From Patescibacteria group bacterium (GTDB taxonomy: Bacteria > Patescibacteriota > Minisyncoccia > Phycocordibacterales > VMEP01): DNA of 50,144 nucleotides. The translations under genes were made by a program, and so were the position numbers. Every line of letters starts with the position of its first letter. The first letter of the stretch is position 1. The notes beneath the pieces are model-generated. The model had not been told where the DNA came from. It ran no database searches and saw only the letters and a list, made by a program, of their open reading frames with translations. The DNA is taken from the NCBI GenBank assembly GCA_038065675.1, contig JBBTQM010000016.1, positions 1 through 50,144 of the forward strand. Direction: 5' to 3'. Of this stretch, positions 1 to 50,144 are shown one piece after another.

Positions 1-2127
1 ATCATCGCGCACATCGACGCAGGCAAAACGACTACCTCAGAGCGTGTTCTCTACTACACTGGTTCCCAACACAAGATCGGAGAAGTGCACGAAGGAGAAA
101 CCACGACCGACTGGATGGAGCAGGAGCGTGAGCGCGGCATAACCATTACCGCCGCCGCCATAACTTGTTTTTGGTCGCCGACTTACCTGTCTGCGTTGCC
201 CGCACAGGCAGGCGACAAGGCGAACGAAAATCTCAAGCATCGTTTCAATATTATCGACACTCCCGGACACATTGACTTCACGATTGAAGTTAAACGCTCT
301 TTGCGTGTCTTGGACGGCGCGGTTGTCGTTTTTGACGGCGTTGCCGGCGTTGAGCCGCAATCGGAAACCAACTGGCGCTATGCCGATGAGGCCAGTGTTC
401 CCCGTGTTTGTTTCATTAATAAATTGGACCGCACAGGCGCGTCTTTCGAGCATTCGTACAAAACTATTCTTGAACGTCTTTCCAAAAAAGCGGTTCGCAT
501 GCAGATTCCCATCGGACTTGAAGACAAATTCGAGGGCGTGGTGGATCTCCTGCGCATGAAGGCGTACAAATTTGAAGGTGAAATGGGGCGCGACGTTGTT
601 GAGATTGAAATTCCTGAAAATCTCAACGCCGACGCCGAAAAATATCGCCACGAGCTGGTTGAAAAAATCGTTGAACAAGACGAAGCGGCAATGCATGAAT
701 ATTTGGAGGGTAAAACAATTGAATTCACGCGCCTGAAACAAATCATGAGAAAAGCGGTCATCTCAAACGAAATTTTCCCGGTTTTCGCCGGTTCGGCACT
801 TAAAAACAAAGGCGTTCAGCTCGTGCTCGACGCTGTCGTTGATTATTTGCCGAGCCCGATTGATATTCCTCCTACCAAGGGGCTCAATCCCGATACCGGA
901 GAAATAGAAATGCGGGCGGCGTCCGATTCGGAGCCGTTTTCCGCGCTTGCTTTTAAGCTCATGGCGGACCCATTCGTCGGACAACTTACTTTTTTCCGCG
1001 TTTATTCCGGAACTCTTGAAGCGGGGTCATACATTTTAAATACGAGAACGGGAAACAAGGAACGCATAGGCCGCATTCTCCAAATGCAGGCCAACGACAG
1101 GAAAGAAATTAAAAAAGTTTTCGCCGGAGAAATCGCCGCCGCGGTCGGGCTTAAAGACACAATCACTTCCGACACTCTCTGCGATGAAAATAATCCGATT
1201 ACACTTGAAAAAATCGTCATTCCGGAGCCGGTCATATCTCTCCGCATTGAACCGAAGACAAAAGCCGACCAGGAAAAAATGGGTATGGCTTTGGCGCGCC
1301 TTTCCCAGGAAGACCCGACATTTCGCATAACGACTGACGCCGAAACCGCCGAGACCGTTATCTGGGGTATGGGGGAACTCCATCTTGAAATAATCGTCGA
1401 CCGCATGAAAAGAGAATTCGGGGTGGAGACCTCCGTCGGCAAGCCGCAAGTCGCCTACAAAGAAACAATTACCGGTTCCGCGGAAGCGGAAGGAAAATAC
1501 ATCAAGCAGTCCGGAGGACGCGGACAGTACGGCCATGTCCGCATCAGAATCAAGCCGATGGAAAAAAATGTTGATCCGGAAGACGTGCCGAAAAACACAA
1601 AACGCTACGACCATTTCGAATTCGTAAACAATATAAAAGGAGGCGTAATCCCGAACGAATTTATTCCCGCGGTTGAAAAGGGGGTGCGCGAGGGGATGGA
1701 GCGCGGAGTGCTCGCTGGTTACCGCCTCGTCGATATTTCCTGCGAACTTTACGACGGTTCGTACCACGAAGTTGACTCATCAGAAGTCGCCTTCAAGGTT
1801 GCCGCCTCAATGGCTCTTCAGGATGCCGCCAACCGCGCGCGTCCTGTGATACTTGAACCGATTATGAAAGTGGAGGTTGTAACGCCGGACAAATTCATGG
1901 GTGACGTTACTGGGAATCTTTCCGGCAAGCGCGGACAAATTGAAGGAATGGAAGAACGCGGCATGAACAAGGCCATAAAAGCGCTCGTTCCTCTTTCCGA
2001 AATGTTCGGTTACGCGACATCAATGCGCTCCATGACCGAAGGCCGCGCTACATTCACTATGGAATTTGCAAATTACTCAATCGTTCCAAACAATGTTGCT
2101 CAAACTATAATTGAAGCAAGAAAATAA
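1..2127 (+). CDS. fusA: Translation elongation factor G, 5' end cut by window edge
   Basis: Frame 1 is open from nt 1 ([21 protein letters not shown]...), so the Met at 85 in the ORF track is internal. GTPase motifs [14 protein letters not shown] and NKLDR are present, then EF-G domains to the TAA at 2125-2127. Confidence 0.97.
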
Positions 2128-2154
2128 AAATCCAAGGGGAGTCCTTGGATTTTT
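2126..2154 (+). terminator. Intrinsic terminator hairpin after fusA (member of the CCAAGGGGAGYCCTTGG hairpin family)
   Basis: 12-bp stem AAAAATCCAAGG / CCTTGGATTTTT around loop GGAGT. It starts at the fusA stop and the 3' arm ends in a T-run. Confidence 0.7.
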
Positions 2155-2199
2155 AAAACAAAAACTCCCCTTCTACAAGCTCAGGGGAGTTTTTGTTTT
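2155..2199. terminator. Bidirectional terminator hairpin between convergent fusA and the DUF378-like gene
   Basis: Perfect 17-bp stem AAAACAAAAACTCCCCT / AGGGGAGTTTTTGTTTT with an 11-nt loop (2172-2182). A/T runs flank both sides. It overlaps the stop of the minus-strand gene. Confidence 0.7.
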
Positions 2200-2413
2200 A
2201 CATCGTTTGCCCGCTTTCGCAGGTTTTGCAAGCGGAGCGGTGCGTCGCCGCCTCAAAGACAGCGGCAAGTCCGACGAGTACATAAACAACGGTCTCAACC
2301 GTCGGCCATGAACCCAAAAGCATGTTGACTACATTCCACCCGAGCGCCGTTAGGCCCCAGTTGACGCCTCCGACGACGAGGAGAATGAAGGCAACCATGT
2401 GTAACGTTTTCAT
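2198..2413 (-). CDS. Small two-TM membrane protein, DUF378/YuzA-like
   Basis: I start the minus-strand ORF at the ATG at 2413 (MKTLHMVAFILLVVGGVNWGLTALGWNVV...) rather than 2455. It has two hydrophobic helices and a VGGxNWGL motif that I associate with DUF378 (recollection only). Confidence 0.7.
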   Translation of the reverse strand: MKTLHMVAFILLVVGGVNWGLTALGWNVVNMLLGSWPTVETVVYVLVGLAAVFEAATHRSACKTCESGQTM

Positions 2414-2523
2414 AGTACTTATATAGGTTACCTGATAATAGTGACTAATATGCATTATACCGCGCGGCGGCTTTTACAAAGCCGGGACTGTGAATATCGC
2501 TTTTTATGCCCGCGCCTCCATAT

Positions 2524-2551
2524 TTGACAACCTTTTTCGCTTTGCTATTAT
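2524..2551 (+). promoter_or_regulatory. Candidate sigma70-type promoter for tuf
   Basis: TTGACA (2524-2529), 16-nt spacer, TATTAT (2546-2551). A 13-bp hairpin (2620-2658, GGTAATCCTCCGG/CCGAAGGATTACC, one mismatch) lies in the resulting leader. Confidence 0.45.
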
Positions 2552-2673
2552 GTCCTGTACACGCATTAGTGCGTTCTTTTCTTTTTGGCTCGAAATATTA
2601 TAAGTTTTAACAAATTAGCGGTAATCCTCCGGCCGTCTCGTGCGCCGAAGGATTACCGGTAGCATTAATAAAA

Positions 2674-3876
2674 ATGGCAGAAGAATTTAAGAGAGATAAG
2701 CCCCACATAAACGTGGGCACCATCGGTCACGTTGACCATGGAAAGACGACCTTGACCGCGGCCATCCTCCACGTCCTTGATATGAATAAGGACAAGGGAT
2801 ACGGTGCCCGCGTTGAAGGAATAGACAATATTGACAACGCTCCGGAGGAAAAGGCGCGCGGTATTACCATTGCACTTCATCACTCGGAGTATTGGACGCC
2901 TGCCCGCCACTACGCCCACATTGACGCCCCGGGACACGCCGACTACATCAAAAACATGATTACCGGCGCGGCCCAAATGGACGGTGCAATTATCGTGGTA
3001 GCGGCGCCTGATGGCGTTATGCCCCAGACTCGCGAACACGTTCTCTTGGCGCGCCAGGTCGGCGTTCCCCGCATCGTCGTTTTCCTCAATAAGTGCGACA
3101 TGGTTGAGGACAAAGACCTTATTGACCTCGTAGAGGAGGAAGTGCGCGAGCTTCTCACGAAATACCAGTTTGACGGAGCTAACACTCCGATTATCCGCGG
3201 TTCCGGACTCAAGGCCCTTGAATCAAAGTCCGCGGACGATGAATGGGCAAAGAAAGTTCTTGAGCTCGTTAATACACTTGATTCACACATTCCCCAGCCG
3301 GAGCGCGAAGTTTCCAAGCCGTTCCTCATGCCTATTGAAGACATTTTCTCTATTGAAGGACGCGGCACGGTTGTAACCGGACGCATTGAGCGCGGGACCG
3401 TTAAAGTTGGCGAAGAAATTGAAATTGTAGGAATCAAGCCGACCGCAAAAACGACCGTTACCGGAATTGAAATGTTCAACAAACAGCTTCAGGAAGGCCT
3501 TGCGGGCGACAACGCCGGCATCCTTCTCCGCGGCACCAAGAAAGAGGACGTAACGCGCGGTCAGGTTATCGCCAAAACGGGCTCAGTTACTCCTCATACT
3601 GACTTTGACGCTGAAGTATACATATTGAAGAAGGAGGAAGGCGGACGCCACACCCCGTTCTTCAACGGCTACAAGCCGCAGTTCTACATCCGCACGACGG
3701 ACGTGACCGGCGAAGTTACTCTCCCTTCAGGCGTTGAAATGGTTATGCCGGGAGACACTATTACTTTCAAAGTAAAACTCGTCGCCCCGGTCGCGCTTGA
3801 GGAAAAACAGCGCTTCGCCATCCGCGAAGGAGGCAAGACTGTCGGCGCGGGAGTCGTAACGAAGATAAACGCGTAA
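2674..3876 (+). CDS. tuf: Translation elongation factor Tu
   Basis: 400 aa with [17 protein letters not shown] and NKCD motifs. Full-length EF-Tu architecture. Confidence 0.98.
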
Positions 3877-3964
3877 GCAAAAAACAATTAACTATTAACA
3901 AATAACAAGTAACCCGCCTGGGAATCGGTACAAGTTAATAGTTACAAGTGAAAAGTTAGTCCAC

Positions 3965-4336
3965 ATGGCTACAAAATCGACAACCAAAAAAGCTCCCGCG
4001 AAGAAAGCCGCGGCCAAGGCCGCGGAGGGGATACAACATCTGCGCATCCGTGTCCGCGCGTATGAAAATAAAGTGCTCGACCTTTCGGTTAAGCAAATTA
4101 TTGATACCGCTCTCCGCTATGACGCCAAAATTTTGGGGCCGATTCCGCTTCCGACCGAGATAAAAAAATATACGGTAAACCGCTCCTCGTTCATCTACAA
4201 AAACGCGCGCGAGCAGTTTGAGATGAGGATACACAAGCGCCTTATCGATATCGTGAACCCATCGGCGAAAGTGATTGAAGCTCTCACCAACCTATCCCTT
4301 CCTTCAGGGGTGGATATAGATGTGAAGATGATGTAA
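3965..4336 (+). CDS. rpsJ: 30S ribosomal protein S10 with Lys/Ala-rich N-terminal extension
   Basis: Core LRIRVRAYENKVLD...PIPLPTEIKKYTVNRS...HKRLIDIV is typical S10. About 20 extra N-terminal residues (MATKSTTKKAPAKKAAAKAAEG). Confidence 0.95.
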   Translation: MATKSTTKKAPAKKAAAKAAEGIQHLRIRVRAYENKVLDLSVKQIIDTALRYDAKILGPIPLPTEIKKYTVNRSSFIYKNAREQFEMRIHKRLIDIVNPSAKVIEALTNLSLPSGVDIDVKMM

Positions 4337-4343
4337 CAAAAAA

Positions 4344-4400
4344 ATCATTAATTTAAACAAAATCCCCGCTTTATGCGGGGCTTTTGTTTAAATTAATGAT
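4344..4400 (+). terminator. Long, near-perfect hairpin directly after rpsJ
   Basis: Outer arms ATCATTAATTTAAACAAAA (4344-4362) / TTTTGTTTAAATTAATGAT (4382-4400). Inner stem CCCCGC/GCGGGG, loop TTTAT, one mismatch. It sits where rpsJ normally runs straight into rplC. Confidence 0.65.
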
Positions 4401-4487
4401 TAAATTGACAAATATGTATTTTTATTATTAAATGCGGACAGAAAATCGACCTTTCGTCCAACTCGTACATCCAAGTCCAAGGGGGTT

Positions 4488-4676
4488 ATGATGAAGAAAA
4501 GTATTGCCGTTTTTCTCTTGGGGTTCGTTGCGGCCGTTTCCTTCGCCTTGATAGCTCACGATTTGAGCGGTCACGGAATGAAGGAGGAAACCAAGCACTG
4601 CGCTACGTTTAACATCGGTGAGGGGTACCTGCGCGTTTGCGTGGGAGAAGTCCAATACCTAAGGCCCCTCCAATAG
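4488..4676 (+). CDS. Small secreted/membrane-anchored hypothetical protein (62 aa)
   Basis: GGGGG Shine-Dalgarno-like run 4 nt upstream. N-terminal signal-like segment MMKKSIAVFLLGFVAAVSFALIA. No recognisable family. Confidence 0.5.
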   Translation: MMKKSIAVFLLGFVAAVSFALIAHDLSGHGMKEETKHCATFNIGEGYLRVCVGEVQYLRPLQ

Positions 4677-4709
4677 CGAAAGCCCCGTTTCTAACATTAA
4701 GGAGCGCAT

Positions 4710-4905
4710 ATGCCGAGAGTTCGGCTCGAGAAAATTCCCCAGGAAATTCAACAGCGATACAACATCGGCGAGGAAGTGGAGGCCGATGTCGGATTTGATG
4801 TCACGGCTGGGGGGAAGCTTCACCTTCCGAAACAAGAAAGGGAAAGAGGTGCATGTAGATGCAGTGGAGCTCTGCGGCACCCCTATCATGGTCCGCGACC
4901 TTTGA
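4710..4905 (+). pseudogene. Small AbrB/SpoVT-like protein gene with apparent frameshift in a G6 run
   Basis: Strong RBS (TAAGGAG, 5 nt, ATG). The N-terminus RVRLEKIPQEIQQRYNIGEEVEADV resembles AbrB-type swapped-hairpin domains. After the G6 run at 4809-4814 the annotated frame becomes Arg-rich junk and runs through the terminator. The other frame reads GGSFTFRNKKGKEVHVDAVELCGTPIMVRDL and stops at 4903-4905, 14 nt before the terminator. Confidence 0.4.
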
Positions 4906-4919
4906 ATGATTCCCGGTTG

Positions 4920-4943
4920 GCCCGCGCCTCGCGCGGGCTTTTT
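4920..4943 (+). terminator. Intrinsic terminator
   Basis: GCCCGCGC (4920-4927), loop CTC, GCGCGGGC (4931-4938), then TTTTT. Confidence 0.75.
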
Positions 4944-5053
4944 CTTTGACTTGTTTGCCACGCGTAATTGACAAATGGTGTTTGAAAATATAACCTAAGC
5001 AACGGACTTGATTCTTTGTCAATCGAGAAACCCTTAACCAAAAGGAGTACGCT

Positions 5054-6629
5054 ATGAGCCGTTTATTGAGGTCGTTGGGCGTTATTGCATTTATCTTTAT
5101 CGTCACCGCGTGTGGCGGCGGTGGCGGCGGGAATACGTCTCCCGCACCTGTCTCTGCCCCGCCGGCAACGTACAGTATTTCTGGCACTGCCGCTCCAGGC
5201 GCCACAATCGCCGCGAGCGGGTCGGCGACAGCAAGTGCGATCGCCGCGGCGCAGACGGGACATTCAGTTTGTCCGGTCTCGCTAACGGCGCCTACACCGT
5301 CACGCCGTCGCTCACGGGATATTCATTTACCCCGACGAGCATGGCGAAAACGGTGAATGGTGCAAATGTGACCGGGGTGAATTTCACCGCTACGGCAAAT
5401 CCCGTCGTCCCGCCGACTAAGTACACTATTTCCGGCAAGGTGAGCGGTGGGGCTGGCATAATCGTCACCTTAAGCCCCAGTGGTGCGACGGTGACGACTG
5501 GTACGGACGGGAGTTACGAGTTCTCTGTGGTAAACGGGGGCTATACCGTCACTGCTCCGGGCGCAACCCCAGTCTCTGTAACGGTGAATGGAGCAAATGA
5601 AACGGGTATAAACATCGCGACGCCCATGCCAATCACCACTTCGTTGCCAGCCGGTTATGTGGTTCAGGGCGGGCTGACCTGGATGCCGGTGACCTTCATT
5701 GTGCCGGTAACCTTCGGTTCGACTTTCTGGGCGGATGCTAATGCTTATTGCACCAATACCACCATCAATGGACAGACCGGTTGGCGCATGCCGACCAAAG
5801 ATGAGTTGTTGAGCCTAGCCAATTCCGGGGCGTTGAACGCGGTGAACGGCCAGTGGGTCTGGTACTACGTCTGGTCGTCTACGCCCTATCCAACGGGCGG
5901 TTACTACGTCGTTTACTTGGATCCCACCAGGATATTCAACGGCACCGTCGATGTGGGCAGGGACGCCAACTATGTGTCGTGTGTCCACCCCGGTATTGTC
6001 CCCGCCCCACTGGCATCAGCGCTACTGTTGGCAACGGGCAAGTCACCGTCAGTTGGAATGCAGTTACGGGAGCGACCTCTTACAACCTTTACAGGGCATC
6101 GATCTCCGGTATCACCAAGAGCAACTACAGTTCATTAACCGGTGGAGTAAAGGTTGCCGGAGTTACCTCTCCATACATCCAAACCAGCTTGGCCAATAGC
6201 ACGACCTACTATTTTGTGGTGACGGCGGTCAATGCCAACGGAGAGAGTAACGAATCGAATCAGGTCTCGGCAACACCGCAGGTTGCTCCGTTGCCAGCAG
6301 GTTATGTGATTCAGGGCGGCCTGATCTGGATGCCGGTAACGTTAAACTTCAACTGGGCGGATGCCAATGCCTATTGCACCAATACCACCATTAACGGCCG
6401 AGCTGGCTGGCGTCTACCGACGCTAACCGAAGCATATGCCTTTTCTGCATCGTTTTTTTCCATCGGGGGGTTTCGCAATTCGTTGTGGACGTCACCCTAC
6501 ATGCCCTACATCTGGACGTCGACACCCGCTAGTGTTGGGAGCCACTACTTCGCCGATATCGTCATCGGCGTTGGCGGCAGTTTCGATGCGCGCGACGTGA
6601 ACCAATTCGGAGTGACGTGTGTCCTTTAG
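5054..6629 (+). pseudogene. Multidomain surface lipoprotein (CarboxypepD_reg-like repeats, DUF1566, FN3, DUF1566) broken by two frameshifts
   Basis: Three overlapping ORFs (5054, 5110 and 5853 in the track) read as one protein. It starts with a lipobox signal (FIFIVTAC), then YSISGTAAPGATI.../ADGTFSLSGLANGAYTVTPSLTGYSF beta-sandwich repeats. Next come WADANAYCTNTTINGQTGWRMPTKDEL (DUF1566-like), PTGISATVGNGQVTVSWNAVTGATSYNLYRA...YYFVVTAVNANGES (FN3) and a second DUF1566-like domain. The frame changes near 5235-5250 and in a C-run region near 5985-6005. Confidence 0.75.
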
Positions 6630-6743
6630 AGCCTTGGTCTGTGGAATCTCTTCATTGAGCCTTTAGGTATCGATGGAATGGGTGCAGTAGTCTTCGGCCC
6701 TGCCGGATTCTAGCTCGCTTGATTGAGTTTGTAGTAATTAAGT

Positions 6744-6770
6744 GGCCATCGCGAAAGCGGTGGCCTTTTT
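6744..6770 (+). terminator. Intrinsic terminator
   Basis: GGCCATCGC, loop GAAA, GCGGTGGCC (one G-U), then TTTTT. Confidence 0.75.
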
Positions 6771-6772
6771 GT

Positions 6773-6801
6773 TTGACTTTGGATATTTTTTATGATATAA
6801 T
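6773..6801 (+). promoter_or_regulatory. Near-consensus sigma70 promoter with extended -10
   Basis: TTGACT (6773-6778), 17-nt spacer, TGaTATAAT (6793-6801). Confidence 0.7.
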
Positions 6802-6902
6802 TAAATAAGTTAATTCCTATTCGTATGGATAGGTCATTCCGAAAGGGATAAGAGGGAAGCTTCTAACCCTGAATTAGAAGCGTTCGTTGAAAGGATCAAG
6901 AT

Positions 6903-7220
6903 ATGTCCATCGTTTGGGAAGATTGGTCTCAAGTCGTGAATGGACCTTCCAAGTTCGACCTGATGGTGTCGTTGTTCGAATCTACGACACAGGCATTACA
7001 GCCGCGTCGAACCACGGAGTTCCAGGTGAAGCACAAGGACAAACCATCAACCATTCATCTGAAAGTTGCCGTTTCCCTTATACAGCGTGAAGATGGGTCA
7101 GGAGAGTCCTGGAACTTTGAAGGATACGCTCTTCCCTCGGGCAAGAGATTAAAAGGTTATTACTCTACCCGGACCAGAAAGGGCACCGTCAAATTCCACG
7201 ATAACGGACCGCTCGTATAA
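6903..7220 (+). CDS. Hypothetical protein (105 aa)
   Basis: Intact ORF between a consensus promoter and a terminator, with an AAAGGA RBS-like element 8 nt upstream. No motif I recognise. Confidence 0.6.
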   Translation: MSIVWEDWSQVVNGPSKFDLMVSLFESTTQALQPRRTTEFQVKHKDKPSTIHLKVAVSLIQREDGSGESWNFEGYALPSGKRLKGYYSTRTRKGTVKFHDNGPLV

Positions 7221-7232
7221 ATAAAAAAATAT

Positions 7233-7269
7233 AACCCGCCTGCAAAAAATCTGCCCCGGCGGGTTTTTT
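7233..7269 (+). terminator. Intrinsic terminator
   Basis: AACCCGCC (7233-7240) / GGCGGGTT (7258-7265), 17-nt loop, T-run to 7269. Confidence 0.65.
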
Positions 7270-7270
7270 G

Positions 7271-7298
7271 TTGCATTTTTTGTACCCCCGTGTATACT
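7271..7298 (+). promoter_or_regulatory. Candidate outward promoter re-driving rplC and downstream genes
   Basis: TTGCAT (7271-7276), 16-nt spacer, TATACT (7293-7298) preceded by TG. A terminator-like hairpin TCCGCAA/TTGCGGA plus T6 (7345-7377) lies in the leader and is a possible attenuator. Confidence 0.45.
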
Positions 7299-7378
7299 CG
7301 CTAAGTCAGATCTACGTCCCCGTAATGGGGGACCAATGGACCACTCCGCAAATAGGATGCTCCATTGCGGATTTTTTA

Positions 7379-7532
7379 GTAGAAAATAGCGAGGTATGCC
7401 GAGCATATTTTCTTAACCCCTCACTTGCATCGTAAGAGGGGGATAGTAAGTAAAATAAGTGAAGAAATAAATATTGTATAGCAAGTGAGGGGTAGCGATT
7501 TTTATAGTCGTTTTACTCCTTAAAAATCAGTC
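7379..7532. repeat. Compound-hairpin intergenic repeat, copy 1 (inverted relative to copies 2 and 3)
   Basis: Arms ACCCCTCACTTGC (7416-7428) / GCAAGTGAGGGGT (7481-7493) enclose 52 nt. The reverse complement of the right flank (GACTGATTTTTAAGGAGTAAAACGACTATAAAAATCGCTACCCC) aligns with the left flank of copy 2. Confidence 0.7.
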
Positions 7533-8156
7533 ATGAAATTTATCGTCGGAACAAAACAGAATATGACCCAATTTTTCGCCGAAGACGGGCGGGCGTTCGC
7601 CGGCACCGTGCTTAAGGTGGAGCCGATGGTCGTTGCACAGGTAAAAGGAAAAGAAAAAGACGGCTATTCGGCGGTTATGGTCGGTTTCGGCGGCGCTCAA
7701 AAAGTGGAAAGAGTTTCCAAGGCGGTGCGCGGGCATTTGAAAGAAATTGCTCCGACCAAGGGTCTTAAAGAATTCAGAGTTTCCGAGGAAGAAGCAAAGG
7801 CATTCGCGCGCGCGCAGTCGATTGACGTATCAATATTTAATCCGGGCGACATCGTTGAAGTTTCAGCCATAACCAAAGGCAAAGGTTTTCAGGGTGTGGT
7901 TAAGCGACATGGATTTGCCGGCGGCCCGAGAACTCACGGCCAGAAACACTCCGAACGCGAAGCCGGTTCTATCGGAGCTACATGGCCCCAGCGCGTTATA
8001 AAAAACAAGCGCATGCCCGGACGCATGGGCGGAGACCGCGTTACGATTAAAAACCTGCGCGTGTTGGGAGTTGATGCGGCCGCGAATCTTATTTTAATAT
8101 CGGGAGCCATTCCGGGCCGCCGCGGAACTTTCGTTGAAGTAAGGGGCAGGAATTAG
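7533..8156 (+). CDS. rplC: 50S ribosomal protein L3
   Basis: 207 aa. The KGKGFQGVVKRHGFAGGPRTHG motif and its operon position. Confidence 0.96.
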   Translation: MKFIVGTKQNMTQFFAEDGRAFAGTVLKVEPMVVAQVKGKEKDGYSAVMVGFGGAQKVERVSKAVRGHLKEIAPTKGLKEFRVSEEEAKAFARAQSIDVSIFNPGDIVEVSAITKGKGFQGVVKRHGFAGGPRTHGQKHSEREAGSIGATWPQRVIKNKRMPGRMGGDRVTIKNLRVLGVDAAANLILISGAIPGRRGTFVEVRGRN

Positions 8157-8181
8157 TTGGTAGGAATTAGGAATTAGAAAA

Positions 8182-8847
8182 ATGGAAACAAAAATTTACA
8201 ATCAGGAAGGAAAAGAATCCGGAGAAATTAATCTTCCGGAAAGTGTTTTCGGCGTGAAATGGAACGCGGACTTGATACATCAAGTTATCGTTTCAATGCA
8301 GTCCAACGTCCGCACCTCGACTGCCCACACCAAGGGGCGTTCGGATGTTCGTGGCGGAGGCAAGAAGCCATGGCAGCAGAAAGGAACCGGCCGAGCCCGC
8401 CACGGTTCGCGCAGAAGCCCGCTTTGGCGCGGCGGAGGCATTACTCACGGTCCGACCAGTGAGCGCAATTATGAAAAGAAAGTGAACAAAAAAATGGCGG
8501 CGAAAGCTCTCGCGGCGCTTCTTTCGGAAAAATTAAAGAGCGGGCGCGTTATTTTTGTCGACAGCATTTCGTTTTCTGCCGCGAAAACCAAAGAAGCGGC
8601 GAAAACATTAAGCGCCATTTCAAAAGTAAAAGGATTTGAAACGCTGTCCATGAAGAAAAGCGGGAACGTTTACTTTGTTTTGCCGAAAAAGGACGACAAA
8701 GCAGTCCGCGCTTTCAAGAATCTTCCTCAAGTTGAGACCGGGGAAGCGAGGAATTTAAACGCGCTTGATTTGGTTACGCACCGCTACATTGTCGTTGCGG
8801 AGCCGAAAGAATCCGTGGCGATTCTTGAAAAGAGAGTCACAAAATAA
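8182..8847 (+). CDS. rplD: 50S ribosomal protein L4
   Basis: 221 aa. RGGGKKPWQQKGTGRARHGSRRSPLWRGGG motif. Confidence 0.96.
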   Translation: METKIYNQEGKESGEINLPESVFGVKWNADLIHQVIVSMQSNVRTSTAHTKGRSDVRGGGKKPWQQKGTGRARHGSRRSPLWRGGGITHGPTSERNYEKKVNKKMAAKALAALLSEKLKSGRVIFVDSISFSAAKTKEAAKTLSAISKVKGFETLSMKKSGNVYFVLPKKDDKAVRAFKNLPQVETGEARNLNALDLVTHRYIVVAEPKESVAILEKRVTK

Positions 8848-8891
8848 AAACTTGTCCCGTTAGAGGCCGTGAACGCGTAGTTATAATCAAA

Positions 8892-9275
8892 ATGAAAAAC
8901 TTAAAAAATTTAAAAAAAATAAAATCTTCTGTAGCGGGGCGTTCGCGCATTGTCTCTAATGGGATGGCAACAAAATCTGCAAAAATAAATACAGTTCCGG
9001 AATCGCTCTCAGGCGTTTTGCTCCGCCCGCGCATTACGGAGAAAGCGACTATGTTGGGCGAGAAAAACGTCTACACCTTTGATGTTTCTCCGCGCGCCAA
9101 TAAAGACATGGTCGCCCGCGCCGTTAAAGCTGTTTACGGGATGACGCCGATTCGGGTTAATATTTCTCAGATTAAACCGAAGGCGATTTTCGTTCGCGGG
9201 AAGATGGGGACAAAAGGCGGCGGGAAGAAAGCCATGGTGTATTTAAAAAAAGGAGATAAGATAGAGTTTGTGTAA
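8892..9275 (+). CDS. rplW: 50S ribosomal protein L23 (start uncertain)
   Basis: Core LLRPRITEKATMLGEKNVYTFDV... is L23. The first 24 codons are low-complexity (MKNLKNLKKIK...). An alternative ATG at 8964 would give a typical 103-aa L23. Confidence 0.9.
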   Translation: MKNLKNLKKIKSSVAGRSRIVSNGMATKSAKINTVPESLSGVLLRPRITEKATMLGEKNVYTFDVSPRANKDMVARAVKAVYGMTPIRVNISQIKPKAIFVRGKMGTKGGGKKAMVYLKKGDKIEFV

Positions 9276-9311
9276 ATATAACCTACAACCAACGACAAAC
9301 AACCAACAAAA

Positions 9312-10166
9312 ATGAAATTTTACAAACCCACAACTCCATCGCGCCGCCACATGTCCACCGTTACCTTCAAGGGGGTGCTTACTTCGTCTGTCCCGCATAA
9401 GGCTTTGACCTACGGCAAAAAGCGCCATGTCGGACGAAACGCGGACGGCAGAATCACCGTTCGCCACAAGGGAGGAGGACACAAACGCGTTCATCGCGAT
9501 GTTGATTTTCTGTACGACAAAAAAAATATTCCGGCGCGCGTGGAAAGCGTTGAATACGACCCGAACCGCTCCGGTTTTATCGGGCTTGTTGTTTATCGCG
9601 ACGGCGAGAGGCGCTATATGCTTCTTCCGAAAACTGTTCGCCCGGGAGCGAATATCATGGTTTCCGAAACAGCCGACATAACGCCGGGCAACCGCCTCCC
9701 TCTTTTGAAAATTCCTGTCGGCACTTTTGTTTACAATGTTGAAATCAAGCCGCGAGGCGGAGCGAAGCTTGTCAGAAGCGCCGGTGTTTTTGCCGAAGTG
9801 GTCGCGCAAGACGGCGGCTATACCAGTTTGAAGCTTCCTTCTACCGAAGTTCGCAAAGTTCCCGGTTCATCGTGGGCGTCGGTTGGCGAGGTTTCAAATG
9901 ACGAGCATAAGCTTCGTTCAATAGGCAAAGCGGGCCGCTCGCGCTGGCTTGGAATCCGCCCGACTGTCCGCGGCACCGCCATGAATCCGGTTGACCACCC
10001 TCACGGAGGAGGTGAAGGCAGGCAGGGCAGGGGTCTTCGCAGGGCGAAATCTCTATGGGGCAAGCCTACGGGCAAGGGACAAAAAACCAGAACTCCAAAG
10101 AAATACTCAAATATTTTTATTGTTTCCAGGAGAAAAGTTGGGAAGAAAAGAGAAACGAAGCAGTAA
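9312..10166 (+). CDS. rplB: 50S ribosomal protein L2
   Basis: 284 aa. Motifs GGGHKR and MNPVDHPHGGGEGR. Basic C-terminal tail. Confidence 0.97.
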   Translation: MKFYKPTTPSRRHMSTVTFKGVLTSSVPHKALTYGKKRHVGRNADGRITVRHKGGGHKRVHRDVDFLYDKKNIPARVESVEYDPNRSGFIGLVVYRDGERRYMLLPKTVRPGANIMVSETADITPGNRLPLLKIPVGTFVYNVEIKPRGGAKLVRSAGVFAEVVAQDGGYTSLKLPSTEVRKVPGSSWASVGEVSNDEHKLRSIGKAGRSRWLGIRPTVRGTAMNPVDHPHGGGEGRQGRGLRRAKSLWGKPTGKGQKTRTPKKYSNIFIVSRRKVGKKRETKQ

Positions 10167-10180
10167 GTCAGCAAAAAAAG

Positions 10181-10206
10181 AAGGCCGCCCGAGGGGGCGG
10201 CCTTTT
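10181..10206 (+). terminator. Hairpin after rplB (repeated at 10957-10977)
   Basis: AAGGCCGCCC, loop GAGG, GGGCGGCCTT, then TT. Confidence 0.6.
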
Positions 10207-10220
10207 CGATTGAGTTCACA

Positions 10221-10712
10221 TCACAGACAATTTTCATGTCTGGAAATCTGAAACAGAAGATCGATCGGGTTTTTCGTGTCCATGCGAGCCAGAGGATTTT
10301 CGACGATCATCTGGCGTACCAACTTCCCGTCTTTGTCGAACCACTGCTTGACTGGAGCTGGCCCACTACAGCGAATTGTTTTTCCCACGAGTTCGGCTAG
10401 CTCGCGCACAGTGGTGTTATCGCATGGTCCCCTCATCCAACCCTCTGCTTTCGTGGGGATGTTGCCCGGGATAATAAGAAGGGGTAAAAATATTTCCATA
10501 GTCACGTGCGCATGACATCGTTGAGGAATCAAGCTGACCCCTAATCCTGGGAAAGGAGCGGTACTTGCGAGCATACTATTCTTGTCGTGGACGAGGTGGA
10601 CCTCATCGATGGCAATGGAAGCCTCGATCTGTACCACCGATTCCTTGGTTATTTCAGGGGTGCAAGCATACAAGGCGAAAAAAACAACAACCCACACAGG
10701 GTAGCGAAACAT
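10221..10712 (-). CDS. Hypothetical lipoprotein (163 aa), antisense to the r-protein operon
   Basis: N-terminus MFRYPVWVVVFFALYAC (signal plus lipobox-like LYAC). AAGGAG RBS 6-7 nt upstream and its own promoter. No recognisable domain. Confidence 0.65.
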   Translation of the reverse strand: MFRYPVWVVVFFALYACTPEITKESVVQIEASIAIDEVHLVHDKNSMLASTAPFPGLGVSLIPQRCHAHVTMEIFLPLLIIPGNIPTKAEGWMRGPCDNTTVRELAELVGKTIRCSGPAPVKQWFDKDGKLVRQMIVENPLARMDTKNPIDLLFQISRHENCL

Positions 10713-10753
10713 TGGGGGACTCCTTATTTTGTGTAATTAAGAACAGACGATTG

Positions 10754-10783
10754 AATATAACAACTTAAATAAGTATTTGTCAA
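10754..10783 (-). promoter_or_regulatory. Sigma70-like promoter for the minus-strand lipoprotein gene
   Basis: On the minus strand: TTGACA (10783-10778), 17/18-nt spacer, TTATAT/TATATT (10760-10754). Confidence 0.55.
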
Positions 10784-10807
10784 TAGAAAACAATTATCGC
10801 GGATGTA

Positions 10808-10861
10808 TTTATCGTTTCCAGACGTAAGGTAGGAAAGAAAAGGAAAGAAACGAAGCAGTAA
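10808..10861 (+). repeat. Diverged duplicate of the rplB 3' end (last 17 codons plus stop)
   Basis: Encodes FIVSRRKVGKKRKETKQ*. Native rplB 10116-10166 encodes FIVSRRKVGKKRETKQ*. The nucleotide differences are synonymous (att/atc, agg/aga, aga/cgt, aaa/aag, gtt/gta, ggg/gga, aga/agg) plus one extra Lys codon. Confidence 0.85.
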
Positions 10862-10893
10862 AAAATCGGCCTGAATGGTCGATTTTTTACTGC
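10855..10893 (+). terminator. 14-bp hairpin over the stop of the duplicated rplB end
   Basis: GCAGTAAAAAATCG (10855-10868) / CGATTTTTTACTGC (10880-10893), 11-nt loop. Confidence 0.5.
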
Positions 10894-10901
10894 GAAGTCA
10901 A

Positions 10902-10911
10902 CCCCCCCCCC
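10902..10911. repeat. C10 homopolymer tract
   Basis: Ten consecutive C residues in non-coding DNA, about 65 nt upstream of the promoter at 10976. Confidence 0.9.
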
Positions 10912-10975
10912 ACAAAGGACCGCCCTTCGTTCGACAGCAAATAAGAAAAAAGTAGGCCGCCCAAGGGGGCGGTTT

Positions 10976-11004
10976 TTGACTTTCAGAAACCTGCATATTA
11001 GTAT
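10976..11004 (+). promoter_or_regulatory. Sigma70-like promoter for the 124-aa membrane protein gene
   Basis: TTGACT (10976-10981), 17-nt spacer, TAGTAT (10999-11004). It is preceded by hairpin CCGCCC/GGGCGG plus T5 (10957-10977). Confidence 0.6.
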
Positions 11005-11031
11005 GACACCGGGTTATTTTAGGAGGTACCC

Positions 11032-11406
11032 ATGTTCATAGAATATTTGTACTTAAACATTATCCCTGTAGCTTTTCTGATATTTGCGTACAGATTCTCC
11101 TCCGGCCCAATGAAAGAAATGGCCGAGTGGAAAAACGATGAAATGGCCACCTGGACCATCTCATTCTTCACATTTTGGGCGTGGTTCGTCTTTTCCTGCA
11201 CCCTGATAGTTGTCCTGAATCGCTTATTTGAGGCGGAATGGAACTGGGTGTTTGTCGGATTACTGGGTGCTTTAGTGTCGTGGGTATCAACAATGATGAT
11301 GCACATTGATCCTGCCATGTGGCGGTTTGTCAGAGCAGCGACAACTTTCCCCGAACCACCCGGCTATTTTATGGATAATGACGGGGTCTGGAAAAGGTTA
11401 AGGTGA
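11032..11406 (+). CDS. Hypothetical integral membrane protein (124 aa)
   Basis: AGGAGG RBS 6 nt upstream. Three to four hydrophobic helices (IIPVAFLIFAY, WTISFFTFWAWFVFSCTLIVVL, VFVGLLGALVSWVSTMMM). Confidence 0.7.
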   Translation: MFIEYLYLNIIPVAFLIFAYRFSSGPMKEMAEWKNDEMATWTISFFTFWAWFVFSCTLIVVLNRLFEAEWNWVFVGLLGALVSWVSTMMMHIDPAMWRFVRAATTFPEPPGYFMDNDGVWKRLR

Positions 11407-11425
11407 ACACGAGTTGAACTGTGAA

Positions 11426-11447
11426 AAAGCCCGCTTTTGCGGGCTTT
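11426..11447 (+). terminator. Intrinsic terminator
   Basis: AAAGCCCGC, loop TTTT, GCGGGCTTT. Confidence 0.7.
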
Positions 11448-11454
11448 CCCTTAT

Positions 11455-11483
11455 TTGACAAGCTAATTCAGTTTGTATAGTAT
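11455..11483 (+). promoter_or_regulatory. Outward sigma70-like promoter re-driving rpsS and downstream genes
   Basis: TTGACA (11455-11460), 17-nt spacer, TAGTAT (11478-11483). Same architecture as the promoter at 10976. Confidence 0.6.
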
Positions 11484-11585
11484 GATACCCAAGCTCGCTG
11501 GAGCTATTTTATTTTAATGACCGGAGAGTGGCGCCCACTCTAGGGTTGCAAGCCTCTCCCTCGTTAAAATCCAGCAACAAGCAAT

Positions 11586-11951
11586 ATGCGATCACTAAAA
11601 AAAGGACCATATGTTGAGGAGCGCCTGCTCAAAAAAATAGAAGGTAAAAAGCCGGGCGCTTTGGGCGTGATTAAAACATGGGCTCGCCGCTCCGACATAT
11701 CGCCTGAAATGGTCGGTTTTACCTTCGGAGTTCACAACGGCAAGAACCATATTGACGTTTTGGTGACTGAGGACATGGTTGGGCACAAGCTTGGTGAATT
11801 TTCGCCAACACGCAAATTCGTGAAGCACGGAGGCAAGATGCAGAAAGAAATTGAAGACCAGAAAAAACAGGCCGAAATCGCCTCCGCCCAAGCCGCCAAA
11901 GCCGCGACAACCGAGGGCGCCAACAAAGCTCCGGCAGCCCCTAAGAAATAA
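11586..11951 (+). CDS. rpsS: 30S ribosomal protein S19 with Ala/Lys/Gln-rich C-terminal extension
   Basis: [10 protein letters not shown]...[13 protein letters not shown] core, plus about 30 extra residues ([36 protein letters not shown]). Confidence 0.95.
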
Positions 11952-11963
11952 TTATGAATCCTG

Positions 11964-12070
11964 TTAGAAGCCACGGTCACGAGTGGTATAAAAATAAAAA
12001 AATGACACAAGGTCGAATAAAATTTGAAGATAATATAATTGCGGCGCGGGTGACCGTGACCTGCTTCTAA
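11964..12070 (+). other. Long-range hairpin filling the rpsS-rplV spacer
   Basis: TTAGAAGCCACGGTCAC (11964-11980) pairs with GTGACCGTG(acct)GCTTCTAA (12050-12070). That is 17 bp with a 4-nt bulge, enclosing about 70 AT-rich nt. Confidence 0.6.
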
Positions 12071-12074
12071 TAGG

Positions 12075-12413
12075 ATGAAAGCCCTTCTTAAAAATTACCG
12101 CCAGTCTCCGCGCAAAGTCCGCCTTGTGGCAGACCTTGTTAAGGGGAAGTCAGTCGACGATGCTCTCTCGGCTCTCCGCTTTCTCGTAAAGCGCGCCGGA
12201 ACGCCGCTTGAAAAGCTTATCCGCTCCGGAGCCGCCAATGCCGAGAAAAACTCCGGAATGGACCGCAAAAATTTAATAATTAAAAGCCTGCGCGTTGATA
12301 CCGGCGTGACGCTTAAGCGTTCCATGCCCCGCGCCCGCGGTTCGGCGTTCCCGATTAAAAAGCGTTCAAGCAACGTTATGCTAGAACTTTCCGAACGTAA
12401 ACCTATTTCCTAA
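12075..12413 (+). CDS. rplV: 50S ribosomal protein L22
   Basis: 112 aa. YRQSPRKVRLVADLVKGK... and operon position. Confidence 0.95.
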   Translation: MKALLKNYRQSPRKVRLVADLVKGKSVDDALSALRFLVKRAGTPLEKLIRSGAANAEKNSGMDRKNLIIKSLRVDTGVTLKRSMPRARGSAFPIKKRSSNVMLELSERKPIS

Positions 12414-12436
12414 TTCCTACCAACCAACAACTGATT

Positions 12437-13111
12437 ATGAGCCACATTGTCCATCCATTTTCACACCGTTTAGGAATATTGCGCGATTGGAAGTCGCGCT
12501 GGTTTGGAACGCGCGGAAAATTTCAGGAATTTTTGCGCGGCGACGTCGTCATCCGCCAGTTTTTGGAGAAGCGCCTGCGCGGATATTACGTTTCTCTCGT
12601 TGATATTGAGCGCAATGAAAAGAAATTGCGCATACTTCTCAAAACTTCCCGCCCGGGAATGATTATCGGGCGTTCCGGCGAGGGACAACTCAAGCTCCGA
12701 CAGGATTTGCTTAAGGAAATGAAGCGCAGAAACATTCGCGTGCCGGAAGAATTTAAAATAGATATTCAGGAGGTTCACTCGCCGGAAGCCGACGCGGCAA
12801 TCGTAGCTTACATGGTCGCCGAAGGGCTGGAAAAACGTTTGCCTTTCCGCCGCGTTTTGAAACAGGCGATAGAAAAAGTTATGGCAAACCGCGAAGTTAA
12901 AGGCGCCAAAATCGCCCTCTCCGGACGTTTGGGCGGAGCCGACATGGCGCGGCGCGAAGAATTGAAGAAAGGAGGAATTCCTCTTCAAACTTTCCGCGCC
13001 GACATTGATTTTGCCCGCGAGAAAGCACATCTTCCGTACGGCGACTTGGGAATCAAGGTCTGGATTTACAAAGGAGAGATTTTTGCGGATAAGAAAACAG
13101 TGAATAAATAA
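12437..13111 (+). CDS. rpsC: 30S ribosomal protein S3
   Basis: 224 aa. KH-domain N-terminus and the GRLGGADMARRE motif. Confidence 0.96.
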   Translation: MSHIVHPFSHRLGILRDWKSRWFGTRGKFQEFLRGDVVIRQFLEKRLRGYYVSLVDIERNEKKLRILLKTSRPGMIIGRSGEGQLKLRQDLLKEMKRRNIRVPEEFKIDIQEVHSPEADAAIVAYMVAEGLEKRLPFRRVLKQAIEKVMANREVKGAKIALSGRLGGADMARREELKKGGIPLQTFRADIDFAREKAHLPYGDLGIKVWIYKGEIFADKKTVNK

Positions 13112-13116
13112 AATCC

Positions 13117-13539
13117 ATGCTTTTCCCTAAAAAGGTAAAATTCAGAAAGTGGCACAAATCGAGGAAAAACCTTTCCACGTCCAAGGAGACGCGCGGCATT
13201 GAAGTTTCATTCGGTTCGTTCGGATTGAAATCAATTGCCGTCGGGCGCATCCGTTCCAATCAGATAGAGTCCGCCCGCCGAACCATGGCTCGCCATGTCG
13301 GCAAATTCGGGAAAATCTGGGTGCGCGTTTTTCCGGACCGTCCGTTCACTCAGAAAGCCGCGGAAGTGCCCATGGGCAAAGGGAAAGGCGAGCCGGCTGG
13401 ATACGAAGTTGAAGTAAAACCCGGTCGCGTTATTTTTGAAGTTGACGGCGTTGAGCCGGTTGTCGCGCGAGAGGCCTTGAGAAAAGCCGGAACTAAACTT
13501 CCCGTTAAGACAAAAATCGTGAGCCGCGAGCTTATTTAG
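13117..13539 (+). CDS. rplP: 50S ribosomal protein L16
   Basis: 140 aa. MLFPKKVKFRKWHK start and PMGKGKGEP motif. Confidence 0.96.
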   Translation: MLFPKKVKFRKWHKSRKNLSTSKETRGIEVSFGSFGLKSIAVGRIRSNQIESARRTMARHVGKFGKIWVRVFPDRPFTQKAAEVPMGKGKGEPAGYEVEVKPGRVIFEVDGVEPVVAREALRKAGTKLPVKTKIVSRELI

Positions 13540-13697
13540 AAAATTAAGGAGTATATTTGCGACTATAATTTTCAAACCCCTCACTTGCGCCCGAATATGA
13601 ATTATGAGATACATAACTGGTTCGTAGGCGATTATCTGGAGCAAGTGAGGGGTGATGATTTTCAAAAACTCGCTTTGCTCGCTTAAGAAAATCAATC
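13540..13697. repeat. Compound-hairpin intergenic repeat, copy 2
   Basis: Arms ACCCCTCACTTGC (13576-13588) / GCAAGTGAGGGGT (13641-13653) enclose 52 nt. The flanks TAGAAAATTAAGGAG...GCGACTATAATTT and CTCGCTTTGCTCGCTTAAGAAAAT are shared with copy 3. Confidence 0.75.
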
Positions 13698-13880
13698 ATG
13701 TCCGAATTTAAATCAAAGAAAATGGAAGATTTAGGAAAGATTCTCGCTGAAAAAAGGGAGGCGCTTAGGATGTTCCGTTTCGGACTTTCCGGAAGCAAGG
13801 TTAAGAATCTCAAAGAAGGGAAAGGCTTGAAAAAAGACATCGCCAGAATTTTAACGGAGATTTCCGCGCGCAAAGAATAA
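13698..13880 (+). CDS. rpmC: 50S ribosomal protein L29
   Basis: 60 aa, helical. Position between rplP and rpsQ. Confidence 0.9.
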   Translation: MSEFKSKKMEDLGKILAEKREALRMFRFGLSGSKVKNLKEGKGLKKDIARILTEISARKE

Positions 13881-13882
13881 AT

Positions 13883-14140
13883 ATGACAACCAATAAAAAA
13901 AAAGAGAATAAAGGAAAGCGCCTCAAGGGAACGGTAGTTTCAAACGCGATGGAAAAGACGGTGGTTGTTCTCGTTTCCCGATTCGTCAAACATCCGAAGT
14001 ACGGCAAATACATAGAACACAGAAAGCGCTATAAGGCGCACGTTGAGGGAGAAAAGCCGTCAATCGGCACGGCGGTGGTTATTGAAGAAACCCGTCCGAT
14101 TTCGCGCGACAAGCATTTCAGGCTGGTTACGGGAAAATAA
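13883..14140 (+). CDS. rpsQ: 30S ribosomal protein S17
   Basis: 85 aa. GTVVSNAMEKTVVVLVSRFVKHPKYGK motif. Confidence 0.95.
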   Translation: MTTNKKKENKGKRLKGTVVSNAMEKTVVVLVSRFVKHPKYGKYIEHRKRYKAHVEGEKPSIGTAVVIEETRPISRDKHFRLVTGK

Positions 14141-14159
14141 ACCGCGAAAATTTAAAATC

Positions 14160-14528
14160 ATGGTACAAGCAGGAACAAACGTAATAATCACAGATAACTC
14201 CGGCGCCAAAGAAGGCCGGGTGTTTAAGATTTTGGGCGGGTCAAAGCGCCGCTACGCGGAAATCGGAGATTTGGTGGTGCTTTCCGTAAAACTCGCCGAA
14301 CCGCGCAAGGTCGTCAAGAAAAAAGAGGTGGTTAAAGGCGTTATCGTAAGACAGCGCAAGCCGTTCCGCCGCAAAGACGGTTCATATATTTCATTTGACG
14401 ATATCGCCGTCGTTTTGGTTGACGAGAAAGGAGAACCGCGCGCGGGGCGCGTTTTTGGTCCCATTCCGCGCGAGATAGGCGAGCGCGGATACCAGAAAAT
14501 AATTTCCCTCGCGCCAGAGGTGCTTTAA
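14160..14528 (+). CDS. rplN: 50S ribosomal protein L14
   Basis: The ORF-track start at 14043 overlaps rpsQ. The conserved N-terminus MVQAGTNVIITDNSGAK begins at the ATG at 14160. Confidence 0.95.
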   Translation: MVQAGTNVIITDNSGAKEGRVFKILGGSKRRYAEIGDLVVLSVKLAEPRKVVKKKEVVKGVIVRQRKPFRRKDGSYISFDDIAVVLVDEKGEPRAGRVFGPIPREIGERGYQKIISLAPEVL

Positions 14529-14533
14529 AAAAC

Positions 14534-14839
14534 ATGCGCATAAAAAAAGGAGATAATGTAATAATATTGAGCGGCAAAGACAAAGGCAAAAAAGGAACGA
14601 TTGCCCGCGTTTTGACCGGCACTAACCGCGTAATCATAGAAGGCGCCAATGTTGTGAAGCGCCATCAGAAGCCGCGCAAAAGCGGACAGAAGGGCTCGAT
14701 AGTGGACGTCGCCCTACCCATTCACGTCTCAAACGTCGCGCTCCTTGACCCGAAAAGCGGAAAAGGAACTCGCTTTGGTACTACGCAAAAAGGAGGTAAG
14801 ATGGTCAGAATTTCAAAGAAAAGCGGAGCGGAAATTTAG
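14534..14839 (+). CDS. rplX: 50S ribosomal protein L24
   Basis: 101 aa. KOW motif IKKGDNVIILSGKDKGKKG. Confidence 0.95.
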   Translation: MRIKKGDNVIILSGKDKGKKGTIARVLTGTNRVIIEGANVVKRHQKPRKSGQKGSIVDVALPIHVSNVALLDPKSGKGTRFGTTQKGGKMVRISKKSGAEI

Positions 14840-15071
14840 AAAATTAACGAGCGAATAATATGAGCGACTATAATTTACTTAACCCCCCACCAAATTTACT
14901 AAAAAATATGAAACTGAAATTAAAAATAGGATTAAGCGAATATACCAAAGGCGCCACTGGCCCGGATAGGGCCGGGCTATTCGCCCGCGTGGCGCCGAGT
15001 ATTATTACTGGTAAATTTGGTGGGGGGTCATTATTTTCTAAAATCTCGCTTGCGCTCGCTTAAGAAAATAT
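14840..15071. repeat. Compound-hairpin intergenic repeat, copy 3
   Basis: Arms ACCCCCCACCAAATTTAC (14882-14899) / GTAAATTTGGTGGGGGGT (15010-15027) enclose 110 nt with an inner hairpin GGCGCCAC...GTGGCGCC. The outer flanks are homologous to copy 2. Confidence 0.75.
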
Positions 15072-15617
15072 ATGAAAACAAAATCGGTACAAGAAAAAAA
15101 TAAGGAAGCCCTCGTCCATTTGAAAGGCAAGTTTCACTATAAAAACGTGATGCAGGCGCCGCGTTTGGTTAAGGTTGCCGTTTCCTCAGGCACCGGCTCT
15201 CAAATAAAGAAAGACAAAAAGAGAAACGAATTCATCGCGGAGCGATTGTCCAAAATCACCGGCCAAAAAGCTTCTCCTCGCGGAGCCAAAAAAGCCATCG
15301 CAACATTTAAGACGCGCCAGAACGATGTTATCGGAGCCACGGTTACTCTACGCGGCAAACGCATGTTTCTTTTCTTGGATAAGTTTTTGAATGTAGCTCT
15401 TCCGCGCACGAAAGACTTCAAGGGAATCGCCCGCACTGCTGTTGATGAAATGGGTAATTTGACTATAGGAATAAAAGAGCACACGATTTTCCCGGAAACC
15501 GCCGATGAAGATTTGAAGGATGTTTTCGGTTTGGCTATCACTATCGTTACGACAGCGAAAGGCAAAGATGAAGCCACGGCGTTTCTGGAATATATAGGGG
15601 TTCCGTTTAAGAAATAA
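15072..15617 (+). CDS. rplE: 50S ribosomal protein L5
   Basis: 181 aa, L5 core, operon position. Confidence 0.95.
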   Translation: MKTKSVQEKNKEALVHLKGKFHYKNVMQAPRLVKVAVSSGTGSQIKKDKKRNEFIAERLSKITGQKASPRGAKKAIATFKTRQNDVIGATVTLRGKRMFLFLDKFLNVALPRTKDFKGIARTAVDEMGNLTIGIKEHTIFPETADEDLKDVFGLAITIVTTAKGKDEATAFLEYIGVPFKK

Positions 15618-15680
15618 AGCCAAAGCGAGGGGTTTTTCGAGGTTTGACACTATTTTTTGTAGTGGTAGTCTTTTACATAC

Positions 15681-16706
15681 ATGGATAAAAAAACTCTTAT
15701 ACAGCAGATAGAAAAATTAAGGGGTTCTCGTGTTATTACTTATGTAACTAGTGACCGGCCTGGGCCTATAAACGCCCGTGTCGCTATGGATATTATTCCG
15801 CTTGTAAGCGCGCAGCTTCGCAAAATAGGAAAGGTGCCGAAAATAGATTTGTTTCTATATAGCGCAGGGGGAGATACCATGGTTCCGTGGCGGCTTGTAT
15901 CTATGATTAGAGAATATTGTAATACGTTCTCCGTACTTATTCCTTACAAAGCCCACAGTTCGGCAACTATGATTGCTCTCGGTGCCGATGAAGTCGTAAT
16001 GAGTGATTTGTCAGAAATTTCACCAATTGACCCCTCCACTGCTAATATTTTTAATCCATCCGACCAAACCAATCCACAAAATAAAATACCAATTTCTGTT
16101 GAAGATGTTATAGCATATTTTGACTTGGCAAAAAATAAATTTGGTATAAAAAATGACGAAGACTTGACCAAGATATTCAATAAATTTGTGGAGTCAAACC
16201 CCCAAATTCACCCTCTCGCTCTCGGTAATGTGAATCGTACACATAATCTTATTCGCCTTTTGGCGAAACGGCTTTTGAAGAGCCATCAAAAGCCAATACA
16301 CGATGACGAAATAAAGAAAATCGTGGAATATTTTACTGAAACACTATACTCGCACCAGTATTTTGTCGGCAGAAAAGAAGCAAAAGAGGATCTTGGTCTA
16401 AAATTTGTGATTGATGCTGACAAGAATCTCTCAGATCTTATGACAGACCTTTATGAAAAGTATGCCGAAGAGATAGGATTAGGTAAGCAGTGGAATCCAG
16501 AAGGCGAAATTGGAATGAATAATGCTTCGGTGCAGAAAGAATACAGAATTGCTTATGTAGGAAGTTCAGACGTTGAAAATTACTACAGTATCTCAATGGA
16601 GTTTCGCAGACAGCAGGTTAATATGGTTCAACAAACTTCTCAGGGTCCAATCCAAATTCCACAAGAGCAGGTTGGTTTTAGAATAATTGAGCAGGGGTGG
16701 AAGTAA
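15681..16706 (+). CDS. ClpP-fold serine protease of the SDH ('serine dehydrogenase proteinase', S49-like) type with an unassigned helical C-terminal half
   Basis: The N-terminal third (ITYVTSDR, DLFLYSAGGDTMVPWRLVSMIREY, IPYKAHSSATMIALGADEVVM, ISPIDPS) matches my recollection of the SDH/ClpP-class peptidase signature. The remaining 200 aa or so are unassigned. Visibly AT-richer than its neighbours. Confidence 0.7.
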   Translation: MDKKTLIQQIEKLRGSRVITYVTSDRPGPINARVAMDIIPLVSAQLRKIGKVPKIDLFLYSAGGDTMVPWRLVSMIREYCNTFSVLIPYKAHSSATMIALGADEVVMSDLSEISPIDPSTANIFNPSDQTNPQNKIPISVEDVIAYFDLAKNKFGIKNDEDLTKIFNKFVESNPQIHPLALGNVNRTHNLIRLLAKRLLKSHQKPIHDDEIKKIVEYFTETLYSHQYFVGRKEAKEDLGLKFVIDADKNLSDLMTDLYEKYAEEIGLGKQWNPEGEIGMNNASVQKEYRIAYVGSSDVENYYSISMEFRRQQVNMVQQTSQGPIQIPQEQVGFRIIEQGWK

Positions 16707-16710
16707 AATT

Positions 16711-17301
16711 ATGGCTAATTATATTAAAATATTTTTAGGATTTTTTAATGACAACCTTGGTGTTGTTACTCTTATAGCTGGAGCTTTTGCTCTTTTTCTT
16801 TATAAAAGACAACAAAGAGATTATAAAAAGGATGCTGCGAGTTTAATTTTGCAAGAAATTAGATATGCAGAACAACAAATTAGAACTGCTAGACAAAATG
16901 GTGACAGTTATTCGTTGGCTTCAAAATTATTACCTACAAATAGTTGGAATGATAAAATTCATCTTTTTGTAAAAGACTTGGAAGAGAATCAAATTGATAT
17001 GATTAATACTTTTTATGCAAAAGCAAAATACATTGATATTCTTATTTTGAAACGCTCGGATCAATTAACAGGACCCCATACACAGCAAAACCAGTTCTCT
17101 CCTGCATCAATTCCCGTGCCCCAAAACCCAGGACAATTGAATCAGTTTGTACAAGTTACCTTGCCTATTCCCCCTTCCCCAGAAAGCGTCACAATTGGGC
17201 TTTTAAAACAAGTTTCGTCTAGTGTTGAGTTTATTTACAATACCCCAGTTGTAGAAAAATTAAGAAAGATATCAAATAAAAAATGGTGGCACCTTTTTTA
17301 G
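16711..17301 (+). CDS. Membrane-anchored hypothetical protein (196 aa), partner of the protease
   Basis: Start taken at the ATG at 16711 (MANYIKIFLGFFNDNLGVVTLIAGAFALFLY), 4 nt after the protease stop, with GGGGTGGAAG upstream. One N-terminal TM helix, a helical domain and a Q/P-rich segment. Confidence 0.65.
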   Translation: MANYIKIFLGFFNDNLGVVTLIAGAFALFLYKRQQRDYKKDAASLILQEIRYAEQQIRTARQNGDSYSLASKLLPTNSWNDKIHLFVKDLEENQIDMINTFYAKAKYIDILILKRSDQLTGPHTQQNQFSPASIPVPQNPGQLNQFVQVTLPIPPSPESVTIGLLKQVSSSVEFIYNTPVVEKLRKISNKKWWHLF

Positions 17302-17339
17302 GTTAGATTAAAAATCTGATTATTCCAACGAATTTTAGT

Positions 17340-17368
17340 TTGACACCCCCGCTCCCCTCATATATACT
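17340..17368 (+). promoter_or_regulatory. Outward sigma70-like promoter re-driving rpsN and downstream genes
   Basis: TTGACA (17340-17345), 17-nt spacer, TATACT (17363-17368). Confidence 0.6.
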
Positions 17369-17574
17369 CCCCTTAGCTCTTAAGGAGCTATTTTCATTTC
17401 CCCGCTTAATCCGCCCGCCTCCTTTTCCGCTTAAATTAAGCCGAAAAGAATTCGGGCGAGATATTGGCGGAATGAGTTTATAGTTATTAGTTTTGAGTTC
17501 TTAGTTTGGGGGCAGGGGGTACCCGTTCCAGGATTTTAACTAAAAACTAACTGCTAAAAACTAGAAACTATCCA

Positions 17575-17760
17575 ATGGCAAAAACTTCAACAAAAGTAAG
17601 GTCATCCAGGCCGCCTAAATTCAAAAGCCGTGTGGTACGGCGTTGTTTTAAGTGCGGCCGCAAGCGCGGATACATGCGCGACTTTGACCTATGCCGCATT
17701 TGTTTCCGCGAGCTTGCCAACGAAGGAATGATTCCGGGCATTAAGAAGTCATCATGGTAA
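17575..17760 (+). CDS. rpsN: 30S ribosomal protein S14, zinc-binding type Z
   Basis: 61 aa. [23 protein letters not shown] has two CxxC pairs. Confidence 0.95.
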
Positions 17761-17855
17761 TAACCAACGACCAACGGCTGACGACCAACAACAAAATGCA
17801 AGCAAAACAAGAAATAGTTGGAATTGTCGTAAGTTGTAGGTTGTAAGTTAAATTT

Positions 17856-18242
17856 ATGGACCCCATCTCCGACATGCTAATAAGATTGAAGAACGCAAGC
17901 GCCGTGCGCCGCGCTTCCGTTTCCTTGCCGTACTCAAAGCTGAAGAACGCCATCGGCGAGGTTCTTCTTAAGGAGGGATACATAGCTTCTGTCGTGAAGC
18001 GCCCGCGCGAGAAAGGGGCGGTGCTTGAGATTGAGCTTGTTTACAAAGACAAAAAGCCGAAAATCAAAGGAGTGGAGCGTATTTCCAAGCCGTCGCGCCG
18101 CGTTTATTTAGGCGTCAGCGAAATAAAAATGGTAAAAGGCGGCTACGGAACACTTGTTCTCTCCACCCCGAAAGGAATTTTGACTGGCAAAGAAGCGCGC
18201 AAGGAGCTCGTCGGCGGCGAAGCCTTATTCAACATCTGGTAA
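17856..18242 (+). CDS. rpsH: 30S ribosomal protein S8
   Basis: 128 aa. MDPISDMLIRLKNA start. Confidence 0.96.
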   Translation: MDPISDMLIRLKNASAVRRASVSLPYSKLKNAIGEVLLKEGYIASVVKRPREKGAVLEIELVYKDKKPKIKGVERISKPSRRVYLGVSEIKMVKGGYGTLVLSTPKGILTGKEARKELVGGEALFNIW

Positions 18243-18246
18243 AACC

Positions 18247-18780
18247 ATGTCACGCCTCGGCAAAAAAGGAATAGCGATACCGGAAAAGACAACCGTCACA
18301 AACGAAGGCGGCCTCGTTACCGTTAAAGGGCCTTTGGGTGAACTAAAGCGCCAGTTTGGCGATAATATTTCCATTACTGTGGGAGAAAAAGAAATAACTC
18401 TCGCCACCAAGCGCAACGACCTTTACTCACGCGCTCTTTGGGGAACTTATGCCGCCCATTTGAAAAACATGATTCGCGGCACGCACGCGCTTTACGAGAA
18501 AAAACTTCTTCTTGAAGGAGTCGGTTTCAAATCGGAAGTGTCCGGAAAATATTTGGTTCTCGCTTTGGGTTTTTCCCATCCGGTTCGTGTTCCGATTCCG
18601 GATGGGCTTTCGGTCAAGGCGGAAAAAAATACCATTACGACCACGGGAATTGATAAGGAGCTGGTGACTCAGTTTGCAAGCTCCGTCCGCGCGCTCAAAA
18701 AGCCGGAGCCGTACAAGGGCAAAGGATTCCGCTACGAGGGCGAGGTAATCCGCCGCAAGCAGGGCAAGAAATCGGCGTAA
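18247..18780 (+). CDS. rplF: 50S ribosomal protein L6
   Basis: 177 aa. MSRLGKKGIAIPEKTTV start and two L6 repeats. Confidence 0.96.
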   Translation: MSRLGKKGIAIPEKTTVTNEGGLVTVKGPLGELKRQFGDNISITVGEKEITLATKRNDLYSRALWGTYAAHLKNMIRGTHALYEKKLLLEGVGFKSEVSGKYLVLALGFSHPVRVPIPDGLSVKAEKNTITTTGIDKELVTQFASSVRALKKPEPYKGKGFRYEGEVIRRKQGKKSA

Positions 18781-18806
18781 CACGATGCCAATATACGAAT
18801 AAAAAG

Positions 18807-19163
18807 ATGAAAAACAACAAGACAAGCAAAAAGGAAAATCTGCGCACGCGGCGACGCGCGCGTACTCGCGCGCGCATCCACGGTACCGCCCTGCTTCCGC
18901 GCCTTGCCGTTTTCCGCTCCAACCGTTTCATCTACGGCCAGCTTATTGACGACGACAAACGCGTAACCCTTGCCGCCGCTTCGGATATGGGACGGAAGGA
19001 AAAAACGAAAATTACCCGCTCGCGCGGCGCCGGCAAGGCGCTTGCCGAAGCGGCAAAGGAGAAAAAAATTTACAAAGTAGTTTTTGACCGCGGCGGATTC
19101 AGGTACGCCGGAAGAATCAGCTCTTTTGCCGAAGGGGCTCGCGAGGGAGGACTTGTGTTTTAG
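18807..19163 (+). CDS. rplR: 50S ribosomal protein L18
   Basis: 118 aa. RLAVFRSNRFIYGQLIDD and FDRGGFRYAGRI motifs. Confidence 0.95.
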   Translation: MKNNKTSKKENLRTRRRARTRARIHGTALLPRLAVFRSNRFIYGQLIDDDKRVTLAAASDMGRKEKTKITRSRGAGKALAEAAKEKKIYKVVFDRGGFRYAGRISSFAEGAREGGLVF

Positions 19164-19239
19164 TTTATGAGTTTAAAAGTTGATAAGTTGACGAATTCCT
19201 AATAAACTAACAAACCAACGAACTAACCAACTAACTACC

Positions 19240-19929
19240 ATGCCTGACAAAACACCAGAAATTAAAAAAGACCTGCCTGCTGCGGCGCAGGTAGGAGAAT
19301 TAATCGCCGAAGCGGAAACAGTGGCGGCGGTTTTGGAAACGCCCGTTGAGGCGAAGCCGAATGGCGGCAGCGCAGCCGACAAAGGCGGCGCGCGCGGCGG
19401 CTTTAGCGACCGCGGAAGGCGCGGCGGCGGTGGAGGCAAGCGTTCCCCGCGCGGAGGCAGGCGCCCGCAATACGAGCGTGTAAAGCCGGAATTTGACCAG
19501 AAAATAATAGACGTACGCCGCGTGGCGCGCGTTGTTGCCGGCGGACGCCGATTTAATTTCAGCGTCGCTATCGTAATCGGCGACCGCAAGGGTTCCGTTG
19601 GGGTCGGCACGGGCAAAGCGGGCGACACTTCTCTCGCCATAGAAAAAGCCATGAAAGCGGCGAAGAAAAATCTCATCAGGATAAATTTCACGAAGACATC
19701 GTCCATTCCGCACGAAGTATCGGCGAAATATTCTTCGGCACGAGTATTTATGTTCCCGAACCGCTCGAAAGGGCTTGTTGCCGGCAGTTCCGTTCGCAAC
19801 GTTTTGGACCTTGCCGGAGTGCGCAACGTTACGGCAAAAGTTTTCTCCGGTAGCAAGAATAAATTGAATAACGCCCGCGCCGCAATTGCCGCGCTCATGG
19901 AAATATCGGAGCGCCGCGGTGTAAGGTAA
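19240..19929 (+). CDS. rpsE: 30S ribosomal protein S5 with ~70-aa Ala/Gly/Arg-rich N-terminal extension
   Basis: Core VRRVARVVAGGRRFNFSVAIVIGD...GTGKAGD. The N-terminal extension contains GGARGGFSDRGRRGGGGGKRSPRGGRRP. Confidence 0.95.
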   Translation: MPDKTPEIKKDLPAAAQVGELIAEAETVAAVLETPVEAKPNGGSAADKGGARGGFSDRGRRGGGGGKRSPRGGRRPQYERVKPEFDQKIIDVRRVARVVAGGRRFNFSVAIVIGDRKGSVGVGTGKAGDTSLAIEKAMKAAKKNLIRINFTKTSSIPHEVSAKYSSARVFMFPNRSKGLVAGSSVRNVLDLAGVRNVTAKVFSGSKNKLNNARAAIAALMEISERRGVR

Positions 19930-19944
19930 TCCAAAAAATCAGCC

Positions 19945-20385
19945 ATGCAAATAAAACGCACACACGAAAATAGAGACGCGAAATATATCGGCCGAGGAGG
20001 GAGGCGCGGCAAAACTTCCGGACGCGGAACGAAAGGGCAGAAAGCGCGCGCCGGAAATAAAATCCGCCCGGCTCTTAGGGATGCCATCAAAAAGCTTCCG
20101 CGCTTGCGCGGTGTTACAATCAATAAACGCGGGTCGCTCTTTACCTCGGTGCGTTTGGCGCCCGTTGCGATTTCTCTTTCGTTAATTGATAAGAAGTTTG
20201 AAGCAGGCGGGATTGTAACCCCGGCGGCGCTTCTTGAAAAGAAATTAATTCCGAGAATTCACGGCCGCACGCCGCGCGTGAAAATCCTGGGCGGCAAAAT
20301 CTCGAAGAAAATTTCTTTCTCCGGATGCGCCGTTACGAAAGGCGCGCGCGCGGCGATTGAAGCTTCTGGCGGGACAATCTCGTAA
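19945..20385 (+). CDS. rplO: 50S ribosomal protein L15
   Basis: 146 aa. GRGGRRGKTSGRGTKGQKARAG motif. It follows rpsE directly, with no rpmD. Confidence 0.95.
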   Translation: MQIKRTHENRDAKYIGRGGRRGKTSGRGTKGQKARAGNKIRPALRDAIKKLPRLRGVTINKRGSLFTSVRLAPVAISLSLIDKKFEAGGIVTPAALLEKKLIPRIHGRTPRVKILGGKISKKISFSGCAVTKGARAAIEASGGTIS

Positions 20386-20387
20386 AC

Positions 20388-21659
20388 ATGGGAAATTTTT
20401 TCAACAAACTTACGTTTGTCTTCTCCGACAAAAATTTGCGCGGGAAGATTATTTTCGCCGTTGCCGCGCTCGTTGTCTTCCGCCTTCTCGCCACGATTCC
20501 GATTCCGGGGATTGACACATTTCGGCTTGAGCAATTTTTTTCCAACAATCAATTTTTGGGGCTTTTGAATATTTTCTCCGGAGGCGGGCTTTCCAATCTT
20601 TCAATAGTCATGTTGGGTGTCGGCCCGTACATTACCTCTTCCATTATCATGCAGCTTCTCACCATCATGATTCCGTCACTTAAGGCGCTTTATCATGAAG
20701 AAGGAGAATTAGGCAGACGAAAATTCACGCAATATTCGCGGTTGCTCACTGTCCCTCTGGCCATACTTCAGGGATTAGGACTTCTTATTCTTCTTGAGAG
20801 GCAGGGTATAATCGAACATCTTTCAATGTTTAGCCGAATTTTGAATCTTGTCGTCATTACCGGCGGTTCCATTCTTCTTATGTGGATAGGAGAGCTTGTT
20901 TCGGAATTTGGAATCGGGAACGGCGTTTCCCTCCTTATTTTCGCCGGCATCGTGGCGGTCATTCCGTCGCAGGTTGGACAGCTTTTGTTCACCTTTGACG
21001 TTTCGCAAATTCCCCTGTATCTGGCGTTCATCGCCGTCGCGCTTTTTATTATCGCCGGCGTGGTGTTCATAACCGAGGCCGAACGGCCGCTTCCCGTTAC
21101 TTACGCCAAGAGGGTGCGCGGCATGAAAGTTTACGGCGGCCTCGCCACATATCTTCCTTTGCGCTTGAATCAAGCCGGAGTTATCCCGATTATTTTCGCC
21201 CTCTCAATTCTTCTTTTCCCGCAGATGATAGGGACGTTCCTTGGCTCTTCGGGAAATTCCATTTTGCAGAGTATCGGTATGATACTCAATTCAATAATGC
21301 AGAATACCTGGGTTTACTCAATCCTTTATTTCGTTATGGTGTTTCTTTTCACTTACTTTTATACGGCAGTCACCTTTGACCCGCATTCAATCGCGGAGAA
21401 CTTGCAGAAAAACGGCGCCTTTATTCCAGGCGTTCGTCCGGGGAATTCCACTTCCGAATATATAGGAAGAGTTCTCAATCGCATTACGCTTTTCGGCGCG
21501 CTTTTTCTGGGCATCATTGCTGTCTTGCCGCTTATAATGCAGGGAGCAACAGGCATCACGGCGTTTGCCATCGGCGGCACGGCGCTTCTCATCGTTGTTT
21601 CCGTCGTTCTTGACCTCATAAAGAAAATCGACGCGCAGATTTCGATGAGGGAGTATTAA
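20388..21659 (+). CDS. secY: Preprotein translocase subunit SecY
   Basis: 423 aa, 10 TM segments, conserved position after rplO. Confidence 0.96.
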   Translation: MGNFFNKLTFVFSDKNLRGKIIFAVAALVVFRLLATIPIPGIDTFRLEQFFSNNQFLGLLNIFSGGGLSNLSIVMLGVGPYITSSIIMQLLTIMIPSLKALYHEEGELGRRKFTQYSRLLTVPLAILQGLGLLILLERQGIIEHLSMFSRILNLVVITGGSILLMWIGELVSEFGIGNGVSLLIFAGIVAVIPSQVGQLLFTFDVSQIPLYLAFIAVALFIIAGVVFITEAERPLPVTYAKRVRGMKVYGGLATYLPLRLNQAGVIPIIFALSILLFPQMIGTFLGSSGNSILQSIGMILNSIMQNTWVYSILYFVMVFLFTYFYTAVTFDPHSIAENLQKNGAFIPGVRPGNSTSEYIGRVLNRITLFGALFLGIIAVLPLIMQGATGITAFAIGGTALLIVVSVVLDLIKKIDAQISMREY

Positions 21660-21660
21660 A

Positions 21661-21747
21661 AACCCACAACTCACAACAAACAACTAACAACAAGGAAGAC
21701 AATCAAATCCCTTTACATTGTAGGTTGTAGGTTGTAAGTTGTAGGTT
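21661..21747 (+). other. Imperfect long hairpin spacer with an A/C-only arm and a G/T-rich arm
   Basis: AACCCACAACTCACAACAAACAACTAACAAC (21661-21691) pairs with TTGTAGGTTGTAGGTTGTAAGTTGTAGGTT (21717-21746). By hand, about 24 of 31 positions pair. Confidence 0.55.
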
Positions 21748-21748
21748 A

Positions 21749-22348
21749 ATGACCCCTCAAACTTTCATCTTCATCGGGCGTTCCGGGTCCGGCAAAGGCA
21801 CGCAGGTTAAACTTTTGGAAAAATACATTACGGAAAACGACCCTGTTAAAAGGTCGATTTTTTATCTGGAAACCGGGGAGCGATTCAGGAATTTTATTGC
21901 CGGGGATTCATACGCGAGCTTTCTTTCAAAAGAGATAAGCAAACGCGGCGAGCTTCAGCCGGAATTTCTGGCCGTTTATATGTGGGCGGAAGAATTAATC
22001 AATAAATTAAAACACGACGAACATTTGATAATAGACGGTTCCCCGCGGCGTTTGCGCGAAGCGATGGTGCTTGATACCGCTTTATCGTTTTTTAAGCGTC
22101 AGAATCCGATAGTTATAGATTTGAATGTTTCTCCGGAATGGTCGCGCGAAAGGTTGATTGCCCGCGGGCGCGCCGATGATGTTCAGAAAGAAGACATAGA
22201 AAAACGCTTGAAATGGTTTAATTTGGAAGTCAGGCCGGCGATTGATTGGTTTGGCAATCAACCCGGCTACAAAATTTTTCATATTAACGGCGAACAGACA
22301 ATCGAACAAGTCCACGAAGACATAATCTCAGCAATTTTCAATTCTTAA
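21749..22348 (+). CDS. adk: Adenylate kinase
   Basis: 199 aa. P-loop GRSGSGKGTQ. Position between secY and map. Confidence 0.9.
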   Translation: MTPQTFIFIGRSGSGKGTQVKLLEKYITENDPVKRSIFYLETGERFRNFIAGDSYASFLSKEISKRGELQPEFLAVYMWAEELINKLKHDEHLIIDGSPRRLREAMVLDTALSFFKRQNPIVIDLNVSPEWSRERLIARGRADDVQKEDIEKRLKWFNLEVRPAIDWFGNQPGYKIFHINGEQTIEQVHEDIISAIFNS

Positions 22349-22372
22349 TTTTCAATTTTTATTGAATTTTCA

Positions 22373-22741
22373 ATGTTACCAAAAAGCAGTTACAATCTGG
22401 AGGATAGAACAGCTAAATTAGGGGAAAATGTTATTAAATTTTGCAAAACCATAAAAGAAGATACTATAACCAAGCCGATTATAAGCCAACTAATACGTTC
22501 ATCCACAAGTATTGGCGCGAATTATATGGAGGCAAACGGGGCGAGTTCAAAAAAAGATTTCAGGAATAAAATATTTATATGTAAAAAAGAAGCGCAAGAA
22601 ACTAAACATTGGCTGAGGATGATAACAATATGTATTCCCGAACAGAAGGAGAAAATAGAAACTTTTTGGAAAGAATCTCAGGAACTAACGATGATTTTCC
22701 AAAAAATAACAAGCTCCCTGAAAAATACCGTTGAAAATTAA
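22373..22741 (+). CDS. Four-helix-bundle protein (23S rRNA intervening-sequence protein / Avd-like family)
   Basis: 122 aa. The signature ISQLIRSSTSIGANYMEANGASSKKDFRNKIFICKKEAQETKHWLRM matches my recollection of the TIGR02436-type family. Confidence 0.8.
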   Translation: MLPKSSYNLEDRTAKLGENVIKFCKTIKEDTITKPIISQLIRSSTSIGANYMEANGASSKKDFRNKIFICKKEAQETKHWLRMITICIPEQKEKIETFWKESQELTMIFQKITSSLKNTVEN

Positions 22742-22783
22742 TCATTGGTTATTTATTAAAAATTGAAAATTTAAAATTAAATC

Positions 22784-23545
22784 GTGGTAACGATTAAAAC
22801 AAAACACGAACTTGAGATATTGCGTGAAGGGGGAAAACGGCTGGCTAAAGTTTTGAAAGCCGCCGCGGGCGCGGTCCGCCCCGGGGTAACCACCCTTTCG
22901 CTTGACCGTCTTGCCGAAAATCTCATTCGCGAAATGGGAGACGAGCCGGCTTTTTTGCGCTATCAACCGTGGGGGGCGCAATATCCTTACCCCGCCAGCC
23001 TTTGCGTGTCTGTTAATAATGAAGTGGTACACGGAATTCCCGGGACGAAAATTTTAACTGAAGGAGATATTGTTTCCCTTGATTTGGGAATTCGCCATGG
23101 CGGCCTTATTACCGATGCGGCGATAACCGTTCCCGTCGGCAAGATAGATGCACGCGCCGAAAAACTCATTGCCGCGACAAAGAAGTCTCTTGAAGAAGGA
23201 ATAAAAGCGGCACGGCCGGGCGGATTCGTCGGCGATATCGGCAAAGCCATAGAGCGTCAGGCAATATCCTCAAAATTTAATGTTGTGAAAATACTTGGTG
23301 GGCACGGCGTCGGATACGAAGTTCACGAAGAGCCGTACATTCCTAATTACTCCATGAAAGGTAACGGACCAAAACTAAAGTCCGGTATGGTTATAGCAAT
23401 TGAGCCTATGTTAAATGAAGGAACAGACGACGTTTATCTGGATAAAGACGGATACACCTGGAAAACCTCCGACAATAAAAGAAGCGCACATTTTGAACAT
23501 ACTCTTATAATCACCGATAGCGGGGCGGATATCATAACCGAATAA
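22784..23545 (+). CDS. map: Type I methionine aminopeptidase (GTG start)
   Basis: 253 aa. Pita-bread fold motifs (VVHGIP, DIVSLDLG, ITDAAITV, GHGVGYEVHEEP, IEPM, FEHT). Confidence 0.95.
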   Translation: MVTIKTKHELEILREGGKRLAKVLKAAAGAVRPGVTTLSLDRLAENLIREMGDEPAFLRYQPWGAQYPYPASLCVSVNNEVVHGIPGTKILTEGDIVSLDLGIRHGGLITDAAITVPVGKIDARAEKLIAATKKSLEEGIKAARPGGFVGDIGKAIERQAISSKFNVVKILGGHGVGYEVHEEPYIPNYSMKGNGPKLKSGMVIAIEPMLNEGTDDVYLDKDGYTWKTSDNKRSAHFEHTLIITDSGADIITE

Positions 23546-23663
23546 TTTCCGGGGGATAGAATAGGTTATCTACAGCTTTTATCCGGTTTGGGTTTTTACG
23601 TGTTACAATTTTCAAGAGAGAGTATGAAGGCTCTCTTGGTTTAGTGTATAGGAATAATTTTTT

Positions 23664-24044
23664 GTGCCGCCGGAATCAGCAAACAGCGAAATAGTAAATT
23701 CGGGGAGCAATAAACTGCCGTTGTGGTGGGCGGTCGTTTTGGTTGCGCTCGTCGCGGCGGCGATATACGCGGTCTACACGTTTTATTTTAAGGATATAAT
23801 TGCCGGCTTGAACTCCGGGGCTAAGTCCGAAGAAGATAAAATAACCGTTTTAGACACTCTTTTAAATAAAGACGCGGCAACCGCGTCGGAAAAAGAGAAA
23901 ACCAATTTGGTAAATAATTTAATTTCGACGTCAACCTCGTCATCAGGCCCGCCAAAACAATCCACGGTTCCGCAGACGCAAGAAACATACGATGCCGCCA
24001 CCGCCGAGAAGATAAAATTACTGGAGTCTTTAAAAAGTAAATAA
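23664..24044 (+). CDS. Hypothetical single-pass membrane protein (126 aa, GTG start)
   Basis: TM helix LPLWWAVVLVALVAAAIYAVYTFYF followed by a low-complexity polar tail. The start codon is uncertain. Confidence 0.5.
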   Translation: MPPESANSEIVNSGSNKLPLWWAVVLVALVAAAIYAVYTFYFKDIIAGLNSGAKSEEDKITVLDTLLNKDAATASEKEKTNLVNNLISTSTSSSGPPKQSTVPQTQETYDAATAEKIKLLESLKSK

Positions 24045-24055
24045 TTAATAAAATC

Positions 24056-24667
24056 ATGAATGGAGAAAACAACAAACCGCAGTTTCTTACATTAATTCTT
24101 TCAGTTATTGCCGCCGCAGTACTAGCAGGAGGAGTCGGATATGTTGCCGGGCTTAATTCTTCTCGTGGCCCGCTTGGGGCGGGAGGTGCGCCGGGCGCGA
24201 TGACCCCTCCTCCCGGCGGCGTTCACGACATAGCGGGGATGGTAGAAAGCGTATCCGGTACGGAAATTACCATGAAATCCAACCAGCTTCCTTTCGCACC
24301 AAAAGCCCCGTCTCAGAGGACCGTTGTTGTGGATAAAGACACGGTAATTGAGCGCCTCACTCAAAAAAGCGCCGATGTCATGAAGAAAGAAATGAACGAA
24401 TTTTTGGAAAAATCAAAAAAGGGCTCTTCGGGGGCAACGACTACGCCAATCATGCCGCCTATTCCGTTTGATAAAAAAACAGTTGAACTCAAGGACATAA
24501 AAACAGGAGATCTTTTGATGGTGTCGGCGAAAGAAGATATCACTTCGGCAAGTAAATTTACCGCGACACGCATTTTAATCCAGATTGTCATGGCGCCGCC
24601 ATCCCAGTCTCTTCCCGTTATGGCATCATCCACATTGCCGATTCCTCCTCCTGCGGTTAAAAAATAA
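24056..24667 (+). CDS. Hypothetical N-terminally anchored protein (203 aa)
   Basis: TM helix FLTLILSVIAAAVLAGGVGYVAG, then a Gly/Pro linker and a small beta-rich domain. Tightly packed with its neighbours. Confidence 0.6.
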   Translation: MNGENNKPQFLTLILSVIAAAVLAGGVGYVAGLNSSRGPLGAGGAPGAMTPPPGGVHDIAGMVESVSGTEITMKSNQLPFAPKAPSQRTVVVDKDTVIERLTQKSADVMKKEMNEFLEKSKKGSSGATTTPIMPPIPFDKKTVELKDIKTGDLLMVSAKEDITSASKFTATRILIQIVMAPPSQSLPVMASSTLPIPPPAVKK

Positions 24668-24670
24668 AAC

Positions 24671-25771
24671 ATGAGCCGCCGCCTAACAGAAAAATTGGGA
24701 ATATCAAAATCTGCGCGCGCAGCGCTTGTGATTTTGTTCGCCCTAGTTCTTTTCACGGGCGCGGCGTCGCTTTTAAAATTTGATTCCAAAACACTCGCGT
24801 CATCATCGCAAAATCTTTCAGGTTACGCCTGGAACGACAATATCGGCTGGATTTCATTTAATTGCACCAACACCAGTTCGTGCGCTTCCATTGATTACGG
24901 CGTAAATGTAGACACAACGACTCGCAATATGTCCGGTTACGCCTGGAGCGACAACGTTGGCTGGATTTCTTTCAATGAAATCGGCGGGTGTCCTGAGGTC
25001 GGATGCACAACGCAACCAAGCGTAAGCGTTTCCGGTCCCGTAACCGGATGGGCGAAAGTTCTATCCGCCGGAGGCGGCTGGGACGGCTGGATTAAATTGA
25101 ACGGCGCCTCGTTTTCCGGTTCAACCGCTTCCGGATATTCCTGGGGATCCGATGTTATCGGCTGGGTTTCCTGGGGTGGCACGGGAGGAGGCAATGTTGT
25201 AAGTTCAGTTAGCCTTACCAATCAAGCGCCAACGGCTTCAATTACAATTCCTACTACTGACATAGTGGTTTATTCGAACCAGCAGGTTTATTTTGAAGGT
25301 GCCGGAAGCGACCCGGATGGGACTATCGCCGCCTACGAATGGCGAGAAAGCAATTGTTCAACCGGAACTCTCGTATCTTCCGCGTCAAGTTTCAGCCAGA
25401 CATGGAGCGCCGGGGCACATGTAGTTTATTTGAGGGTTCAGGATAACCAAAGCTCATGGTCCGCCAATTGCCCTTCTCGCACCGTTACATCATCCGTTCC
25501 ACCTCCCATAAACGGAGTATGCGGTTCGGCTAACGGCGTTTCAACCGGAGTAAAGCCGACGTCAGGGTTGTGTGATTCAGGAACTTCTTCGGAAGTTCTG
25601 CCTGCAACGGGTCCGGGGCCGTGGACATGGTCGTGCATCGGAAGCAACGGCGGGACGACAGCTTCCTGTTCCGCGGCGACGTCCTGCGGAGATGGCATCT
25701 GCAATTCAAACAAAGGAGAAACACCCTCCACTTGCCGCCTTGATTGCAAGCCGAAGTTTGAAGAATTCTAG
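24671..25771 (+). CDS. Anchored surface protein with GYAWxDNxGWISF repeats, a PKD-like domain and a Cys-rich C-terminus
   Basis: Repeats SGYAWNDNIGWISFN / SGYAWSDNVGWISFN / SGYSWGSDVIGWVSW. PKD-like segment VYFEGAGSDPDGTIAAYEWR. C-terminus INGVCGSANG...GPWTWSCIGSNGGTTASCSA. Confidence 0.75.
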   Translation: MSRRLTEKLGISKSARAALVILFALVLFTGAASLLKFDSKTLASSSQNLSGYAWNDNIGWISFNCTNTSSCASIDYGVNVDTTTRNMSGYAWSDNVGWISFNEIGGCPEVGCTTQPSVSVSGPVTGWAKVLSAGGGWDGWIKLNGASFSGSTASGYSWGSDVIGWVSWGGTGGGNVVSSVSLTNQAPTASITIPTTDIVVYSNQQVYFEGAGSDPDGTIAAYEWRESNCSTGTLVSSASSFSQTWSAGAHVVYLRVQDNQSSWSANCPSRTVTSSVPPPINGVCGSANGVSTGVKPTSGLCDSGTSSEVLPATGPGPWTWSCIGSNGGTTASCSAATSCGDGICNSNKGETPSTCRLDCKPKFEEF

Positions 25772-25774
25772 CTC

Positions 25775-25791
25775 CCAAGGGGAGTCCTTGG
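25775..25791 (+). repeat. CCAAGGGGAGTCCTTGG hairpin, copy 2
   Basis: Identical 17-mer to 2132-2148, placed 4 nt after the stop codon of the 366-aa gene. Confidence 0.8.
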
Positions 25792-25840
25792 AAAATAGAC
25801 ATAGTAATAAATTAACAAAATAATATATAATAAATAAAAC

Positions 25841-26956
25841 ATGCTCACCCTCCTCTCCGCAATCAGCTCAATCCTCGCCCCGATCTTTTTAGGATTGGGA
25901 CTGAATTTCGCTCTGGCTTGGACCGGCCCTACCGCCGCCGCGCCGTTGAGCAATACCCCGACTCCAGTCAATATCGGCGCCACGAGCCAAGTAAAAAGCG
26001 GTGGATTATGGACTGGCTCAATCGGTACAGACGGCGGAGCCACATTCGGCGGTAGCGTCGGCATCGGGACGGTGAGTCCGGGGTACAAATTGGATGTAAG
26101 CGGAACAGCCCGAGCCACGAGCGATATGCGCGCGCCGTTATTTTATGATACTGACAATACCCTATATTATGCCGACCCGGCCTGGTGGAGCAGTTTTAAC
26201 AGTATTGCCGCCGCCAGAATAGACTCCGATATTTTATACGACAAAAACAATACCGGCTATTACGTGGATCCGAACAACACCAGTCGCTTGAATTACGGCA
26301 TATACGACAATCTATATTCGTACGGCTGGATGCAGACACCGATTTTTTATGACTCCAACAATAATGGATATTTTTTGGACCCGGACAGCACCAGTAATCT
26401 TAATTATCTCAACGTAGGGACACTCTACGCCTACGGCAATATGCGGGCGACCGGATACATCACGTCAGATTACGGATATTGGACGCGCTACGGCATTCAG
26501 GGACCATTTAGCAACAATGTGTTTAACTTTTATTGGGACGGGAGCTGTGAATATGCTTTCATAGACTATACCCAGGTTAACGCTTGGTGCATTTCCGACC
26601 GCCGCGGCAAAGAAAATATCGCAGATGACCCTAAATCGGGGCTTGGACGCGTCATGCAGATGCGCCCAGTCGTTTTCAACTTCCTTAAAGAAGAAAGGCC
26701 AGGCTTGGACCCTAACGTAAAAACCCTTCATCACGGTTTCATCGCCGACGAAATGGAGCAGATTATACCTTCCGCCGTCAACGGCAAAAAAGACGCAGTG
26801 GATAAGGACGGCAATCCGGAATACCAGAGCATAAACTACGATGAAATTACCCCCATACTCACCAAGGCTCTGCAGGAATTAAACGTAAAAGTGGAAGAGC
26901 AACGAAAAGAAATAGACCTGCTTAAATCCGAAATATATAAACTCAAGAATAGATAA
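25841..26956 (+). CDS. Tail-fibre-like surface protein with C-terminal intramolecular chaperone (Peptidase_S74-type) domain
   Basis: N-terminal TM/signal with an AWTGPT motif. YYxDPxNTS repeats. C-terminus ISDRRGKENI...VFNF...GFIADEMEQIIPSAV...YQSINYDEITPILTKALQEL plus a coiled coil, which is the pattern of self-cleaving tail-fibre/endosialidase chaperone domains. Confidence 0.8.
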   Translation: MLTLLSAISSILAPIFLGLGLNFALAWTGPTAAAPLSNTPTPVNIGATSQVKSGGLWTGSIGTDGGATFGGSVGIGTVSPGYKLDVSGTARATSDMRAPLFYDTDNTLYYADPAWWSSFNSIAAARIDSDILYDKNNTGYYVDPNNTSRLNYGIYDNLYSYGWMQTPIFYDSNNNGYFLDPDSTSNLNYLNVGTLYAYGNMRATGYITSDYGYWTRYGIQGPFSNNVFNFYWDGSCEYAFIDYTQVNAWCISDRRGKENIADDPKSGLGRVMQMRPVVFNFLKEERPGLDPNVKTLHHGFIADEMEQIIPSAVNGKKDAVDKDGNPEYQSINYDEITPILTKALQELNVKVEEQRKEIDLLKSEIYKLKNR

Positions 26957-26957
26957 T

Positions 26958-26976
26958 TCCAAGGGGAGCCCTTGGA
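26958..26976 (+). repeat. CCAAGGGGAGCCCTTGG hairpin, copy 3
   Basis: TCCAAGG, loop GGAGC, CCTTGGA, 1 nt after the stop of the tail-fibre-like gene. One loop substitution relative to copies 1 and 2. Confidence 0.8.
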
Positions 26977-27032
26977 TGTGTAAGCTTGGCAGTAAAAAAG
27001 AAATTTTTCCGCCAGTGCGGTATTATTAAGAC

Positions 27033-29792
27033 ATGGATTTAATGTTCGCCGCCGGAGAGAAATTAAACAGCCTTGGAAAAGAGATGGCTTTTTTGCGTGA
27101 GAAGATGAAGGAGTCTGCCGGCAAATCGCAAGAAGCTCTTCGCGCAAACTTGGAATCCCATGCCGCGAAAGCTCTCGTAGACTACAGGGGAGCAAAAAAA
27201 GAAAACGTTATACCCGAAGAATACAAAATACCGGAAGAAAAAGAGAAAGGGATTGTTCTAAAGCTTTCTCCGGAGCCCCACGACGCAAAAATAGAGGAAC
27301 TTTTGGGGATATTGCTTGAACACGGAGTTAAAAACACGCTCGCGGTGCTCGAGAGGTTGAATGACCCCCATTTGGACGACGATTTCCACCGCTTTCTCGT
27401 CCAATATCTTTCTGTCGGCAATCCCGTCCCGGGCCTTTCAAAAGGCGGAGATGTTTTTCAGGGAGTAAACATGAAGCTTTACCGCATTGCCGTGCCGCGC
27501 GCAGGTGAAACGGTTAACATTCGTGAATTTATATCAAAAATGGAGCAGTTTTACGCGGGGATGCTTTACGTTTCCGATTCAAAAAAACCTGAACCGGGAA
27601 AAAATTATTTTACTTTGGAATTCGCCCTTCCGGCCGAGAGCCCCGAGCTCGCGCTTTACGCCGCCGTGGAGCGCGAAAGAGCTTCAATTTTTGAAAAACT
27701 GTTTCTGGCTTTTTATCCGGACGCGCGCCTTACGGAAACGACCGACGATTACAATGTATTCGTGGAAAACGGAGCTTCGCTCGGCGCCAAGGCGTCGCTT
27801 CTTGCAAGCGGAGTGTTTCCCATAAAAACGTACGGAGAATTTGAGCATGACCCGATGGAAGCCGTTCTCTCGGCATTCTCAAGAATCGCCAGAAAGGGCG
27901 AGGGCGCGGCGCTCCAACTTGTTGTCGCGCCGGCGGGAGATTCCCTAATAAAGCGTTACGGACAGGTATTGGGGGAACTTGACCGCGGGGTCCCCATCAA
28001 AGATGCCATACCTTCGGACAGTATTTTGGACGCGTTCGCCAAGATAGGCAAAGACCTTATTTCCGGGAGTAAAAAGAAAGAAACAATCAACACTCAAGTT
28101 GAAACCGCCAAAACGCGCATAAAAGAAAAAATCGCGAGCTCCATGTCGTACGCGAACATTCGTATCGCAGTTTCTTCCGGAACTGTGGAGAGAAGCAAGG
28201 AGATATTAGGGCAAATCGCGGCGGCGTTCAATCAATTGCGTCTGCCGGAAGGGAACGGAATTACTTTTGAAATTTGCGAAGGACGGAACGCGATTAAGCT
28301 TTTCCATGAATTTTCGTACCGGCTTTTTTCCGAGGGCGACGCCTTTCCTCTTAATTTGAAAGAACTGTCCACGATTTTGCATGTTCCCGGGGGGCAGAAT
28401 AGCGGCGGCGCGCAGATTCTTGAGGCGACCTGGAAAACGGCAAAAGCACCGGCTAATATCCCAATGAGCGGGACGGTTTTGGGAATAAATAGGCATCAGG
28501 ATGCCGCTACCGATGTCCGCATTTCAATTGAAGACCGAATGCGGCATCTCTACGTAATAGGCCAAACAGGAACCGGGAAAACGACACTTTTAAAACAGAT
28601 GATTATTCAGGATATTGAAGCGGGGCACGGAGTTTGCATGATAGACCCGCACGGCGCCGACGTTGAGGATATTTTGGCGCATATTCCGGAGTCGCGTATC
28701 GGAGACGTAATTTATTTTGACCCGAGCGACACGGAACGCCCAATGGGGCTTAACATGCTTGAATACGACCCGCGCTATCCGGAGCAAAAAACATTTCTGG
28801 TCAACGAACTTCTCTCAATTTTCAACAAGCTTTTTGACATGAAAGTCGCCGGCGGCCCGGCTTTTGAGCAGTATTTCAGGAACTCCGCGTTCCTAGTCAT
28901 GGATGACCCGGAATCGGGGAATACCCTTCTGGATATTGCCCGCGTTCTATCCGACAAAGAGTTTCGGGCCATGAAGCTTTCGCGGACGAAAAACCCTCTC
29001 GTCGCACAATTCTGGCAAAACGCCGAGAAAACAACCGGAGAGCAGGGGCTTGCCAATTTCGTGCCGTATATAACCAATAAATTTGACGTGTTCCTTTCAA
29101 ATGATGTTATGCGGCCGATTGTGTCGCAGGAACATTCGGCGTTCTCTTTTCGCGACATAATGGACCAGAAAAAAATTCTTTTGGTTAACCTTTCCAAGGG
29201 ACGTCTTGGCGACATAAATTCAAGTCTTTTGGGTCTCATTATTGTCGGTAAATTTTCCATTGCCGCTCTTTCGCGCGCCGACATGGTTTCCATGGGGAAG
29301 AAACCGGAAGATTTTTTCCTTTACATAGACGAATTTCAGAATGTAACCACCGATTCAATAACGACAATTTTTTCCGAAGCGCGGAAATATAACTTATCGC
29401 TCACAGTCGCGCATCAATACATTGCCCAACTTCCGGAGAATATAAAGCAATCGGTTTTCGGCAACGTTGGCTCGCGCGCCGTTTTCCGCGTCGGCCAGGA
29501 GGACGCGGAATTTTTGGAAAGGCAATTTCTGCCTATTTTTAGCGCTAAAGATATTGTCAGTCTTTCAAACAGAAACGCGTACGTTAAACTTCTGGTGAAC
29601 GGAGAACCCGCGGCGCCTTTCAGTATGGAAACAATAATTTTTCCTCCGGGAGACGCGGCGCGGGCGATGAAAATTCGCGACATCTCGCGCGCTAAATACG
29701 GGAAGCCGCGCGCCGAGGTTGAAGCGGCTATCGCCGCCAAGTTTAAGAAAAACCCACAACCCACAATCCACAATCCGCAACTTGCAACATAA
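27033..29792 (+). CDS. Large P-loop ATPase with VirD4/TraD (type IV coupling protein, HerA/FtsK superfamily)-like C-terminal half
   Basis: 919 aa. Walker A VIGQTGTGKTT, then CMIDPHGADVEDIL and YFDPSDTERPMGLNMLE. Walker B-like FFLYIDEFQNV. Also SEARKYNLSLTVAHQYIAQL. The N-terminal 480 aa or so are unassigned. Confidence 0.8.
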   Translation: MDLMFAAGEKLNSLGKEMAFLREKMKESAGKSQEALRANLESHAAKALVDYRGAKKENVIPEEYKIPEEKEKGIVLKLSPEPHDAKIEELLGILLEHGVKNTLAVLERLNDPHLDDDFHRFLVQYLSVGNPVPGLSKGGDVFQGVNMKLYRIAVPRAGETVNIREFISKMEQFYAGMLYVSDSKKPEPGKNYFTLEFALPAESPELALYAAVERERASIFEKLFLAFYPDARLTETTDDYNVFVENGASLGAKASLLASGVFPIKTYGEFEHDPMEAVLSAFSRIARKGEGAALQLVVAPAGDSLIKRYGQVLGELDRGVPIKDAIPSDSILDAFAKIGKDLISGSKKKETINTQVETAKTRIKEKIASSMSYANIRIAVSSGTVERSKEILGQIAAAFNQLRLPEGNGITFEICEGRNAIKLFHEFSYRLFSEGDAFPLNLKELSTILHVPGGQNSGGAQILEATWKTAKAPANIPMSGTVLGINRHQDAATDVRISIEDRMRHLYVIGQTGTGKTTLLKQMIIQDIEAGHGVCMIDPHGADVEDILAHIPESRIGDVIYFDPSDTERPMGLNMLEYDPRYPEQKTFLVNELLSIFNKLFDMKVAGGPAFEQYFRNSAFLVMDDPESGNTLLDIARVLSDKEFRAMKLSRTKNPLVAQFWQNAEKTTGEQGLANFVPYITNKFDVFLSNDVMRPIVSQEHSAFSFRDIMDQKKILLVNLSKGRLGDINSSLLGLIIVGKFSIAALSRADMVSMGKKPEDFFLYIDEFQNVTTDSITTIFSEARKYNLSLTVAHQYIAQLPENIKQSVFGNVGSRAVFRVGQEDAEFLERQFLPIFSAKDIVSLSNRNAYVKLLVNGEPAAPFSMETIIFPPGDAARAMKIRDISRAKYGKPRAEVEAAIAAKFKKNPQPTIHNPQLAT

Positions 29793-29848
29793 AATTAGCG
29801 AGCTTTAGATTCTTTTTCTAATTTACCCATATTATAATTATAAACATA

Positions 29849-29886
29849 GTACACTATATTCTCACGGTCGTGAGAATATAGTGTAC
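29849..29886. other. Perfect 17-bp inverted repeat
   Basis: GTACACTATATTCTCAC, loop GGTC, GTGAGAATATAGTGTAC. No T-run follows on the plus strand. Confidence 0.85.
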
Positions 29887-30050
29887 AAACATGGCAATGA
29901 CAATTCGCAGACAAAATCCATATAGACCCTATGCGTAGGTCGGGTCTGTGCACCAAGCAGTAAAACAAAATTTGCTTTTTACGACGTTTTTGCTAATATC
30001 TTTTAGTATTTTCTGCATTTCCTAAAAACTAATAACTGAAAACTATTCCC

Positions 30051-30527
30051 ATGTCCAGCCAAAAAGAAGAAAAAACACTTATTATCATAAAACCGGACGC
30101 CATTCAGAGAAGTTTGGTGGGGGAGATTGTACAGCGCTTTGAAAAAAAAGGGCTCCGCATTGTCGGCATCAAAATGATGCGTCTTGAAGACGTTCATTTG
30201 GACGAACATTATAAACACCTGAAAGAAAAACCGTTTTTCGGCCGGATAAAAGAATTTATGAAATCTTCCCCCGTGGTAATCTTGGCTCTTTCCGGAATTA
30301 ACGCGGTTTCCGCCACACGCCTTATCGTCGGACCTACCAAGGGGTATGAAGCGGATGCCGGGAGTATCCGCGGAGACCTTTCCGTAAGCGGCCAAACCAA
30401 TATCGTGCATGCATCTGATACTGTGGATAACGCCCGTGAAGAAGTGAAAAGATTTTTCAAAAACAATGAATTATTCGAGTACTCAAAAGTAGATTTCCCC
30501 TTTATTTACGGCTCGGATGAAATCTAG
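30051..30527 (+). CDS. ndk: Nucleoside diphosphate kinase
   Basis: 158 aa. TLIIIKPDAIQRSLVGEIVQRFEKKG and the active-site NIVHASD. Confidence 0.95.
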   Translation: MSSQKEEKTLIIIKPDAIQRSLVGEIVQRFEKKGLRIVGIKMMRLEDVHLDEHYKHLKEKPFFGRIKEFMKSSPVVILALSGINAVSATRLIVGPTKGYEADAGSIRGDLSVSGQTNIVHASDTVDNAREEVKRFFKNNELFEYSKVDFPFIYGSDEI

Positions 30528-30562
30528 GAACAATTAGAACTCAGTTTTTATCCTAGTCAATA

Positions 30563-30590
30563 TTGCAAAACTTTTTTGCGCTTCTACAAT
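30563..30590 (+). promoter_or_regulatory. Sigma70-like promoter for a structured leader/sRNA
   Basis: TTGCAA (30563-30568), 16-nt spacer, TACAAT (30585-30590). Confidence 0.5.
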
Positions 30591-30596
30591 TAAGAC

Positions 30597-30760
30597 AGGG
30601 TTATTGGAATATCGCCTCTAAGATTAATAAATTTTATTCAGGGATTCTCACATTACGCTCCGCCGTGGCGGATCGTTGCGGAAACCCACTTAGAATGTGC
30701 TAGGGGCTGTGTGCTCAATAATCCTAAAAAGTCTCCCGCCGGTAAGGCGGGAAATTTTTT
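30597..30760 (+). ncRNA. Candidate structured RNA (riboswitch-like leader or sRNA) ending in an intrinsic terminator
   Basis: A closing stem GGGTTATTGG (30598-30607) / TCAATAATCC (30715-24; 10 bp incl. 2 G-U) encloses internal hairpins (CACATT/AATGTG, CCGCC..GGCGG). Then the terminator TCCCGCC, loop GGTAA, GGCGGGA, AA, T6 (30734-60), 47 nt before the next ATG. No known class recognised. Confidence 0.4.
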
Positions 30761-30807
30761 ACCCTAATAAAAACCAAAGTTTTTTGCTACAATTACTTTA
30801 ATCTTAC

Positions 30808-32190
30808 ATGGATAAAAAATCGGGGAATTTCAGAATTACGTTTTATGGCGGAGTTGGTACTGTTACCGGAGCAAATTTTATGGTTGAGGGGGCAGGGAAA
30901 CGCTTTCTTGTTGACTGCGGGCTAATGCAGGGATGTTTTAAGGTTTGTGATGATTCCAACAGGGCGCCGTTCCCTTACGACCCTGCGTCCATAGACGCGG
31001 TTTTTATCACTCACTCGCATATTGACCATGTCGGCCGCCTGCCAAAACTTGTCAAAGACGGATTCCGCGGGGTAGTTTATTCAACGCCTCCGGCGAAAGA
31101 AATAGCCGAGCTCATGCTTATTGACAGTTTGGGTGTCATGGAGAAAGAAGCCGAGAGAGACAATTTGCCGATGATATACGGCGAAAGCGACATATCGGAA
31201 GCTATGCGCTTATGGAAAACGGCTTTATACAAAGAAAGCATTGACATGGGTGGCGGGATAACAATCAGGCTACTTGATTCCGGACACGTACTCGGTTCAT
31301 CCATGGTTGAAATAAACCACAATAAGAAAAAATTAATTGTGACCGGCGATTTGGGGAATAGCCCCTCGCCGCTTTTAAATGACCCGGAGACGATAGCCGA
31401 TGCCGATTACTTGGTTACCGAAAGCGTTTACGGCGACCGCAATCATGAATCTCACGCCGAACGCAAAAGGCGGCTTGAAGAGATAATAGAGCGCGAAATA
31501 ATGCTTAAAGGGGTTCTGATGATTCCCGCGTTTTCACTTGAACGCTCGCAGGAAATTCTTTTTGAAATAAACGATTTTGTTGAAAATAGAAAAATTCCTC
31601 CTGTTCCGATTTATTTTGACTCACCGCTCGCCATCAAGGTGACGAAAATATATTCAAAATATCACAACTATTTCAATCCTGACGTCCGCGATTTGATTAA
31701 AAAAGGAGACGACATTTTTTCTTTTACGGGATTAAAGGTGACGATGACAACGGAAGAGTCCAAATCAATCGCGGACGCGCCAAATCCCAAGGTAATAATC
31801 GCCGGTTCCGGCATGTCACAGGGCGGCAGGATTATTCATCATGAAAAAAGGTATTTGCCGGACGATAAAAATACGCTTCTTCTTATCGGGTATCAATCGG
31901 CCGGAACACCGGGGCGGCTTCTTCAGGAGGGGGTTAAATCAATTAAAATTATGGGCGAAGATGTTCCCATAAATGCCGAGGTCATCACTCTTTCCGGCTA
32001 TTCCGCCCATAAAGATTCCGATGCTCTTATAGATTTCATATCTCACACAAGTGATACCGTGAAAAAAGTTTTTGTGGTTATGGGGGAAGTACGCTCATCC
32101 CTTTTTCTCGCCCAGCGCTTGAGGGATAACTTAGGTATTCAATCCTTCGTTCCTTCCATCGGAGAATCTTTTGAGCTGGATATGGGGTAG
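30808..32190 (+). CDS. MBL-fold, beta-CASP-type ribonuclease/hydrolase
   Basis: 460 aa. HSHIDHVG (HxHxDH) motif, a later DSGH, and a C-terminal GYSAHKD typical of beta-CASP RNA-metabolising enzymes. Confidence 0.85.
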   Translation: MDKKSGNFRITFYGGVGTVTGANFMVEGAGKRFLVDCGLMQGCFKVCDDSNRAPFPYDPASIDAVFITHSHIDHVGRLPKLVKDGFRGVVYSTPPAKEIAELMLIDSLGVMEKEAERDNLPMIYGESDISEAMRLWKTALYKESIDMGGGITIRLLDSGHVLGSSMVEINHNKKKLIVTGDLGNSPSPLLNDPETIADADYLVTESVYGDRNHESHAERKRRLEEIIEREIMLKGVLMIPAFSLERSQEILFEINDFVENRKIPPVPIYFDSPLAIKVTKIYSKYHNYFNPDVRDLIKKGDDIFSFTGLKVTMTTEESKSIADAPNPKVIIAGSGMSQGGRIIHHEKRYLPDDKNTLLLIGYQSAGTPGRLLQEGVKSIKIMGEDVPINAEVITLSGYSAHKDSDALIDFISHTSDTVKKVFVVMGEVRSSLFLAQRLRDNLGIQSFVPSIGESFELDMG

Positions 32191-32204
32191 AATAATATAA
32201 ATAT

Positions 32205-32795
32205 ATGGAGAATAACAAAAAGCACGAGCATTTGCGCCTTAAATTGGGAGTTTCCGGGGCGGCCGAAACCGGGCATTGCGGTCTTGATGCGCTGGATAAG
32301 GCGAAAGAACTCGGCCGTGAAATAGTAAAGCAAGGCGCGATTATTCTTACCGGAGCGACAACAGGGTTCCCTCTATGGGCGGCTATGGGTGCCAAAGAAG
32401 CCGGGGGAATTTCCGTCGGGCTTTCTCCGGCAACCAACCAAAAAGAGCATAAAAACGTTTATCGCCTGCCGGTTGATTACATGGACCTTATCATATATAC
32501 CGGATTCGGTTATTCCGGCCGCGACCTTCTTCTGACACGCTCCTGCGACGCGATGTTTATAGGTTGCGGAAGAATCGGGACCGTACACGAATTTACGATT
32601 GCTTATGAAGACCAAAAGCCAATAGGAGTTCTTGAGGGGGAATGGGAAACCGACGAGGTTATCCGAAATATAATCGATAAGAGCAACCGAATTAACAACA
32701 GAATTATTTTTGATAAAAATCCCAAAAGGCTTGTTGAGAGAATAATTAAAATGGTGGAAGAAATTCGCGCTGAAGAAAAAATGGATGAAGATTAA
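32205..32795 (+). CDS. LOG/TIGR00725-like Rossmann-fold protein
   Basis: 196 aa. GAIILTGATTG and GCGRIGTVHEF resemble the LOG-family GGxGTxxE signature. Confidence 0.7.
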   Translation: MENNKKHEHLRLKLGVSGAAETGHCGLDALDKAKELGREIVKQGAIILTGATTGFPLWAAMGAKEAGGISVGLSPATNQKEHKNVYRLPVDYMDLIIYTGFGYSGRDLLLTRSCDAMFIGCGRIGTVHEFTIAYEDQKPIGVLEGEWETDEVIRNIIDKSNRINNRIIFDKNPKRLVERIIKMVEEIRAEEKMDED

Positions 32796-32828
32796 AACAA
32801 AAACCTCGCCGCGGCGAGGTTTTTGTTT
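32795..32828. terminator. Bidirectional terminator between the LOG-like gene and rplT
   Basis: AAACAAAAACCTCGCC / GGCGAGGTTTTTGTTT, a 16-bp palindromic hairpin. Confidence 0.75.
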
Positions 32829-33168
32829 AAATAGATTTTACAACTCTCTTGAAAGATTCAGGATGCTTTTCCGCAAGGAAAGCCAGCATTTTTCTGTTTA
32901 GGAGGACTCCTTTTTTATTAAGAGCGCCGATGAACGAACTGTATGAGCGGCCTTCTTTAGCCAGAGCGGCTCCCAGGCGAACGTTCCAAAGACGGCGCAT
33001 GTCGTTTTTCTTATCACGGCGGTGGGCGAAAGCATAACTGCCGGCATGGGTAATGGCATCGCGCGCGGCAATCTCTTTTTTGCTTCTGGCAAAACGGTAT
33101 CCCTTGGCTTTGCTTAAGATACTACGCCTGCGTTTTATGGAAATTGTCCCTCTTTTTACTCTGGGCAT
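32827..33168 (-). CDS. rplT: 50S ribosomal protein L20
   Basis: 113 aa. MPRVKRGTISIKRRRSILSKAKGY start. Confidence 0.96.
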   Translation of the reverse strand: MPRVKRGTISIKRRRSILSKAKGYRFARSKKEIAARDAITHAGSYAFAHRRDKKNDMRRLWNVRLGAALAKEGRSYSSFIGALNKKGVLLNRKMLAFLAEKHPESFKRVVKSI

Positions 33169-33172
33169 ATAT

Positions 33173-33358
33173 TTAAGTGTTTGCTAAGAATCGGGAGCGC
33201 GCCAAACGGTTCATTACAAAAGCCACCGGCTTTTTGCCGGATAGCTGTTTGGTCCGCTTTTGCTTGGCGTTGAAATGGTTAAACCCAGGCTTCCTGCCGA
33301 GGATTTTCCCCCGTTTGGTGACCCTTAATCTCTTTGAGAACGACTTATTGGTTTTCAT
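33173..33358 (-). CDS. rpmI: 50S ribosomal protein L35
   Basis: 61 aa. MKTNKSFSKRLRVTKRGKI. Position between infC and rplT. Confidence 0.93.
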   Translation of the reverse strand: MKTNKSFSKRLRVTKRGKILGRKPGFNHFNAKQKRTKQLSGKKPVAFVMNRLARSRFLANT

Positions 33359-33493
33359 CCTATTAGAAGTTAACGTAGCTATTGTACCTATATTTTAAAG
33401 TTGTGCAATCCCTGTAGAAATTACCTGCGATTATGCCTTTTGTGTGAACTTCTATCTAACAGGATAAATATATTTTCCTACCCCCATTTTTTC

Positions 33494-34006
33494 CTACTTC
33501 GCCCGCTCTATGACTATGCTCATCCCCTTTGGTCCGCGCTTGTAACCGTCGGCAATCTTATAATTTTCACTTATGAGCTTTAAAATTCTGTTGAGCCGCT
33601 CTTTCAAGAAAGCTTCCTCCATATATTTTGCCCGTCCGGCGAGGAAAAGCTCTATTTTAATTCTGTGCCCGTCTTTAAGCCAAGCGGAAGCGCTTTTTGC
33701 CTTGATTCCCAAATCGTGCTCGGAAGTGCCGATTTTAACCTGAACGCTTTTTATCTCAGTTTGATGAGAATGAGCTTTCATTTTTTTCTGCTTTTTATTT
33801 TGTTCGTACTGGAACTTGCCGAAATCGGCGATTTTGGCGATAGGGGGAGTCGCCCCGGGGGATATTTCTATAAGATCAAGGCTTGATTCTTTAGCCAACT
33901 GCAAGGCTTTTTGAAGTGGGATCAAGCCAAGGTTGTTGCCGTCGCTACCGATGACGCGGAGTTCGCTCGCTCTGATTTGTTCGTTGATTCTTATTTTTGC
34001 CGACAA
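33494..34006 (-). CDS. infC: Translation initiation factor IF-3 (TTG start)
   Basis: 170 aa. RINEQIRASELRVIGSDGNNLG N-domain and a C-domain. The start codon is TTG at 34006, consistent with the non-ATG starts typical of infC. Confidence 0.93.
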   Translation of the reverse strand: MSAKIRINEQIRASELRVIGSDGNNLGLIPLQKALQLAKESSLDLIEISPGATPPIAKIADFGKFQYEQNKKQKKMKAHSHQTEIKSVQVKIGTSEHDLGIKAKSASAWLKDGHRIKIELFLAGRAKYMEEAFLKERLNRILKLISENYKIADGYKRGPKGMSIVIERAK

Positions 34007-34050
34007 GGATTTATTCTTCAGTTTAAAGGTTTTTAAATTGTTTGTTTTTA

Positions 34051-35004
34051 TTATTGGATTTCCCCCGCTTGCCCGTTATCTCTTTCTTCCAAAGAGCGTA
34101 TTTTTTCCCCGATGTTCTTTTGTATTTTTTCCAGCTCAACAAGCATGCCGAAAATTTCTTCAATTTTTTGGTTTTCTATGCCTAAAACAGACCTTTTAGA
34201 TTTAATATTCAAGACTGCTGCGTTTAATTCTTTTATTTCCGCGCTCGAAGCGTTAAGATTGCGTATTTTTCTTTCAATACGCGCCGTTTCTATATCTACC
34301 TTTTTTACCAGAAGAGGCAAATTGGAAATATTTTCAAAAACCTTAAGGCTGTCAGATAGAACTTCCAGTTTTTTATCGGCTGTTTGGAGGTAAAGGGTAA
34401 GGGCGCTTTCGGCGTCGCCTTTTGTAGCCAGATCTTTTGCGGTCAAAAACGCTTCGTTTACCGCATTTAACAGTGATTGCAAAATAAGTGATATCCCCCC
34501 CGTTCCGTCTTCGCGCTTCCCCGCTTTTTTCTTGGCGCGTTCAAACTGTCGCGTTAAGCTCTTTATTTCTTTTTCGGCGTCTTTGGCGACATTTTGCCAT
34601 TCCGTTATAACGGAAATTCCCGGAATGATGGCGGTATTTAAATGTTCAGCCCCTTTTTCAATTTCCTCAATCATTAAAGCGATGTTTGGCTCGTCGCCGG
34701 ATGTTTTTACAAAAGAATCAGTTACTTCCATCAGGGAATTTAAAGAAGATTCATATTCCGAAGAAACTGCGCCACCTCTCGCCTTAATGCGGTCAATAGT
34801 TCGTTTGATTTGATTGGCAGCGCGAAAAATATCCCGGGCGCGTTGTTTTGCCTGGCGTATATCGATTGCCCCACCTTGGCTCCTTTCTTCCGAGGTTTTT
34901 ACGGAAGAAGGAGGCTCAATTGCCGCTATTTCCAGGGCCGTGGCGGTTTTGGCAGAGAAAGAAAACAAAATTACCGCAGTCAATATGTATATATATTTCA
35001 ACAT
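34051..35004 (-). CDS. Secreted coiled-coil hypothetical protein
   Basis: Start taken at the ATG at 35004 (MLKYIYILTAVILFSFSAKTATA signal). The rest is heptad-like helical sequence. Confidence 0.65.
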   Translation of the reverse strand: MLKYIYILTAVILFSFSAKTATALEIAAIEPPSSVKTSEERSQGGAIDIRQAKQRARDIFRAANQIKRTIDRIKARGGAVSSEYESSLNSLMEVTDSFVKTSGDEPNIALMIEEIEKGAEHLNTAIIPGISVITEWQNVAKDAEKEIKSLTRQFERAKKKAGKREDGTGGISLILQSLLNAVNEAFLTAKDLATKGDAESALTLYLQTADKKLEVLSDSLKVFENISNLPLLVKKVDIETARIERKIRNLNASSAEIKELNAAVLNIKSKRSVLGIENQKIEEIFGMLVELEKIQKNIGEKIRSLEERDNGQAGEIQ

Positions 35005-35107
35005 TATTGCGCCTTTCCGTGTCCGAATTGGCACCTCACCACTATAGCGCATTTCATGCCGATAGTGAAGTGGACAAAAAAGACGATTTTTTGGTTATAA
35101 TAGGCAA

Positions 35108-36055
35108 ATGTTTGGAAATAACGGGAGAAAAAATTCATTTTATATAGGCTTAGTGGCCGTATTTTTTGCCGGCTTTTTCTTTTATGAATGGCTCCAAGAA
35201 GTAAGAATAAATAAAAAAATAGATTCATTGCGGACGGAACTTTTAGGGCCGCAGGCGGCGCTTGAGAAAGAATCAAAATCTCAGCAAAGCGACATTATTT
35301 CCCTCAAAGAAATGGTTAATAGAGAGCAGGTTATAAAAAAATCGCAGGACGAACTCCTTACCGCGGCGGTGGCGAAAGCCACCCCGGCGGTTGTTTCCAT
35401 AGTGGTTTCCAAAGACGTGCCGAAACTGGAAGTCGTGTATGTTAATCCGTTTGGCGAAGACCCATACTTCAAAGATTTCGGATTTCAAGTTCCCGTTTAT
35501 AAGCAGAAAGGAGTTGAGAGGCAAAAAGTCGGCGCCGGAACCGGATTTTTGGTAACCGGGGACGGTTACATTATTACCAACAAGCATGTGGTTCTCGATA
35601 CCGAAGCGCAATATACAGTATTGCTTTCAAACGGGCGACAAGAAAATGCAACCGTTGTATACAGAGACCCGAAATACGATATTGCCATCGTCAAAATCTC
35701 GGGTGTGGGATATAAAGCGGTTACCATTGGTGATTCGGGCAAGCTGAAACTCGGCCAGACTGTTGTCGCAATCGGAAACGCGCTCGGACAATACAGCAAT
35801 TCAGTTTCAGTAGGGATTGTCTCCGGCTTAAACAGAAATATAAGCGCTTCGACTGGCGCCGGGGCGGAAGAACTCACCGGTGTTATTCAAACAGATGCCG
35901 CCATCAACCCCGGGAATTCCGGCGGGCCACTTCTTGATTTGGAGGGCGATGTCGTTGGTGTCAATGTTGCCACGGTTATCGGTTCAAGCAATATAAGTTT
36001 TTCCATACCGATTGACTCTGTGTTGGAATCAATCAAAAAAGTTATTTCTTTTTGA
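35108..36055 (+). CDS. HtrA/DegP-family trypsin-like serine protease without PDZ domain
   Basis: N-terminal TM helix. Catalytic triad contexts ITNKHVV, DIAIVKI and NPGNSGGPLLD. Confidence 0.88.
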   Translation: MFGNNGRKNSFYIGLVAVFFAGFFFYEWLQEVRINKKIDSLRTELLGPQAALEKESKSQQSDIISLKEMVNREQVIKKSQDELLTAAVAKATPAVVSIVVSKDVPKLEVVYVNPFGEDPYFKDFGFQVPVYKQKGVERQKVGAGTGFLVTGDGYIITNKHVVLDTEAQYTVLLSNGRQENATVVYRDPKYDIAIVKISGVGYKAVTIGDSGKLKLGQTVVAIGNALGQYSNSVSVGIVSGLNRNISASTGAGAEELTGVIQTDAAINPGNSGGPLLDLEGDVVGVNVATVIGSSNISFSIPIDSVLESIKKVISF

Positions 36056-36071
36056 GTTTTTTATTTGATGT

Positions 36072-36216
36072 GGAGATGGGATCGCCTACAAGTTTTTCCT
36101 CGCCGCCGCTCGGAAAACTCGCAGGCCGCCCCTCGCGGTTTCGTTTGCTAACGAAACAACGCTACGGTCTTCGATTCCCCCACGCGAGCAAAGCAGTTTG
36201 CTCGCTCATCTCCACC
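36072..36216 (+). ncRNA. tmRNA-like relic or candidate small RNA, in the opposite orientation to ssrA
   Basis: The 5' GGAGATGGGATCGCCTACAAG resembles the ssrA 5' end GGGGATGATCGGCATAGACAG. The 3' TTCGATTCCCCC-[25-nt palindromic insert]-CATCTCCACC equals the ssrA T-loop/acceptor 3' strand. GGAGATG/CATCTCC forms a perfect 7-bp acceptor-like stem, but the T-stem 5' strand is degenerate. Confidence 0.4.
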
Positions 36217-36227
36217 GAAAAAACAAA

Positions 36228-36254
36228 AGCTCCCTTGCGGGAGCTAATGTTTTT
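36228..36254 (+). terminator. Intrinsic terminator after the tmRNA-like relic
   Basis: AGCTCCC, loop TTGC, GGGAGCT, then AATGTTTTT. Confidence 0.55.
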
Positions 36255-36491
36255 AAATCGGTGGAGATTACTACACGATGTTAGAACCTCCATCATTGAA
36301 TCACCAGATATGAATTTCCTTAAGGTGGTAGATGGTTGGGTGGACCTTCCAGCCATCCTCCGAGAGCTACGTACACCATCCATTAGAACCAATAGGTAGG
36401 TATATGATCGTTAACAACATTCACGACGTTAACTGAACGTAATGAATGAGGTGAATGTCTAGGAAAGAGTACTCAGGTACAATGGCCTCAT

Positions 36492-36899
36492 ATGGCAGTA
36501 GAGGTAGATAAAGAAGCCAAGTGTGGAGGGTGTGGTGCCACCCTAGATGAGCAATACAATCTCCCTTTGGAAGCTCGAACGCCTTGCCCTAAATGTGGGT
36601 CTCTAATTCGCGCCCTAAGGATAAGTATTTCCGAGACTGTCGAAGTACACGATTCTCTGAGGTTGGCGCATAAGGACTCTGATGGCAAGAAGCTTGCCCA
36701 GATTCAATCTGGTGATGACCTCCATAGAGATACCAATACTTGGAGAGTACTCGAACGAGTAATTGATTGGAGTAAGAAGTGGTATACCGAAACAATCAAA
36801 GACCGTACCACTGGAGAAGTTATAAGCCACACCAGTGAAGACCTGCGCGCACATACTGGACACGGCGCAGCAAAACCTAAAGACACTAGAGATTCCTGA
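36492..36899 (+). CDS. Hypothetical protein with N-terminal zinc ribbon (135 aa)
   Basis: CGGCGATLDEQYNLPLEARTPCPKCGS provides CxxC...CxxC. First gene of a three-gene plus-strand block. Confidence 0.6.
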   Translation: MAVEVDKEAKCGGCGATLDEQYNLPLEARTPCPKCGSLIRALRISISETVEVHDSLRLAHKDSDGKKLAQIQSGDDLHRDTNTWRVLERVIDWSKKWYTETIKDRTTGEVISHTSEDLRAHTGHGAAKPKDTRDS

Positions 36900-37680
36900 T
36901 GGATACAGCTACTATAGGTGGGTGAACACCACTCTAGAATCCATATCCTTTGATTACTCAGACGCTGACAAAGCACTCTTTGAGAATGGCCAAGATGCTC
37001 ACTGGCAGCATATTGAGGAGTACTACGTAACTCTTAGGGCAAGGTGTGTAGACGAACTAAAAATATCTGAAAGTGGCACTCATAAGGCATGGATAAGCCA
37101 GAGGGTAGAGATGCATATGGTGACATCCATCATGCGTCTCCTTTACTTAACCGAATCCTTTAGGGATGCTTCCGTCAAATTTAATGCCACCGCCGCTGCC
37201 GTTCACATAAAGGCGATGGTGGAAGTACCTTTCCATTTGGGATATCTGCTCTGGATTCTGTGTACCCATAAAAAATTTGAGGAAATGAAAGCAGAGCTGG
37301 CTAAAGTAGCTTGGGGAATTCAAGATGCAGATACCGGTCTGACAGGCAAAGCAAACATAACTCAAAAGGATTTCTACACACATGCAGATGAGATGATTGA
37401 AAAACATTTTAAAGATGAGCCTTCCACAATAAAGATATTCAAGACAATCTATAAAGAGGCCAATGCTTTTGGCCACCATAACTTTGAGGGGAGAAACGCG
37501 CTGGTGGGTGTGCAAAAAGGAGACACTTGGAAACCTAAGGATAGGAAAGAGTGGTTTATTTTCATGACAAGCAATATCTTTCAAGTCTTTCTGTACGCAG
37601 GCACAATCCTGAGTATGTCTTCCTTCTTTGTGAATGCCATAGATCACTACTTAGCAGAGTTACCAGATAATTTTGCATAA
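36835..37680 (+). CDS. Hypothetical helical protein (about 260-281 aa), paralogue of the next gene; start uncertain
   Basis: The track start is a GTG that overlaps the upstream gene by 65 nt, and there is no in-frame ATG until much later. The segment SFRDASVKFNATAAAVHIKAMVEVPFHLGYLLW aligns with ALRDVDHLASSEGAGPNILDLTRKMIEHGISIEYMLW of the next ORF. Confidence 0.55.
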   Translation: MKTCAHILDTAQQNLKTLEIPDGYSYYRWVNTTLESISFDYSDADKALFENGQDAHWQHIEEYYVTLRARCVDELKISESGTHKAWISQRVEMHMVTSIMRLLYLTESFRDASVKFNATAAAVHIKAMVEVPFHLGYLLWILCTHKKFEEMKAELAKVAWGIQDADTGLTGKANITQKDFYTHADEMIEKHFKDEPSTIKIFKTIYKEANAFGHHNFEGRNALVGVQKGDTWKPKDRKEWFIFMTSNIFQVFLYAGTILSMSSFFVNAIDHYLAELPDNFA

Positions 37681-37685
37681 ACTAT

Positions 37686-38447
37686 ATGGAGGAGAAACTA
37701 AAGAAGTTGATGGAGAGGACATTGATAGCCACCAAACCGCTAGCAGACGCAGCTCCTGTAGGTGACACAAAGTTTTTAATAGTACTGCTCGGCATATACC
37801 GAATCTCTTTCACTGCCTTAAGAGATGTTGACCACCTCGCTTCCAGTGAGGGAGCTGGTCCAAATATATTGGATCTAACAAGAAAAATGATTGAGCACGG
37901 TATCTCCATTGAATACATGCTCTGGAAGGGTAAGGAGGAAATGGCAGCCCGATTTCAGGATTACCTAACCGTTCAAATGCATGAGGAATTGGAACTTCTT
38001 AAATCTGTGGGCTTTGACCCTCAGAGTTTAAGTGCCGAGCTCCAGATTGGAGTTGAGGATACTGAAAAGGCATACAACGCACTTCCTAGTGGCACAAAGA
38101 AAGATAAGAATTGGGCAGGTGTGAATTTTGAGAAGATGTTGCAAGACCTTACTGCCGCAGGAGTTATTGAAGCGGCAGACTCGCCAAGACTATTATCTGC
38201 CTATGTGTGGGGTTGCCGATTAAACCATCCCAATCCTTTCATGACACATGCCTACCTAGAACCAAAGGAGATGGAGGTTGCAAATACATTCACACTGCGG
38301 TTAGGTATGATAATGGCACTTGCGGTGCACCTACGTCTTACCACCAGACTGATTGATGAGTCTCGTTTTGCGGCTGGTTCAAACATCTACCCTGAAGTAG
38401 CGGCCGATGTTACCGCGATTCAGAACGATCTCAGTTCTGTGGCCTAG
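37686..38447 (+). CDS. Hypothetical helical protein (253 aa) with an RxxxxH motif
   Basis: All-helical. RKMIEH (Rx4H) sits in a conserved-looking helix. Possibly DUF5677/HEPN-like (recollection only, low certainty). Confidence 0.6.
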   Translation: MEEKLKKLMERTLIATKPLADAAPVGDTKFLIVLLGIYRISFTALRDVDHLASSEGAGPNILDLTRKMIEHGISIEYMLWKGKEEMAARFQDYLTVQMHEELELLKSVGFDPQSLSAELQIGVEDTEKAYNALPSGTKKDKNWAGVNFEKMLQDLTAAGVIEAADSPRLLSAYVWGCRLNHPNPFMTHAYLEPKEMEVANTFTLRLGMIMALAVHLRLTTRLIDESRFAAGSNIYPEVAADVTAIQNDLSSVA

Positions 38448-39426
38448 ATAGCCACTTAGTAACAGTTTTTGCTGCTTCGTTTGTGAGAGCAGTATATTGC
38501 TCTTCTCCTCCAAAGACCTCTGGATTTAATGGCTGCCGCTTTGTGTTTATCTCGTGGATTGTTTTAAGCACTGTCATTTTTAGTGCTCCTGTCTCAACGA
38601 CAAGTTCGGTCATCCCTTGTTTTTCCTTCTCTGACATCTCATTTGGGTTCACCCCGTTCCTGTCTACGACATTAGTGGCAAATTTTGCATCAAGTGCAAA
38701 TTCCTTTACTAGCAAATCGGTTCTGCTGATGGATGCATTAAACAAGTCTTTTGATAGAGTTGTCCATTCATCATTCGGTGATGCTTCAGTATTCTCTGTG
38801 CCCTCACTCGCGGCTGCAACTAATGCATTGGACTTTTCGGATGCTGCGGCAAAGACCTCAAGACCCTCCTGTAACTCCTGTTGCAGTCTCTTTATGCCTC
38901 CAACGAGCATCTCTTTTGTAGCCCCGACAAGTTTCAGAATCTCATGTGCAATTCTAAGCGCTTCTTTAGGATCTGTAGAAGCAAGCATTGTCTTAGTCGC
39001 CTTATCCAGTTGGACATGGTAGTCACTCTCAGGGTCACTCTTATTTTCGTAGAAGGAAAATAAGACTTCCTGTTGGAAAAATAATGTTTCGACGACACGT
39101 TGCGCTTCAATAACATCGTTCATGATGTCGTGCGCGTGATAGAGACCCTCCATGGTCTCTACATGCTTCTTTCCCTCATCGTCCATTTTACTCATCATGA
39201 GTTCAAGAATGGTCTTATACATCTGTTTCCATGCAAGTTGCTGGTCCGTCAAATCGTCCTCATCTTTACTAAGGTTGGTGCGCTCACGAATGTATCTGTA
39301 CAGCTCGAAGAGGTCACTGAGTTTCATGCCTTCGCCATATGCAGCCATTTTGTCGGTAACCTCCTGTCTCACCCTAGAGAGGGTAGGTTCGTAGTCATCT
39401 CTATAACGTATTTTCTTGGAGGTCAT
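38431..39426 (-). CDS. Hypothetical acidic helical protein (331 aa), co-transcribed with the XRE regulator
   Basis: Its ATG overlaps the stop of the upstream HTH gene (ATGA at 39423-39426). No recognisable motif. Confidence 0.6.
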   Translation of the reverse strand: MTSKKIRYRDDYEPTLSRVRQEVTDKMAAYGEGMKLSDLFELYRYIRERTNLSKDEDDLTDQQLAWKQMYKTILELMMSKMDDEGKKHVETMEGLYHAHDIMNDVIEAQRVVETLFFQQEVLFSFYENKSDPESDYHVQLDKATKTMLASTDPKEALRIAHEILKLVGATKEMLVGGIKRLQQELQEGLEVFAAASEKSNALVAAASEGTENTEASPNDEWTTLSKDLFNASISRTDLLVKEFALDAKFATNVVDRNGVNPNEMSEKEKQGMTELVVETGALKMTVLKTIHEINTKRQPLNPEVFGGEEQYTALTNEAAKTVTKWLSRPQN

Positions 39427-39644
39427 GATTTTAGAAAGTAGTTAATTTGCTTATTGTAAATCCTTGCGAAACGTTGGAGTTCCACTACATCTACCCTTTG
39501 TTGGCCTGACTCCACGTTGGAGATATGGGACTGAGGTCTACCCAGCTTCTTAGCCACCTGTACCTGTGTCAGTCCAGCTTCCTCACGAGCCTTCCTTAGA
39601 CGCTCAATAAAGTAGGCATACTCCTTTGTCTGGACTGACTTCAT
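39423..39644 (-). CDS. XRE/Cro-CI-family helix-turn-helix regulator
   Basis: LTQVQVAKKLGRPQSHISNVESGQQRVDVVEL is a classical HTH_3 signature. I prefer the ATG at 39644 to the TTG at 39671 used by the ORF track. Confidence 0.85.
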   Translation of the reverse strand: MKSVQTKEYAYFIERLRKAREEAGLTQVQVAKKLGRPQSHISNVESGQQRVDVVELQRFARIYNKQINYFLKS

Positions 39645-39670
39645 ACTTACAGGCTGTATCCAAGAAGTCA

Positions 39671-39689
39671 ATATCCAAAGTTTGGATAT
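39671..39689. promoter_or_regulatory. Candidate operator palindrome in the divergent promoter region
   Basis: ATATCCAAA-G-TTTGGATAT, a perfect 9-bp inverted repeat between the XRE gene and the divergent 39734 gene. TATAAT at 39695-39700. Confidence 0.55.
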
Positions 39690-39733
39690 TTGTATATAAT
39701 CAATTCCGTATCATAAAAACCACTGAAAACGAT

Positions 39734-40156
39734 ATGGCACAGAAAATCAAACTTGGATTTGTCGCAGTTCTGTTTATTATCATGTTAGCTATAGCTATCC
39801 CTGCTTTGTTTGATTCTCGCGTGCAGTCAGCGCCAGTACAGACCGTACAGACTCCCACTGTTCGTGAGTACTCAAATGCTGAGGTCTATGCGATGGCAGA
39901 AACGATCATCTCTCCGTATCTCAAGGCACCCTCGACAGCTAAGTTCCCAAGCATGTCAGAGGTAAAGATCTCTCGACTGGAAAATGATGGATTCCGTGTT
40001 GATGGTTATGTGGATTCTCAAAATAGTTTTGGTGCCATGCTCCGCAGTCCATTCACTACAATCTTTCAATACAGCAGCTCCAGTGATAAAGCAGATATAT
40101 ACGCAGTGGTGCTCGATGGGGAAACCTTGCTAAAGAGGACGCCGAACGGCCAATAA
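39734..40156 (+). CDS. Small exported/anchored hypothetical protein (140 aa)
   Basis: Start taken at the ATG at 39734 (MAQKIKLGFVAVLFIIMLAIAIPALF). It is followed by two hairpins, including the terminator ATATCGCCCA, loop GAGT, TGGGCGATAT plus T-run (40270-40299). Confidence 0.6.
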   Translation: MAQKIKLGFVAVLFIIMLAIAIPALFDSRVQSAPVQTVQTPTVREYSNAEVYAMAETIISPYLKAPSTAKFPSMSEVKISRLENDGFRVDGYVDSQNSFGAMLRSPFTTIFQYSSSSDKADIYAVVLDGETLLKRTPNGQ

Positions 40157-40486
40157 GACATACGCTGAGGGTACTCCAGCCCCCTCTGAGGCACGCGAAT
40201 AGGATACCGTGTGGTTTCCACCATTTACCTATAAAGGAGGTGCGCCTCGTGCCCTCGGCGCACCGAATGATATCGCCCAGAGTTGGGCGATATTTTTTTG
40301 CTATGTCAATGCCTTTTATTTAAGCCACGAAAAAGCATGGAGTTTGCCATATATGTCGGTATTCATTCTTGTCCACAGCCCCGCGCGAGCGTGGAAGGTG
40401 TAGCATCGAAATCAAACCCTATACCCAAGTCGTGATGTTCGCAGCGCACGCAAACTTATCAGCTCACGCAAGTTTGCACATGAAAA

Positions 40487-40666
40487 ATGGCACCAAGCTC
40501 AGAGGGGCTAGTTCTATTCGCGCGGCTCTTTAAACAAGAATTCGCCGAGGAACTTACTCCAGAAGAAGTCGAGCAACAAGCTCGCACGCTCCTGAATCTC
40601 TACATAGCTATCTACCGCACTCCGCTGGAGGTATCAGAGGTTCAAAAATTATTCGACTCAGATTAG
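40487..40666 (+). CDS. Small hypothetical protein (59 aa), below the ORF-track cutoff
   Basis: My own translation: MAPSSEGLVLFARLFKQEFAEELTPEEVEQQARTLLNLYIAIYRTPLEVSEVQKLFDSD*. Co-directional with and adjacent to the next ORFs. Confidence 0.4.
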   Translation: MAPSSEGLVLFARLFKQEFAEELTPEEVEQQARTLLNLYIAIYRTPLEVSEVQKLFDSD

Positions 40667-40670
40667 AAAT

Positions 40671-40844
40671 ATGCATTCACTACTTACACCGCATCCAACG
40701 ATGAGCGACGAAGCCCTCCGCGCAAAGGAAGGCCAGCTCAACGTTCAGGTCATACTCCGAGAAATGGAGTTGAAAAAATTGAAGAAAGAGCTCGCAGAGG
40801 TTCGCAATTTTATCAGCATAAACATCTGGCGTTATGGAATCTAG
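40671..40844 (+). CDS. Small coiled-coil hypothetical protein (57 aa), below the ORF-track cutoff
   Basis: My own translation: MHSLLTPHPTMSDEALRAKEGQLNVQVILREMELKKLKKELAEVRNFISINIWRYGI*. It overlaps the start of the ATPase gene by 11 nt, which suggests translational coupling. Confidence 0.4.
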   Translation: MHSLLTPHPTMSDEALRAKEGQLNVQVILREMELKKLKKELAEVRNFISINIWRYGI

Positions 40845-42348
40845 TAAATCGCAGAGCAAAACGAGCAAGGACTCGATTGACCAGAGTAGTAAAAAAGAAC
40901 TCAAACCTCGTCCGATGGTTGCCTGCACACTCCCCGACGGAACACTCGTAGATATGGTCTACTCGACCACCACGGGAGCATCATTCGCAGTCGCTCAAGG
41001 AGATAAAATCTTTGGTCTGCCAGAACTCTACGTCGGCCAAGATGGAAATCTGGTCATGCAGGAAAAGGACGCGGTCTACAAATATGTACCGTCGTGGATT
41101 CTGAAAGACCATGTAAAAAAGAATTTCATCCACATCGCTTCGCATCAAGAGGAATATGGCTCAATGTCCGACCTGTATCAAGAGATTCGCTCACACATCA
41201 AGAAGTACGTCGTGCTAGAAGATCCTCGCTTCTATGATGTTGCCGTGGGGTATGTGTTGATGACTTGGGTCTACGATCGCTTCAACACAGTTCCGTACCT
41301 TCGTGTGGTGGGAGATCTCGGTACTGGCAAATCACGCTTCCTCGATGTTATTGGAAAACTCTGTAACCGCTCCCTTATGGCAAGTTCTATTTCGCCTGCA
41401 GCCATTTATCGCACGCTCGACCAAGTTGAAGGAACTCTCGTCTACGACGAAGCAGACTTCAAGTCGTCAGATATGACCGACGACATCGTGAAGCTGCTGA
41501 ACAGTGGGAATAAGAAAGGAGCGCCTGTCGTGAAGATGGAAGTATCCGATGATTCTATAAAGACCGTCACGTTCCGTGTGTTTGGTCCAAAGATACTTGG
41601 TTCCCGACGCAACTGGTCAGACCTCGCGCTTGAAAGCCGTTGCATCACATATAAGTTGTTCCCACTGAAGAAGGTTGATGTCTCAGTTCACCTACCGCCG
41701 TCGTTCGACGCAGAAACACAGATGCTCCGCAATAAGTTGCTGATGTTCAGACTCAAGAACTATCACATTATTCAGGAGACAGAGGATTCTCTTGGAGGGA
41801 TAGAATTTCCGAGGCTCCGCCAAGCAGTGCTCGCACTTACGTCAGTGCTCCAAGTGGTTGATAGAGAAGCTTTAGGAATAGTCCTCGATTTCCTAGGAGA
41901 CTATGAGAAAACACTTCTCGATACCGTGTCCACCGATAGTCATGCAGACGTACTTCTATCTATCGCTTGGCTCCTAGAGTTCGACGACATCATCAGGGAC
42001 TCTGGAAAGATGTACATGGAGTCGATTAAGAATAAGTTCAATGCCATGTATTACGAAGACTACGCGGAACGTGAGACTAAAGAGGTTCGTCGCGATGGCT
42101 CAGTGATGAGAATCCCAGGGCAAGTAGTCTCGTCAAGAAAGATTGGTAGTTATGTAGATAGGCTCGGCCTCGCCAAAGCAAGAGATGGGGGTGGTATCTA
42201 TATTCCACTTGGCAAAGAAGCTCCCAAGATTCAGAAGTTAGTTGCTCGCTTCGGCTTGCAGGATATTCTCACTGGATTTCGTGCCGATGAAGAGGAGGCT
42301 CGCAACAATCCAAATGCATTCAAGGAGGATAAGGAGAGACCTTTCTAG
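40834..42348 (+). CDS. P-loop NTPase of mobile-element replication/mobilisation type (DUF3631-like)
   Basis: Walker A GDLGTGKSR and Walker B TLVYDEADF. The context ISPAAIYRTLDQVEGTLVYDEAD...LLNSGNKKGAPVVK resembles island/plasmid primase-associated ATPases (recollection). Confidence 0.7.
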   Translation: MESSKSQSKTSKDSIDQSSKKELKPRPMVACTLPDGTLVDMVYSTTTGASFAVAQGDKIFGLPELYVGQDGNLVMQEKDAVYKYVPSWILKDHVKKNFIHIASHQEEYGSMSDLYQEIRSHIKKYVVLEDPRFYDVAVGYVLMTWVYDRFNTVPYLRVVGDLGTGKSRFLDVIGKLCNRSLMASSISPAAIYRTLDQVEGTLVYDEADFKSSDMTDDIVKLLNSGNKKGAPVVKMEVSDDSIKTVTFRVFGPKILGSRRNWSDLALESRCITYKLFPLKKVDVSVHLPPSFDAETQMLRNKLLMFRLKNYHIIQETEDSLGGIEFPRLRQAVLALTSVLQVVDREALGIVLDFLGDYEKTLLDTVSTDSHADVLLSIAWLLEFDDIIRDSGKMYMESIKNKFNAMYYEDYAERETKEVRRDGSVMRIPGQVVSSRKIGSYVDRLGLAKARDGGGIYIPLGKEAPKIQKLVARFGLQDILTGFRADEEEARNNPNAFKEDKERPF

Positions 42349-42480
42349 ACCTCAACTCATTAACATCGTTAACATCATTACTATTCCAACACGCCACACG
42401 TTGTAGACAGGTTCTAACATTTTTTTCCTGTACAGAACTCGCGAGCCAAATACCATCGGCAACATGATCCATATGTTGCC

Positions 42481-42666
42481 ATGTCTATGAAAAAGGTAGT
42501 TGTCTCTCGAAAAGTGAGCTCTCCAGCACCGAACAGGTTTGATGCCTGTGAACTTGCGAAAGGTTTGATTTTCGCCAGTGGTTTTAGTCATGGGCAAGTT
42601 GCTTATGTTAAATACCGTTCTGGCAAACTCACGATTCATCTGGGTAAGAAAGTGAAAGAGGAATAA
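42481..42666 (+). CDS. Small hypothetical protein (61 aa) upstream of the recombinase; possible directionality factor
   Basis: Only its position immediately upstream of the recombinase supports the call, and there is no RBS. The overlapping minus-strand ORF 42352-42684 looks less protein-like. Confidence 0.3.
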   Translation: MSMKKVVVSRKVSSPAPNRFDACELAKGLIFASGFSHGQVAYVKYRSGKLTIHLGKKVKEE

Positions 42667-42676
42667 CTCGCGTGTC

Positions 42677-44380
42677 GTGTCCATTAAATTTATGAAAGAA
42701 GATTACAGTCACCTAAAATTCGTTTACTACGGGCGTCGCTCGATAAAGGCCAATAAGACTGAATTGGACACAAGAATTGCGTCCCTTGATTCTCAAAAGT
42801 TTGAGATTGATCAACTCGCCGATAGATACAATATAACCATTCTCAAAACGTTCAGTGAAACGGAATCCGCCAGCGAGGCTGATGAGCGTCCAGAGTTCGA
42901 GAAGATGGTTGCCTATATTAAGTCTGGCAAGGCAAATGCAATTCTTTGTTTCGCAATTGATCGTTTGTCTCGTAATCCTATGGACAGTGCAAAAATTGAA
43001 ACTATGCTACAGAAAGGAAATCTGCAGATGGTTCTTGCACCTGATAGGAAGTGGACTCTCGATGGTCACGTCATTGCACGTGTTGTAGAAGCTGCGGCAG
43101 CAAACCAGTACATCATTGATCTCAAAAAACATATAAAGCGTGGGCAAGGAGACGCAGTGCGTCGTGGGTTCAGACCTGGCCTTGCTCCAATTGGATATAT
43201 AAACAGTAGATATCGTGAGAAGGGAATGGATGAGGAAATTAAGGTAGATGAACATCCATTCAGAATCCTCCGCTCGATGTTCGATAGAGTTTTGTCGGGC
43301 CAGTACACACCTTTCCAAGTATTGAAGTGGGCTACAGAGGTAGAAGGTTTCCGTTCTCGTAAAACAAGACGCTATCCCAAGGGCCGACCTCTATCCAAAG
43401 CTGCTTGGTACAATATTCTTTCTTCGCGTTTTTACTATGGAGAGTTTGAGTATCCAACAGGAGCTGGCAACTGGACTCAAATTACAGGTATGTACTACAA
43501 GCCTCTAATTACACGGGCAGAGTTTGAGACGGTTCAACATATTCTCCGTAAAGATGCTCCGCGCCCTAAGAAGCACGAACATGCGTATGTAGGACTTATG
43601 CGCTGTGGCCATTGTGGTGCAAGAATCACTTGTGAAGCCAAGACCAAACGCCAGAAGAATGGGAATGTTCACCACTATTCCTACTACCGTTGTACTGGCC
43701 AAGTTGATCCAGACTGCACTGAGAAATGCACTCGTCAGGACAGGCTAGAAGAACAGGTGGTTAACTACCTATCTTCAATCCAGATTTCTCCCGCCTTCCA
43801 TCAGTGGGCGATCAGTGAACTCAAAAAGGAATACGACAGAGAGATGGATAACAAAACCTCAGTCCTCTATTTGCAACATCGTGAGCACCAAAAAGTTAAA
43901 GAGATGCTTACGCGCCTCTACGATATGAGATTGGTGGGAGATATTGACTCCGACTATTTCCAGAAAGAGAAGGGTAGATTAGAAACTGAGGAAAAGAGGC
44001 TTGATGGTCAATTGGCAGTTATAAACGCACGCGTCCAAACATGGATATATGATGCTGAACGCATAATGACCTTCGCAGAGCGCGCCGCCAGTGAGTTTAA
44101 GAAGGGGTCTATGGAGAAGAGACGCTCTATTCTTGCTGCTCTTGGTACCGAACATAAACTCATGAACCGTGAGTTGACTATAAAAACACAAAAACCACTC
44201 CGTGTGGTACACGAAATGGTTTCTGAGTCGAAAGAAGCAGGATTTCCATTAGAACCTCCCAAAGAGCCTTTAGAATATGGCTCAAATGGAAAAAAGAAAC
44301 CTGTCAGTCTACGGTTGTGGAGATGGGGGGAATCGAACCCCCGTGCAGGTGAGATGCAACCGAACGTCTACAATGCGTAG
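42677..44380 (+). CDS. Large serine recombinase (phage-integrase type)
   Basis: Resolvase-type N-domain with catalytic-Ser context FVYYGRRSIKAN. Recombinase domain (GLAPIGY), zinc ribbon (CGHCGARITC...YYRCTG) and coiled coil. The start may be the ATG at 42692. The last 63 nt overlap ssrA on the opposite strand. Confidence 0.9.
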   Translation: MSIKFMKEDYSHLKFVYYGRRSIKANKTELDTRIASLDSQKFEIDQLADRYNITILKTFSETESASEADERPEFEKMVAYIKSGKANAILCFAIDRLSRNPMDSAKIETMLQKGNLQMVLAPDRKWTLDGHVIARVVEAAAANQYIIDLKKHIKRGQGDAVRRGFRPGLAPIGYINSRYREKGMDEEIKVDEHPFRILRSMFDRVLSGQYTPFQVLKWATEVEGFRSRKTRRYPKGRPLSKAAWYNILSSRFYYGEFEYPTGAGNWTQITGMYYKPLITRAEFETVQHILRKDAPRPKKHEHAYVGLMRCGHCGARITCEAKTKRQKNGNVHHYSYYRCTGQVDPDCTEKCTRQDRLEEQVVNYLSSIQISPAFHQWAISELKKEYDREMDNKTSVLYLQHREHQKVKEMLTRLYDMRLVGDIDSDYFQKEKGRLETEEKRLDGQLAVINARVQTWIYDAERIMTFAERAASEFKKGSMEKRRSILAALGTEHKLMNRELTIKTQKPLRVVHEMVSESKEAGFPLEPPKEPLEYGSNGKKKPVSLRLWRWGESNPRAGEMQPNVYNA

Positions 44381-44689
44381 TCTTTTTCGAAGTTTAAGAA
44401 AGGCGGTAAGAGAAAGACAAGATAACGCCCTCCCGATTCTCTATTTTCTCAAACGGCGCGAGAGACACGCGCCGTTCCAGTCTGAAAAGATGACACCCGT
44501 CACAACGTATCAGACGTCGGAAGTGCGGATGCGGCTTAGGCTAAAGCGAAAGCCGGAGCGTAAGGAGATAGAATCCCCTTAGCTTTTGAAAGTGCATTTG
44601 CATGTACTTTTTCCGAAAGTTTAGCGAGATTTCGGAGCTCGGCATTGCAATCCGGAAGCGATCAGCATCTGTCTATGCCGATCATCCCC
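44318..44689 (-). ncRNA. ssrA: tmRNA (SsrA)
   Basis: On the minus strand, 5' GGGGAUGAUCGGCAUAGACAG... to ...GGGGGUUCGAUUCCCCCCAUCUCCA 3'. Acceptor stem with G3-U70, T-arm GGGGG/UUCGAUU/CCCCC. An Ala-rich tag frame ends ...YAPAFALA-UAA. Adjacent to smpB. CCA is not encoded. Confidence 0.9.
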
Positions 44690-44783
44690 ATTTGAAAAAC
44701 TTATAACTTATAACTAATAACAAGTAACAAAAATCGTCAGTATATATTCTTCGTTAAGTGTTATTAGTTAATTGTCACTTGTT

Positions 44784-45230
44784 TTAAATGTGTTTTTTCA
44801 ACGTTCTTTCGATGTCACGTTTCGCATCGCGTTTTTTCAAGGTTTCCCGCTTATCGTATTTTTTCTTGCCGCGGGCAACCGCTAGCGAAACTTTTATCTT
44901 AGAGCCTTTACTATACATTGAAATTGGCACTATTGTCAAGCCACGTTTGGCTTCCTCTCCGGCTATCATTCTTATTTCTTTTTTTGTCAAAAGGAGGCGG
45001 CGCGTGCGCAGGGGGTCGTAGCCTTTCGGCGCGTTTGCCGGCTGGTGCGCGGGAATGTTTGCGCCGACAAGATATGCCTCGCCGCCGCGCACTATGATGT
45101 GCGCGCCGTCCAAAGAGCCGTGGTGGGTTTTTACGGACTTTACCTCGGTTCCCAGAAGCTCTATTCCGGCATCAAATTTTTCCAGAAACTCGTATTTTAG
45201 CCACGCTTTTTTGTATTCAACTAGAGACAT
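44784..45230 (-). CDS. smpB: SsrA-binding protein SmpB
   Basis: 148 aa. YEFLEKFDAGIELLGTEVKS and a basic C-terminal tail. Confidence 0.95.
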   Translation of the reverse strand: MSLVEYKKAWLKYEFLEKFDAGIELLGTEVKSVKTHHGSLDGAHIIVRGGEAYLVGANIPAHQPANAPKGYDPLRTRRLLLTKKEIRMIAGEEAKRGLTIVPISMYSKGSKIKVSLAVARGKKKYDKRETLKKRDAKRDIERTLKKHI

Positions 45231-45276
45231 ACATAATTATCGTAGCACACTTTTATTTAGCTTAAGTTTGAGTATA

Positions 45277-47205
45277 ATGATGTCTATGTCTCTCCTAAAA
45301 CCCAATAAAAACAAGGACGAAAGAGGCGGCAAGGCTCCGAAAATCAACCGCCGCCAGCTCCTTTCCAATTTCCTGACCGCCATCATTATTTTTCTAGTTT
45401 TGATGAGTCTTTACACCGTCTTTACGGATAGTAAGAATGATATTAAAGAACTTCCTTTGTCAGACGTGTCAAAAAAGATGCTTGCCGGGGAGGTTAAAAA
45501 AATCACCGTAGAAGGGGAGAAGCTTTCGGTTGTTCTCAAAGACAACACGACGATTGTGTCCAAAAAAGAAAGCGAAGCGTCTCTTTCGGAGACATTCAAA
45601 AATTACGGGGTAACGCCGGAGCGTCTTGCCGGAGTTGAAATAGAAATCAAGAGCAATACCGGCTTATCATTCTGGCTTTTGAATATTTTGCCGTTCGCCA
45701 TCCCGATAATTTTCATTATTGTTTTTTTCTGGTTTATATCGCGGCAAGTGCGCGGCGCCGGCATGCAGGCGTTTTCCTTCGGGCAGTCCAAGGCGCGCGT
45801 AATTAATCCGGACGACCAAAATCAAAAAGTTACCTTCAAGGATGTTGCGGGAGTAAAAGAGGCGAAAGAAGAACTCAAAGAAATCGTTGATTTTTTGCGC
45901 AACCCGAAAAAATTCTTGGATATCGGCGCGCGCATCCCCAAGGGGGTAATTCTCATGGGCGCGCCCGGAACAGGGAAAACAATTCTCGCGCGCGCCGTGG
46001 CGGGAGAAGCCGGAGTTCCGTTTTTCCATCTTTCAGGTTCGGAATTCGTTGAAATGTTTGTCGGCGTCGGCGCTTCGCGCGTGCGCGACCTTTTCATGAT
46101 GGCGAAAAAAGCGGCACCGGCGATTATTTTTGTTGATGAAATTGACGCCGTTGGCCGCGTGCGCGGGACGGGAATCGGCGGCGGCAATGACGAGCGCGAG
46201 CAGACTCTCAACCAAATTCTTGTGGAGATGGACGGATTTGAGCCCACAGAAAAAGTTATTGTTATGGCGGCGACGAACCGGCCGGATGTTTTGGACCCGG
46301 CGCTTCTTCGCCCCGGGCGCTTTGACCGCCGCGTCATTCTTGAACTTCCGGACCGCAATGACCGCGAGGAAATTTTAAAAATACACGCCGTAAAAAAACC
46401 GCTTGCCGAGGACGTTAATCTTCGTACCGTCGCCGAACGTACCCCCGGATTTTCCGGCGCCGATTTGTATTCCCTTATGAACGAAGGCGCGATTCTCGCC
46501 GCGCGCGAAGAAAGAAAAAAAGTTTCTCAATACGATTTAATCCGCGCCATAGAAAAAGTTATGCTGGGGCCTGAACGCAAAAGCCACGTCCTTTCAAAAA
46601 AAGAAAAGGAAATTACCGCTTATCACGAGGCGGGGCATGCGCTTGCCGCTTCCGTTCTCCCGTATGCCGACCCGGTGCACAAAATATCAATCGTCGCCAG
46701 AGGACATGCCGGCGGCTATACGCTCAAGCTTCCCCTTGAAGAAAGGCGGCTTCAGTCGCGCAAAGAATTTTTGGATGACATAGCGGTTGCTTTGGGCGGA
46801 TACGTTGCCGAAGAAATGATGTTTGGCGACATTACTACAGGGCCGTCTAGCGACCTGCAGGTCGCGACGGCGGTCGCGCGCGACATGGTAACGCGTTACG
46901 GAATGTCGGCGCTCGGGCCCGTGGCTCTTGAAGAAATGGTAGGAAGGTCTCCGTTTGGCAGAGGGCTTGAGGGCAGGGAATATTCAGAAGAGGTGTCGGC
47001 GAAAATAGACGCCGAGGTTTCCAAAATATTAAATGAGGCTTTTGCCAAGACAAGAAAAGTTTTGAAAGACCACAAAAAGGCGCTTGATGCCATCGCTTCA
47101 CGCCTGATTGAAACGGAAACAATAGAACAGGAAGAATACGAGAAAATAATTATCGCAAACGGCATAATGCCGAAGAAGCGCGAGGAAATGAATTTGGCGA
47201 TTTAA
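45277..47205 (+). CDS. ftsH: ATP-dependent zinc metalloprotease FtsH
   Basis: The ORF-track start at 45055 overlaps smpB and is rejected. Candidate ATGs are at 45277, 45280 and 45286. There is a TM helix, Walker A GAPGTGKT, Walker [12 protein letters not shown], and the zinc site HEAGHAL. Confidence 0.93.
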
Positions 47206-47308
47206 AAACTATAACAAGTAACTAATCAACTTATAACAAGATAAAAAATTATTTCAGGCGTTTTTATCGGTTGTTTACGCGGGAATAATGTATTAGTGTA
47301 TTTATATT

Positions 47309-47382
47309 CCACCCCTAGCTCAGTTGGTTAGAGCACAGAGCTTATACCTCTGCGGTCCTTGGTTCGAATCCAAGGGGGTGGA
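47309..47382 (+). tRNA. tRNA-Ile with anticodon UAU
   Basis: Hand-folded cloverleaf: acceptor CCACCCC/GGGGTGG, U8 A9, D-arm GCTC-AGTTGGTTA-GAGC, anticodon arm CAGAG-CTTATAC-CTCTG (anticodon TAT at 47343-47345), variable loop CGGTC, T-arm CTTGG-TTCGAAT-CCAAG, discriminator A. CCA is not encoded. Confidence 0.85.
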
Positions 47383-47397
47383 CAGAAAAATAAAAAA

Positions 47398-47420
47398 GCC
47401 GCGCTTCGGGGGCGCGGCCG
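47398..47420. terminator. Bidirectional terminator hairpin
   Basis: GCCGCGC, loop TTCGGGG, GCGCGGC, preceded by an A-run. It lies between the tRNA and the convergent response-regulator gene. Confidence 0.6.
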
Positions 47421-47435
47421 TGGCGGTCATGGGAC

Positions 47436-47807
47436 TCATAGCTTACCGAGCCCATCTAGAACGGAGATGGCGATTTCCGGGAAATCGCTTTTTTCGCATG
47501 CGTACGAGGCGCCGCATTGCATGAGTTTTTTGTTGAAAGACGGGTCGGACGAAGTGGTGATAATCGGCCCTCTCCAGTCCGCCCTTATCCTTTGGGTGAG
47601 CATGAGAGTGTCGGGGGTTTTGCCCGACAGACAGGCGTCCATACCGATGAGGTCTAATCCCGAGACGTTATCCTTAAACAACTTTTCCGCCTCTGCTTCC
47701 GTTTTAGCCACGAGCAACCGGCAGAATTTTTCGAGCCTTACCGAGAAAGACCGGCAGACCCACTCCTTGTCTTCCACTACCAACACCAACGGCTTGTCGT
47801 AAGACAT
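47436..47807 (-). CDS. Single-domain response regulator (CheY-like receiver)
   Basis: Start taken at the ATG at 47807 with an AGGAGG RBS. PLVLVVEDKE and LIGMDACL resemble the acidic pocket and phospho-acceptor contexts. Confidence 0.7.
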   Translation of the reverse strand: MSYDKPLVLVVEDKEWVCRSFSVRLEKFCRLLVAKTEAEAEKLFKDNVSGLDLIGMDACLSGKTPDTLMLTQRIRADWRGPIITTSSDPSFNKKLMQCGASYACEKSDFPEIAISVLDGLGKL

Positions 47808-47870
47808 AGGTTCTCCTCCTGGATGTTCAGCCTTATTCTTTCTACTCCTTGAGCCGGGGTTTTGCAAGCA

Positions 47871-50051
47871 TCACTCAAAATGCATTTTTCCGGACTTCTC
47901 AATTATTTTTTTAAGTCCAGGATGATTTTTCAGTTCCGGGTCTTTCGTTATTATATTTTTTGCCGATTCGCGCGCCGCTTCCACCATTTTTATGTTTTTT
48001 ATCGCTTCCATCGCCAGGTCGGAGAGCCCCCATTGTTTGCCGCCGCTAAGTTCTCCGGCGCCTCTCATTTTTAAATCCGTCTCCGCCAGTTCAAACCCGC
48101 TTTTGGCGTCCCTGATAGCCCTCAATCGTTCGCCTGATTTTCCGTTTTTTGTTTCGGAAAAGAGATAGCAGTATGCCTGATGCGAACTCCTTAAAACTCG
48201 TCCGCGGAGCTGATGAAGCTGGGAGAGTCCGAAACGCTCCGCTCCTTCTATTATTATTGAGGTCGCGTTTTCAACGTTGACCCCGACTTCAACCATTGAG
48301 GTGGCGACAAGGATATCCGTTTCCCCTTCGGTAAATTTTTTCATCACCGCCTCCTTTTCCTTGTCTTTCATTTTGCTATGGAGAATGGCGATTTCATGCT
48401 CCGGAAAAATTTCTTTTTTGAGCCGCGCCGCTTCCGCTTTTACTGATTTTGCCAGCAATGCCAATTCTTTGTCAGGGTCAGGCTCGTCTATTCGCGGGCA
48501 AATAACGTACGCTTGCCTGCCGGCGCTAAGTTCCTTCCTGATTTTTTCATAAACCCCGCCGCGCTTTTCCTTAGATACTATTTCGGTCAATACCGTTTTT
48601 CTTCCTTCCGGCATTTCGTCAATAAGGGTCAAGTCCAAATCGCCGTAAATAGTGAGTGCGAGAGTCCGAGGTATCGGTGTTGCGGTCATGGAGAGCAGGT
48701 GCGGAACGGTGGAATTGGTGCCGGTGTTTTTTTGCGCCAAGGCGCTTCGCTGAAAGGTTCCAAAACGGTGCTGTTCATCTATTATGGAAAGCGCCAAATG
48801 CTTGAAAGAAACGGATTTTTGTATTATGGCGTGCGTACCGATAAGAATCGGTATTTCCCCGTTAGCTACCCATTTTAAAAGTTGCGCGCGCGATATATCG
48901 GTGGCTTTATCGGGAGATGTTTTTGACGGAAATTTTTTGCACCCGGAGCCGGTTATCAGCCCTATTTGTATCGGAAGATGTGAAAAATACCGCATGAAAG
49001 ATTCAAAGTGCTGTTTGGCCAGTATTTCGGTAGGCGCCATGTAGGCGACTTGAAGATTACCGAATTTGCCGCCCGCATTTTCTTTCGGCCGCGTTGAAAC
49101 GATTGCGTAAGCCGCCGCCGCGGCCACCAAGGTTTTGCCGGAACCGACGTCTCCTTCAAGAAGCCGCATCATGGGGGCTCCGCTTCCCAAATCTTTCACG
49201 ATTTCCATAAGGGCACGTTCTTGCGCCGCGGTCGGCTTGAAAGGAAAGCGCGATAAAAAATCACCCATCTCATCACCCAAATCGCGCGCCACGAACGCGG
49301 GGCGCGAACCGTATTCCAGGCGGCGTTTTTGTTCGGCTAGTTGTATCATAAAAATTTGCTCAAAAGAAAAACGTTTTCTGGCGGCAACATTTTCTTTTTC
49401 TTCGCGCGGCGCGTGTATCCACAAAAGAGCGGTTCTTATTCTGGGGAGATGGTACTTATCAAGAACATCGGCCGGAATCGTTTCTTCAATTGAATCAATA
49501 CCACCGGCCAATATTTTTTTTATGGAGTGGTAAAACCACCTAGATGTAATTCCGCGACTCTCGGGGTAAATCGGAAGAAGCGGAGTTTCCGGCATATCGG
49601 TGCCTACTTCAAAAAGCGAGTCGCTTGATTCCGGCAAGGCGCCGCCGCCCCAGTGTTCTATTTCCGGATTCGCAAGATAAAGTCCGTTTTTTCCGGAAGA
49701 AACCGTCCCGCGTAATTTCACCGCGTTTCCATCATGAAACATTTTGGCAAGATACGGTTGATTGAACCAGATAACCTTTATATTTCCGGTCTCGTCTTCA
49801 ACAATTGCTTCACCCAAAGGAGTTTTTTTCCTAAATGCCTTTCTGGTTTTTAATTTTTTTATTTTGCCGTATATCGTAACGCTATCTTTCGGCACAAGTT
49901 CGCTTATTTTTTTTACTTCACGCAAATTATCGTAACGAGACGGGAAATGGTAAAGAAGACCGCGGAGCGTCGTTAAGTTTAGCTTTTTCAGCGCTTTATT
50001 TTGCGCCGGAGTAAGGCGGAAAACGGATTCTATGTTATCCGATAAATTCAT
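47871..50051 (-). CDS. recG: ATP-dependent DNA helicase RecG
   Basis: 726 aa. Wedge/OB N-terminus and helicase motifs GDVGSGKT, DEQHRFG, SMTATPIPRT and QLHQLRGRV. Confidence 0.95.
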   Translation of the reverse strand: MNLSDNIESVFRLTPAQNKALKKLNLTTLRGLLYHFPSRYDNLREVKKISELVPKDSVTIYGKIKKLKTRKAFRKKTPLGEAIVEDETGNIKVIWFNQPYLAKMFHDGNAVKLRGTVSSGKNGLYLANPEIEHWGGGALPESSDSLFEVGTDMPETPLLPIYPESRGITSRWFYHSIKKILAGGIDSIEETIPADVLDKYHLPRIRTALLWIHAPREEKENVAARKRFSFEQIFMIQLAEQKRRLEYGSRPAFVARDLGDEMGDFLSRFPFKPTAAQERALMEIVKDLGSGAPMMRLLEGDVGSGKTLVAAAAAYAIVSTRPKENAGGKFGNLQVAYMAPTEILAKQHFESFMRYFSHLPIQIGLITGSGCKKFPSKTSPDKATDISRAQLLKWVANGEIPILIGTHAIIQKSVSFKHLALSIIDEQHRFGTFQRSALAQKNTGTNSTVPHLLSMTATPIPRTLALTIYGDLDLTLIDEMPEGRKTVLTEIVSKEKRGGVYEKIRKELSAGRQAYVICPRIDEPDPDKELALLAKSVKAEAARLKKEIFPEHEIAILHSKMKDKEKEAVMKKFTEGETDILVATSMVEVGVNVENATSIIIEGAERFGLSQLHQLRGRVLRSSHQAYCYLFSETKNGKSGERLRAIRDAKSGFELAETDLKMRGAGELSGGKQWGLSDLAMEAIKNIKMVEAARESAKNIITKDPELKNHPGLKKIIEKSGKMHFE

Positions 50052-50144
50052 TGTCCGGAATTGTCGTTTTTAAATCTACTCAACCCCTCTAAATTTCCTC
50101 AAATCTTACCCCCGGGCTTACGGAGACGCTGGCATTGCTGATTT

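Follow-up and report, generated by a model that had tools for sequence, protein, structure and literature searches.

The window, our term for the whole analysed stretch of 50,144 nt, comes from a Paceibacteria-type CPR (Patescibacteria) bacterium of Hainich groundwater and carries the full cluster rpsJ-rplC-rplD-rplW-rplB-rpsS-rplV-rpsC-rplP-rpmC-rpsQ-rplN-rplX-rplE-rpsN-rpsH-rplF-rplR-rpsE-rplO-secY-adk-map, with a Pfam hit for every gene; rpmD, expected between rpsE and rplO, was not found in the window's cluster, which is usual for CPR. The tight contiguity expected of an S10-spc cluster (spacers of tens of nt, with breaks at operon boundaries such as rpsQ/rplN) is not seen here. Instead, as a first-pass annotation of this DNA had described, the canonical order is broken into rpsJ, rplC-rplB, rpsS-rplE, rpsN-adk and map by four non-ribosomal stretches: 4337–7532 (3196 nt), 10167–11585 (1419 nt), 15618–17574 (1957 nt) and 22349–22783 (435 nt), called inserts 1 to 4 below. 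The ribosomal blocks all lie on the plus strand and were assigned by Pfam: rpsJ (S10; 3965–4336; PF00338, E = 7e-31), rplC-rplD-rplW-rplB (7533–10166; rplC from 7533, rplD from 8182, rplW from 8892, rplB at 9312–10166), rpsS to rplE (11586–15617; rpsS from 11586, rplE at 15072–15617), rpsN to adk (17575–22348; rplO from 19945, secY from 20388, adk at 21749–22348) and the methionine aminopeptidase gene map (22784–23545; PF00557). The rpsS-rplE block includes a plus-strand 67-aa ORF between rplX and rplE (14860–15063) that is shared with a single relative, L004. Two further contigs from replicate samples match the window at 99.96–99.98% identity over 16.8–20.4 kb, so that three independent assemblies are concordant; the split cluster is thereby confirmed as real and not an assembly artefact.

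Insert 1 begins after rpsJ with a bidirectional, terminator-like hairpin (4343–4401) whose 27-nt arms are 96% complementary. Its cargo proper, the plus-strand ORFs, terminators and promoter between that hairpin and the rplC promoter (4402–7271), opens with two small secreted ORFs (4488–4676 and 4710–4949) and continues with a lipoprotein gene (5054–6629) carrying CarboxypepD_reg, Lcl_C, fn3 and Lcl_C domains. This gene contains two 1-nt frameshifts, both identical across the three assemblies. A predicted terminator (6744–6765) lies 3' of it and a predicted promoter (6773–6801) 5' of the next ORF, c1e (6903–7220), which has its own predicted terminator at the end of the cargo (7242–7271) and belongs to an unannotated family of 622 representative clusters. 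The remaining backbone segment (7271–7532, plus strand) holds a predicted rplC promoter, TTGCAT-16-TATACT (7271–7298), and a structured leader (7299–7385; fold z = -3.65). In another relative, L007, TTGCAT-16-TATAAT stands upstream of the same rplC leader; promoter and leader are thus common to the window and L007, although the content of the L007 spacer differs from that of insert 1. Just 5' of the rplC start codon, a 33-nt segment (7497–7529) recurs without mismatch upstream of rplX in L004.

Behind rplB stands a hairpin of 10 pairs, eight of them G-C (10181–10204), predicted to act as a bidirectional terminator for rplB on the plus strand and for a cargo ORF on the minus strand. The cargo proper of insert 2 (10206–11447) has genes on both strands. 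The minus-strand gene, c2a (10221–10712), encodes an ORFan lipoprotein and has its own predicted promoter (10783–10754) and terminator; a search among 5.8 billion proteins returned only the match to itself. The rplB tail and terminator are duplicated around this one gene: a repeat of the rplB 3' end (10837–10861) is adjoined by a hairpin (10855–10893) and followed by a repeat of the terminator (10946–10977). The plus-strand membrane ORF c2b (11032–11406) lies between a predicted promoter (10976–11004) and a predicted terminator (11426–11447) at which the cargo ends. The rpsS backbone segment (11455–11585, plus strand) then provides a predicted promoter, TTGACA-17-TAGTAT with 10 of 12 consensus matches (11455–11483), directly after it a 5' hairpin (AGCTC/GAGCT) with a T-run (11492–11505), and a leader with a fold z of -3.05.

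The hairpin scan found no terminator-like site after rplE; strong hairpins after rpsJ and rplB and none after rplE agree with the earlier description. The low-GC cargo of insert 3 (15618–17305, plus strand) consists of a gene for an SDH-type, Clp-fold serine protease, c3a (15681–16706; GC3 0.35), and a gene for a membrane partner, c3b (16687–17301; GC3 0.23). The protease scores 51.2 bits against PF01972 (cut-off 31.3) and 60.5 bits against NCBIfam NF047768 (cut-off 250); because the Pfam match covers its N-terminal 140 residues only and the NCBIfam score is below the cut-off, it appears to be a related domain and not an SDH equivalog. It has 1888 homologs, the best 120 of the 1888 being 73–81% identical, and these sit in other, unrelated genomic contexts. 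The rpsN backbone segment (17340–17574, plus strand) comprises a predicted promoter, TTGACA-17-TATACT with 11 of 12 consensus matches (17340–17368), a 5' hairpin with T-run directly after it (17374–17390) and a structured leader (fold z = -3.5). Promoter, hairpin and leader all align with the empty rplE/rpsN junction (305 nt) of L004, the closest relative, from which the insert 3 cargo is missing.

Between adk and map, insert 4 (22337–22781 with its flanking repeats, plus strand; GC3 0.33) carries a single gene, c4 (22373–22741), for a four-helix-bundle '23S rRNA intervening sequence protein' that scores 56.3 bits against PF05635 (cut-off 33.8) and 75.1 bits against TIGR02436 (cut-off 24). The flanking 39-nt inverted repeats (22337–22375 and 22743–22781) are 79% complementary, with AT-rich arms of low complexity. 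MFE and centroid folds alike show them closing a long stem; the folding energy does not beat that of shuffles (z = -0.4). In L004, adk and map overlap. The scan found neither promoter nor terminator for c4. Since no own or downstream promoter is detectable for them, the inserts at secY/adk and adk/map, insert 4 included, must be co-transcribed. Cargo genes had been credited with promoters and terminators of their own, which holds for c1e, c2a and c2b, is weak for the c3a/c3b pair (15681–17301) and fails for c4. Composition, for which GC profiles had been suggested as a check, separates the inserts: GC3 in inserts 3 and 4 is 0.23–0.35 vs ~0.52 in host genes and hence foreign-like, insert 1 lies at the upper end of the host range with most of it host-like, and the genes of insert 2 are host-like in composition.

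The window holds two more splits beyond these four. The fusA/tuf spacer (2128–2673) contains a minus-strand 85-aa membrane ORF (2198–2455) and, on the plus strand, a predicted tuf promoter, TTGACA-16-TATTAT (2524–2551), again followed by a 5' hairpin and T-run. Downstream, four non-ribosomal plus-strand ORFs (23664–26956) separate map from d5 (map/d5 split, 23546–27032), a plus-strand gene for a VirD4/TraD-like ATPase (27033–29792) that adjoins map in nine relatives at a gap of 22–142 nt.

Promoter and terminator activity is predicted from sequence throughout. In a scan of the region, promoter-like sites occurred at chance level (24 observed vs 23.6 expected); sites with at least 10 of 12 matches number only eight in the whole 50 kb, and four of these stand in front of tuf, rpsS, rpsN and the tmRNA gene ssrA. 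Near-consensus promoters had been placed facing the r-genes downstream of inserts 1 to 3: the scan recovered those before rpsS and rpsN, while the one before rplC fell below its threshold, yet recurs in L007. In 59% of the relatives the 250 nt ahead of rpsS contain a strong promoter; the figure is 38% for rpsN and 57% for tuf, compared with at most 10% for every other gene. These promoters are independent of gap size, being present even in spacers of 48–120 nt, and a hairpin with T-run follows the -10 element in 51 of 68 relatives (shuffle mean 19, maximum 31); a promoter plus 5' hairpin module precedes tuf, rpsS and rpsN clade-wide, whatever the gap. The rplC promoter reaches a score of at least 10 in only 8% of relatives and is no clade-wide strong promoter, and for this reason the rpsJ/rplC junction is explained less well. 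An Rfam search with the leaders upstream of rplC, rpsS and rpsN returned only chance-level terminator-like hits and no family match. Judged from the comparisons with L004 and L007, the rightmost 100–270 nt of each 'insert' is ancestral backbone and not cargo. Being present also in relatives where the window's cargo is missing, the promoters were not imported by the insertions; they would explain why insertions are tolerated at these places.

To compare junctions we counted a gap of more than 300 nt as an expansion; the relatives are MAGs, whose taxon labels are unreliable. Expansions were found at fusA/tuf in 27 of 31, at rplB/rpsS in 37 of 58 and at rplE/rpsN in 30 of 49 relatives, and less often at rpsJ/rplC (11/47), secY/adk (11/40) and adk/map (5/32). 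The 14 other junctions of the cluster showed none, and rpsQ/rplN, the classical S10/spc boundary, was expanded in 0 of 73; the junctions differ from one another to an extreme degree (chi-square 541, df 22, p ~1e-100), and the same pattern recurs in MAGs from many studies. Non-CPR controls were expanded in 0 of 62 cases at rplB/rpsS (median gap -2 nt) and in 0 of 27 at rplE/rpsN (median gap 43 nt). The empty junctions that the first-pass annotation had proposed to seek by alignment exist, at rplE/rpsN and adk/map in L004 and in three loci that are compact throughout (L013, L028 and L036). The same inserts were also looked for across a deep clade: in the loci of 80 related species no homolog of the cargo of inserts 1–4 was found, which occurs only in conspecific contigs. 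From genome to genome each expanded interval holds accessory genes that are not homologous, and it also occurs in an empty state, as in core-gene-flanked hotspots; turnover exceeds that at the other 14 junctions, a comparison made within the cluster only. This supports the proposal that the cluster is an integration hotspot in this lineage.

The relatives' gaps are densely coding (~0.74–0.80), and their 198 ORFs fall into 175 clusters, with 164 of the 198 being singletons; those with matches belong to diverse Pfam families. Domains of integrases, transposases or homing endonucleases were not detected in inserts 1–4 of the window, nor among the families listed (the top 25 per search) for 142 gap ORFs of relatives, which include one reverse transcriptase. 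The window's only recombinase gene (42677–44380) is 19 kb away and adjoins the tmRNA gene. At the insert ends no att site was recognised, direct repeats being seen only as the duplicated rplB tail and terminator around one gene of insert 2. None of the cargo proteins encoded in inserts 1–4 matched a PADLOC defence-system model.

We consider it probable that the boundaries between internal transcription units are ancestral and serve as non-polar safe harbours in which genes turn over fast. The str-S10-spc cluster would then be not one superoperon but a chain of autonomous units, tuf-rpsJ, rplC-rplB, rpsS-rplE and rpsN-secY(-adk-map), each opening with its own near-consensus sigma-70 promoter and a short hairpin with U-run at about the transcription start. 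If these promoters fire, as we infer, DNA landing between the end of a block and the next promoter would not be polar on essential genes, since transcription of every following block would start afresh from that block's own promoter; the few such spacers would therefore be the only insertion-tolerant positions of the cluster. The pattern would thus reflect tolerance rather than targeting. Accessory genes in the spacers would be gained, diverge and be lost quickly; they are mostly secreted or membrane proteins and small unknowns, here joined by a widely disseminated SDH-like protease module and the four-helix-bundle gene. DNA probably arrives by uptake followed by illegitimate or homology-anchored recombination, of which the duplicated rplB 3' end around c2a may be one scar. 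Tail repeats, the scar expected of homology-anchored events, are rare, however (2 of 97 expanded junctions vs 1 in controls).

The first-pass annotation had instead proposed mobile, self-contained cassettes, each ending in an outward promoter of its own by which the downstream r-genes would again be expressed after insertion. The promoters at the right-hand end of inserts 1–3, and the promoter-terminator pairs of several cargo genes, fit that model, but the right-hand 100–270 nt are conserved in relatives without the cargo (the L004 empty junction and L007), the rpsS, rpsN and tuf modules are found clade-wide even in 48–120 nt spacers, and insert 4 lacks any promoter. The empty-site alignments contradict the model, which we consider very unlikely. 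A recombinase or homing endonuclease that targets mobile elements to the junctions is scarcely probable either: the very sharp junction specificity, the inverted repeats around insert 4, the direct duplication of rplB tail and terminator in insert 2 and the one reverse transcriptase in relatives would suit it, but the cargo is heterogeneous and without shared ends, flank duplications are not general, no domain of the expected kinds turned up in the window's inserts or the families listed for relatives, and the only recombinase of the window lies 19 kb off. Least probable is that the inserts are ancient, vertically inherited genes or an assembly or binning artefact. The host-like composition of insert 2 and most of insert 1, and the sharing with relatives of the 67-aa ORF and of d5 after map, point towards ancient genes; against this stand the restriction of the cargo to conspecific contigs and the absence of any c2a homolog, and an artefact would hardly yield three near-identical assemblies and a pattern that is seen across studies and absent from non-CPR loci.

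It is possible, though on balance we doubt it, that cassettes are exchanged by homologous recombination, with the conserved r-genes serving as universal homology arms by which DNA from divergent CPR replaces whatever stands between them; the junctions would then be hot owing to their flanks, and not only to tolerance. A family shared at rplB/rpsS has cargo proteins only 36–60% identical where S3 is 97–99% identical, members of families d3, d4 and d5 turn up at other junctions from one genome to the next, adk shares only 51% identity with its L004 counterpart against 84% for secY and 76% for map on either side, and the rplB-tail duplication fits one-sided homology. However, all junctions have equally conserved flanks and 14 never expanded, so flanks alone cannot explain the specificity. 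Furthermore, a search for segments with exceptionally high DNA identity to a relative found none, and the contexts of the insert 3 protease gene elsewhere are unrelated. Returning to safe harbours at unit boundaries, a broader version is more speculative still: throughout one whole class of CPR bacteria, this cluster, the most conserved in prokaryotes, might have been re-partitioned at non-classical positions into promoter plus 5'-hairpin modules before tuf, rplC, rpsS and rpsN. The spacers would be the lineage's favoured landing pads for newly acquired genes of surface, defence-like and orphan type, and cassettes would be swapped between species by recombination anchored in the near-invariant r-genes. 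If so, the r-protein cluster would double as a platform for gene exchange, highly expressed and universally 'addressable', in organisms with very few classical mobile elements.

Chromosomal HGT hotspots flanked by core genes, many without recognisable mobile-element genes, are said to have been described by Oliveira, Touchon, Cury and Rocha in 2017. They resemble the present case in the different accessory genes per genome and, as far as the comparison within the cluster goes, in high turnover; they differ in that the flanks here are essential r-protein genes, from a cluster more conserved than any other known. In archaea, cyanobacteria and plastids, rps10 stands apart from the rpl3 cluster, and rpsN (S14) has been replaced in situ by transfer; rpsJ/rplC and the rpsN position are known evolutionary weak points, but those cases are fixed rearrangements or replacements whereas the content of the junctions here is variable and accessory. 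Integron arrays likewise stack small, mostly single-gene, unrelated units at one chromosomal position. An integron would have IntI with attI and an attC site behind each cassette. Here there is no IntI integrase, several units have their own predicted promoters and terminators in either orientation, and Pfam detected no tyrosine recombinase in the region; the hairpins after cargo genes are terminator-like, with G+C-rich stems and T-runs. Insert 4 is like a 23S rRNA IVS in its PF05635/TIGR02436 protein and its flanking inverted repeats that close a long stem, but it lies in an mRNA operon between adk and map and not in 23S rRNA, and its fold does not surpass shuffles. Long insertions are carried by CPR rRNA genes (Brown et al. 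2015; Tsurumaki et al. 2022, PMC9297842), in the same radiation and likewise at core translation-machinery loci, and the uL30 absence is confirmed here as well; there the rRNA genes themselves are interrupted and the inserted part is taken out of the RNA, whereas here whole genes lie between protein-coding genes. In some phyla the transcription units of the translation-gene cluster have come to be parted by a few unrelated genes, with full separation following in some lineages (2019, PMC6735719; Brandis 2021, PMC8046335). The likeness is that unrelated genes come to lie between units with no dedicated mobile element needed. Those events occur at rpoBC/str and str/S10 and are rare over long timescales; here, in contrast, the breaks fall inside the classical S10 and spc operons (rplB/rpsS and rplE/rpsN), rpsQ/rplN never being expanded, and over half the species show them, with cargo that differs from one species to the next.

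The S10-spc cluster is a textbook case of gene order frozen by selection, and its genes are the backbone of the marker sets by which CPR genomes are placed on the tree and binned. In the window, an ORF listing and Pfam scans located, all on the plus strand, fusA (85-2127), tuf (2674-3876), rpsJ (3965-4336), rplC-rplD-rplW-rplB (7533-10166), rpsS-rplV-rpsC-rplP-rpmC-rpsQ-rplN-rplX-rplE (11586-15617), rpsN-rpsH-rplF-rplR-rpsE-rplO-secY-adk (17575-22348) and map (22784-23545). This agrees with the first-pass annotation in gene order and in the four breaks of non-ribosomal DNA (inserts 1-4: 3196, 1419, 1957 and 435 nt, at rpsJ/rplC, rplB/rpsS, rplE/rpsN and adk/map); the cluster of this genome is in fact split at six places, two beyond those four, at fusA/tuf and after map. 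The same scans found no uL30 in the cluster. After map (23546-29792), infA-rpmJ-rpsM-rpsK-rpsD-rpoA-rplQ are absent, and we found four unknown ORFs, among them one coding for a Peptidase_S74 chaperone domain, followed by a gene for a 919-aa VirD4/TraD-like ATPase (27033-29792) that adjoins map in nine relatives with a gap of 22-142 nt. An identical L16 protein sequence occurs on contigs recovered from well H43 in the Hainich groundwater (0.1-um filter fraction), and two replicate-sample contigs match the window at 99.96% over 20.4 kb and 99.98% over 16.8 kb, showing that the architecture is not an assembly chimera. S3 places the organism within Paceibacteria/Parcubacteria-type CPR bacteria, with 84% identity to the best species-level relative and 62-74% to the remaining relatives, which are MAGs whose taxon labels are unreliable.

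To compare junctions, we used 80 species-representative loci of relatives around rpsC with 10-kb flanks, locating the window proteins by tblastn; gaps >300 nt were called expanded, and hotspot strength was compared only between junctions inside the cluster. Expansion was most frequent at fusA/tuf (27/31 loci), rplB/rpsS (37/58) and rplE/rpsN (30/49), followed by rpsJ/rplC (11/47), secY/adk (11/40), adk/map (5/32), tuf/rpsJ (4/44), rplX/rplE (3/72), rplO/secY (3/45) and rplW/rplB (1/54). The remaining 14 junctions, including the classical S10/spc boundary rpsQ/rplN, were never expanded, and the heterogeneity between junctions was extreme (chi-square 541, df 22). A metagenome scan with L2 as query gave the same pattern in 13 CPR-like loci (rplB/rpsS 4/10, rplE/rpsN 3/4), while its non-CPR matches, which served as the control group (67 loci), were expanded in 0/62 cases at rplB/rpsS and 0/27 at rplE/rpsN (median gaps -2 and 43 nt). 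Of 21 relatives covering rpsJ through map, three (L013, L028 and L036) were fully compact, and the window genome carries the largest load of all, 8.05 kb over four junctions.

The gap DNA of the relatives is ~0.74-0.80 coding, with 70% of ORFs in the orientation of the ribosomal genes, and clustering its 198 ORFs by similarity gave 175 groups, of which 164 held a single ORF. Kinases, peptidoglycan-binding, TPR and pilin-like proteins and one reverse transcriptase were among the families listed for the 142 gap ORFs of at least 90 aa (Pfam and PHROGs); no integrase or transposase appeared among the best 25 families per search. By tblastn, the 80 loci contained no homolog of any cargo protein of inserts 1-4. 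The proposal that this cluster is an insertion hotspot is supported, as relatives are expanded at the same junctions, their cargo is diverse and empty junctions exist. Such junctions, suggested as a check in the first-pass annotation, include those of the three compact loci and two in the closest relative, L004, which is short at rplE/rpsN and in which adk and map overlap, so that insert 4 is absent there. The L2 scan found no relative closer than 71%, and none close enough to show inserts 1 and 2 empty; empty sites for these two therefore rest on more distant species. At the rarely expanded rplX/rplE junction, three other species carry inserts >2 kb, and a 67-aa ORF (14860-15063) is common to the window and L004 only, at 56% identity. 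The adk gene (21749-22348), which lies between two variable junctions, is just 51% identical to that of L004 as against 84% for the flanking secY and 76% for map, which suggests that it was possibly replaced.

The inserts had been described as cassettes ending in their own outward promoters. The hairpins reported after rpsJ (4343-4401, 27-nt arms, 96% complementary) and rplB (10181-10204, 10 pairs) are present, and no terminator-like site was found after rplE, as had been stated. Two of the three predicted outward promoters were recovered by our scan (11455-11483, 10/12; 17340-17368, 11/12), while the rplC promoter (7271-7298, TTGCAT-16-TATACT) fell under the threshold. Promoter-like sites in the region are at chance frequency (24 vs 23.6 expected), so the argument is built on the small number of high-scoring sites and on their conservation: the 50-kb window holds eight sites of at least 10/12, four of which precede tuf, rpsS, rpsN and the tmRNA gene. 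In the 250 nt upstream of the gene, a promoter with a score of at least 10 is found for rpsS in 59% of loci, for tuf in 57% and for rpsN in 38%, and for other genes in at most 10%; this clade-wide predicted promoter is found across gap sizes from 48 nt to 8.5 kb.

In L004, the rplE-rpsN spacer of 305 nt aligns with the final ~270 nt of insert 3, taking in TTGACA-17-TATACT, a hairpin (TAGCTC..GAGCTA) with T-run, and the leader; the true insertion is therefore ~15618-17305, exactly two cargo genes. Likewise, the 471-nt rpsJ-rplC spacer of another relative, L007, has none of the window cargo and shares the rplC promoter (TTGCAT-16-TATAMT) and the leader elements AGATCTA-GTCCCCG and GGGGACCAATGGAC...TCCATTGCGG-T-run. 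Since promoter and leader are kept in both relatives without cargo, the cassette description is not supported; on these alignments, the predicted outward promoters belong to the backbone and not to the inserts. A conserved module of near-consensus promoter, short hairpin and T-run precedes tuf, rpsS and rpsN in the window (2524-2600, 11455-11510 and 17340-17395) and clade-wide in relatives (L004-L083). Its hairpin, with the T-run behind it, lies 6-8 nt past the -10 in 51/68 loci for rpsS (shuffle mean 19, maximum 31) and 24/40 for rpsN (mean 13, maximum 22), and its stems are gene-specific (rpsS AGCTC/GAGCT; tuf ACGC/GCGT). The module may act as a stabiliser of the 5' end or as an attenuator close to the promoter. 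The window leaders fold significantly better than shuffles (z between -3.0 and -3.65); Rfam scans of the spacers at gathering and E-value thresholds gave no known leader or riboswitch, only chance hairpin matches.

The junctions expanded most often, fusA/tuf, rplB/rpsS and rplE/rpsN, coincide exactly with those whose downstream gene has a conserved predicted promoter. Tolerance is the simplest explanation. The cluster of this clade would be a chain of autonomous transcription units: an insertion between the end of one unit and the next promoter would not be polar and would survive, and insertions elsewhere would be purged by selection. We replace the model of cassettes ending in outward promoters with one of ancestral promoter-led units separated by permissive spacers. 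Promoters explain rpsJ/rplC, secY/adk and adk/map less well.

As to the route of DNA arrival, we proceed by inference. No recombinase gene was found in inserts 1-4 or among the families listed for the relatives' gap ORFs, and the inserts have no ends in common. There are hints that recombination anchored in the conserved ribosomal genes also contributes: genomes with 97-99% identical S3 carry homologous rplB/rpsS cargo just 36-60% identical, homologs of three window genes after map (d3, d4 and the ATPase gene d5) occupy the rplB/rpsS gap in other species, and the tail of rplB is duplicated in insert 2. Flank conservation by itself cannot account for the 14 junctions that are flanked equally well yet have no expansion. 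Scars of such recombination are rare: duplicated gene tails or heads occurred inside the gap at only 2 of 97 expanded junctions (insert 2 and that of the relative L015), no more than in controls (1). A blastn comparison between the window and all loci showed no unusually high identity indicating recent recombination and no DNA matches to the inserts. Tolerance by promoter-led units remains our preferred reading. In Gammaproteobacteria and Bacilli, 'invasion-separation' events occur between the operons of the cluster (PMC8046335; PMC6735719). We propose the same logic for the CPR clade; here the breaks fall at non-classical positions and at far higher frequency. In the literature searched, we found no description of insertions in CPR r-protein operons or of such an organisation.

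A large clade that breaks this cluster at the same few internal points, and fills the breaks with fast-changing genes, offers a natural experiment on what holds operons together; the constraint would be polar effects on essential genes and not co-regulation in itself. To our knowledge, gene regulation in organisms of this clade has never been studied experimentally, and the conserved promoters and 5' leaders predicted here are identified within it. The junctions are also defined loci for finding and comparing CPR accessory genes, such as surface proteins and a widely spread SDH-like protease module. Finally, the compositionally foreign DNA on r-protein contigs of CPR MAGs can interfere with binning and with marker extraction by synteny.

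That protease module is the cargo of insert 3 (15681-17301), an SDH-type Clp-fold protease gene with a membrane partner. Homologs of the protease number 1888; among them the 120 best clusters, few with a taxon name and those mostly Patescibacteria, are all 73-81% identical and nearly all 341 aa long. Identity in ribosomal proteins between the window and its nearest relatives is only 62-74%. The protease family is unusually uniform in CPR. Elsewhere (loci L164-L170) its gene often adjoins Fic, UvrD/PD-(D/E)XK, type III restriction-modification, GmrSD or RadC genes and is always trailed by a small partner that varies between contexts; of these partners, only one resembles that of the window, at 34% identity. 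Protease and partner may form an undescribed two-gene defence or conflict module. PADLOC had no model matching the protease and no defence-system match for the cargo proteins. A phage vector is unsupported, as viral contigs and phage genomes yielded only hypothetical proteins 24-26% identical to the protease and no close relative.

Insert 1 contains two small ORFs for secreted proteins, together with a lipoprotein gene (5054-6629) with CarboxypepD_reg, Lcl_C, fn3 and Lcl_C domains, which is split over three frames by 1-nt shifts near 5250 and 6005, one of them in the C-rich stretch CCCCGCCCC. As both shifts are the same in all three assemblies, this is a decaying cargo gene. Insert 1 also carries a predicted stand-alone unit, in which a 105-aa ORF with its promoter (11/12 with TG) lies between two terminators; the protein belongs to an unannotated family of 622 representative clusters. 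In insert 2, a minus-strand lipoprotein gene under its own predicted 11/12 promoter is an ORFan, matching nothing but itself among 5.8 billion proteins; a small membrane protein gene with predicted promoter and terminator lies there as well. About 700 nt downstream of rplB there is a second copy of its final 25 nt and of its terminator (repeats D9 and D14), and the two copies bracket the minus-strand gene. Insert 4 (22337-22781) is one gene for a four-helix-bundle '23S rRNA intervening sequence protein' (PF05635/TIGR02436), with no promoter or terminator found. The earlier statement that cargo genes have both stands for the 105-aa ORF and the two insert 2 ORFs, is weak for the insert 3 pair and fails for insert 4. 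Inverted repeats of 39 nt bracket insert 4 and close a stem around the whole ORF in MFE and centroid folds, as in 23S rRNA intervening sequences; the total fold energy is no better than that of shuffles. A homolog of its protein lies ~2.6 kb upstream of tuf in the relative L087. Inserts 3 and 4 are clearly atypical in composition (GC3 0.35 and 0.23 for insert 3 and 0.33 for insert 4, vs 0.40-0.64 for host genes), insert 1 has values near the top of the host range, and insert 2 resembles host genes.

Outside the cluster, a gene for a large serine recombinase lies at 42677-44380 and overlaps the tmRNA gene (44315-44689, minus strand) at the latter's 3' end, beside smpB. The ~10 kb preceding the recombinase gene encode mostly unknown proteins, with a trypsin-like peptidase and a DUF5677 protein; the region 34051-44689 probably represents an element that inserted at the tmRNA gene. 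A tRNA-Ile gene with anticodon UAU lies at 47309-47383. AC-rich (ACAACCAACGACAA) and complementary GT-rich (GTAGGTTGTAGGTTGTAAGTT) tracts at 17755-17860 and 21655-21752, and also at 9285-9312, are a repeated intergenic element, forming long hairpins in the rpsN/rpsH and secY/adk spacers (z -2.9 and -4.35). Finally, the 33-nt segment GATTTTTATAGTCGTTTTACTCCTTAAAAATCA, just 5' of the start codon, is identical before rplC in the window (7497-7529) and rplX in L004 (2640-2672), and its 13-nt core TTTTTATAGTCGT recurs before L004 rpsN; it looks like a portable 5'-UTR module.

Follow-up and report, generated by a model that had tools for sequence, protein, structure and literature searches.

Prophages and genomic islands can enter the 3' end of a gene while carrying a replacement end, as do the islands of tRNA and tmRNA genes and phage 21 and e14 in icd. 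At icd, the replacement end departs from the original mostly by synonymous changes. Each such element encodes an integrase, and its core and ends are fixed. Pangenomes also contain integration hot spots, where a permissive site between core genes gathers unrelated accessory genes by recombination of the flanks, and in T4-type phages promoter/stem-loop (PeSL) modules flank novel open reading frames (ORFs). A further route, homology-facilitated illegitimate recombination (HFIR), was proposed for the displaced 3' ends found at T6SS and Rhs loci (PMC5361080).

Here, we consider a repeated gene end in a window of 50,144 nucleotides, by which we mean the whole stretch of DNA analysed, from a Patescibacteria group bacterium (GCA_038065675.1, contig JBBTQM010000016.1). 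It was compared with other loci of the Paceibacteria, a group of ultra-small, uncultured bacteria. The adjacency of rplB and rpsS is among the most conserved gene orders of bacteria. In 61 other bacteria, the gap between the two genes has a median of 31 nt and a maximum of 235 nt; across 64 loci of the clade the median is 836 nt, and 50 of them have a gap of at least 250 nt. The junction is hypervariable and forms a clade-wide hot spot for new genes. In the window the whole gap is inserted, 1.4 kb with two genes. Like the hot spots of pangenomes, the rplB-rpsS site holds unrelated accessory genes between conserved ones. Unlike the usual ones, it lies inside the near-universal S10 operon and leaves scars that appear to derive from foreign gene ends. 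A whole clade of the candidate phyla radiation (CPR) has turned rplB-rpsS into a variable site for accessory genes, and our literature search yielded neither an account of an rplB-rpsS hot spot in CPR bacteria nor one of an island targeting rplB. Ribosomal-protein blocks serve the binning and phylogeny of metagenome-assembled genomes, and both gene calling and marker extraction can suffer from inserts or partial copies at the junction.

Table 1. Features of the rplB-rpsS junction in the window.
Feature	Position	Strand	Basis or remark
rplB (uL2), intact, 284 aa	9312..10166	+	Pfam Ribosomal_L2_N and Ribosomal_L2_C; clade-typical C-terminus
Proximal repeat copy, functional rplB 3' end, FIVSRRKVGKKRETKQ and stop	10116..10166	+	Sequence comparison, blastn
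Hairpin T1, two-way terminator common to rplB and the convergent lipoprotein gene	10174..10205		-24.3 kcal/mol (+), -22 (-)
Cargo gene, 163-aa putative lipoprotein	10221..10712	-	ORF; N-terminus MFRYPVWVVVFFALYAC, signal peptide then Cys17
Cargo-gene RBS AAGGAG (10720-10725) and promoter TTGACA-18-TATATT with TG (10754-10783)	10720..10783	-	Promoter matches 11/12
Novel joint, insert end abutting the distal rplB fragment	10784..10807		Sequence comparison; rplB homology begins at ~10803-10808
Distal repeat copy, displaced rplB 3' end, FIVSRRKVGKKRKETKQ and stop	10808..10861	+	No start codon, stops upstream
17-bp hairpin including the stop codon of the distal copy	10855..10893	+	-27 kcal/mol, z -7.8
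Poly-C run, sole difference between assemblies (length)	10902..10911		Comparison of assemblies
Hairpin T2 (10946-10977, copy of T1) overlapping promoter TTGACT-17-TAGTAT	10946..11004	+	Terminator/promoter module native to rplB; also in L214 and L089
124-aa membrane protein, older gap resident	11032..11406	+	Only homologue (59% identical) in L086
Terminator (11426-11447), then rpsS promoter TTGACA-17-TAGTAT (11455-11483)	11426..11483	+	Motif and folding analysis
rpsS (uS19), usual immediate rplB neighbour	11586..11951	+	Pfam Ribosomal_S19

The rplB gene of the window ends in KKYSNIFIVSRRKVGKKRETKQ and a stop codon, and its last 17 codons recur after 692 nt (Table 1). The distal copy, in frame 3, translates as FIVSRRKVGKKRKETKQ and a stop, and is preceded by in-frame stops (..TT*ISICQ*KTIIADV, asterisks marking stops). 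Seven codons differ between the two copies, all synonymously and none non-synonymously (ATT/ATC, AGG/AGA, AGA/CGT, AAA/AAG, GTT/GTA, GGG/GGA and AGA/AGG), and the distal copy has one added Lys codon (AAA). The final 15 nt (GAAACGAAGCAGTAA) are the same in both, giving an identical end stretch of about 15-16 nt. The local alignment score of the copies is 58, with shuffles reaching at most 28, and blastn aligns them at ~81% identity (E = 6e-7). Upstream, the rplB homology breaks off abruptly at 10803-10808. No other gene-end duplicates were found within the window. The initial annotation had considered that the second copy might lie inside a longer rplB pseudogene; stops and a lack of homology upstream of ~10803 rule this out. 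A simple tandem duplication was rejected as well, given the spacing, the identity and the purely synonymous divergence of the copies.

The repeat extends to the hairpins behind the two gene ends. T1 and T2 are identical at 28 of 32 positions, and each folds into a strong stem-loop in folding-energy computations. Their motif GGCCGCCCNNGGGGGCGG occurs only at these two places within 50 kb, with 0 expected; no dispersed further copies of the hairpin were found, and an Rfam search of the region gave no match. Between the copies, the minus-strand 163-aa ORF is the sole ORF. It has no Pfam family, and an ORF and Pfam scan found no integrase or transposase in the cargo. Each element of the arrangement that the initial annotation had reported, namely a synonymously diverged duplicate of the rplB end, a repeated hairpin, and only a minus-strand lipoprotein gene with its own promoter and RBS between them, unaccompanied by an integrase, is upheld. 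Word-indexed and exhaustive HMMER searches (5.8 billion and 1.84 billion proteins) yielded no homologues of the lipoprotein, the exhaustive one giving no more than a weak match, through repeats, to the T9SS-sorted repeat protein P0124, and the AlphaFold model of the lipoprotein is uninformative (pLDDT 36). No compositional foreignness was found, GC and GC3 (0.55) matching the genome. Every contig that carries the lipoprotein or membrane-protein gene has one and the same arrangement, with no second context. Because the lipoprotein has no homologues and is seen in one context only, there is no evidence that the cassette moves.

Comparison with relatives helps to tell native from displaced sequence. 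The flank downstream of the distal copy is orthologous to the region downstream of rplB in relatives L214 and L089, and L214 carries a hairpin of different sequence behind its intact rplB, equivalent in position to the 17-bp hairpin of the window. The L086 homologue of the membrane protein also lies between rplB and rpsS, directly behind a distal rplB copy. At L200, rplJ follows the distal copy, as it does in relatives L175 and L136. The distal copy behaves as a displaced native end, in native context, which bears on the choice between native and imported copy that the initial annotation had left to such a comparison. Codon usage weakly favours the proximal copy as native (log ratio 1.9), with 7 codons only and not decisively. 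Over a conserved block of 33 nt, the window copies match at 26 positions and are as distant as random clade members (mean 23-25). Together with the identical tail, this might suggest a clear mosaic, a reading that does not hold up: L086 and L153, whose L2 proteins are 95% identical, also differ strongly in the same block.

The window is not alone in this architecture. A second translatable copy of the locus's own L2 C-terminus is present in 5 of 122 clade loci (the window, L086, L153, L195 and L200). Over the five pairs, 22 of 22 differing codons are synonymous (pS 0.2-1.1, pN 0), and such an all-synonymous pattern would have P ~4e-10 if one copy had decayed in place. Since all 22 differences are synonymous, the two copies of each pair come from different lineages and have diverged under protein-level selection; that both window copies were once under selection as real rplB ends, as first proposed for this locus, gains support from the whole set. 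The left boundaries fall 7, 9, about 16, 17 and 21 codons before the stop. In a gene of 850 nt, all five joints lie no more than 21 codons before the stop, and this clustering hints at a preferred site. No shared crossover core or end motif is visible across the five cases. Their cargo genes are unrelated, and L153 has a second rplB 3' end with zero cargo. No recombinase was found in the cargo between the copies of L086, L195 and L200 or of the window; no integrase or transposase was found in the largest gaps, nor for the 148 largest gap ORFs among the families listed (25 of 60).

Duplicates of the terminator only bound cargo in L089/L090, L165, L183, L179, L162 and L105, and at L067 a tandem duplication of 132 bp (98% identical) occupies the same site. 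Like the PeSL modules, the short terminator/promoter modules of L089 repeat between successive novel genes and could give short homology for shuffling. Unlike those of T4-type phages, they belong to a cellular genome, and the repeat reaches into ribosomal protein coding sequence. Mirror duplicates of the rpsS 5' end were absent from about 50 gaps. A pattern scan of IMG/VR matched 3 stretches, none with rplB-like sequence.

We favour, at a probability of about 50%, the reading that the repeat is a recombination scar left by the import of DNA from a related lineage, with a homologous crossover in rplB on one side and a non-homologous joint on the other. On this reading, the repeat does not belong to a self-mobile element. 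Scars recur across independent lineages, lie at a transcription-unit boundary and have cargo without a recombinase; the route, HFIR or transformation, and the choice of recipient parent are inferred. The S10 operon of the clade is split into separate transcription units at rplB|rpsS, with a terminator after rplB and a promoter of its own for rpsS; a terminator and a promoter do flank the site, in support of this reading. The intervening space tolerates insertions and has become a hot spot for accessory genes, mostly toxin-antitoxin genes and genes for proteins of the surface or membrane. The incoming DNA would stem from related lineages in which another gene follows rplB. Through the strongly conserved rplB sequence, the fragment would pair with the recipient, which leads to one homologous crossover, while its far, non-homologous end would undergo illegitimate joining a few codons short of the recipient's rplB end. 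This would be HFIR or, what amounts to the same, one crossover of a fragment closed into a circle. The product would consist of an intact rplB, the terminator and cargo, the last 7-21 codons of the other lineage with their stop, its terminator/promoter module, and the old neighbour.

This scheme resembles the C-terminal displacement and orphan 3' regions of Rhs, CDI and T6SS effector-immunity loci (HFIR, PMC5361080). In both, a conserved coding sequence upstream would anchor the incoming DNA, the former 3' end moves downstream without being deleted, no integrase is present, and repeated independent events build arrays. Unlike in those systems, the displaced end and its replacement specify one and the same peptide, so that no diversity results; an essential ribosomal protein gene is targeted, and what is gained is an unrelated neighbouring gene. 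Against the HFIR reading, the process is rare in experiments (PMC5361080), and contig and protein searches found neither the donor lineage (rplB-T1-lipoprotein without a distal copy) nor an empty-site variant. The clustering of the five joints near the rplB stop also speaks against it. Moreover, the process looks one-sided, whereas under a symmetric HFIR model some duplicated rpsS 5' ends would be expected. Their absence could be put down to selection against rpsS fragments that bear a promoter, which is an ad hoc addition. Scars of this kind would be a direct, datable trace of gene gain from relatives in tiny, mobile-element-poor genomes, and could serve in systematic searches to mark where uncultured bacteria have recently gained genes through recombination.

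It is also conceivable, though unlikely, that the repeat marks a small integrative cassette with its attachment site in the rplB 3' end, which brings a replacement end and relies on a site-specific recombinase encoded elsewhere and acting in trans. An intact target with a displaced native end would be expected from such a cassette, the 16-nt identical end stretch of the window copies could be its core, all joints fall in the last 21 codons with no mirror event at rpsS, and a large serine recombinase is encoded elsewhere in the window (42677-44380). Frequent excision would let selection keep both ends translatable, which would explain the pN of 0. The likeness to islands in the 3' ends of tRNA and tmRNA genes, drawn in the initial annotation, survives in part: as with these and with phage 21 and e14 in icd, the target gene is intact and the insert is bracketed, a partial 3' copy bounding it, with the distal copy behaving as a displaced native end. 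What did not stand is the discrete integrating island. Unlike those elements, the present cases have variable boundaries with no common core or end motif visible, cargo of one unrelated gene or none, and no mobility seen; no recombinase lies in any between-copy cargo, and none is among the gene families listed for the other gaps, and the window cargo has no relatives at all. The cargo-less L153 cannot arise by precise excision, and neither an empty site nor a second context was found among the contigs. To our knowledge, serine recombinases make no long target duplications, which also counts against such a cassette.

A Campbell-type single crossover, in which circular DNA (a small plasmid or a circularised fragment) with the rplB 3' end and terminator of a relative enters by RecA over ~100 bp of homology, seems quite unlikely. 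The insert should then lie between exactly two co-extensive copies, as it does, and the model agrees with the L214-like flank downstream of the distal copy and with the identical tails of the copies. It also fits a weak mosaic in the window, the proximal copy matching L214 at 30 of 36 positions of one block vs 26 of 36 for the distal one, but this mosaic depends on 4 nucleotides. Homology of just 50-100 bp at ~80% identity is a poor RecA substrate, a prior illegitimate circularisation is required, and the cargo-less L153 is left unexplained.

We give similarly little credence to an integrase-less form of cassette capture in Paceibacteria. Here the rplB 3' end with its terminator/promoter module would serve as a portable attachment site, used through homology or by an unrecognised recombinase in trans; single genes, each bringing a promoter, would enter behind rplB and might leave again, and selection would keep both ends translatable. 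If true, a ribosomal protein gene would in effect carry an integron-like platform. As in integron cassette arrays, single genes are inserted promoter-proximally, bounded by hairpins, and older cassettes are pushed downstream. Unlike in integrons, no IntI was found, and the hairpins are ordinary terminators (a GC stem and a T-tract) that differ between loci.

Tandem duplication of the rplB end and intergenic region in place, later insertion of a gene between the copies and then replacement of the proximal allele by a diverged one through homologous recombination is very unlikely as a sequence of events. The duplication at L067 proves that the first step occurs here, and allelic replacement would likewise yield synonymous-only differences. 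Three separate events would nevertheless be needed in each of five lineages, plain in-place divergence is rejected by the P value given above, and the placement of the cargo always exactly between the copies is left unexplained. Finally, a chimeric join of two strains, the mis-join considered in the initial annotation and imaginable in metagenomic data where a repeat could mislead an assembler, is effectively refuted by four independent assemblies (ENA Hain_H43 R1 and R3; Logan ERR3858116 and ERR3858118, both single-run) that agree on the region apart from poly-C length and share the same unique joints, and by the same architecture in unrelated data sets.

Two further observations concern the surroundings of the putative recombination scar. 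In L089/L090, the rpsS leader (11472-11576) shows 89% conservation. The window ORFs that were scanned include no tyrosine recombinase; besides the large serine recombinase at 42677-44380, the window encodes RecG at 47871-50051.

The ribosomal-protein cluster of the window (tuf, rpsJ, rplC-D-W-B, rpsS and onwards), from a Hainich groundwater Paceibacteria (Patescibacteria/CPR) genome, carries a second, distal rplB end downstream of the functional, proximal one. The two align with a score of 58 against at most 28 in shuffled sequences (blastn E = 6e-7); seven codon differences, every one synonymous, and an additional Lys codon separate them, and their final 15 nt are the same. A GC-rich hairpin 3' of rplB is repeated behind the distal end with 28 of 32 positions identical; strong folding is predicted for both copies, and there are no others in the 50 kb window. 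The sole ORF between the rplB ends is a minus-strand putative lipoprotein gene of 163 aa with a signal peptide and Cys17, preceded by an AAGGAG ribosome-binding site and a promoter matching at 11 of 12 positions. The first hairpin acts as a two-way terminator common to rplB and this convergent gene. Alignment, blastn, and ORF and promoter scans bear out the initial annotation, which had described the synonymous duplicate, the repeated hairpin and the lipoprotein gene with its own signals. That description was incomplete, since all 1.4 kb of the rplB-rpsS spacer is inserted and includes a membrane-protein gene as well.

Coordinates of the features discussed, in the window unless another locus is named
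Feature	Position	Strand	Remarks
rplB	9312-10166	+	C-terminus ...KKYSNIFIVSRRKVGKKRETKQ-stop
Spacer directly 3' of rplB stop	10167-10184		GTCAGCAAAAAAAGAAGG, translation V S K K R R; similar to L153-type remnant GTCGGCAAGAAGAGGAAGG
First hairpin	10174-10205
Distal rplB end	10808-10861	+	frame reads FIVSRRKVGKKRKETKQ-stop
Poly-C run	10902-10911
Second hairpin	10946-10977
Membrane-protein gene, 124 aa	11032-11406		own promoter and terminator
rpsS promoter	11455-11483		rpsS's own
rpsS leader	11472-11576		89% identical to L089
rpsJ-rplC insert	4337-7532		3.2 kb; Lcl_C, fn3, CarboxypepD_reg surface proteins
Paralogous repeat in these surface-protein genes	5639-5795, 6286-6421
Terminator/promoter of this insert	6744-6801
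Leader-like repeat pair	13645-13692, 15020-15069		86%
Leader-like repeat pair	13534-13584, 14834-14890		77%
Leader-like repeat pair	7480-7535, 13640-13700		77%
ClpP-like SDH-type serine protease gene (341 aa) and 204-aa ORF without domains	15681-17301		3' of rplE
Large serine recombinase gene	42677-44380	+	Resolvase, Recombinase, Zn_ribbon_recom
tmRNA gene	44315-44689	-
tRNA-Ile	47309-47383		anticodon TAT (ARAGORN)
L153 rplB end with second copy	2028-2075		rplB on +
L195 direct repeat (oriented)	~735-775, ~1180-1215		~35 nt, ..ATATAT[CA/GC]GCCATGGCGTAAATGTGTAA..
L067 tandem repeat	4777-5031		132 bp, 98% identical

The initial annotation had proposed relatives as a guide to the native copy, and for the flank they give an answer. 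Behind the distal end lie, in order, a hairpin overlapping the stop codon, ACTGCGAAGT and a GCCGCCC..GGGCGG terminator running into TTTTTGACTTT, and this DNA matches that downstream of intact rplB in L214 and L089, comparison loci from other genomes; L214 has the most similar tail of the rplB product (L2), KRKETSQ. In both the window and L200 it is the distal copy that adjoins a conserved older neighbour. Flank match and linkage together identify the distal end and the DNA following it as the older arrangement, and the lipoprotein gene with the first hairpin as the newcomer. For the coding ends, codon usage leans slightly towards a native proximal copy, whose 36-nt block is also the better match to L214 (30/36 against 26/36, counted by hand from the alignment), both differences being too small to decide; L086 and L153 differ strongly in this block despite 95% identical L2.

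Displaced ends recur. Of 122 clade loci scanned, five encode their own L2 C-terminus a second time in translatable form: the window (17 codons), L086, L200, L195 and L153. The copy in L086 (66 nt, PKKYSNVLIVSRRKVGKKRKG-stop, five synonymous differences) lies beyond about 1.7 kb of cargo, two ORFs without known domains; the gene that follows encodes a protein 59% identical to the window's membrane protein, its sole homologue, and one base change in the hairpin copy is compensatory. L200 (16-17 codons, four synonymous) has about 560 nt of cargo with one 87-aa ORF, followed by rplJ, the usual neighbour in its subclade. L195 (FSRRKVGKK-stop, one synonymous) has about 790 nt encoding a 62-aa membrane peptide and a Cas2/PaaX_M-like ORF, with a duplicated promoter-like region and further ORFs beyond the copy. 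L153 has no cargo: its last seven codons and stop (VGKKRKG-stop; 5/7 codons differ, all synonymously) are repeated in frame immediately after the rplB stop, 22 of 24 nt being identical to the L086 copy, and then comes its own terminator. The terminator that follows rplB, or the terminator/promoter module, is duplicated alone around the first cargo gene in L089/L090, L165, L183, L179, L162 and L105. The direct repeat in L195 flanks the Cas2/PaaX_M-like ORF, and within the rplB-bracketed insert the two form a nested cassette-like structure. The short spacer following rplB in the window may be what is left of a third rplB end, now decayed, or just the A-tract of the two-way terminator.

The five pairs together show 22 differing codons, all of them encoding the same amino acid in both copies (pS 0.2-1.1). 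Neutral decay of one copy in place, expected to leave about 37% of differences synonymous, is thereby rejected (22/22, P ~4e-10). The translatable-copy scan carries some ascertainment bias, decayed copies being harder to detect; DNA-level scans, which lack a bias towards synonymous change, recovered all of these cases except L153. It follows that in each pair rplB ends from two lineages have been brought together, and that this happened recently, because the non-functional copy shows no decay.

The junction itself is a hot spot. From the rplB stop to rpsS the distance has a median of 31 nt and a maximum of 235 nt in 61 loci of other bacteria, against a median of 836 nt in 64 clade loci, those with L2 identity to the query of 60% or more (range 29-7851 nt; at least 250 nt in 50). 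Gap content is mostly unrelated between lineages, and in the window's closest relatives (L2 81-83% identical) it is different in each, or empty. DUF3298 proteins, diacylglycerol kinase, mechanosensitive-channel proteins, MazF toxins, a glycoside hydrolase, and peptidoglycan-binding and InlB-repeat surface proteins are encoded there, as are rplJ/rplL in one subclade. Because the window and its relatives share a terminator 3' of rplB and a conserved promoter/leader 5' of rpsS, the operon is split here into separate transcription units, and insertions are therefore tolerated. This clade-wide break of adjacency, with its recurrent foreign-derived gene-end scars, is the strongest part of the evidence; we found no published account of an rplB-rpsS hot spot or rplB-targeting island. 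The rpsJ-rplC junction looks like a second such site; it is variable also in L088, L089 and L215.

The simplest account of the scars is import of a relative's locus by homology-facilitated illegitimate recombination (HFIR). Conserved rplB sequence would act as the homologous anchor, an illegitimate joint would link the non-homologous far end of the import to a point close to the end of rplB in the recipient, and the recipient's last codons would be displaced together with a terminator/promoter module and the downstream gene. HFIR has been put forward to explain both the displaced effector ends of T6SS loci and the orphan 3' regions of Rhs loci (PMC5361080), and the window scar works in the same way as the displacement of C-termini in polymorphic-toxin loci. 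The product would be the same if a circularised fragment had integrated by a single crossover. Against the import account, no rpsS 5'-end duplicates (the mirror event) turned up in the gaps scanned and neither parent lineage was found; all five joints lie within the last 21 rplB codons, which could mark a preferred site. On these grounds we leave a low probability to a site-specific system acting in trans, and a slightly lower one to a cassette platform based on ribosomal genes.

There is little support for a dedicated integrating element. The arrangement resembles phage 21/e14 at icd and the tRNA/tmRNA islands, which bring a replacement 3' end, and the initial annotation had likened it to islands in tRNA/tmRNA genes; that reading is partly supported, in that the displaced older end and the two lineages stand. 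No recombinase occurs in the cargo that the copies bracket, and none is listed for the 148 largest gap ORFs (top 25 of 60 families) or for the three largest gaps; the window feature lacks what defines an integrase-mediated island or an integron cassette. Cargo genes are unrelated between loci, left boundaries lie as much as 14 codons apart, the inserts show neither a shared core nor a shared end motif, and L153 carries zero cargo. Searches for the cassette at other sites found neither an empty site nor an alternative context, and the suggested lipoprotein homologue beside an integrase did not materialise, with no homologue among 5.8 billion proteins or 1.84 billion representative proteins. Simple tandem duplication fails for the window copies. 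The distal end has no start codon, stops lie just upstream, and it is not part of a longer rplB pseudogene. L067 (Pyrinomonadaceae), a true in-place duplication at the same junction, looks quite different, its repeat spanning the last 42 nt of rplB and the rplB-rpsS spacer with no insert. An assembly artefact is rejected, as the region has an identical sequence in two ENA assemblies (Hain_H43 R1, R3) and in two Logan assemblies of single runs, apart from the length of the poly-C run, inside which one Logan contig ends.

Elsewhere in the window, the leader-like intergenic segments repeated within the ribosomal-protein cluster may be shared internal promoters or leaders, and the protease gene and its companion ORF sit within the spc part. 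The serine recombinase gene overlaps the 3' end of the tmRNA gene by ~66 nt, probably reflecting an element integrated at tmRNA. The TAT anticodon of the tRNA-Ile is unusual for bacteria.

Follow-up and report, generated by a model that had tools for sequence, protein, structure and literature searches.

An SDH-family protease gene and a membrane-protein gene at the rplE–rpsN junction of a Patescibacteria genome: a possible conflict cassette

In the 50,144-nucleotide stretch of Patescibacteria DNA analyzed here, called the window in the following, two tightly coupled genes, ORF-A and ORF-B, sit between the ribosomal-protein genes rplE and rpsN. The features of the locus are collected in Table 1.

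Table 1. Features at the rplE–rpsN junction (positions in the window).
Feature	Position	Strand	Remarks
rplE	15072–15617		
Left 9-bp direct repeat GTTTGACAC	15642–15650	+	includes the −35-like TTGACA, 25 nt past the rplE stop
Promoter-like TTGACA-16-TAGTCT	15644–15671	+	ends 9 nt before the ORF-A ATG
ORF-A	15681–16706	+	341 aa, SDH-family ClpP-fold serine protease
ORF-B	16711–17301	+	196 aa, single-pass membrane protein (predicted)
Right 9-bp direct repeat GTTTGACAC	17338–17346	+	shares positions with the rpsN −35
Native rpsN promoter TTGACA-17-TATACT	17340–17368	+	11/12 positions, best match in the region
Terminator-like hairpin TAGCTCTTAAGGAGCTA with T-run	17374–17399	+	very start of the rpsN leader
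Conserved rpsN leader RNA core	17401–17470	+	from an alignment of 43 leaders
rpsN	17575–17760		

The inserted block and its junction

The two open reading frames make up the whole coding content of the block and, as judged from the list of reading frames and from Pfam, neither of them encodes a recombinase. The GC content inside the block is 0.32–0.39, versus ca 0.45–0.51 in the flanks. Taken by gene, it is 0.39 for ORF-A and 0.33 for ORF-B, compared with 0.47 for the remainder of the window, and the cassette lies 0.08–0.15 under the host value. These values confirm the AT-richer two-gene block that a sequence-only reading of this DNA had pointed out. At least four assemblies of the population, independent of one another (ERZ1292626, ERZ1292629, ERR3858116 and ERR3858118), have the identical gene arrangement, which rules out an assembly chimera or artefact.

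The same reading took rplE and rpsN to abut normally, which turns out not to be the case. Among the nearest relatives the two genes are, as a baseline, about 100–300 nt (ca 180 nt) apart, with a promoter and a conserved leader in between, and 22 of the 50 relatives having both genes (ca 45%) show gaps of 460–3460 nt with unrelated cargo. In this lineage of Patescibacteria the junction is best explained as one at which accessory genes are generally inserted. The ORF-A protease is absent from 80/80 rplE relatives, and neither rplE nor rpsN occurs near the protease in any of the 68 other protease loci considered below. The block is thus foreign to this junction and far from universal in relatives, as had been supposed, and it has been inserted there.

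It is important to point out that the two copies of GTTTGACAC, which start at 15642 and 17338 and thereby flank the two genes, are the only ones in the 50-kb window, where 0.34 would be expected. The left copy matches in position the native rpsN −35 of the relatives (TTTGAC(T/A)), just after rplE. The nearest rplE relatives are only 60–69% identical, and there is no close empty site for comparison. The ends of the insert show no convincing inverted repeats, and it has no transposase or integrase of its own, so that it does not qualify as an autonomous mobile element; serine recombinases are near only some of the other loci. An Rfam scan over the block gave no match.

The weak promoter previously noted ahead of ORF-A is present as a sequence, but it is not listed by a consensus promoter scan, and its second hexamer agrees with the consensus at 3/6 positions. 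No Shine–Dalgarno motif precedes ORF-A, and its mRNA would be near-leaderless. The suggestion to this effect in the sequence-only reading gains support from the family as a whole, in which a short leader lacking such a motif is common: 39 of 67 protease loci have a −10-like box whose end is 6–12 nt ahead of the ATG, while a Shine–Dalgarno-like motif is found before it in 2 of the 67.

On the other side of the insert, the native rpsN promoter has been kept, and it is positionally homologous to the TTGAC(T/A)-N17-TAGTAT of the relatives. The terminator-like hairpin that follows stands in place of the 5′ arm of their leaders, and it could insulate rpsN from cassette read-through. The leader core behind it has 18 consensus pairs in the alignment, most of them at least 95% paired and each realized by three to six kinds of pair, and the copy in the window shows the compensatory pairing CCGCCCG/CGGGCG. 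No Rfam match was obtained for this leader. Positions 17425–17442, which had been taken for a degenerate copy of the 3′ end of rplE, are instead the apical hairpin of this covarying structure. The insertion has left the native rpsN promoter and leader intact, and a by-product of the analysis is a well-supported, apparently undescribed leader RNA ahead of rpsN.

The protease and the membrane protein

ORF-A is a genuine SDH-family ClpP-fold serine protease. It matches the Pfam model PF01972 (SDH_protease) with 51.2 bits against a gathering cut-off of 31.3 (E=1.2e-13), residues 3–142 aligning to model positions 37–181. The AF2 model has a pLDDT of 94.4, and Foldseek relates it with a probability of 1.00 to SppA, ClpP and 1510-N, and with E values of 3e-11 to 1e-9 to giant-virus 'serine dehydrogenase proteinases'. 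The SDH-type ClpP-fold assignment made earlier is therefore upheld by both profile and structure, but the fold is not confined to the N-terminal third of the protein, as had been thought. The structural alignments to SppA, ClpP and NfeD cover ca 250–290 columns, and the fold takes up about 270 of the 341 residues, leaving as an extra part only residues ca 283–340, which form a beta-hairpin sheet.

By sequence profile, the closest solved protein is NfeD 1510-N (E=1.4e-4, residues 36–128), and the other matches to SppA/ClpP-type families are weak (E=0.008–0.6). The Peptidase_S49 and CLP_protease models of Pfam gave no match to ORF-A at E≤1, and a PDB search with ORF-A as a single sequence gave none either; no solved structure of any SDH-family protease was found in PDB sequence and profile searches. 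Against the NCBIfam model NF047768 (Clp_like_SDH) ORF-A scores 60.5 bits, with a cut-off of 250, over model positions 24–167 of 260, and by this score it is a relative and does not belong to the equivalog. PADLOC yielded only sub-significant matches.

In a set of 81 diverse homologues, residues G63, G64, S93, G182, R186 and H225 are invariant, and D117, E141 and D142 nearly so. The conserved order Ser93, Asp117/Asp142, His225 fits the Ser-Asp-His of PF01972, and ORF-A is probably catalytically active. Neither a signal peptide nor a transmembrane segment is present in it (maximum KD19 of 0.92), and it lacks an ATPase domain. With SppA (S49) and ClpP (S14) it shares the alpha/beta ClpP fold and a serine at the equivalent nucleophile position, but it differs from them in the lack of any Pfam-level match, in the residue order Ser...His, in having no partner ATPase, and in the addition of a helical insertion and the C-terminal beta-sheet.

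Another parallel is the operon of NfeD (1510-N, PH1510) and stomatin (PH1511), where a ClpP-fold serine protease is likewise encoded beside a membrane-anchored protein. NfeD cleaves its operon partner, and 1510-N is among the top fold matches of ORF-A. However, NfeD has a Ser-Lys dyad, is membrane-bound and carries a C-terminal OB domain, whereas ORF-A has the invariant Ser93 and His225 and no transmembrane segment. The analogy drawn in the sequence-only reading gains some support on the side of the protease, for which 1510-N is the closest solved relative by profile, although a distant homologue, but none on that of the partner. Stomatin has an SPFH/Band-7 domain; ORF-B has none, nor any Pfam domain or PDB fold or sequence match, and a stomatin-like nature was therefore rejected.

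ORF-B starts 4 nt past the ORF-A stop, with GGGGTGGAAG just upstream. Its single N-terminal hydrophobic helix is followed by a P/Q-rich linker, with 40% P+Q over residues 119–158, in agreement with the earlier description of a 196-residue protein with one transmembrane helix and a Q/P-rich region. There is one lysine or arginine before the helix and there are five after it; the N-terminus is predicted to be outside and the bulk of the protein cytoplasmic. The AF2 model (pLDDT of 87) is laid out as a helical bundle, a disordered P/Q-rich linker at ca 121–156, and conserved C-terminal helices that carry the motif EFIYNTPxVEKLRKIS. We found 193 homologues, with 43–62% identity. No Pfam domain was detected in ORF-B or in the 53 homologues searched, the fold search returned nothing significant, the PDB sequence search gave no match, and the PADLOC matches were sub-significant. 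The family is one of uncharacterised single-pass membrane proteins. A gasdermin-like nature was also considered and rejected on the result of the fold search.

Relatives, partners and surroundings of the protease

ORF-A has more than 1888 homologues, the best 120 of which are 73–81% identical to it and nearly all exactly 341 residues long. The neighborhood set consisted of 68 protease-seeded loci besides the window, from many Patescibacteria classes and in differing contexts. The median identity of the protease between genome pairs is 72–84% (about 76% overall), and the medians of the same pairs are lower for host genes, namely 62% for DnaK, 39% for GrpE and 52% for RadC. The protease appears to be under very strong purifying selection. 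Its GC content tracks that of the host (r=0.70). Conservation this high is atypical of defense genes, and we have counted it against the conflict role discussed below.

The clade is Patescibacteria-wide and bears marks of horizontal transfer. Of the 68 loci, 26 have a DNA methyltransferase gene at a distance of at most 6 kb, and 37 have some restriction-modification, toxin-antitoxin, recombinase or Bro/Fic/NYN marker, so that the defense and mobile surroundings for which the sequence-only reading had proposed to look are indeed found. The ORF-B-seeded loci adjoin methylase/R.HinP1I/Vsr genes, GmrSD/EcoRI-methylase genes and large serine recombinases.

An ORF-B-type gene is located directly downstream of the protease in 13 of the 68 loci (ca 20%), with a spacing of 4–6 nt or an overlap, and its ribosome-binding site falls within the protease gene. 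Seen from the other side, a protease is directly upstream in 4/4 ORF-B-seeded look-ups, three times of the SDH type and once (L165) proteasome-like, and in the proteasome-seeded locus L172 an unrelated proteasome-like protein likewise precedes an ORF-B relative. This linkage holds in 5/5 contexts examined, five distinct contexts in all, and the ORF-B family is thus linked exclusively to proteases in these loci. The proteasome-like assignment itself is weak (PF00227 E=7e-4, below the cut-off; PDB profile E of ca 0.2, to proteasome alpha subunits). This second protease family numbers roughly 1400 homologues.

Behind the protease, on the other hand, there are at least six alternative, mutually unrelated partner sets. 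The partners include small membrane proteins (families c2, c4, c19 and c20), several sets open with a soluble protein (DUF6941, c9, c18 and c35), and some of the downstream genes are stand-alone toxin-antitoxin pairs (PIN; a TumA-like antitoxin, c40). PADLOC searches with the proteasome-like protein and eight partner families were sub-significant, save for c40, which matches PDC-M44A. We found no co-diversification of protease and partner: pairs with the same partner are 76.3% identical and pairs with different partners 75.8% (permutation p=0.25), and the nearest protease neighbor has the same partner in 7 of 37 cases. The pairing that had been proposed as a system is thus recurrent, but it is not a fixed two-gene unit, given the exchange of partners and the solo copies described next.

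The distant full-length relatives of ORF-A are morons of temperate phages. In Gordonia phage BeeGee the relative, gp31, has tail genes on one side and the integrase on the other. Porphyromonas phages carry the gene beside HicAB, and E. coli has it in lambdoid prophages, placed between Q and the holin (47 of 5426 genomes). The E. coli protein WP_044064371.1 ('SDH family Clp fold serine proteinase') has 36% identity over 99% of the protein. WP_044064371.1 and BeeGee gp31 resemble ORF-A in domain layout and in their accessory position, but they are solo genes or are followed by unrelated small reading frames, instead of by ORF-B. Solo protease genes occur in the E. coli prophages and on one Thermodesulfovibrionales contig, and ORF-B is possibly dispensable for the protease, since the latter stands alone in the prophages. 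Tightly coupled small downstream reading frames are nevertheless common in phage copies too. A profile search of IMG/VR identified dozens of contigs with distant relatives, while no close relatives were found on its viral contigs. The best PHROG by far is phrog_11747 (E=2e-38), whose label is of unknown function.

Possible roles of the cassette

A two-gene anti-phage system of phage-inducible chromosomal islands (PICIs), FS_HP_SDH_sah, was reportedly described by Fillol-Salom et al. in Cell in 2022. Like the present cassette, it combines a PF01972 (SDH_sah / SDH_protease) protein with a protein of unknown function on a mobile element, and ORF-A has the SDH_sah domain. It differs in belonging to enterobacterial satellites and in that the HP gene apparently comes first, whereas here the host is a member of the Patescibacteria and there are many alternative partners. 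The cassette is best read as a variant of the DefenseFinder 'HP+SDH_sah' kind, a likeness in PF01972 content and two-gene layout. The earlier statement that no characterised system has this pairing was too strong, as DefenseFinder lists this two-gene, PF01972-based model, the name of which is attested (PMC13532340). PADLOC contains no corresponding model, and when the PICI SDH gene was sought in E. coli genomes at the DNA level, with distant matches allowed, the prophage allele alone was recovered. A literature search on SDH protease, PF01972, DUF6941 and ClpP-like defense gave nothing relevant beyond the name.

Bacterial gasdermins with an adjacent protease are another protease-activated effector module. 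By analogy, they share with the cassette a protease next to a membrane-acting protein, a cleavable linker and a modular exchange of partners. Their proteases are caspase-, trypsin- or subtilisin-like, in contrast to the ClpP-fold ORF-A, and ORF-B does not resemble gasdermin.

We tentatively favor the reading, which we hold to be quite possible though not assured, that the pair is a horizontally acquired conflict cassette of ca 1.7 kb, with the protease as its core and ORF-B as a membrane partner that depends on it. As an accessory cassette it was inserted into the rpsN promoter region. ORF-A would act as a cytoplasmic protease made from a near-leaderless mRNA and would be the conserved core of the module. 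ORF-B, translationally coupled to it and with a cytoplasmic domain that bears the disordered linker, would belong to a group of membrane partners that depend on the protease and can replace one another. It would most likely serve as substrate or effector, its activity being switched by cleavage of the linker; less likely, it would be a membrane tether or a sensor for the protease. The conflict role could be phage defense by abortive infection or that of an addiction-type module. The logic of such a mechanism would parallel that of NfeD cleaving stomatin and of 'HP+SDH_sah'. It is important to note that the function is directly testable, given that the partner is linked only to proteases, that a second, analogous protease family precedes it as well, and that E. 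coli prophages offer a tractable homologue.

A wider proposal, which we consider rather unlikely, is that Patescibacteria carry unrecognised, horizontally exchanged 'protease-hub' conflict systems. The hub would be one of two unrelated proteases of the self-compartmentalising type, either the SDH ClpP-fold family (341 aa) or the proteasome-like family (308 aa), both conserved beyond DnaK and near-leaderless, and it would control by proteolysis a shared set of exchangeable membrane effectors that includes ORF-B. If this is true, the non-orthologous replacement of the protease ahead of the same effector would be the signature of the class. SDH-family proteases have a wide distribution that takes in phages, prophages, giant viruses and Patescibacteria, and we found no described mechanism for them.

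We now turn to the other explanations of the pair. ORF-A could be an autonomous single-gene protease, for example one of superinfection exclusion or abortive infection that acts on a conserved host or phage protein, with its 3′ flank as a cassette-exchange site and ORF-B as an independent neighbor, such as an immunity gene or the gene of a small membrane toxin. This would account for the unrelated downstream gene sets, for the lack of co-diversification with partner type, for the solo copies, and for those downstream genes that are stand-alone toxin-antitoxin pairs. We nevertheless regard it as somewhat unlikely, since ORF-B relatives are directly behind a protease of either fold in every context examined, the spacing is short and puts the ribosome-binding site within the coding sequence of the protease, and coupled small reading frames are frequent in the phage copies.

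Another option is a role in proteostasis or membrane quality control of the SppA/NfeD type, in which ORF-B serves as anchor or adaptor for a membrane-tethered peptidase of the ClpP fold that removes signal peptides or damaged membrane proteins. The likeness in fold and profile to SppA, ClpP and NfeD 1510-N, the very strong purifying selection and the partly ameliorated GC content fit such a role, and 9 of the 68 loci lie in or beside hrcA-grpE-dnaK, with a proteasome-like gene between grpE and dnaK in L170. However, the dnaK-operon junction also carries methyltransferases and PIN toxins (L009, L029) and is therefore an apparent second landing site; accessory cassettes of tiny genomes would in that case land at promoter-bearing junctions inside ribosomal-protein and chaperone operons. 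The variable genomic position, the missing Peptidase_S49 and CLP_protease matches, the restriction-modification, toxin-antitoxin and recombinase neighbors, the prophage morons among the relatives, and the variable, mutually unrelated partners also speak against proteostasis, which we judge to be clearly unlikely.

We have also considered a directional variant of the conflict cassette, namely addiction of the toxin-antitoxin type, with the protease as a proteolytic antitoxin that continuously degrades a membrane-active toxin, ORF-B, and whose loss or inhibition frees the toxin. As is typical of toxin-antitoxin loci, the neutraliser would come before the toxin, with translational coupling and leaderless expression; a generic protease need not co-evolve with exchangeable toxins, and many partners are small membrane proteins. 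In this scenario the solo protease genes would lack a toxin to neutralise, and several partner sets open with a soluble protein, which makes it improbable.

Finally, a remnant of a prophage head module, with a ClpP/S49-type prohead protease and a scaffold-like protein, is extremely improbable and was rejected: the matches to head-maturation proteases are weak (NF045542, E=1.6e-7; phrog_1684, E=2.7e-7) compared with that to the PHROG of unknown function, no portal, terminase or capsid gene was recognised within 6 kb among the recurrent neighbor families of the 68 loci, IMG/VR contigs hold no close relative, and the phage copies stand at moron positions, outside the head module.

The rplE-rpsN junction and its insertion

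The window is a piece of the ribosomal-protein super-operon of a Patescibacteria (CPR) genome, and the AT-rich two-gene block that the sequence-only reading placed between rplE and rpsN is borne out by the base composition. The GC content of the block is 0.32-0.39 against roughly 0.45-0.51 in its surroundings; by gene, it is 0.39 for ORF-A (the protease gene), 0.33 for ORF-B (the membrane-protein gene) and 0.47 for the remaining window. Contigs of four further assemblies or sequencing runs from this groundwater population (ERZ1292626, ERZ1292629, ERR3858116 and ERR3858118) show the identical arrangement. The block is therefore real, and an assembly chimera is ruled out.

Features of the rplE-rpsN region and their positions in the window
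Feature	Position	Remarks
rplE	15072-15617	upstream flank of the cassette
ORF-A	15681-16706	341 aa, co-directional with ORF-B
ORF-B	16711-17301	196 aa; start 4 nt past the ORF-A stop
native rpsN promoter	17340-17368	retained; 11/12 consensus positions
rpsN leader	17370-17574	core 17401-17470, kept in the window
rpsN, short form	17575-17760	downstream flank of the cassette

The cassette is an insertion. To describe its site, we considered 80 contigs with the closest rplE relatives (60-69% identical), on 50 of which rpsN was also found. The premise that rplE and rpsN normally abut does not hold among these 50, as the distance is never near zero; the usual gap is about 100-300 nt, and in 22 contigs it is 460-3460 nt. 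All short gaps have a strong promoter, TTGAC[T/A]-N17-TAGTAT, right after rplE, and from there a conserved leader, about 110 nt long, extends to the rpsN ATG. The long gaps contain unrelated cargo, in every case upstream of the promoter and leader of rpsN, namely pilin-like (GFTLIELLVV) proteins with a small membrane protein, an AAA ATPase, a reverse transcriptase, a cytidine-deaminase-like gene, HicAB and others (rplE-relative loci L079, L081, L085, L088, L091, L095, L097, L106, L118, L138 and others). Accessory genes are thus tolerated at this operon boundary and have entered it repeatedly, which makes the junction a hotspot of insertion among the relatives. The protease itself was absent from all rplE-relative contigs fetched.

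The rpsN leader, with relatives for example at L075:4560-4702 and in L096, L105 and L115, is a long hairpin composed of GAUUAAUCCGCUUUUCUCCUU, a variable apical hairpin and AAGAAAAAAAGUGAGAUAUUAAC. An alignment of 43 sequences gives 18 consensus base pairs, most of them at least 95% paired and with 3-6 pair types each, and the window has a compensatory CCGCCCG/CGGGCG where relatives have CCGCUUU/AAAGUG. Rfam returned no match to the leader, which is a candidate new ribosomal-protein (S14) leader RNA in this Patescibacteria clade. Its palindromic apical hairpin accounts for the segment 17425-17442, which had been mistaken for a degenerate copy of the rplE 3' end.

The true bracketing repeat is GTTTGACAC, found on either side of the two genes at 15642-15650 and 17338-17346 and with only these two copies in 50 kb (0.34 expected). 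Since each copy overlaps a -35 box, the repeat hints at, but does not prove, a target duplication or microhomology where the insertion took place. No transposase or integrase was found in the two ORFs of the block, and it has no convincing terminal inverted repeats. The GC deficit in the window is among the largest seen, which suggests a comparatively recent arrival.

Other features of the window may be recorded here. Between rplX and rplE there is a 67-aa ORF (14860-15063), also called in this population's other assemblies, which has no Pfam match and may be either a spurious call or a small protein specific to the lineage. Further along the super-operon, adk and map are separated by a second AT-rich insert (22373-22741; GC 0.31-0.34). 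It codes for a 122-aa member of the 23S_rRNA_IVP family (PF05635, E=4e-15), which is frequently linked to mobile or diversity-generating elements. A few kb past the ribosomal operon, a 919-aa protein (27033-29792) carries TraD/VirD4-type coupling-protein motifs (T4SS-DNA_transf, TrwB_AAD_bind, TraG-D_C); similar proteins, forming the neighbour-gene cluster c31, lie near the SDH protease in the loci L010, L053 and L060.

The ORF-A protease and its spread

The assignment of ORF-A to the SDH-type ClpP-fold proteases is confirmed by the Pfam SDH_protease model, which it passes with 51.2 bits (cut-off 31.3); it is below the cut-off of the NCBIfam equivalog Clp_like_SDH (60 bits vs 250). In ORF-A and 80 homologues, down to 33% identity, G63, G64, S93, G182, R186 and H225 are invariant and D117, E141 and D142 near-invariant, a residue pattern that would fit the family-defining Ser-Asp-His order. 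H225 falls in the part previously described as unassigned helical sequence. In the AlphaFold2 model, which is of very high confidence (pLDDT 94.4, pTM 0.91), about 250-290 columns are aligned by Foldseek to SppA, ClpP and the NfeD protease 1510-N, and giant-virus "serine dehydrogenase proteinases" align better still (E=3e-11); only about 60 residues at the C-terminus, which form a beta-hairpin sheet of three strands, are extra to the fold. A single-sequence search detected no solved structure, and a profile search gave NfeD 1510-N as the best (E=1.4e-4), with ClpP next. ORF-A lacks any hydrophobic segment, and the protease is presumably catalytically active.

A -10-like box ends 6-12 nt before the protease ATG in 39 of 67 loci, often with TTGAAAAATTA ahead, and a Shine-Dalgarno motif is present in only 2 of the 67. 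The nearly leaderless transcript anticipated for ORF-A is therefore a property of the whole family.

More than 1888 clusters match ORF-A, and the best 120, which span many Patescibacteria lineages, are 73-81% identical and nearly all exactly 341 aa long. Among 50%-identity representatives, where the 341-aa clade is one cluster, the family proves far larger, with 3148 matches at E<1e-3 and 427 at E<1e-30, with 35-48% identity and lengths of 320-420 aa. In 68 species-representative genomes (protease-seeded loci L001-L068), the gene occupies varied positions, never near rplE or rpsN. Compared within the same genome pairs, its median identity exceeds that of neighbouring housekeeping proteins, namely DnaK (72% vs 62%; higher in 14/15 pairs), GrpE (72% vs 39%; 21/21) and RadC (82% vs 52%; 19/21), and its GC content correlates with that of the host (r=0.70). 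Taken together, these observations point to horizontal spread within the phylum under very strong purifying selection. ORF-A belongs to a mobile, highly constrained clade of SDH-type ClpP-fold proteases.

Of the 68 loci, 26 have a DNA methyltransferase no more than 6 kb away, and 37 have one or more genes of the restriction-modification, toxin-antitoxin, serine-recombinase, Bro-N, Fic or NYN kinds. The housekeeping genes that recur nearby are hrcA-grpE-dnaK (9/68; L016, L017, L022, L025, L029, L034, L042, L043, L009), ribonucleotide reductase, tpiA and radC. Methyltransferases or PIN toxins are often found at these junctions also, which gives the junctions the look of additional landing sites.

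Distant full-length relatives of ORF-A are accessory genes of temperate phages: gp31 of Gordonia phage BeeGee lies between tail genes and integrase, Porphyromonas phages have the gene beside HicAB, and E. coli lambdoid prophages or phage-plasmids carry it on the opposite strand between the Q antiterminator and holin. The E. coli protein (L179:2229-3224, L180:7001-7996), annotated "SDH family Clp fold serine proteinase", is full-length and 36% identical. Of 5426 complete E. coli genomes, 47 carry it, and it makes a tractable model of the family. A profile scan found relatives on dozens of IMG/VR contigs; the best PHROG is phrog_11747 (function unknown, E=2e-38).

ORF-B and the proteases upstream of it

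ORF-B has 193 homologues with 43-62% identity; a Pfam domain is absent from all 53 tested, and no PDB entry resembles the protein. Its N-terminal hydrophobic helix runs on into a long helix, and it has a conserved LILQEIRYAEQQIR / LLPTNSWN core, a disordered, length-variable P/Q-rich linker and a conserved C-terminal EFIYNTPxVEKLRKIS segment. Lys or Arg make up 5 of the 15 residues after the helix vs one before it, which by the positive-inside rule would place the bulk of ORF-B, together with its linker, on the cytoplasmic side of the membrane, as is the protease.

In 13 of 68 loci, the gene that immediately follows the protease is of the ORF-B type. In others, different families take the same tightly coupled position: DUF6941 (PF22091, E=1e-18) with a C-terminally anchored membrane protein of ~135 aa (L002, L007, L021, L024, L032, L043), a protein of about 228 aa with a multi-pass membrane protein, one of about 218 aa followed by toxin-antitoxin-like pairs, one of about 230 aa, or a 96-aa tail-anchored protein. 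Partner type is not reflected in the grouping of the protease sequences (permutation p=0.25; in 7/37 cases the nearest neighbour has the same partner), and the downstream partner is exchangeable. When ORF-B homologues on long contigs served as seeds, on the other hand, all four look-ups gave a protease directly upstream (gap 2-6 nt, or overlap), of the SDH type in three, and ORF-B is present solely behind proteases in the loci examined. The pairing is tight from the ORF-B side (4/4) and loose from the protease side (13/68).

In the fourth look-up (L165), the upstream gene (4072-4998) codes for a 308-aa protein beginning MSLAINTTTPEGMILAADSR, with a sub-threshold Proteasome match (PF00227, E=7e-4). 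Many homologues carry PF00227 in precomputed tables, and a PDB profile search gives E of about 0.2 only. The family comprises 1444 clusters across Patescibacteria (70-92% identical, 307-308 aa) and its proteins start with MSLAINTTTPEGxxLAADSR; it is represented also at L166 and L167-L176. The ORF-B family follows immediately downstream twice, including L172, a locus seeded with a homologue of the 308-aa protein. The loci resemble the SDH ones (RadC-PhD/ParE-[gene]-methyltransferase-ResIII; hrcA-grpE-[...]-dnaK), and the family has its own variable downstream partners. This second, putatively proteasome-like family mirrors the SDH clade.

Possible roles and relation to known systems

In the mechanism that we favour, the protease would act on ORF-B, with the disordered cytoplasmic linker as the obvious target, and the module would serve inter-genomic conflict, as abortive-infection defence or addiction. 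Cleavage would either activate a membrane effector or continuously remove a toxin. The strongest argument for a need of ORF-B for proteolysis, and not for a specific structural partner, is that one protease fold has apparently been swapped for another in front of this membrane protein. That ORF-B is an independent neighbour is a live alternative, as the protease can stand alone, with solo genes in prophages. A proteostasis role is also possible, in view of the SppA/NfeD homology and the association with hrcA-grpE-dnaK, a site that is either another landing site or a hint of such a link; a proteasome-like gene lies in or beside it in one of four loci (L170, where a trypsin-like protease gene also sits).

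Considering the proposed conflict module against known systems, the NfeD protease is a real but distant relative of ORF-A, and on the partner side NfeD/stomatin is an analogy only, ORF-B not being a stomatin. A related defence system is already in catalogues, the DefenseFinder model FS_HP_SDH_sah, built on the same Pfam domain as ORF-A. It reportedly derives from accessory regions of phage-inducible chromosomal islands, in 2022 work by Fillol-Salom et al. The model name is attested in PMC13532340. No PADLOC model matches. The defensible novelty is the Patescibacteria-specific clade, its modular partner repertoire, the ORF-B family and the parallel proteasome-like family. The cassette is not a one-off oddity of a ribosomal operon; it exemplifies a mobile protease module that is widespread but uncharacterised, is unusually conserved and shows a suggestive protease-exchange pattern.

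It can finally be mentioned that in L001, L005, L007, L008, L013 and L050 (about 5280-7030) the gene immediately upstream of the SDH protease is RadC (JAB). In these six loci, which differ in their downstream partners, the stop codon of radC is overlapped by the protease promoter, and in L167 (2702-4924) RadC is close upstream of the proteasome-like gene.

Follow-up and report, generated by a model that had tools for sequence, protein, structure and literature searches.

A small integrative element that appears to have entered the 3′ end of ssrA by means of a large serine recombinase in a groundwater Patescibacterium

Between the last nucleotides of the tmRNA gene, ssrA, and the original terminator of that gene, a Paceibacteria-like groundwater Patescibacterium very probably carries an integrative element of about 8.06 kb (36269-44324, one copy of the core counted). 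Within the analysed stretch of DNA, hereafter the window (50,144 nucleotides), sequence comparison shows that the insertion itself is real, with its junctions at an 8-bp common core, and that the enzyme encoded at its ssrA-proximal end is an intact large serine recombinase (LSR) whose gene reads into the target. The initial annotation had already proposed an island brought to the 3′ end of ssrA by such an enzyme, a reading that is upheld here, whereas its left border and its att core are replaced by those listed below. The island thereby shortens from 8.3 kb to about 8.06 kb, starting some 190 bp further right, after the core at 36261-36268. The features of the insertion site are as follows.

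36066-36222, minus strand: conserved structured host element, outside the island, which follows ssrA in island-free relatives
36228-36245, both strands: hairpin AGCTCCCTTGCGGGAGCT, an intrinsic terminator in either direction, each strand having a T-run (terminator scan)
36261-36268, plus strand: attL common core GTGGAGAT, identical to 44317-44324
36269-36399, plus strand: attP P′ arm and last 44 codons of the excised-form LSR (LLHDVRTSIIESPDMNFLKVVDGWVDLPAILRELRTPSIRTNR, then stop), from the reconstructed attP
42677-44380, plus strand: LSR as integrated, 567 aa with the GTG start and 562 aa with the ATG at 42692
44189-44225, minus strand: terminator-like hairpin and T-run within the recombinase coding sequence (terminator scan)
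44317-44324, plus strand: attR common core GTGGAGAT, the last 8 nt of the tmRNA
44315-44689, minus strand: ssrA (tmRNA), Rfam RF00023, 119.6 bits, full length
44317-44689, minus strand: ssrA as delimited by ARAGORN

An 8-bp repeat in 8 kb is not significant by itself, so the border rests on the comparison with other species (SmpB 54-68% identical). Comparison with related genomes, suggested as a check in the initial annotation, revealed several relatives without an island at ssrA (L054, L015, L006, L036, L045 and L057). In the first three of these, the DNA directly 3′ of ssrA is homologous to window positions 36067-36270, and the homology stops at 36270, a position that falls 7-10 nt within the tmRNA 3′ ends of these genomes. 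All three also have a conserved terminator, AAAACATTAGC-hairpin-GCTTTTGTTTTTT, directly 3′ of the tmRNA, and its counterpart in the window is 36222-36260. Metagenome contigs of co-occurring relatives join 36234 to 44317 and 36253 to 44317. On the tmRNA strand, the attR core reads ATCTCCAC and covers the acceptor 3′ strand, the discriminator A and the first C, and the ssrA gene (tag ALSKAKGILSPYAPAFALA) is still intact after integration. The hairpin at 36228-36245 is the original ssrA terminator (and also that of htrA), now parted from ssrA by the island, while the one at 44189-44225, on the tmRNA strand and 92-128 nt past the tmRNA 3′ end, may be a replacement supplied by the island.

Between htrA and ssrA, tetranucleotide usage is foreign: the island profile correlates with that of the host at only r=0.27, against 0.89-0.975 for 8-kb windows of the host. 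The abrupt change of composition claimed earlier holds for oligonucleotide usage and not for GC content, which is not distinctive (45.3% versus 47.3%), and the resolution of the profiles does not place the switch at 36055, as had been proposed.

In the 567-aa recombinase all three LSR domains (Resolvase, Recombinase, Zn_ribbon_recom) are present and the catalytic motif YGRRS...SLDSQ...DRLSRN is intact, with Y-R-S and other residues invariant in alignment A1; among PHROG families, the protein falls to the integrase family phrog_95 (3e-52). Its ORF runs 64 nt antisense into the tmRNA 3′ end, in agreement with the initial description: the last 20 codons and the stop (44318-44380) lie opposite the acceptor strand and T-arm, giving the C-terminal 20 residues WRWGESNPRAGEMQPNVYNA. 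In the reconstructed attP, the ORF stays in frame for 44 codons and yields a protein of 592 aa that carries LLHDVRT. A mimic of the T-arm, TAGAACC, occurs inside the P′ arm (36282-36288), and the T-arm motif TCGAACC is on the attR side (44333-44339). The excised-form motif DVRT (DNA GTTAGAACC) is kept in those family members that have not inserted at an RNA gene, and D-V-R-T / GTT(A/C)GAACC is conserved in LSR homologues that do not adjoin one. At the DNA level GTTAGAACC copies the tRNA T-arm, and attP places it 5 bp farther from the core than attB does. The same 5-bp offset separates L133, which has an excised-form tail, from L120, integrated at tRNA-Asn, a cross-locus comparison of two different elements. 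For the LI integrase, the motif shared by attP and attB lies 5 bp nearer the centre in attB (PMC3783163); the offset described here matches this published LSR rule, which tells attB from attP. Some observations count against this picture: the left half-sites of the reconstructed attB and attP show no mirrored T(C/A)GAACC, DVRT is missing when excised-form tails are inferred for L178 and L181, two related islands, and the L120 island shows a 16-bp repeat and no shifted motif.

Besides the recombinase, the island encodes the following cargo and backbone features.

36492-36899, plus strand: 135-aa cargo protein with CxxC...CxxC, called as a gene in L001/L086
36922-37680, plus strand: 252-aa cargo protein (gene call)
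37686-38447, plus strand: 253-aa DUF5677 cargo protein (Pfam PF18928, E=6.8e-9)
38431-39426, minus strand: 331-aa protein, downstream of the XRE gene with a 4-nt overlap, co-transcribed
39423-39644, minus strand: HTH repressor of the XRE family, called at 73 aa within an ORF that reaches 39671
39670-39690, no strand assigned: perfect palindrome AATATCCAAAgTTTGGATATT (AATATCCAAA-g-TTTGGATATT), candidate operator
39734-40156, plus strand: 140-aa predicted membrane-anchored protein (phrog_13160, E=2.5e-14; phrog_26910)
40487-40666, plus strand: 59-aa conserved backbone ORF (LTPEEVE..AR.LLNLYIA.YRTPLE), aligned with its L178 and L181 counterparts
40671-40844, plus strand: 57-aa conserved backbone ORF overlapping the helicase start, with a counterpart in L178
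40834-42348, plus strand: 504-aa SF3/MCM-like replicative helicase (predicted), Walker A GDLGTGKS
42481-42666, plus strand: 61-aa conserved ORF directly upstream of the LSR (KY..GKLTI..GKK)

Among the cargo, the 135-aa protein is weakly zinc-ribbon-like (Zn_ribbon_8, E=0.007, below cut-off), and the 252-aa and 331-aa proteins found no match in Pfam, PHROGs, NCBIfam or PADLOC. The XRE repressor with an operator palindrome, as first annotated, is borne out by HTH_31 and HTH_3 domains (E ~1e-13), by matches to PHROG transcriptional repressor families and by 10+10-nt arms, 100% complementary around a 1-nt spacer, in the region between the divergent XRE and 140-aa genes; homologues of the repressor occur in the related islands L093 and L094. 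The 140-aa protein belongs to phage-associated families of unknown function and has homologues in L092 and L095.

The replication-type P-loop ATPase named in the initial annotation gains a more precise description: although no Pfam domain was found in the 504-aa protein, its AlphaFold2 model (pLDDT 84.7) shows an SF3/MCM-like replicative helicase fold, and we take it as the predicted replication protein of the island. Foldseek matched the model with the NrS-1 helicase region (5e-8) and the SCCmec protein Cch (5dgk, 1e-5), and further with PriRep1, AAV Rep40 and papillomavirus E1. L089 and L091-L095 encode homologues of 35-55% identity immediately before the LSR, and ORFs of helicase size occupy the corresponding place in L178 and L181. 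The 61-aa ORF, kept in position and sequence in the latter two, is a candidate recombination directionality factor or regulator; no such factor was recognisable on the island. No capsid, terminase, portal or tail family was matched by the island proteins in Pfam, PHROG and NCBIfam searches, and the description that fits best is a small integrative element able to replicate itself, plasmid-like or satellite, rather than a prophage.

Signs of present mobility were sought as contigs, a level at which rare forms would not show. The search for empty sites or circular junctions proposed at the outset saw neither among contigs with identical SmpB or HtrA, and every such contig reaching past ssrA also carries the island. 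Likewise, four metagenome runs contained only integrated-form contigs at both junctions, with no excised or empty forms, and island depth equalled flank depth.

Several other readings of the locus have to be weighed against this picture. The initial annotation had drawn the island (36056/36081-44327) between two copies of a 12-bp repeat, TGTGGAGATGGG, which would turn 36066-36222 and the terminator at 36228-36245 into island DNA. The repeat is exact at 36069-36080 and 44316-44327, as reported, is longer than the 8-bp core and exceeds chance (about 0.1 matches expected at up to one mismatch, three found, two of them exact), and it formally flanks a composite of a small element plus the island. 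Nevertheless, we regard this border as highly improbable, and the left copy as neither border nor attL. On the tmRNA strand, the element at 36066-36222 begins with GGTGGAGATG, followed by a 9-bp hairpin with a CUGC loop, by GTGGGGGAATCGAA (antisense to the tmRNA 3′ end) and by a variable middle, and it ends in CCCATCTCCACA, which repeats the tmRNA 3′ end in direct orientation and constitutes the left 12-mer. Folding z-scores of -5.3 and -4.3, 75 bits with the covariance model R1 and compensatory changes in 8 of the 9 hairpin pairs accompany homologues directly 3′ of ssrA in L054, L015, L006, L036, L045, L057 and L031; in all of these except L031, it was recorded behind ssrA and the ssrA terminator in a genome region without any recombinase. 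Since the block 36066-36260 directly follows ssrA in at least six relatives that have no recombinase there, it must be older than the island, and the left 12-mer, as the distal end of this host element, is not an island border. Besides, an excised tail built on the 12-mer would read WDRLQVFPRRRSENSQAAPRGFVC, without the DVRT / GTTAGAACC motif of the family, and the metagenome joints fall at 36234-36253 and not at 36080. A different doubt concerns the run of the recombinase into ssrA, and here we lean slightly towards a meaningless by-product of the attP position, with a tail exchange devoid of regulatory role. The antisense-tRNA tails vary with the host T-arm and in length (overlaps of 10-109 nt), and DVRT coincides exactly with the DNA motif GTTAGAACC, so that its conservation is explicable at the DNA level alone; on the other hand, the tail of attP-form members stays in frame well past the motif, and in other systems an attP inside a gene serves as a switch.

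As for the status of the element, it could be a fixed remnant, integrated once by the recombinase and now a stable, immobile part of the chromosome, in keeping with its presence in every contig of the species that reaches the region, with the uniform metagenome depth and missing excised or empty forms, and with the lack of a recognisable directionality factor. This seems improbable to us: the genes for recombinase, helicase and repressor remain intact, as do the conserved small ORFs, oligonucleotide usage has stayed strongly foreign, related ssrA islands in other genomes differ in cargo and flanks, contigs of relatives often break at the recombinase (L047, L052, L059), which is typical of strain-variable DNA, and contig-level data are blind to rare excision. 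Somewhat more credible, albeit still unlikely, is a phage satellite or defective prophage that needs a helper phage for packaging, instead of a plasmid-like replicon. PICI-type satellites have a similar layout, with an XRE repressor and its operator, divergent early genes and an SF3 helicase, and both the recombinase and the 140-aa protein match PHROG families, the former that of phage integrases; moreover, some family members with excised-form tails (L133, L155, L135) sit on 15-54-kb contigs that could be phage genomes. Against it stand the virion families (capsid, terminase, portal, tail) left unmatched by any island protein and the closest recombinases in the viral collection, just 24-33% identical.

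The preferred reading, a small integrative self-replicating element, shares traits with several known systems. The three-domain architecture and catalytic motifs of its LSR are common to phiC31, Bxb1, A118/LI integrase, TP901-1 and SPbeta SprA, although identity to characterised members is low and the XisF and CcrB models score far below cut-offs. A short common core is also shared with phage and ICE LSRs, as in a mycobacterial prophage with a serine-integrase core of 8 bp (PMC9303363), and the 5-bp shift recalls LI integrase; unlike these enzymes, that of the island targets a tmRNA/tRNA 3′ end, not a protein-coding gene or intergenic site, and the motif it reads appears to be the universal T-arm sequence. 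Islander-type islands (P4-like, and those of mycobacteriophage cluster K tyrosine integrases) likewise use the ssrA 3′ end, leave the RNA gene intact, carry the integrase gene at the RNA-proximal end and occupy a hot spot that accommodates more than one element. They differ in having a tyrosine enzyme, arm-type sites, an identity block of 17-50+ bp instead of 8 bp and an integrase ORF that does not enter the RNA gene. In the streptococcal ICEs that target rumA, attP also lies inside the 3′ end of a single serine integrase gene, whose C-terminus is exchanged (PMC4701971), but the partner there is protein-coding and has its own 3′ end exchanged, whereas the RNA gene remains unchanged here. SCCmec similarly combines an LSR (Ccr) with a self-encoded MCM-like helicase, Cch, which is among the best structural matches, in a small integrative element that uses the 3′ end of a conserved gene related to translation; yet its target, rlmH (orfX), is protein-coding, Ccr models fall far below cut-offs for the island LSR, and no LP1413/CCPol-type partner genes were found on the island. 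Finally, Prochlorococcus tycheposons and cryptic elements are described as having an LSR in place of a tyrosine recombinase in 27 of 937 cases (bioRxiv 10.1101/2020.12.28.424599); going by that description, tycheposons resemble the island as small integrative elements with replication genes beside tRNA/tmRNA genes, in a different phylum.

Integration could proceed as follows. One recombinase dimer would bind attP, located in the 3′ end of its own gene, and a second one attB, which consists of the acceptor 3′ strand and T-arm of the tmRNA together with the first trailer bases. The enzyme would then cut at a central dinucleotide within GTGGAGAT, rotate its subunits and religate, with the tmRNA left intact as far as the discriminator A and the first C. 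On the right half-sites, T(C/A)GAACC is probably recognised by the zinc-ribbon domain, in attB as the real T-arm (+9 to +15 from the core) and in attP as the mimic (+14 to +20). Through integration the recombinase would lose its last 44 codons and gain 19 that are antisense to the tmRNA, and the circular junction would read ...CTACGGTT-GTGGAGAT-TACTACACG... Excision would need a directionality factor, possibly the 61-aa ORF adjoining the recombinase gene. The excised element would rely on its own SF3/MCM-like helicase for replication, while the XRE repressor at the palindromic operator would keep it silent.

This LSR is a member of a large clade in which the recombinase genes terminate within convergent tRNA or tmRNA genes. 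The stop codon falls 10-109 nt inside such a gene at 40 of the 67 assessable homologue loci (in the 808 kb there are only 36 tRNA genes besides those 40 RNA genes), WRWGESNPR-type tails with host-specific variants end about 25 of 30 homologues, and the same arrangement recurs in other genomes (L047, L052, L059). Two related islands at ssrA, L178 (~4.65 kb) and L181 (~7.25 kb), present the same module of helicase, 60-aa ORF and LSR; their cores are short (9 and 6 bp), and the host genes on their left differ. Targeting the ends of tRNA and tmRNA genes is a habit normally ascribed to tyrosine integrases, and the idea of an ssrA 3′-end element moved by a large serine recombinase that reads into its target is strengthened by this family-wide pattern.

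The window matches contig CAYICC010000001.1 of the MAG GCA_964361895.1 as well as Hainich H43 groundwater assemblies, the source metagenomes being the H43 runs behind ERR3858116 and ERR3858118. Its nearest relatives at species level in the genome collection are MAGs of Parcubacteria/Paceibacteria, whose SmpB is at most 68% identical. The features on which the analysis rests are the following:

35108-36055, plus strand: htrA-like protease, left neighbour of the block
36066-36222, minus strand: structured element, which in several Paceibacteria lies directly 3′ of ssrA and its terminator
Within the island: XRE repressor (by family match)
Within the island: 331-aa protein of no assigned function, co-transcribed with the XRE repressor
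Within the island, cargo: DUF5677 protein and two further proteins of no assigned function
Within the island, cargo: membrane protein of phage-associated families
Within the island, conserved backbone: 59-aa ORF, 57-aa ORF, 504-aa protein, 61-aa ORF (42481-42666) and recombinase
42677-44380, plus strand: large serine recombinase ORF, with Resolvase, Recombinase and Zn_ribbon_recom domains; phrog_95
44315/44317-44689, minus strand: ssrA (tmRNA), full length by ARAGORN and Rfam
44784-45230, minus strand: smpB, beyond ssrA and followed by ftsH (plus strand)

By textbook accounts, tyrosine integrases land at tRNA and tmRNA genes, and serine integrases are generally described at protein-coding or intergenic sites. 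The enzyme of the window is a large serine recombinase, as the initial annotation had proposed: it matches the “integrase” family phrog_95 at 3e-52, its resolvase catalytic domain is recovered as PF00239 (E=2.6e-13), both the Recombinase domain (PF07508) and the zinc ribbon (PF13408) are matched, and the catalytic motifs YGRRS, SLDSQ and DRLSRN are intact. In an alignment of 30 sequences, residues Y13, R15, S17, Q35, R91 and R94 are invariant and the zinc-ribbon cysteines C305, C308, C334 and C342 are conserved. The sole recombinase is of the serine family, and no Phage_integrase domain occurs in any island ORF. Its reading frame does enter ssrA, with the last 20 codons and the stop antisense to the acceptor strand and T-arm of a tmRNA gene that both ARAGORN and Rfam recover at full length (119.6 bits in Rfam).

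This arrangement is shared by a large family. More than 1,300 homologues of the recombinase were found, nearly all of them in Patescibacteria, and about 25 of the 30 aligned proteins end in WRWGESNPR or in host-specific variants of it (RESNPR, AESNRR, GELNSGP), tails that are antisense translations of each host's own T-arm. We took 80 metagenome loci, 67 of which could be assessed for the position of the stop codon, and in 40 of these 67 the stop falls within a convergent RNA gene, at a depth of 10-109 nt; besides those 40, just 36 tRNA genes are present in 808 kb. The closest homologues target the tmRNA gene, and the remaining ones a gene for tRNA-Asn, Gln, His, Ser, Ala, Gly, Arg, Met, Trp or Glu. 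Members that do not lie beside an RNA gene end in ...(L/M)xD(V/F)RT..., encoded by GTT(A/C)GAACC. In three further species genomes (L047, L052 and L059) the recombinase overlaps ssrA in a like arrangement, and there the contig itself stops within or just past the recombinase that overlaps the ssrA 3′ end (ends at 5535, 11094 and 12730, respectively), the type of break expected at strain-variable islands. Recombinases in the viral contig collection are only 24-33% identical to that of the window.

Where the island begins was a matter of two different reconstructions. The initial annotation took as borders the 12-mer TGTGGAGATGGG, whose exact copies at 36069 and 44316 do exceed chance expectation; with these borders a recombined junction would read ...TTATTTGA-TGTGGAGATGGG-GGGAATCG. 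Comparison with related genomes, where ssrA occurs without an adjacent recombinase, places the left border elsewhere. Homology to window 36067-36270 is found in these relatives directly 3′ of ssrA, with alignments that stop 7-10 nt inside their tmRNA genes. There, a conserved terminator (AAAACATTAGC-hairpin-GCTTTTGTTTTTT) comes first after the 3′ end of the tmRNA; it is equivalent to window 36222-36260, of which 36228-36245 scored as a bidirectional terminator. Past it lies a structured element matching window 36066-36222. At 36069, the 12-bp copy forms the distal end of this neighbouring conserved host element and not that of the island. The element itself was also considered as a marker of the island border, and was rejected given its presence 3′ of ssrA in relatives free of the recombinase. 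In the source metagenomes, 36234 or 36253 is joined to 44317 on contigs of co-occurring relatives. The two junctions have in common an 8-bp core, GTGGAGAT, at 36261-36268 and 44317-44324; between these junctions the island measures 8,056 bp, and its attR is formed by the last 8 nt of the tmRNA gene.

The coding sequence of the recombinase discriminates between both reconstructions. With the revised junction, the ORF of the excised form stays in frame for 44 codons, giving a protein of 592 aa with a tail that reads LLHDVRT (DNA GATGTTAGAACC), whereas the ORF rebuilt from the 12-mer junction does not continue for 44 codons to that tail. As to the abrupt change of composition that had been claimed for the block, it holds for tetranucleotide usage, where the correlation between island and host is r=0.27 and every 8-kb host window reaches at least 0.89, but not for GC content, whose profile was uninformative as a border marker. 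The initial 8-10 kb of the window also correlate somewhat less well with the rest in tetranucleotide usage (0.89-0.92).

From the 8-bp core, attB was reconstructed as AATGTTTTTAAATCG-GTGGAGAT-GGGGGGAATCGAACC and attP as CAGTCTACGGTT-GTGGAGAT-TACTACACGATGTTAGAACC, short sites without a long block of identity; the cores of related islands are of 9 bp and 6 bp. A T(C/A)GAACC motif occurs in both right half-sites, as TCGAACC from +9 to +15 in attB (the true T-arm of the tmRNA) and as TAGAACC from +14 to +20 in attP. An equal 5-bp offset separates L120, a locus integrated at tRNA-Asn, from L133, which carries an excised-form tail, these being two different elements. For the LI integrase, the motif of the zinc-ribbon domain sits 5 bp nearer the middle of the site in attB (Rutherford et al., PMC3783163), and since the offset seen here is the relation established for that enzyme, we propose that the zinc-ribbon domain may read the T-arm sequence, in which case the choice of RNA gene would depend on the acceptor-stem portion of the site. 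The left half-sites of the reconstructed attB and attP lack a mirrored T(C/A)GAACC motif, the dyad symmetry of both sites is weak (9-12 of 22 positions, with no clear centre), and the far end (attL) of L120 does not fit the model of a shifted motif. Integration would keep the tmRNA unaltered through the discriminator A and the first C, and would replace the 3′ trailer. A precedent is found in the rumA-targeting ICEs (PMC4701971), where attP is located within the gene of the serine integrase and the C-terminus of the enzyme is exchanged.

A terminator-like hairpin with a T-run is located inside the recombinase CDS at 44189-44225 (minus strand, that of the tmRNA), some 90-130 nt beyond the 3′ end of the tmRNA, and it may take over ssrA termination in the integrated state. 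Long repeats of tRNA ends were sought upstream of 25 homologous recombinases and turned up in L120 alone, where an exact 16-bp repeat (TCCGGGGGTGGGATTC) occurs at 1196-1211 and 11589-11604, 10.4 kb apart. This repeat sits at the tRNA-Asn gene with the abutting recombinase, shows a terminator-like hairpin just outside the far copy, exceeds the length expected for a serine recombinase, and is not followed by a shifted T-arm mimic.

The XRE repressor is accompanied by a candidate operator, a perfect palindrome located in the divergent promoter region. Sequence searches with the 504-aa protein (Pfam, PHROGs, NCBIfam, PADLOC and PDB sequences) gave nothing significant, and a comparison of folds was therefore needed. 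Its confident structural model (pLDDT 84.7) was matched by Foldseek with probability 1.0 to NrS-1, PriRep1, Cch, Rep40 and E1, with E values from 5e-8 to 1e-4 and TM-scores of just 0.2-0.4 over the whole chain, while residues G163, G165, K166, D205 and E206 are invariant. The predicted fold thus has an AAA+/SF3 ATPase core with Walker A/B motifs and matches SF3/MCM-like replicative helicases (the helicase region of NrS-1, PriRep1 and SCCmec Cch), in line with the replication-type P-loop ATPase of the initial annotation. The 61-aa ORF is the only candidate for a putative directionality factor. The same backbone is found at ssrA in seven related loci (L089, L092-L095, L178 and L181), with different cargo and flanking host genes, and beside a tRNA-Arg gene in another (L091).

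Like genomic islands of the Islander type, the element abuts the 3′ part of an RNA gene that stays intact. However, Islander elements have a tyrosine integrase instead of a serine recombinase, and at their far end they repeat directly a 3′ piece of the RNA gene, usually of at least 15 bp, whereas the far end of this island shares only 8 bp. A prophage would be recognized by virion structural and packaging genes, and none for capsid, portal, terminase or tail was detected among the scanned island ORFs (PHROGs, Pfam, NCBIfam). Both SCC elements and tycheposons pair, like this island, an integrase with a replication helicase; SCC, however, uses a Ccr-type recombinase and inserts at rlmH instead of ssrA, and the CcrA, CcrB and CcrC models score 28-57 bits on our recombinase against cut-offs of 700-900. 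In a minority of tycheposon-like elements the recombinase is a large serine recombinase (bioRxiv 10.1101/2020.12.28.424599). The element of the window works like a tRNA/tmRNA island, and departs from that class in the family of its integrase. A full-text literature search found no account of a clade of serine integrases that specialises in the 3′ ends of tRNA and tmRNA genes.

Searches for contigs encoding the identical SmpB, HtrA or recombinase yielded no empty site in the species; the 567-aa form has no entry of its own because the gene was called as 562 aa. Every same-species contig that is long enough carries the island, and Logan contigs of the four source runs, which cannot show rare variants, have only the integrated form at both junctions. 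Neither an empty site nor a circular form of this strain was found, and the island depth equals that of the flanks; the mobility of the element at present is therefore only putative. RNA runs searched for ssrA gave distant matches only, with at most 15% of words.

Two other observations concern the window outside the island. At about 25840-29790 (from L086 734-4685), some 5-9 kb upstream of htrA, there are genes for a protein with Peptidase_S74, a domain of the phage tail-fibre chaperone type, and for a 919-aa TrwB/DUF87-like ATPase, both of which often go with mobile elements. A tRNA-Ile with a UAU anticodon (TAT in the gene), unusual for bacteria, is encoded at 47309-47383 (plus strand), and also in L181 at 16437-16510.

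The structured element at 36066-36222 is a finding separate from the island. Copies were located in related loci, both after ssrA and after tRNA genes:

After ssrA: L054 8257-8417
After ssrA: L015 10985-11154
After ssrA: L006 10980-11124
After ssrA: L036 6661-6839
After ssrA: L045 10961-11119
After ssrA: L057 2482-2683
After ssrA: L031 7182-7246
After tRNA-Ile (7246-7319): L012 7349-7412
After tRNA-Ser (3018-3107): L012 3131-3196
After tRNA-Ile (3984-4056): L006 4066-4139
After tRNA-Ser (3124-3212): L020 3043-3108, minus strand

Read on the tmRNA strand, the element consists of an antisense copy of the acceptor 3′-strand, a hairpin, an antisense T-stem/T-loop, a variable middle and a direct copy of the tmRNA 3′ end. 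The hairpin has 9 bp and a CUGC or CUAC loop, with compensatory changes in 8 of the 9 pairs, and the antisense part varies with the tmRNA of the genome in which it lies (in L036, GGGGTAGCGAA vs TTCGCTACCCC). Beside tRNA genes, the antisense arms and a distal direct repeat of 17 to 37 or more nt are tailored to the neighbouring tRNA; the element is therefore a multi-copy family specific to RNA genes and not peculiar to ssrA. Rfam gives no match to 36066-36222 in the window at E<=1, and a second tmRNA or tRNA gene was rejected, as neither ARAGORN nor Rfam makes a call and the T-stem cannot form. Sub-threshold matches to RF04321 (permuted tmRNA; 24-29 bits, gathering score 47) were seen in L054 (8181-8277), L057 (2426-2492) and L036 (6608-6671). 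They extend from the 3′ end of the tmRNA across the terminator into the first part of the downstream element, and arise because the 3′ acceptor strand, the hairpin and a complementary 5′-acceptor-like strand stand there in succession. In L036 (6661-6935) a second, partial copy follows in tandem with a period of about 204 nt, and in L057 (2426-2720) the element is flanked by a 48-nt direct repeat that runs from the tmRNA T-loop through the terminator, an arrangement resembling an att-type or tandem duplication.

A joint reading of all these observations, which we regard as rather unlikely in its entirety, would be that a Patescibacteria-wide clade of large serine recombinases took over the tRNA/tmRNA 3′-end niche of tyrosine integrases. 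Its zinc-ribbon domain would read the universal T-arm sequence (TTCGAACC) in attB, and in attP a T-arm mimic placed 5 bp further out, inside the recombinase's own coding sequence. The acceptor-stem half would set the choice of tRNA or tmRNA, which would permit modular retargeting between RNA genes, and the C-terminal tail, swapped on integration, may be a switch of integration state. The separate structured elements found beside tRNA and tmRNA genes of these genomes may represent a new class of RNA or of miniature mobile element associated with those sites. 

The finding also shows that self-replicating mobile elements are common in Patescibacteria, whose genomes are small and whose mobile DNA is little known. 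If the proposed reading of the att sites is true, these enzymes recognise a sequence found in nearly all tRNA genes of all organisms plus a short variable part, which would bear on the evolution of site specificity, and on finding serine integrases whose landing sites are natural, neutral and already present in unmodified genomes.
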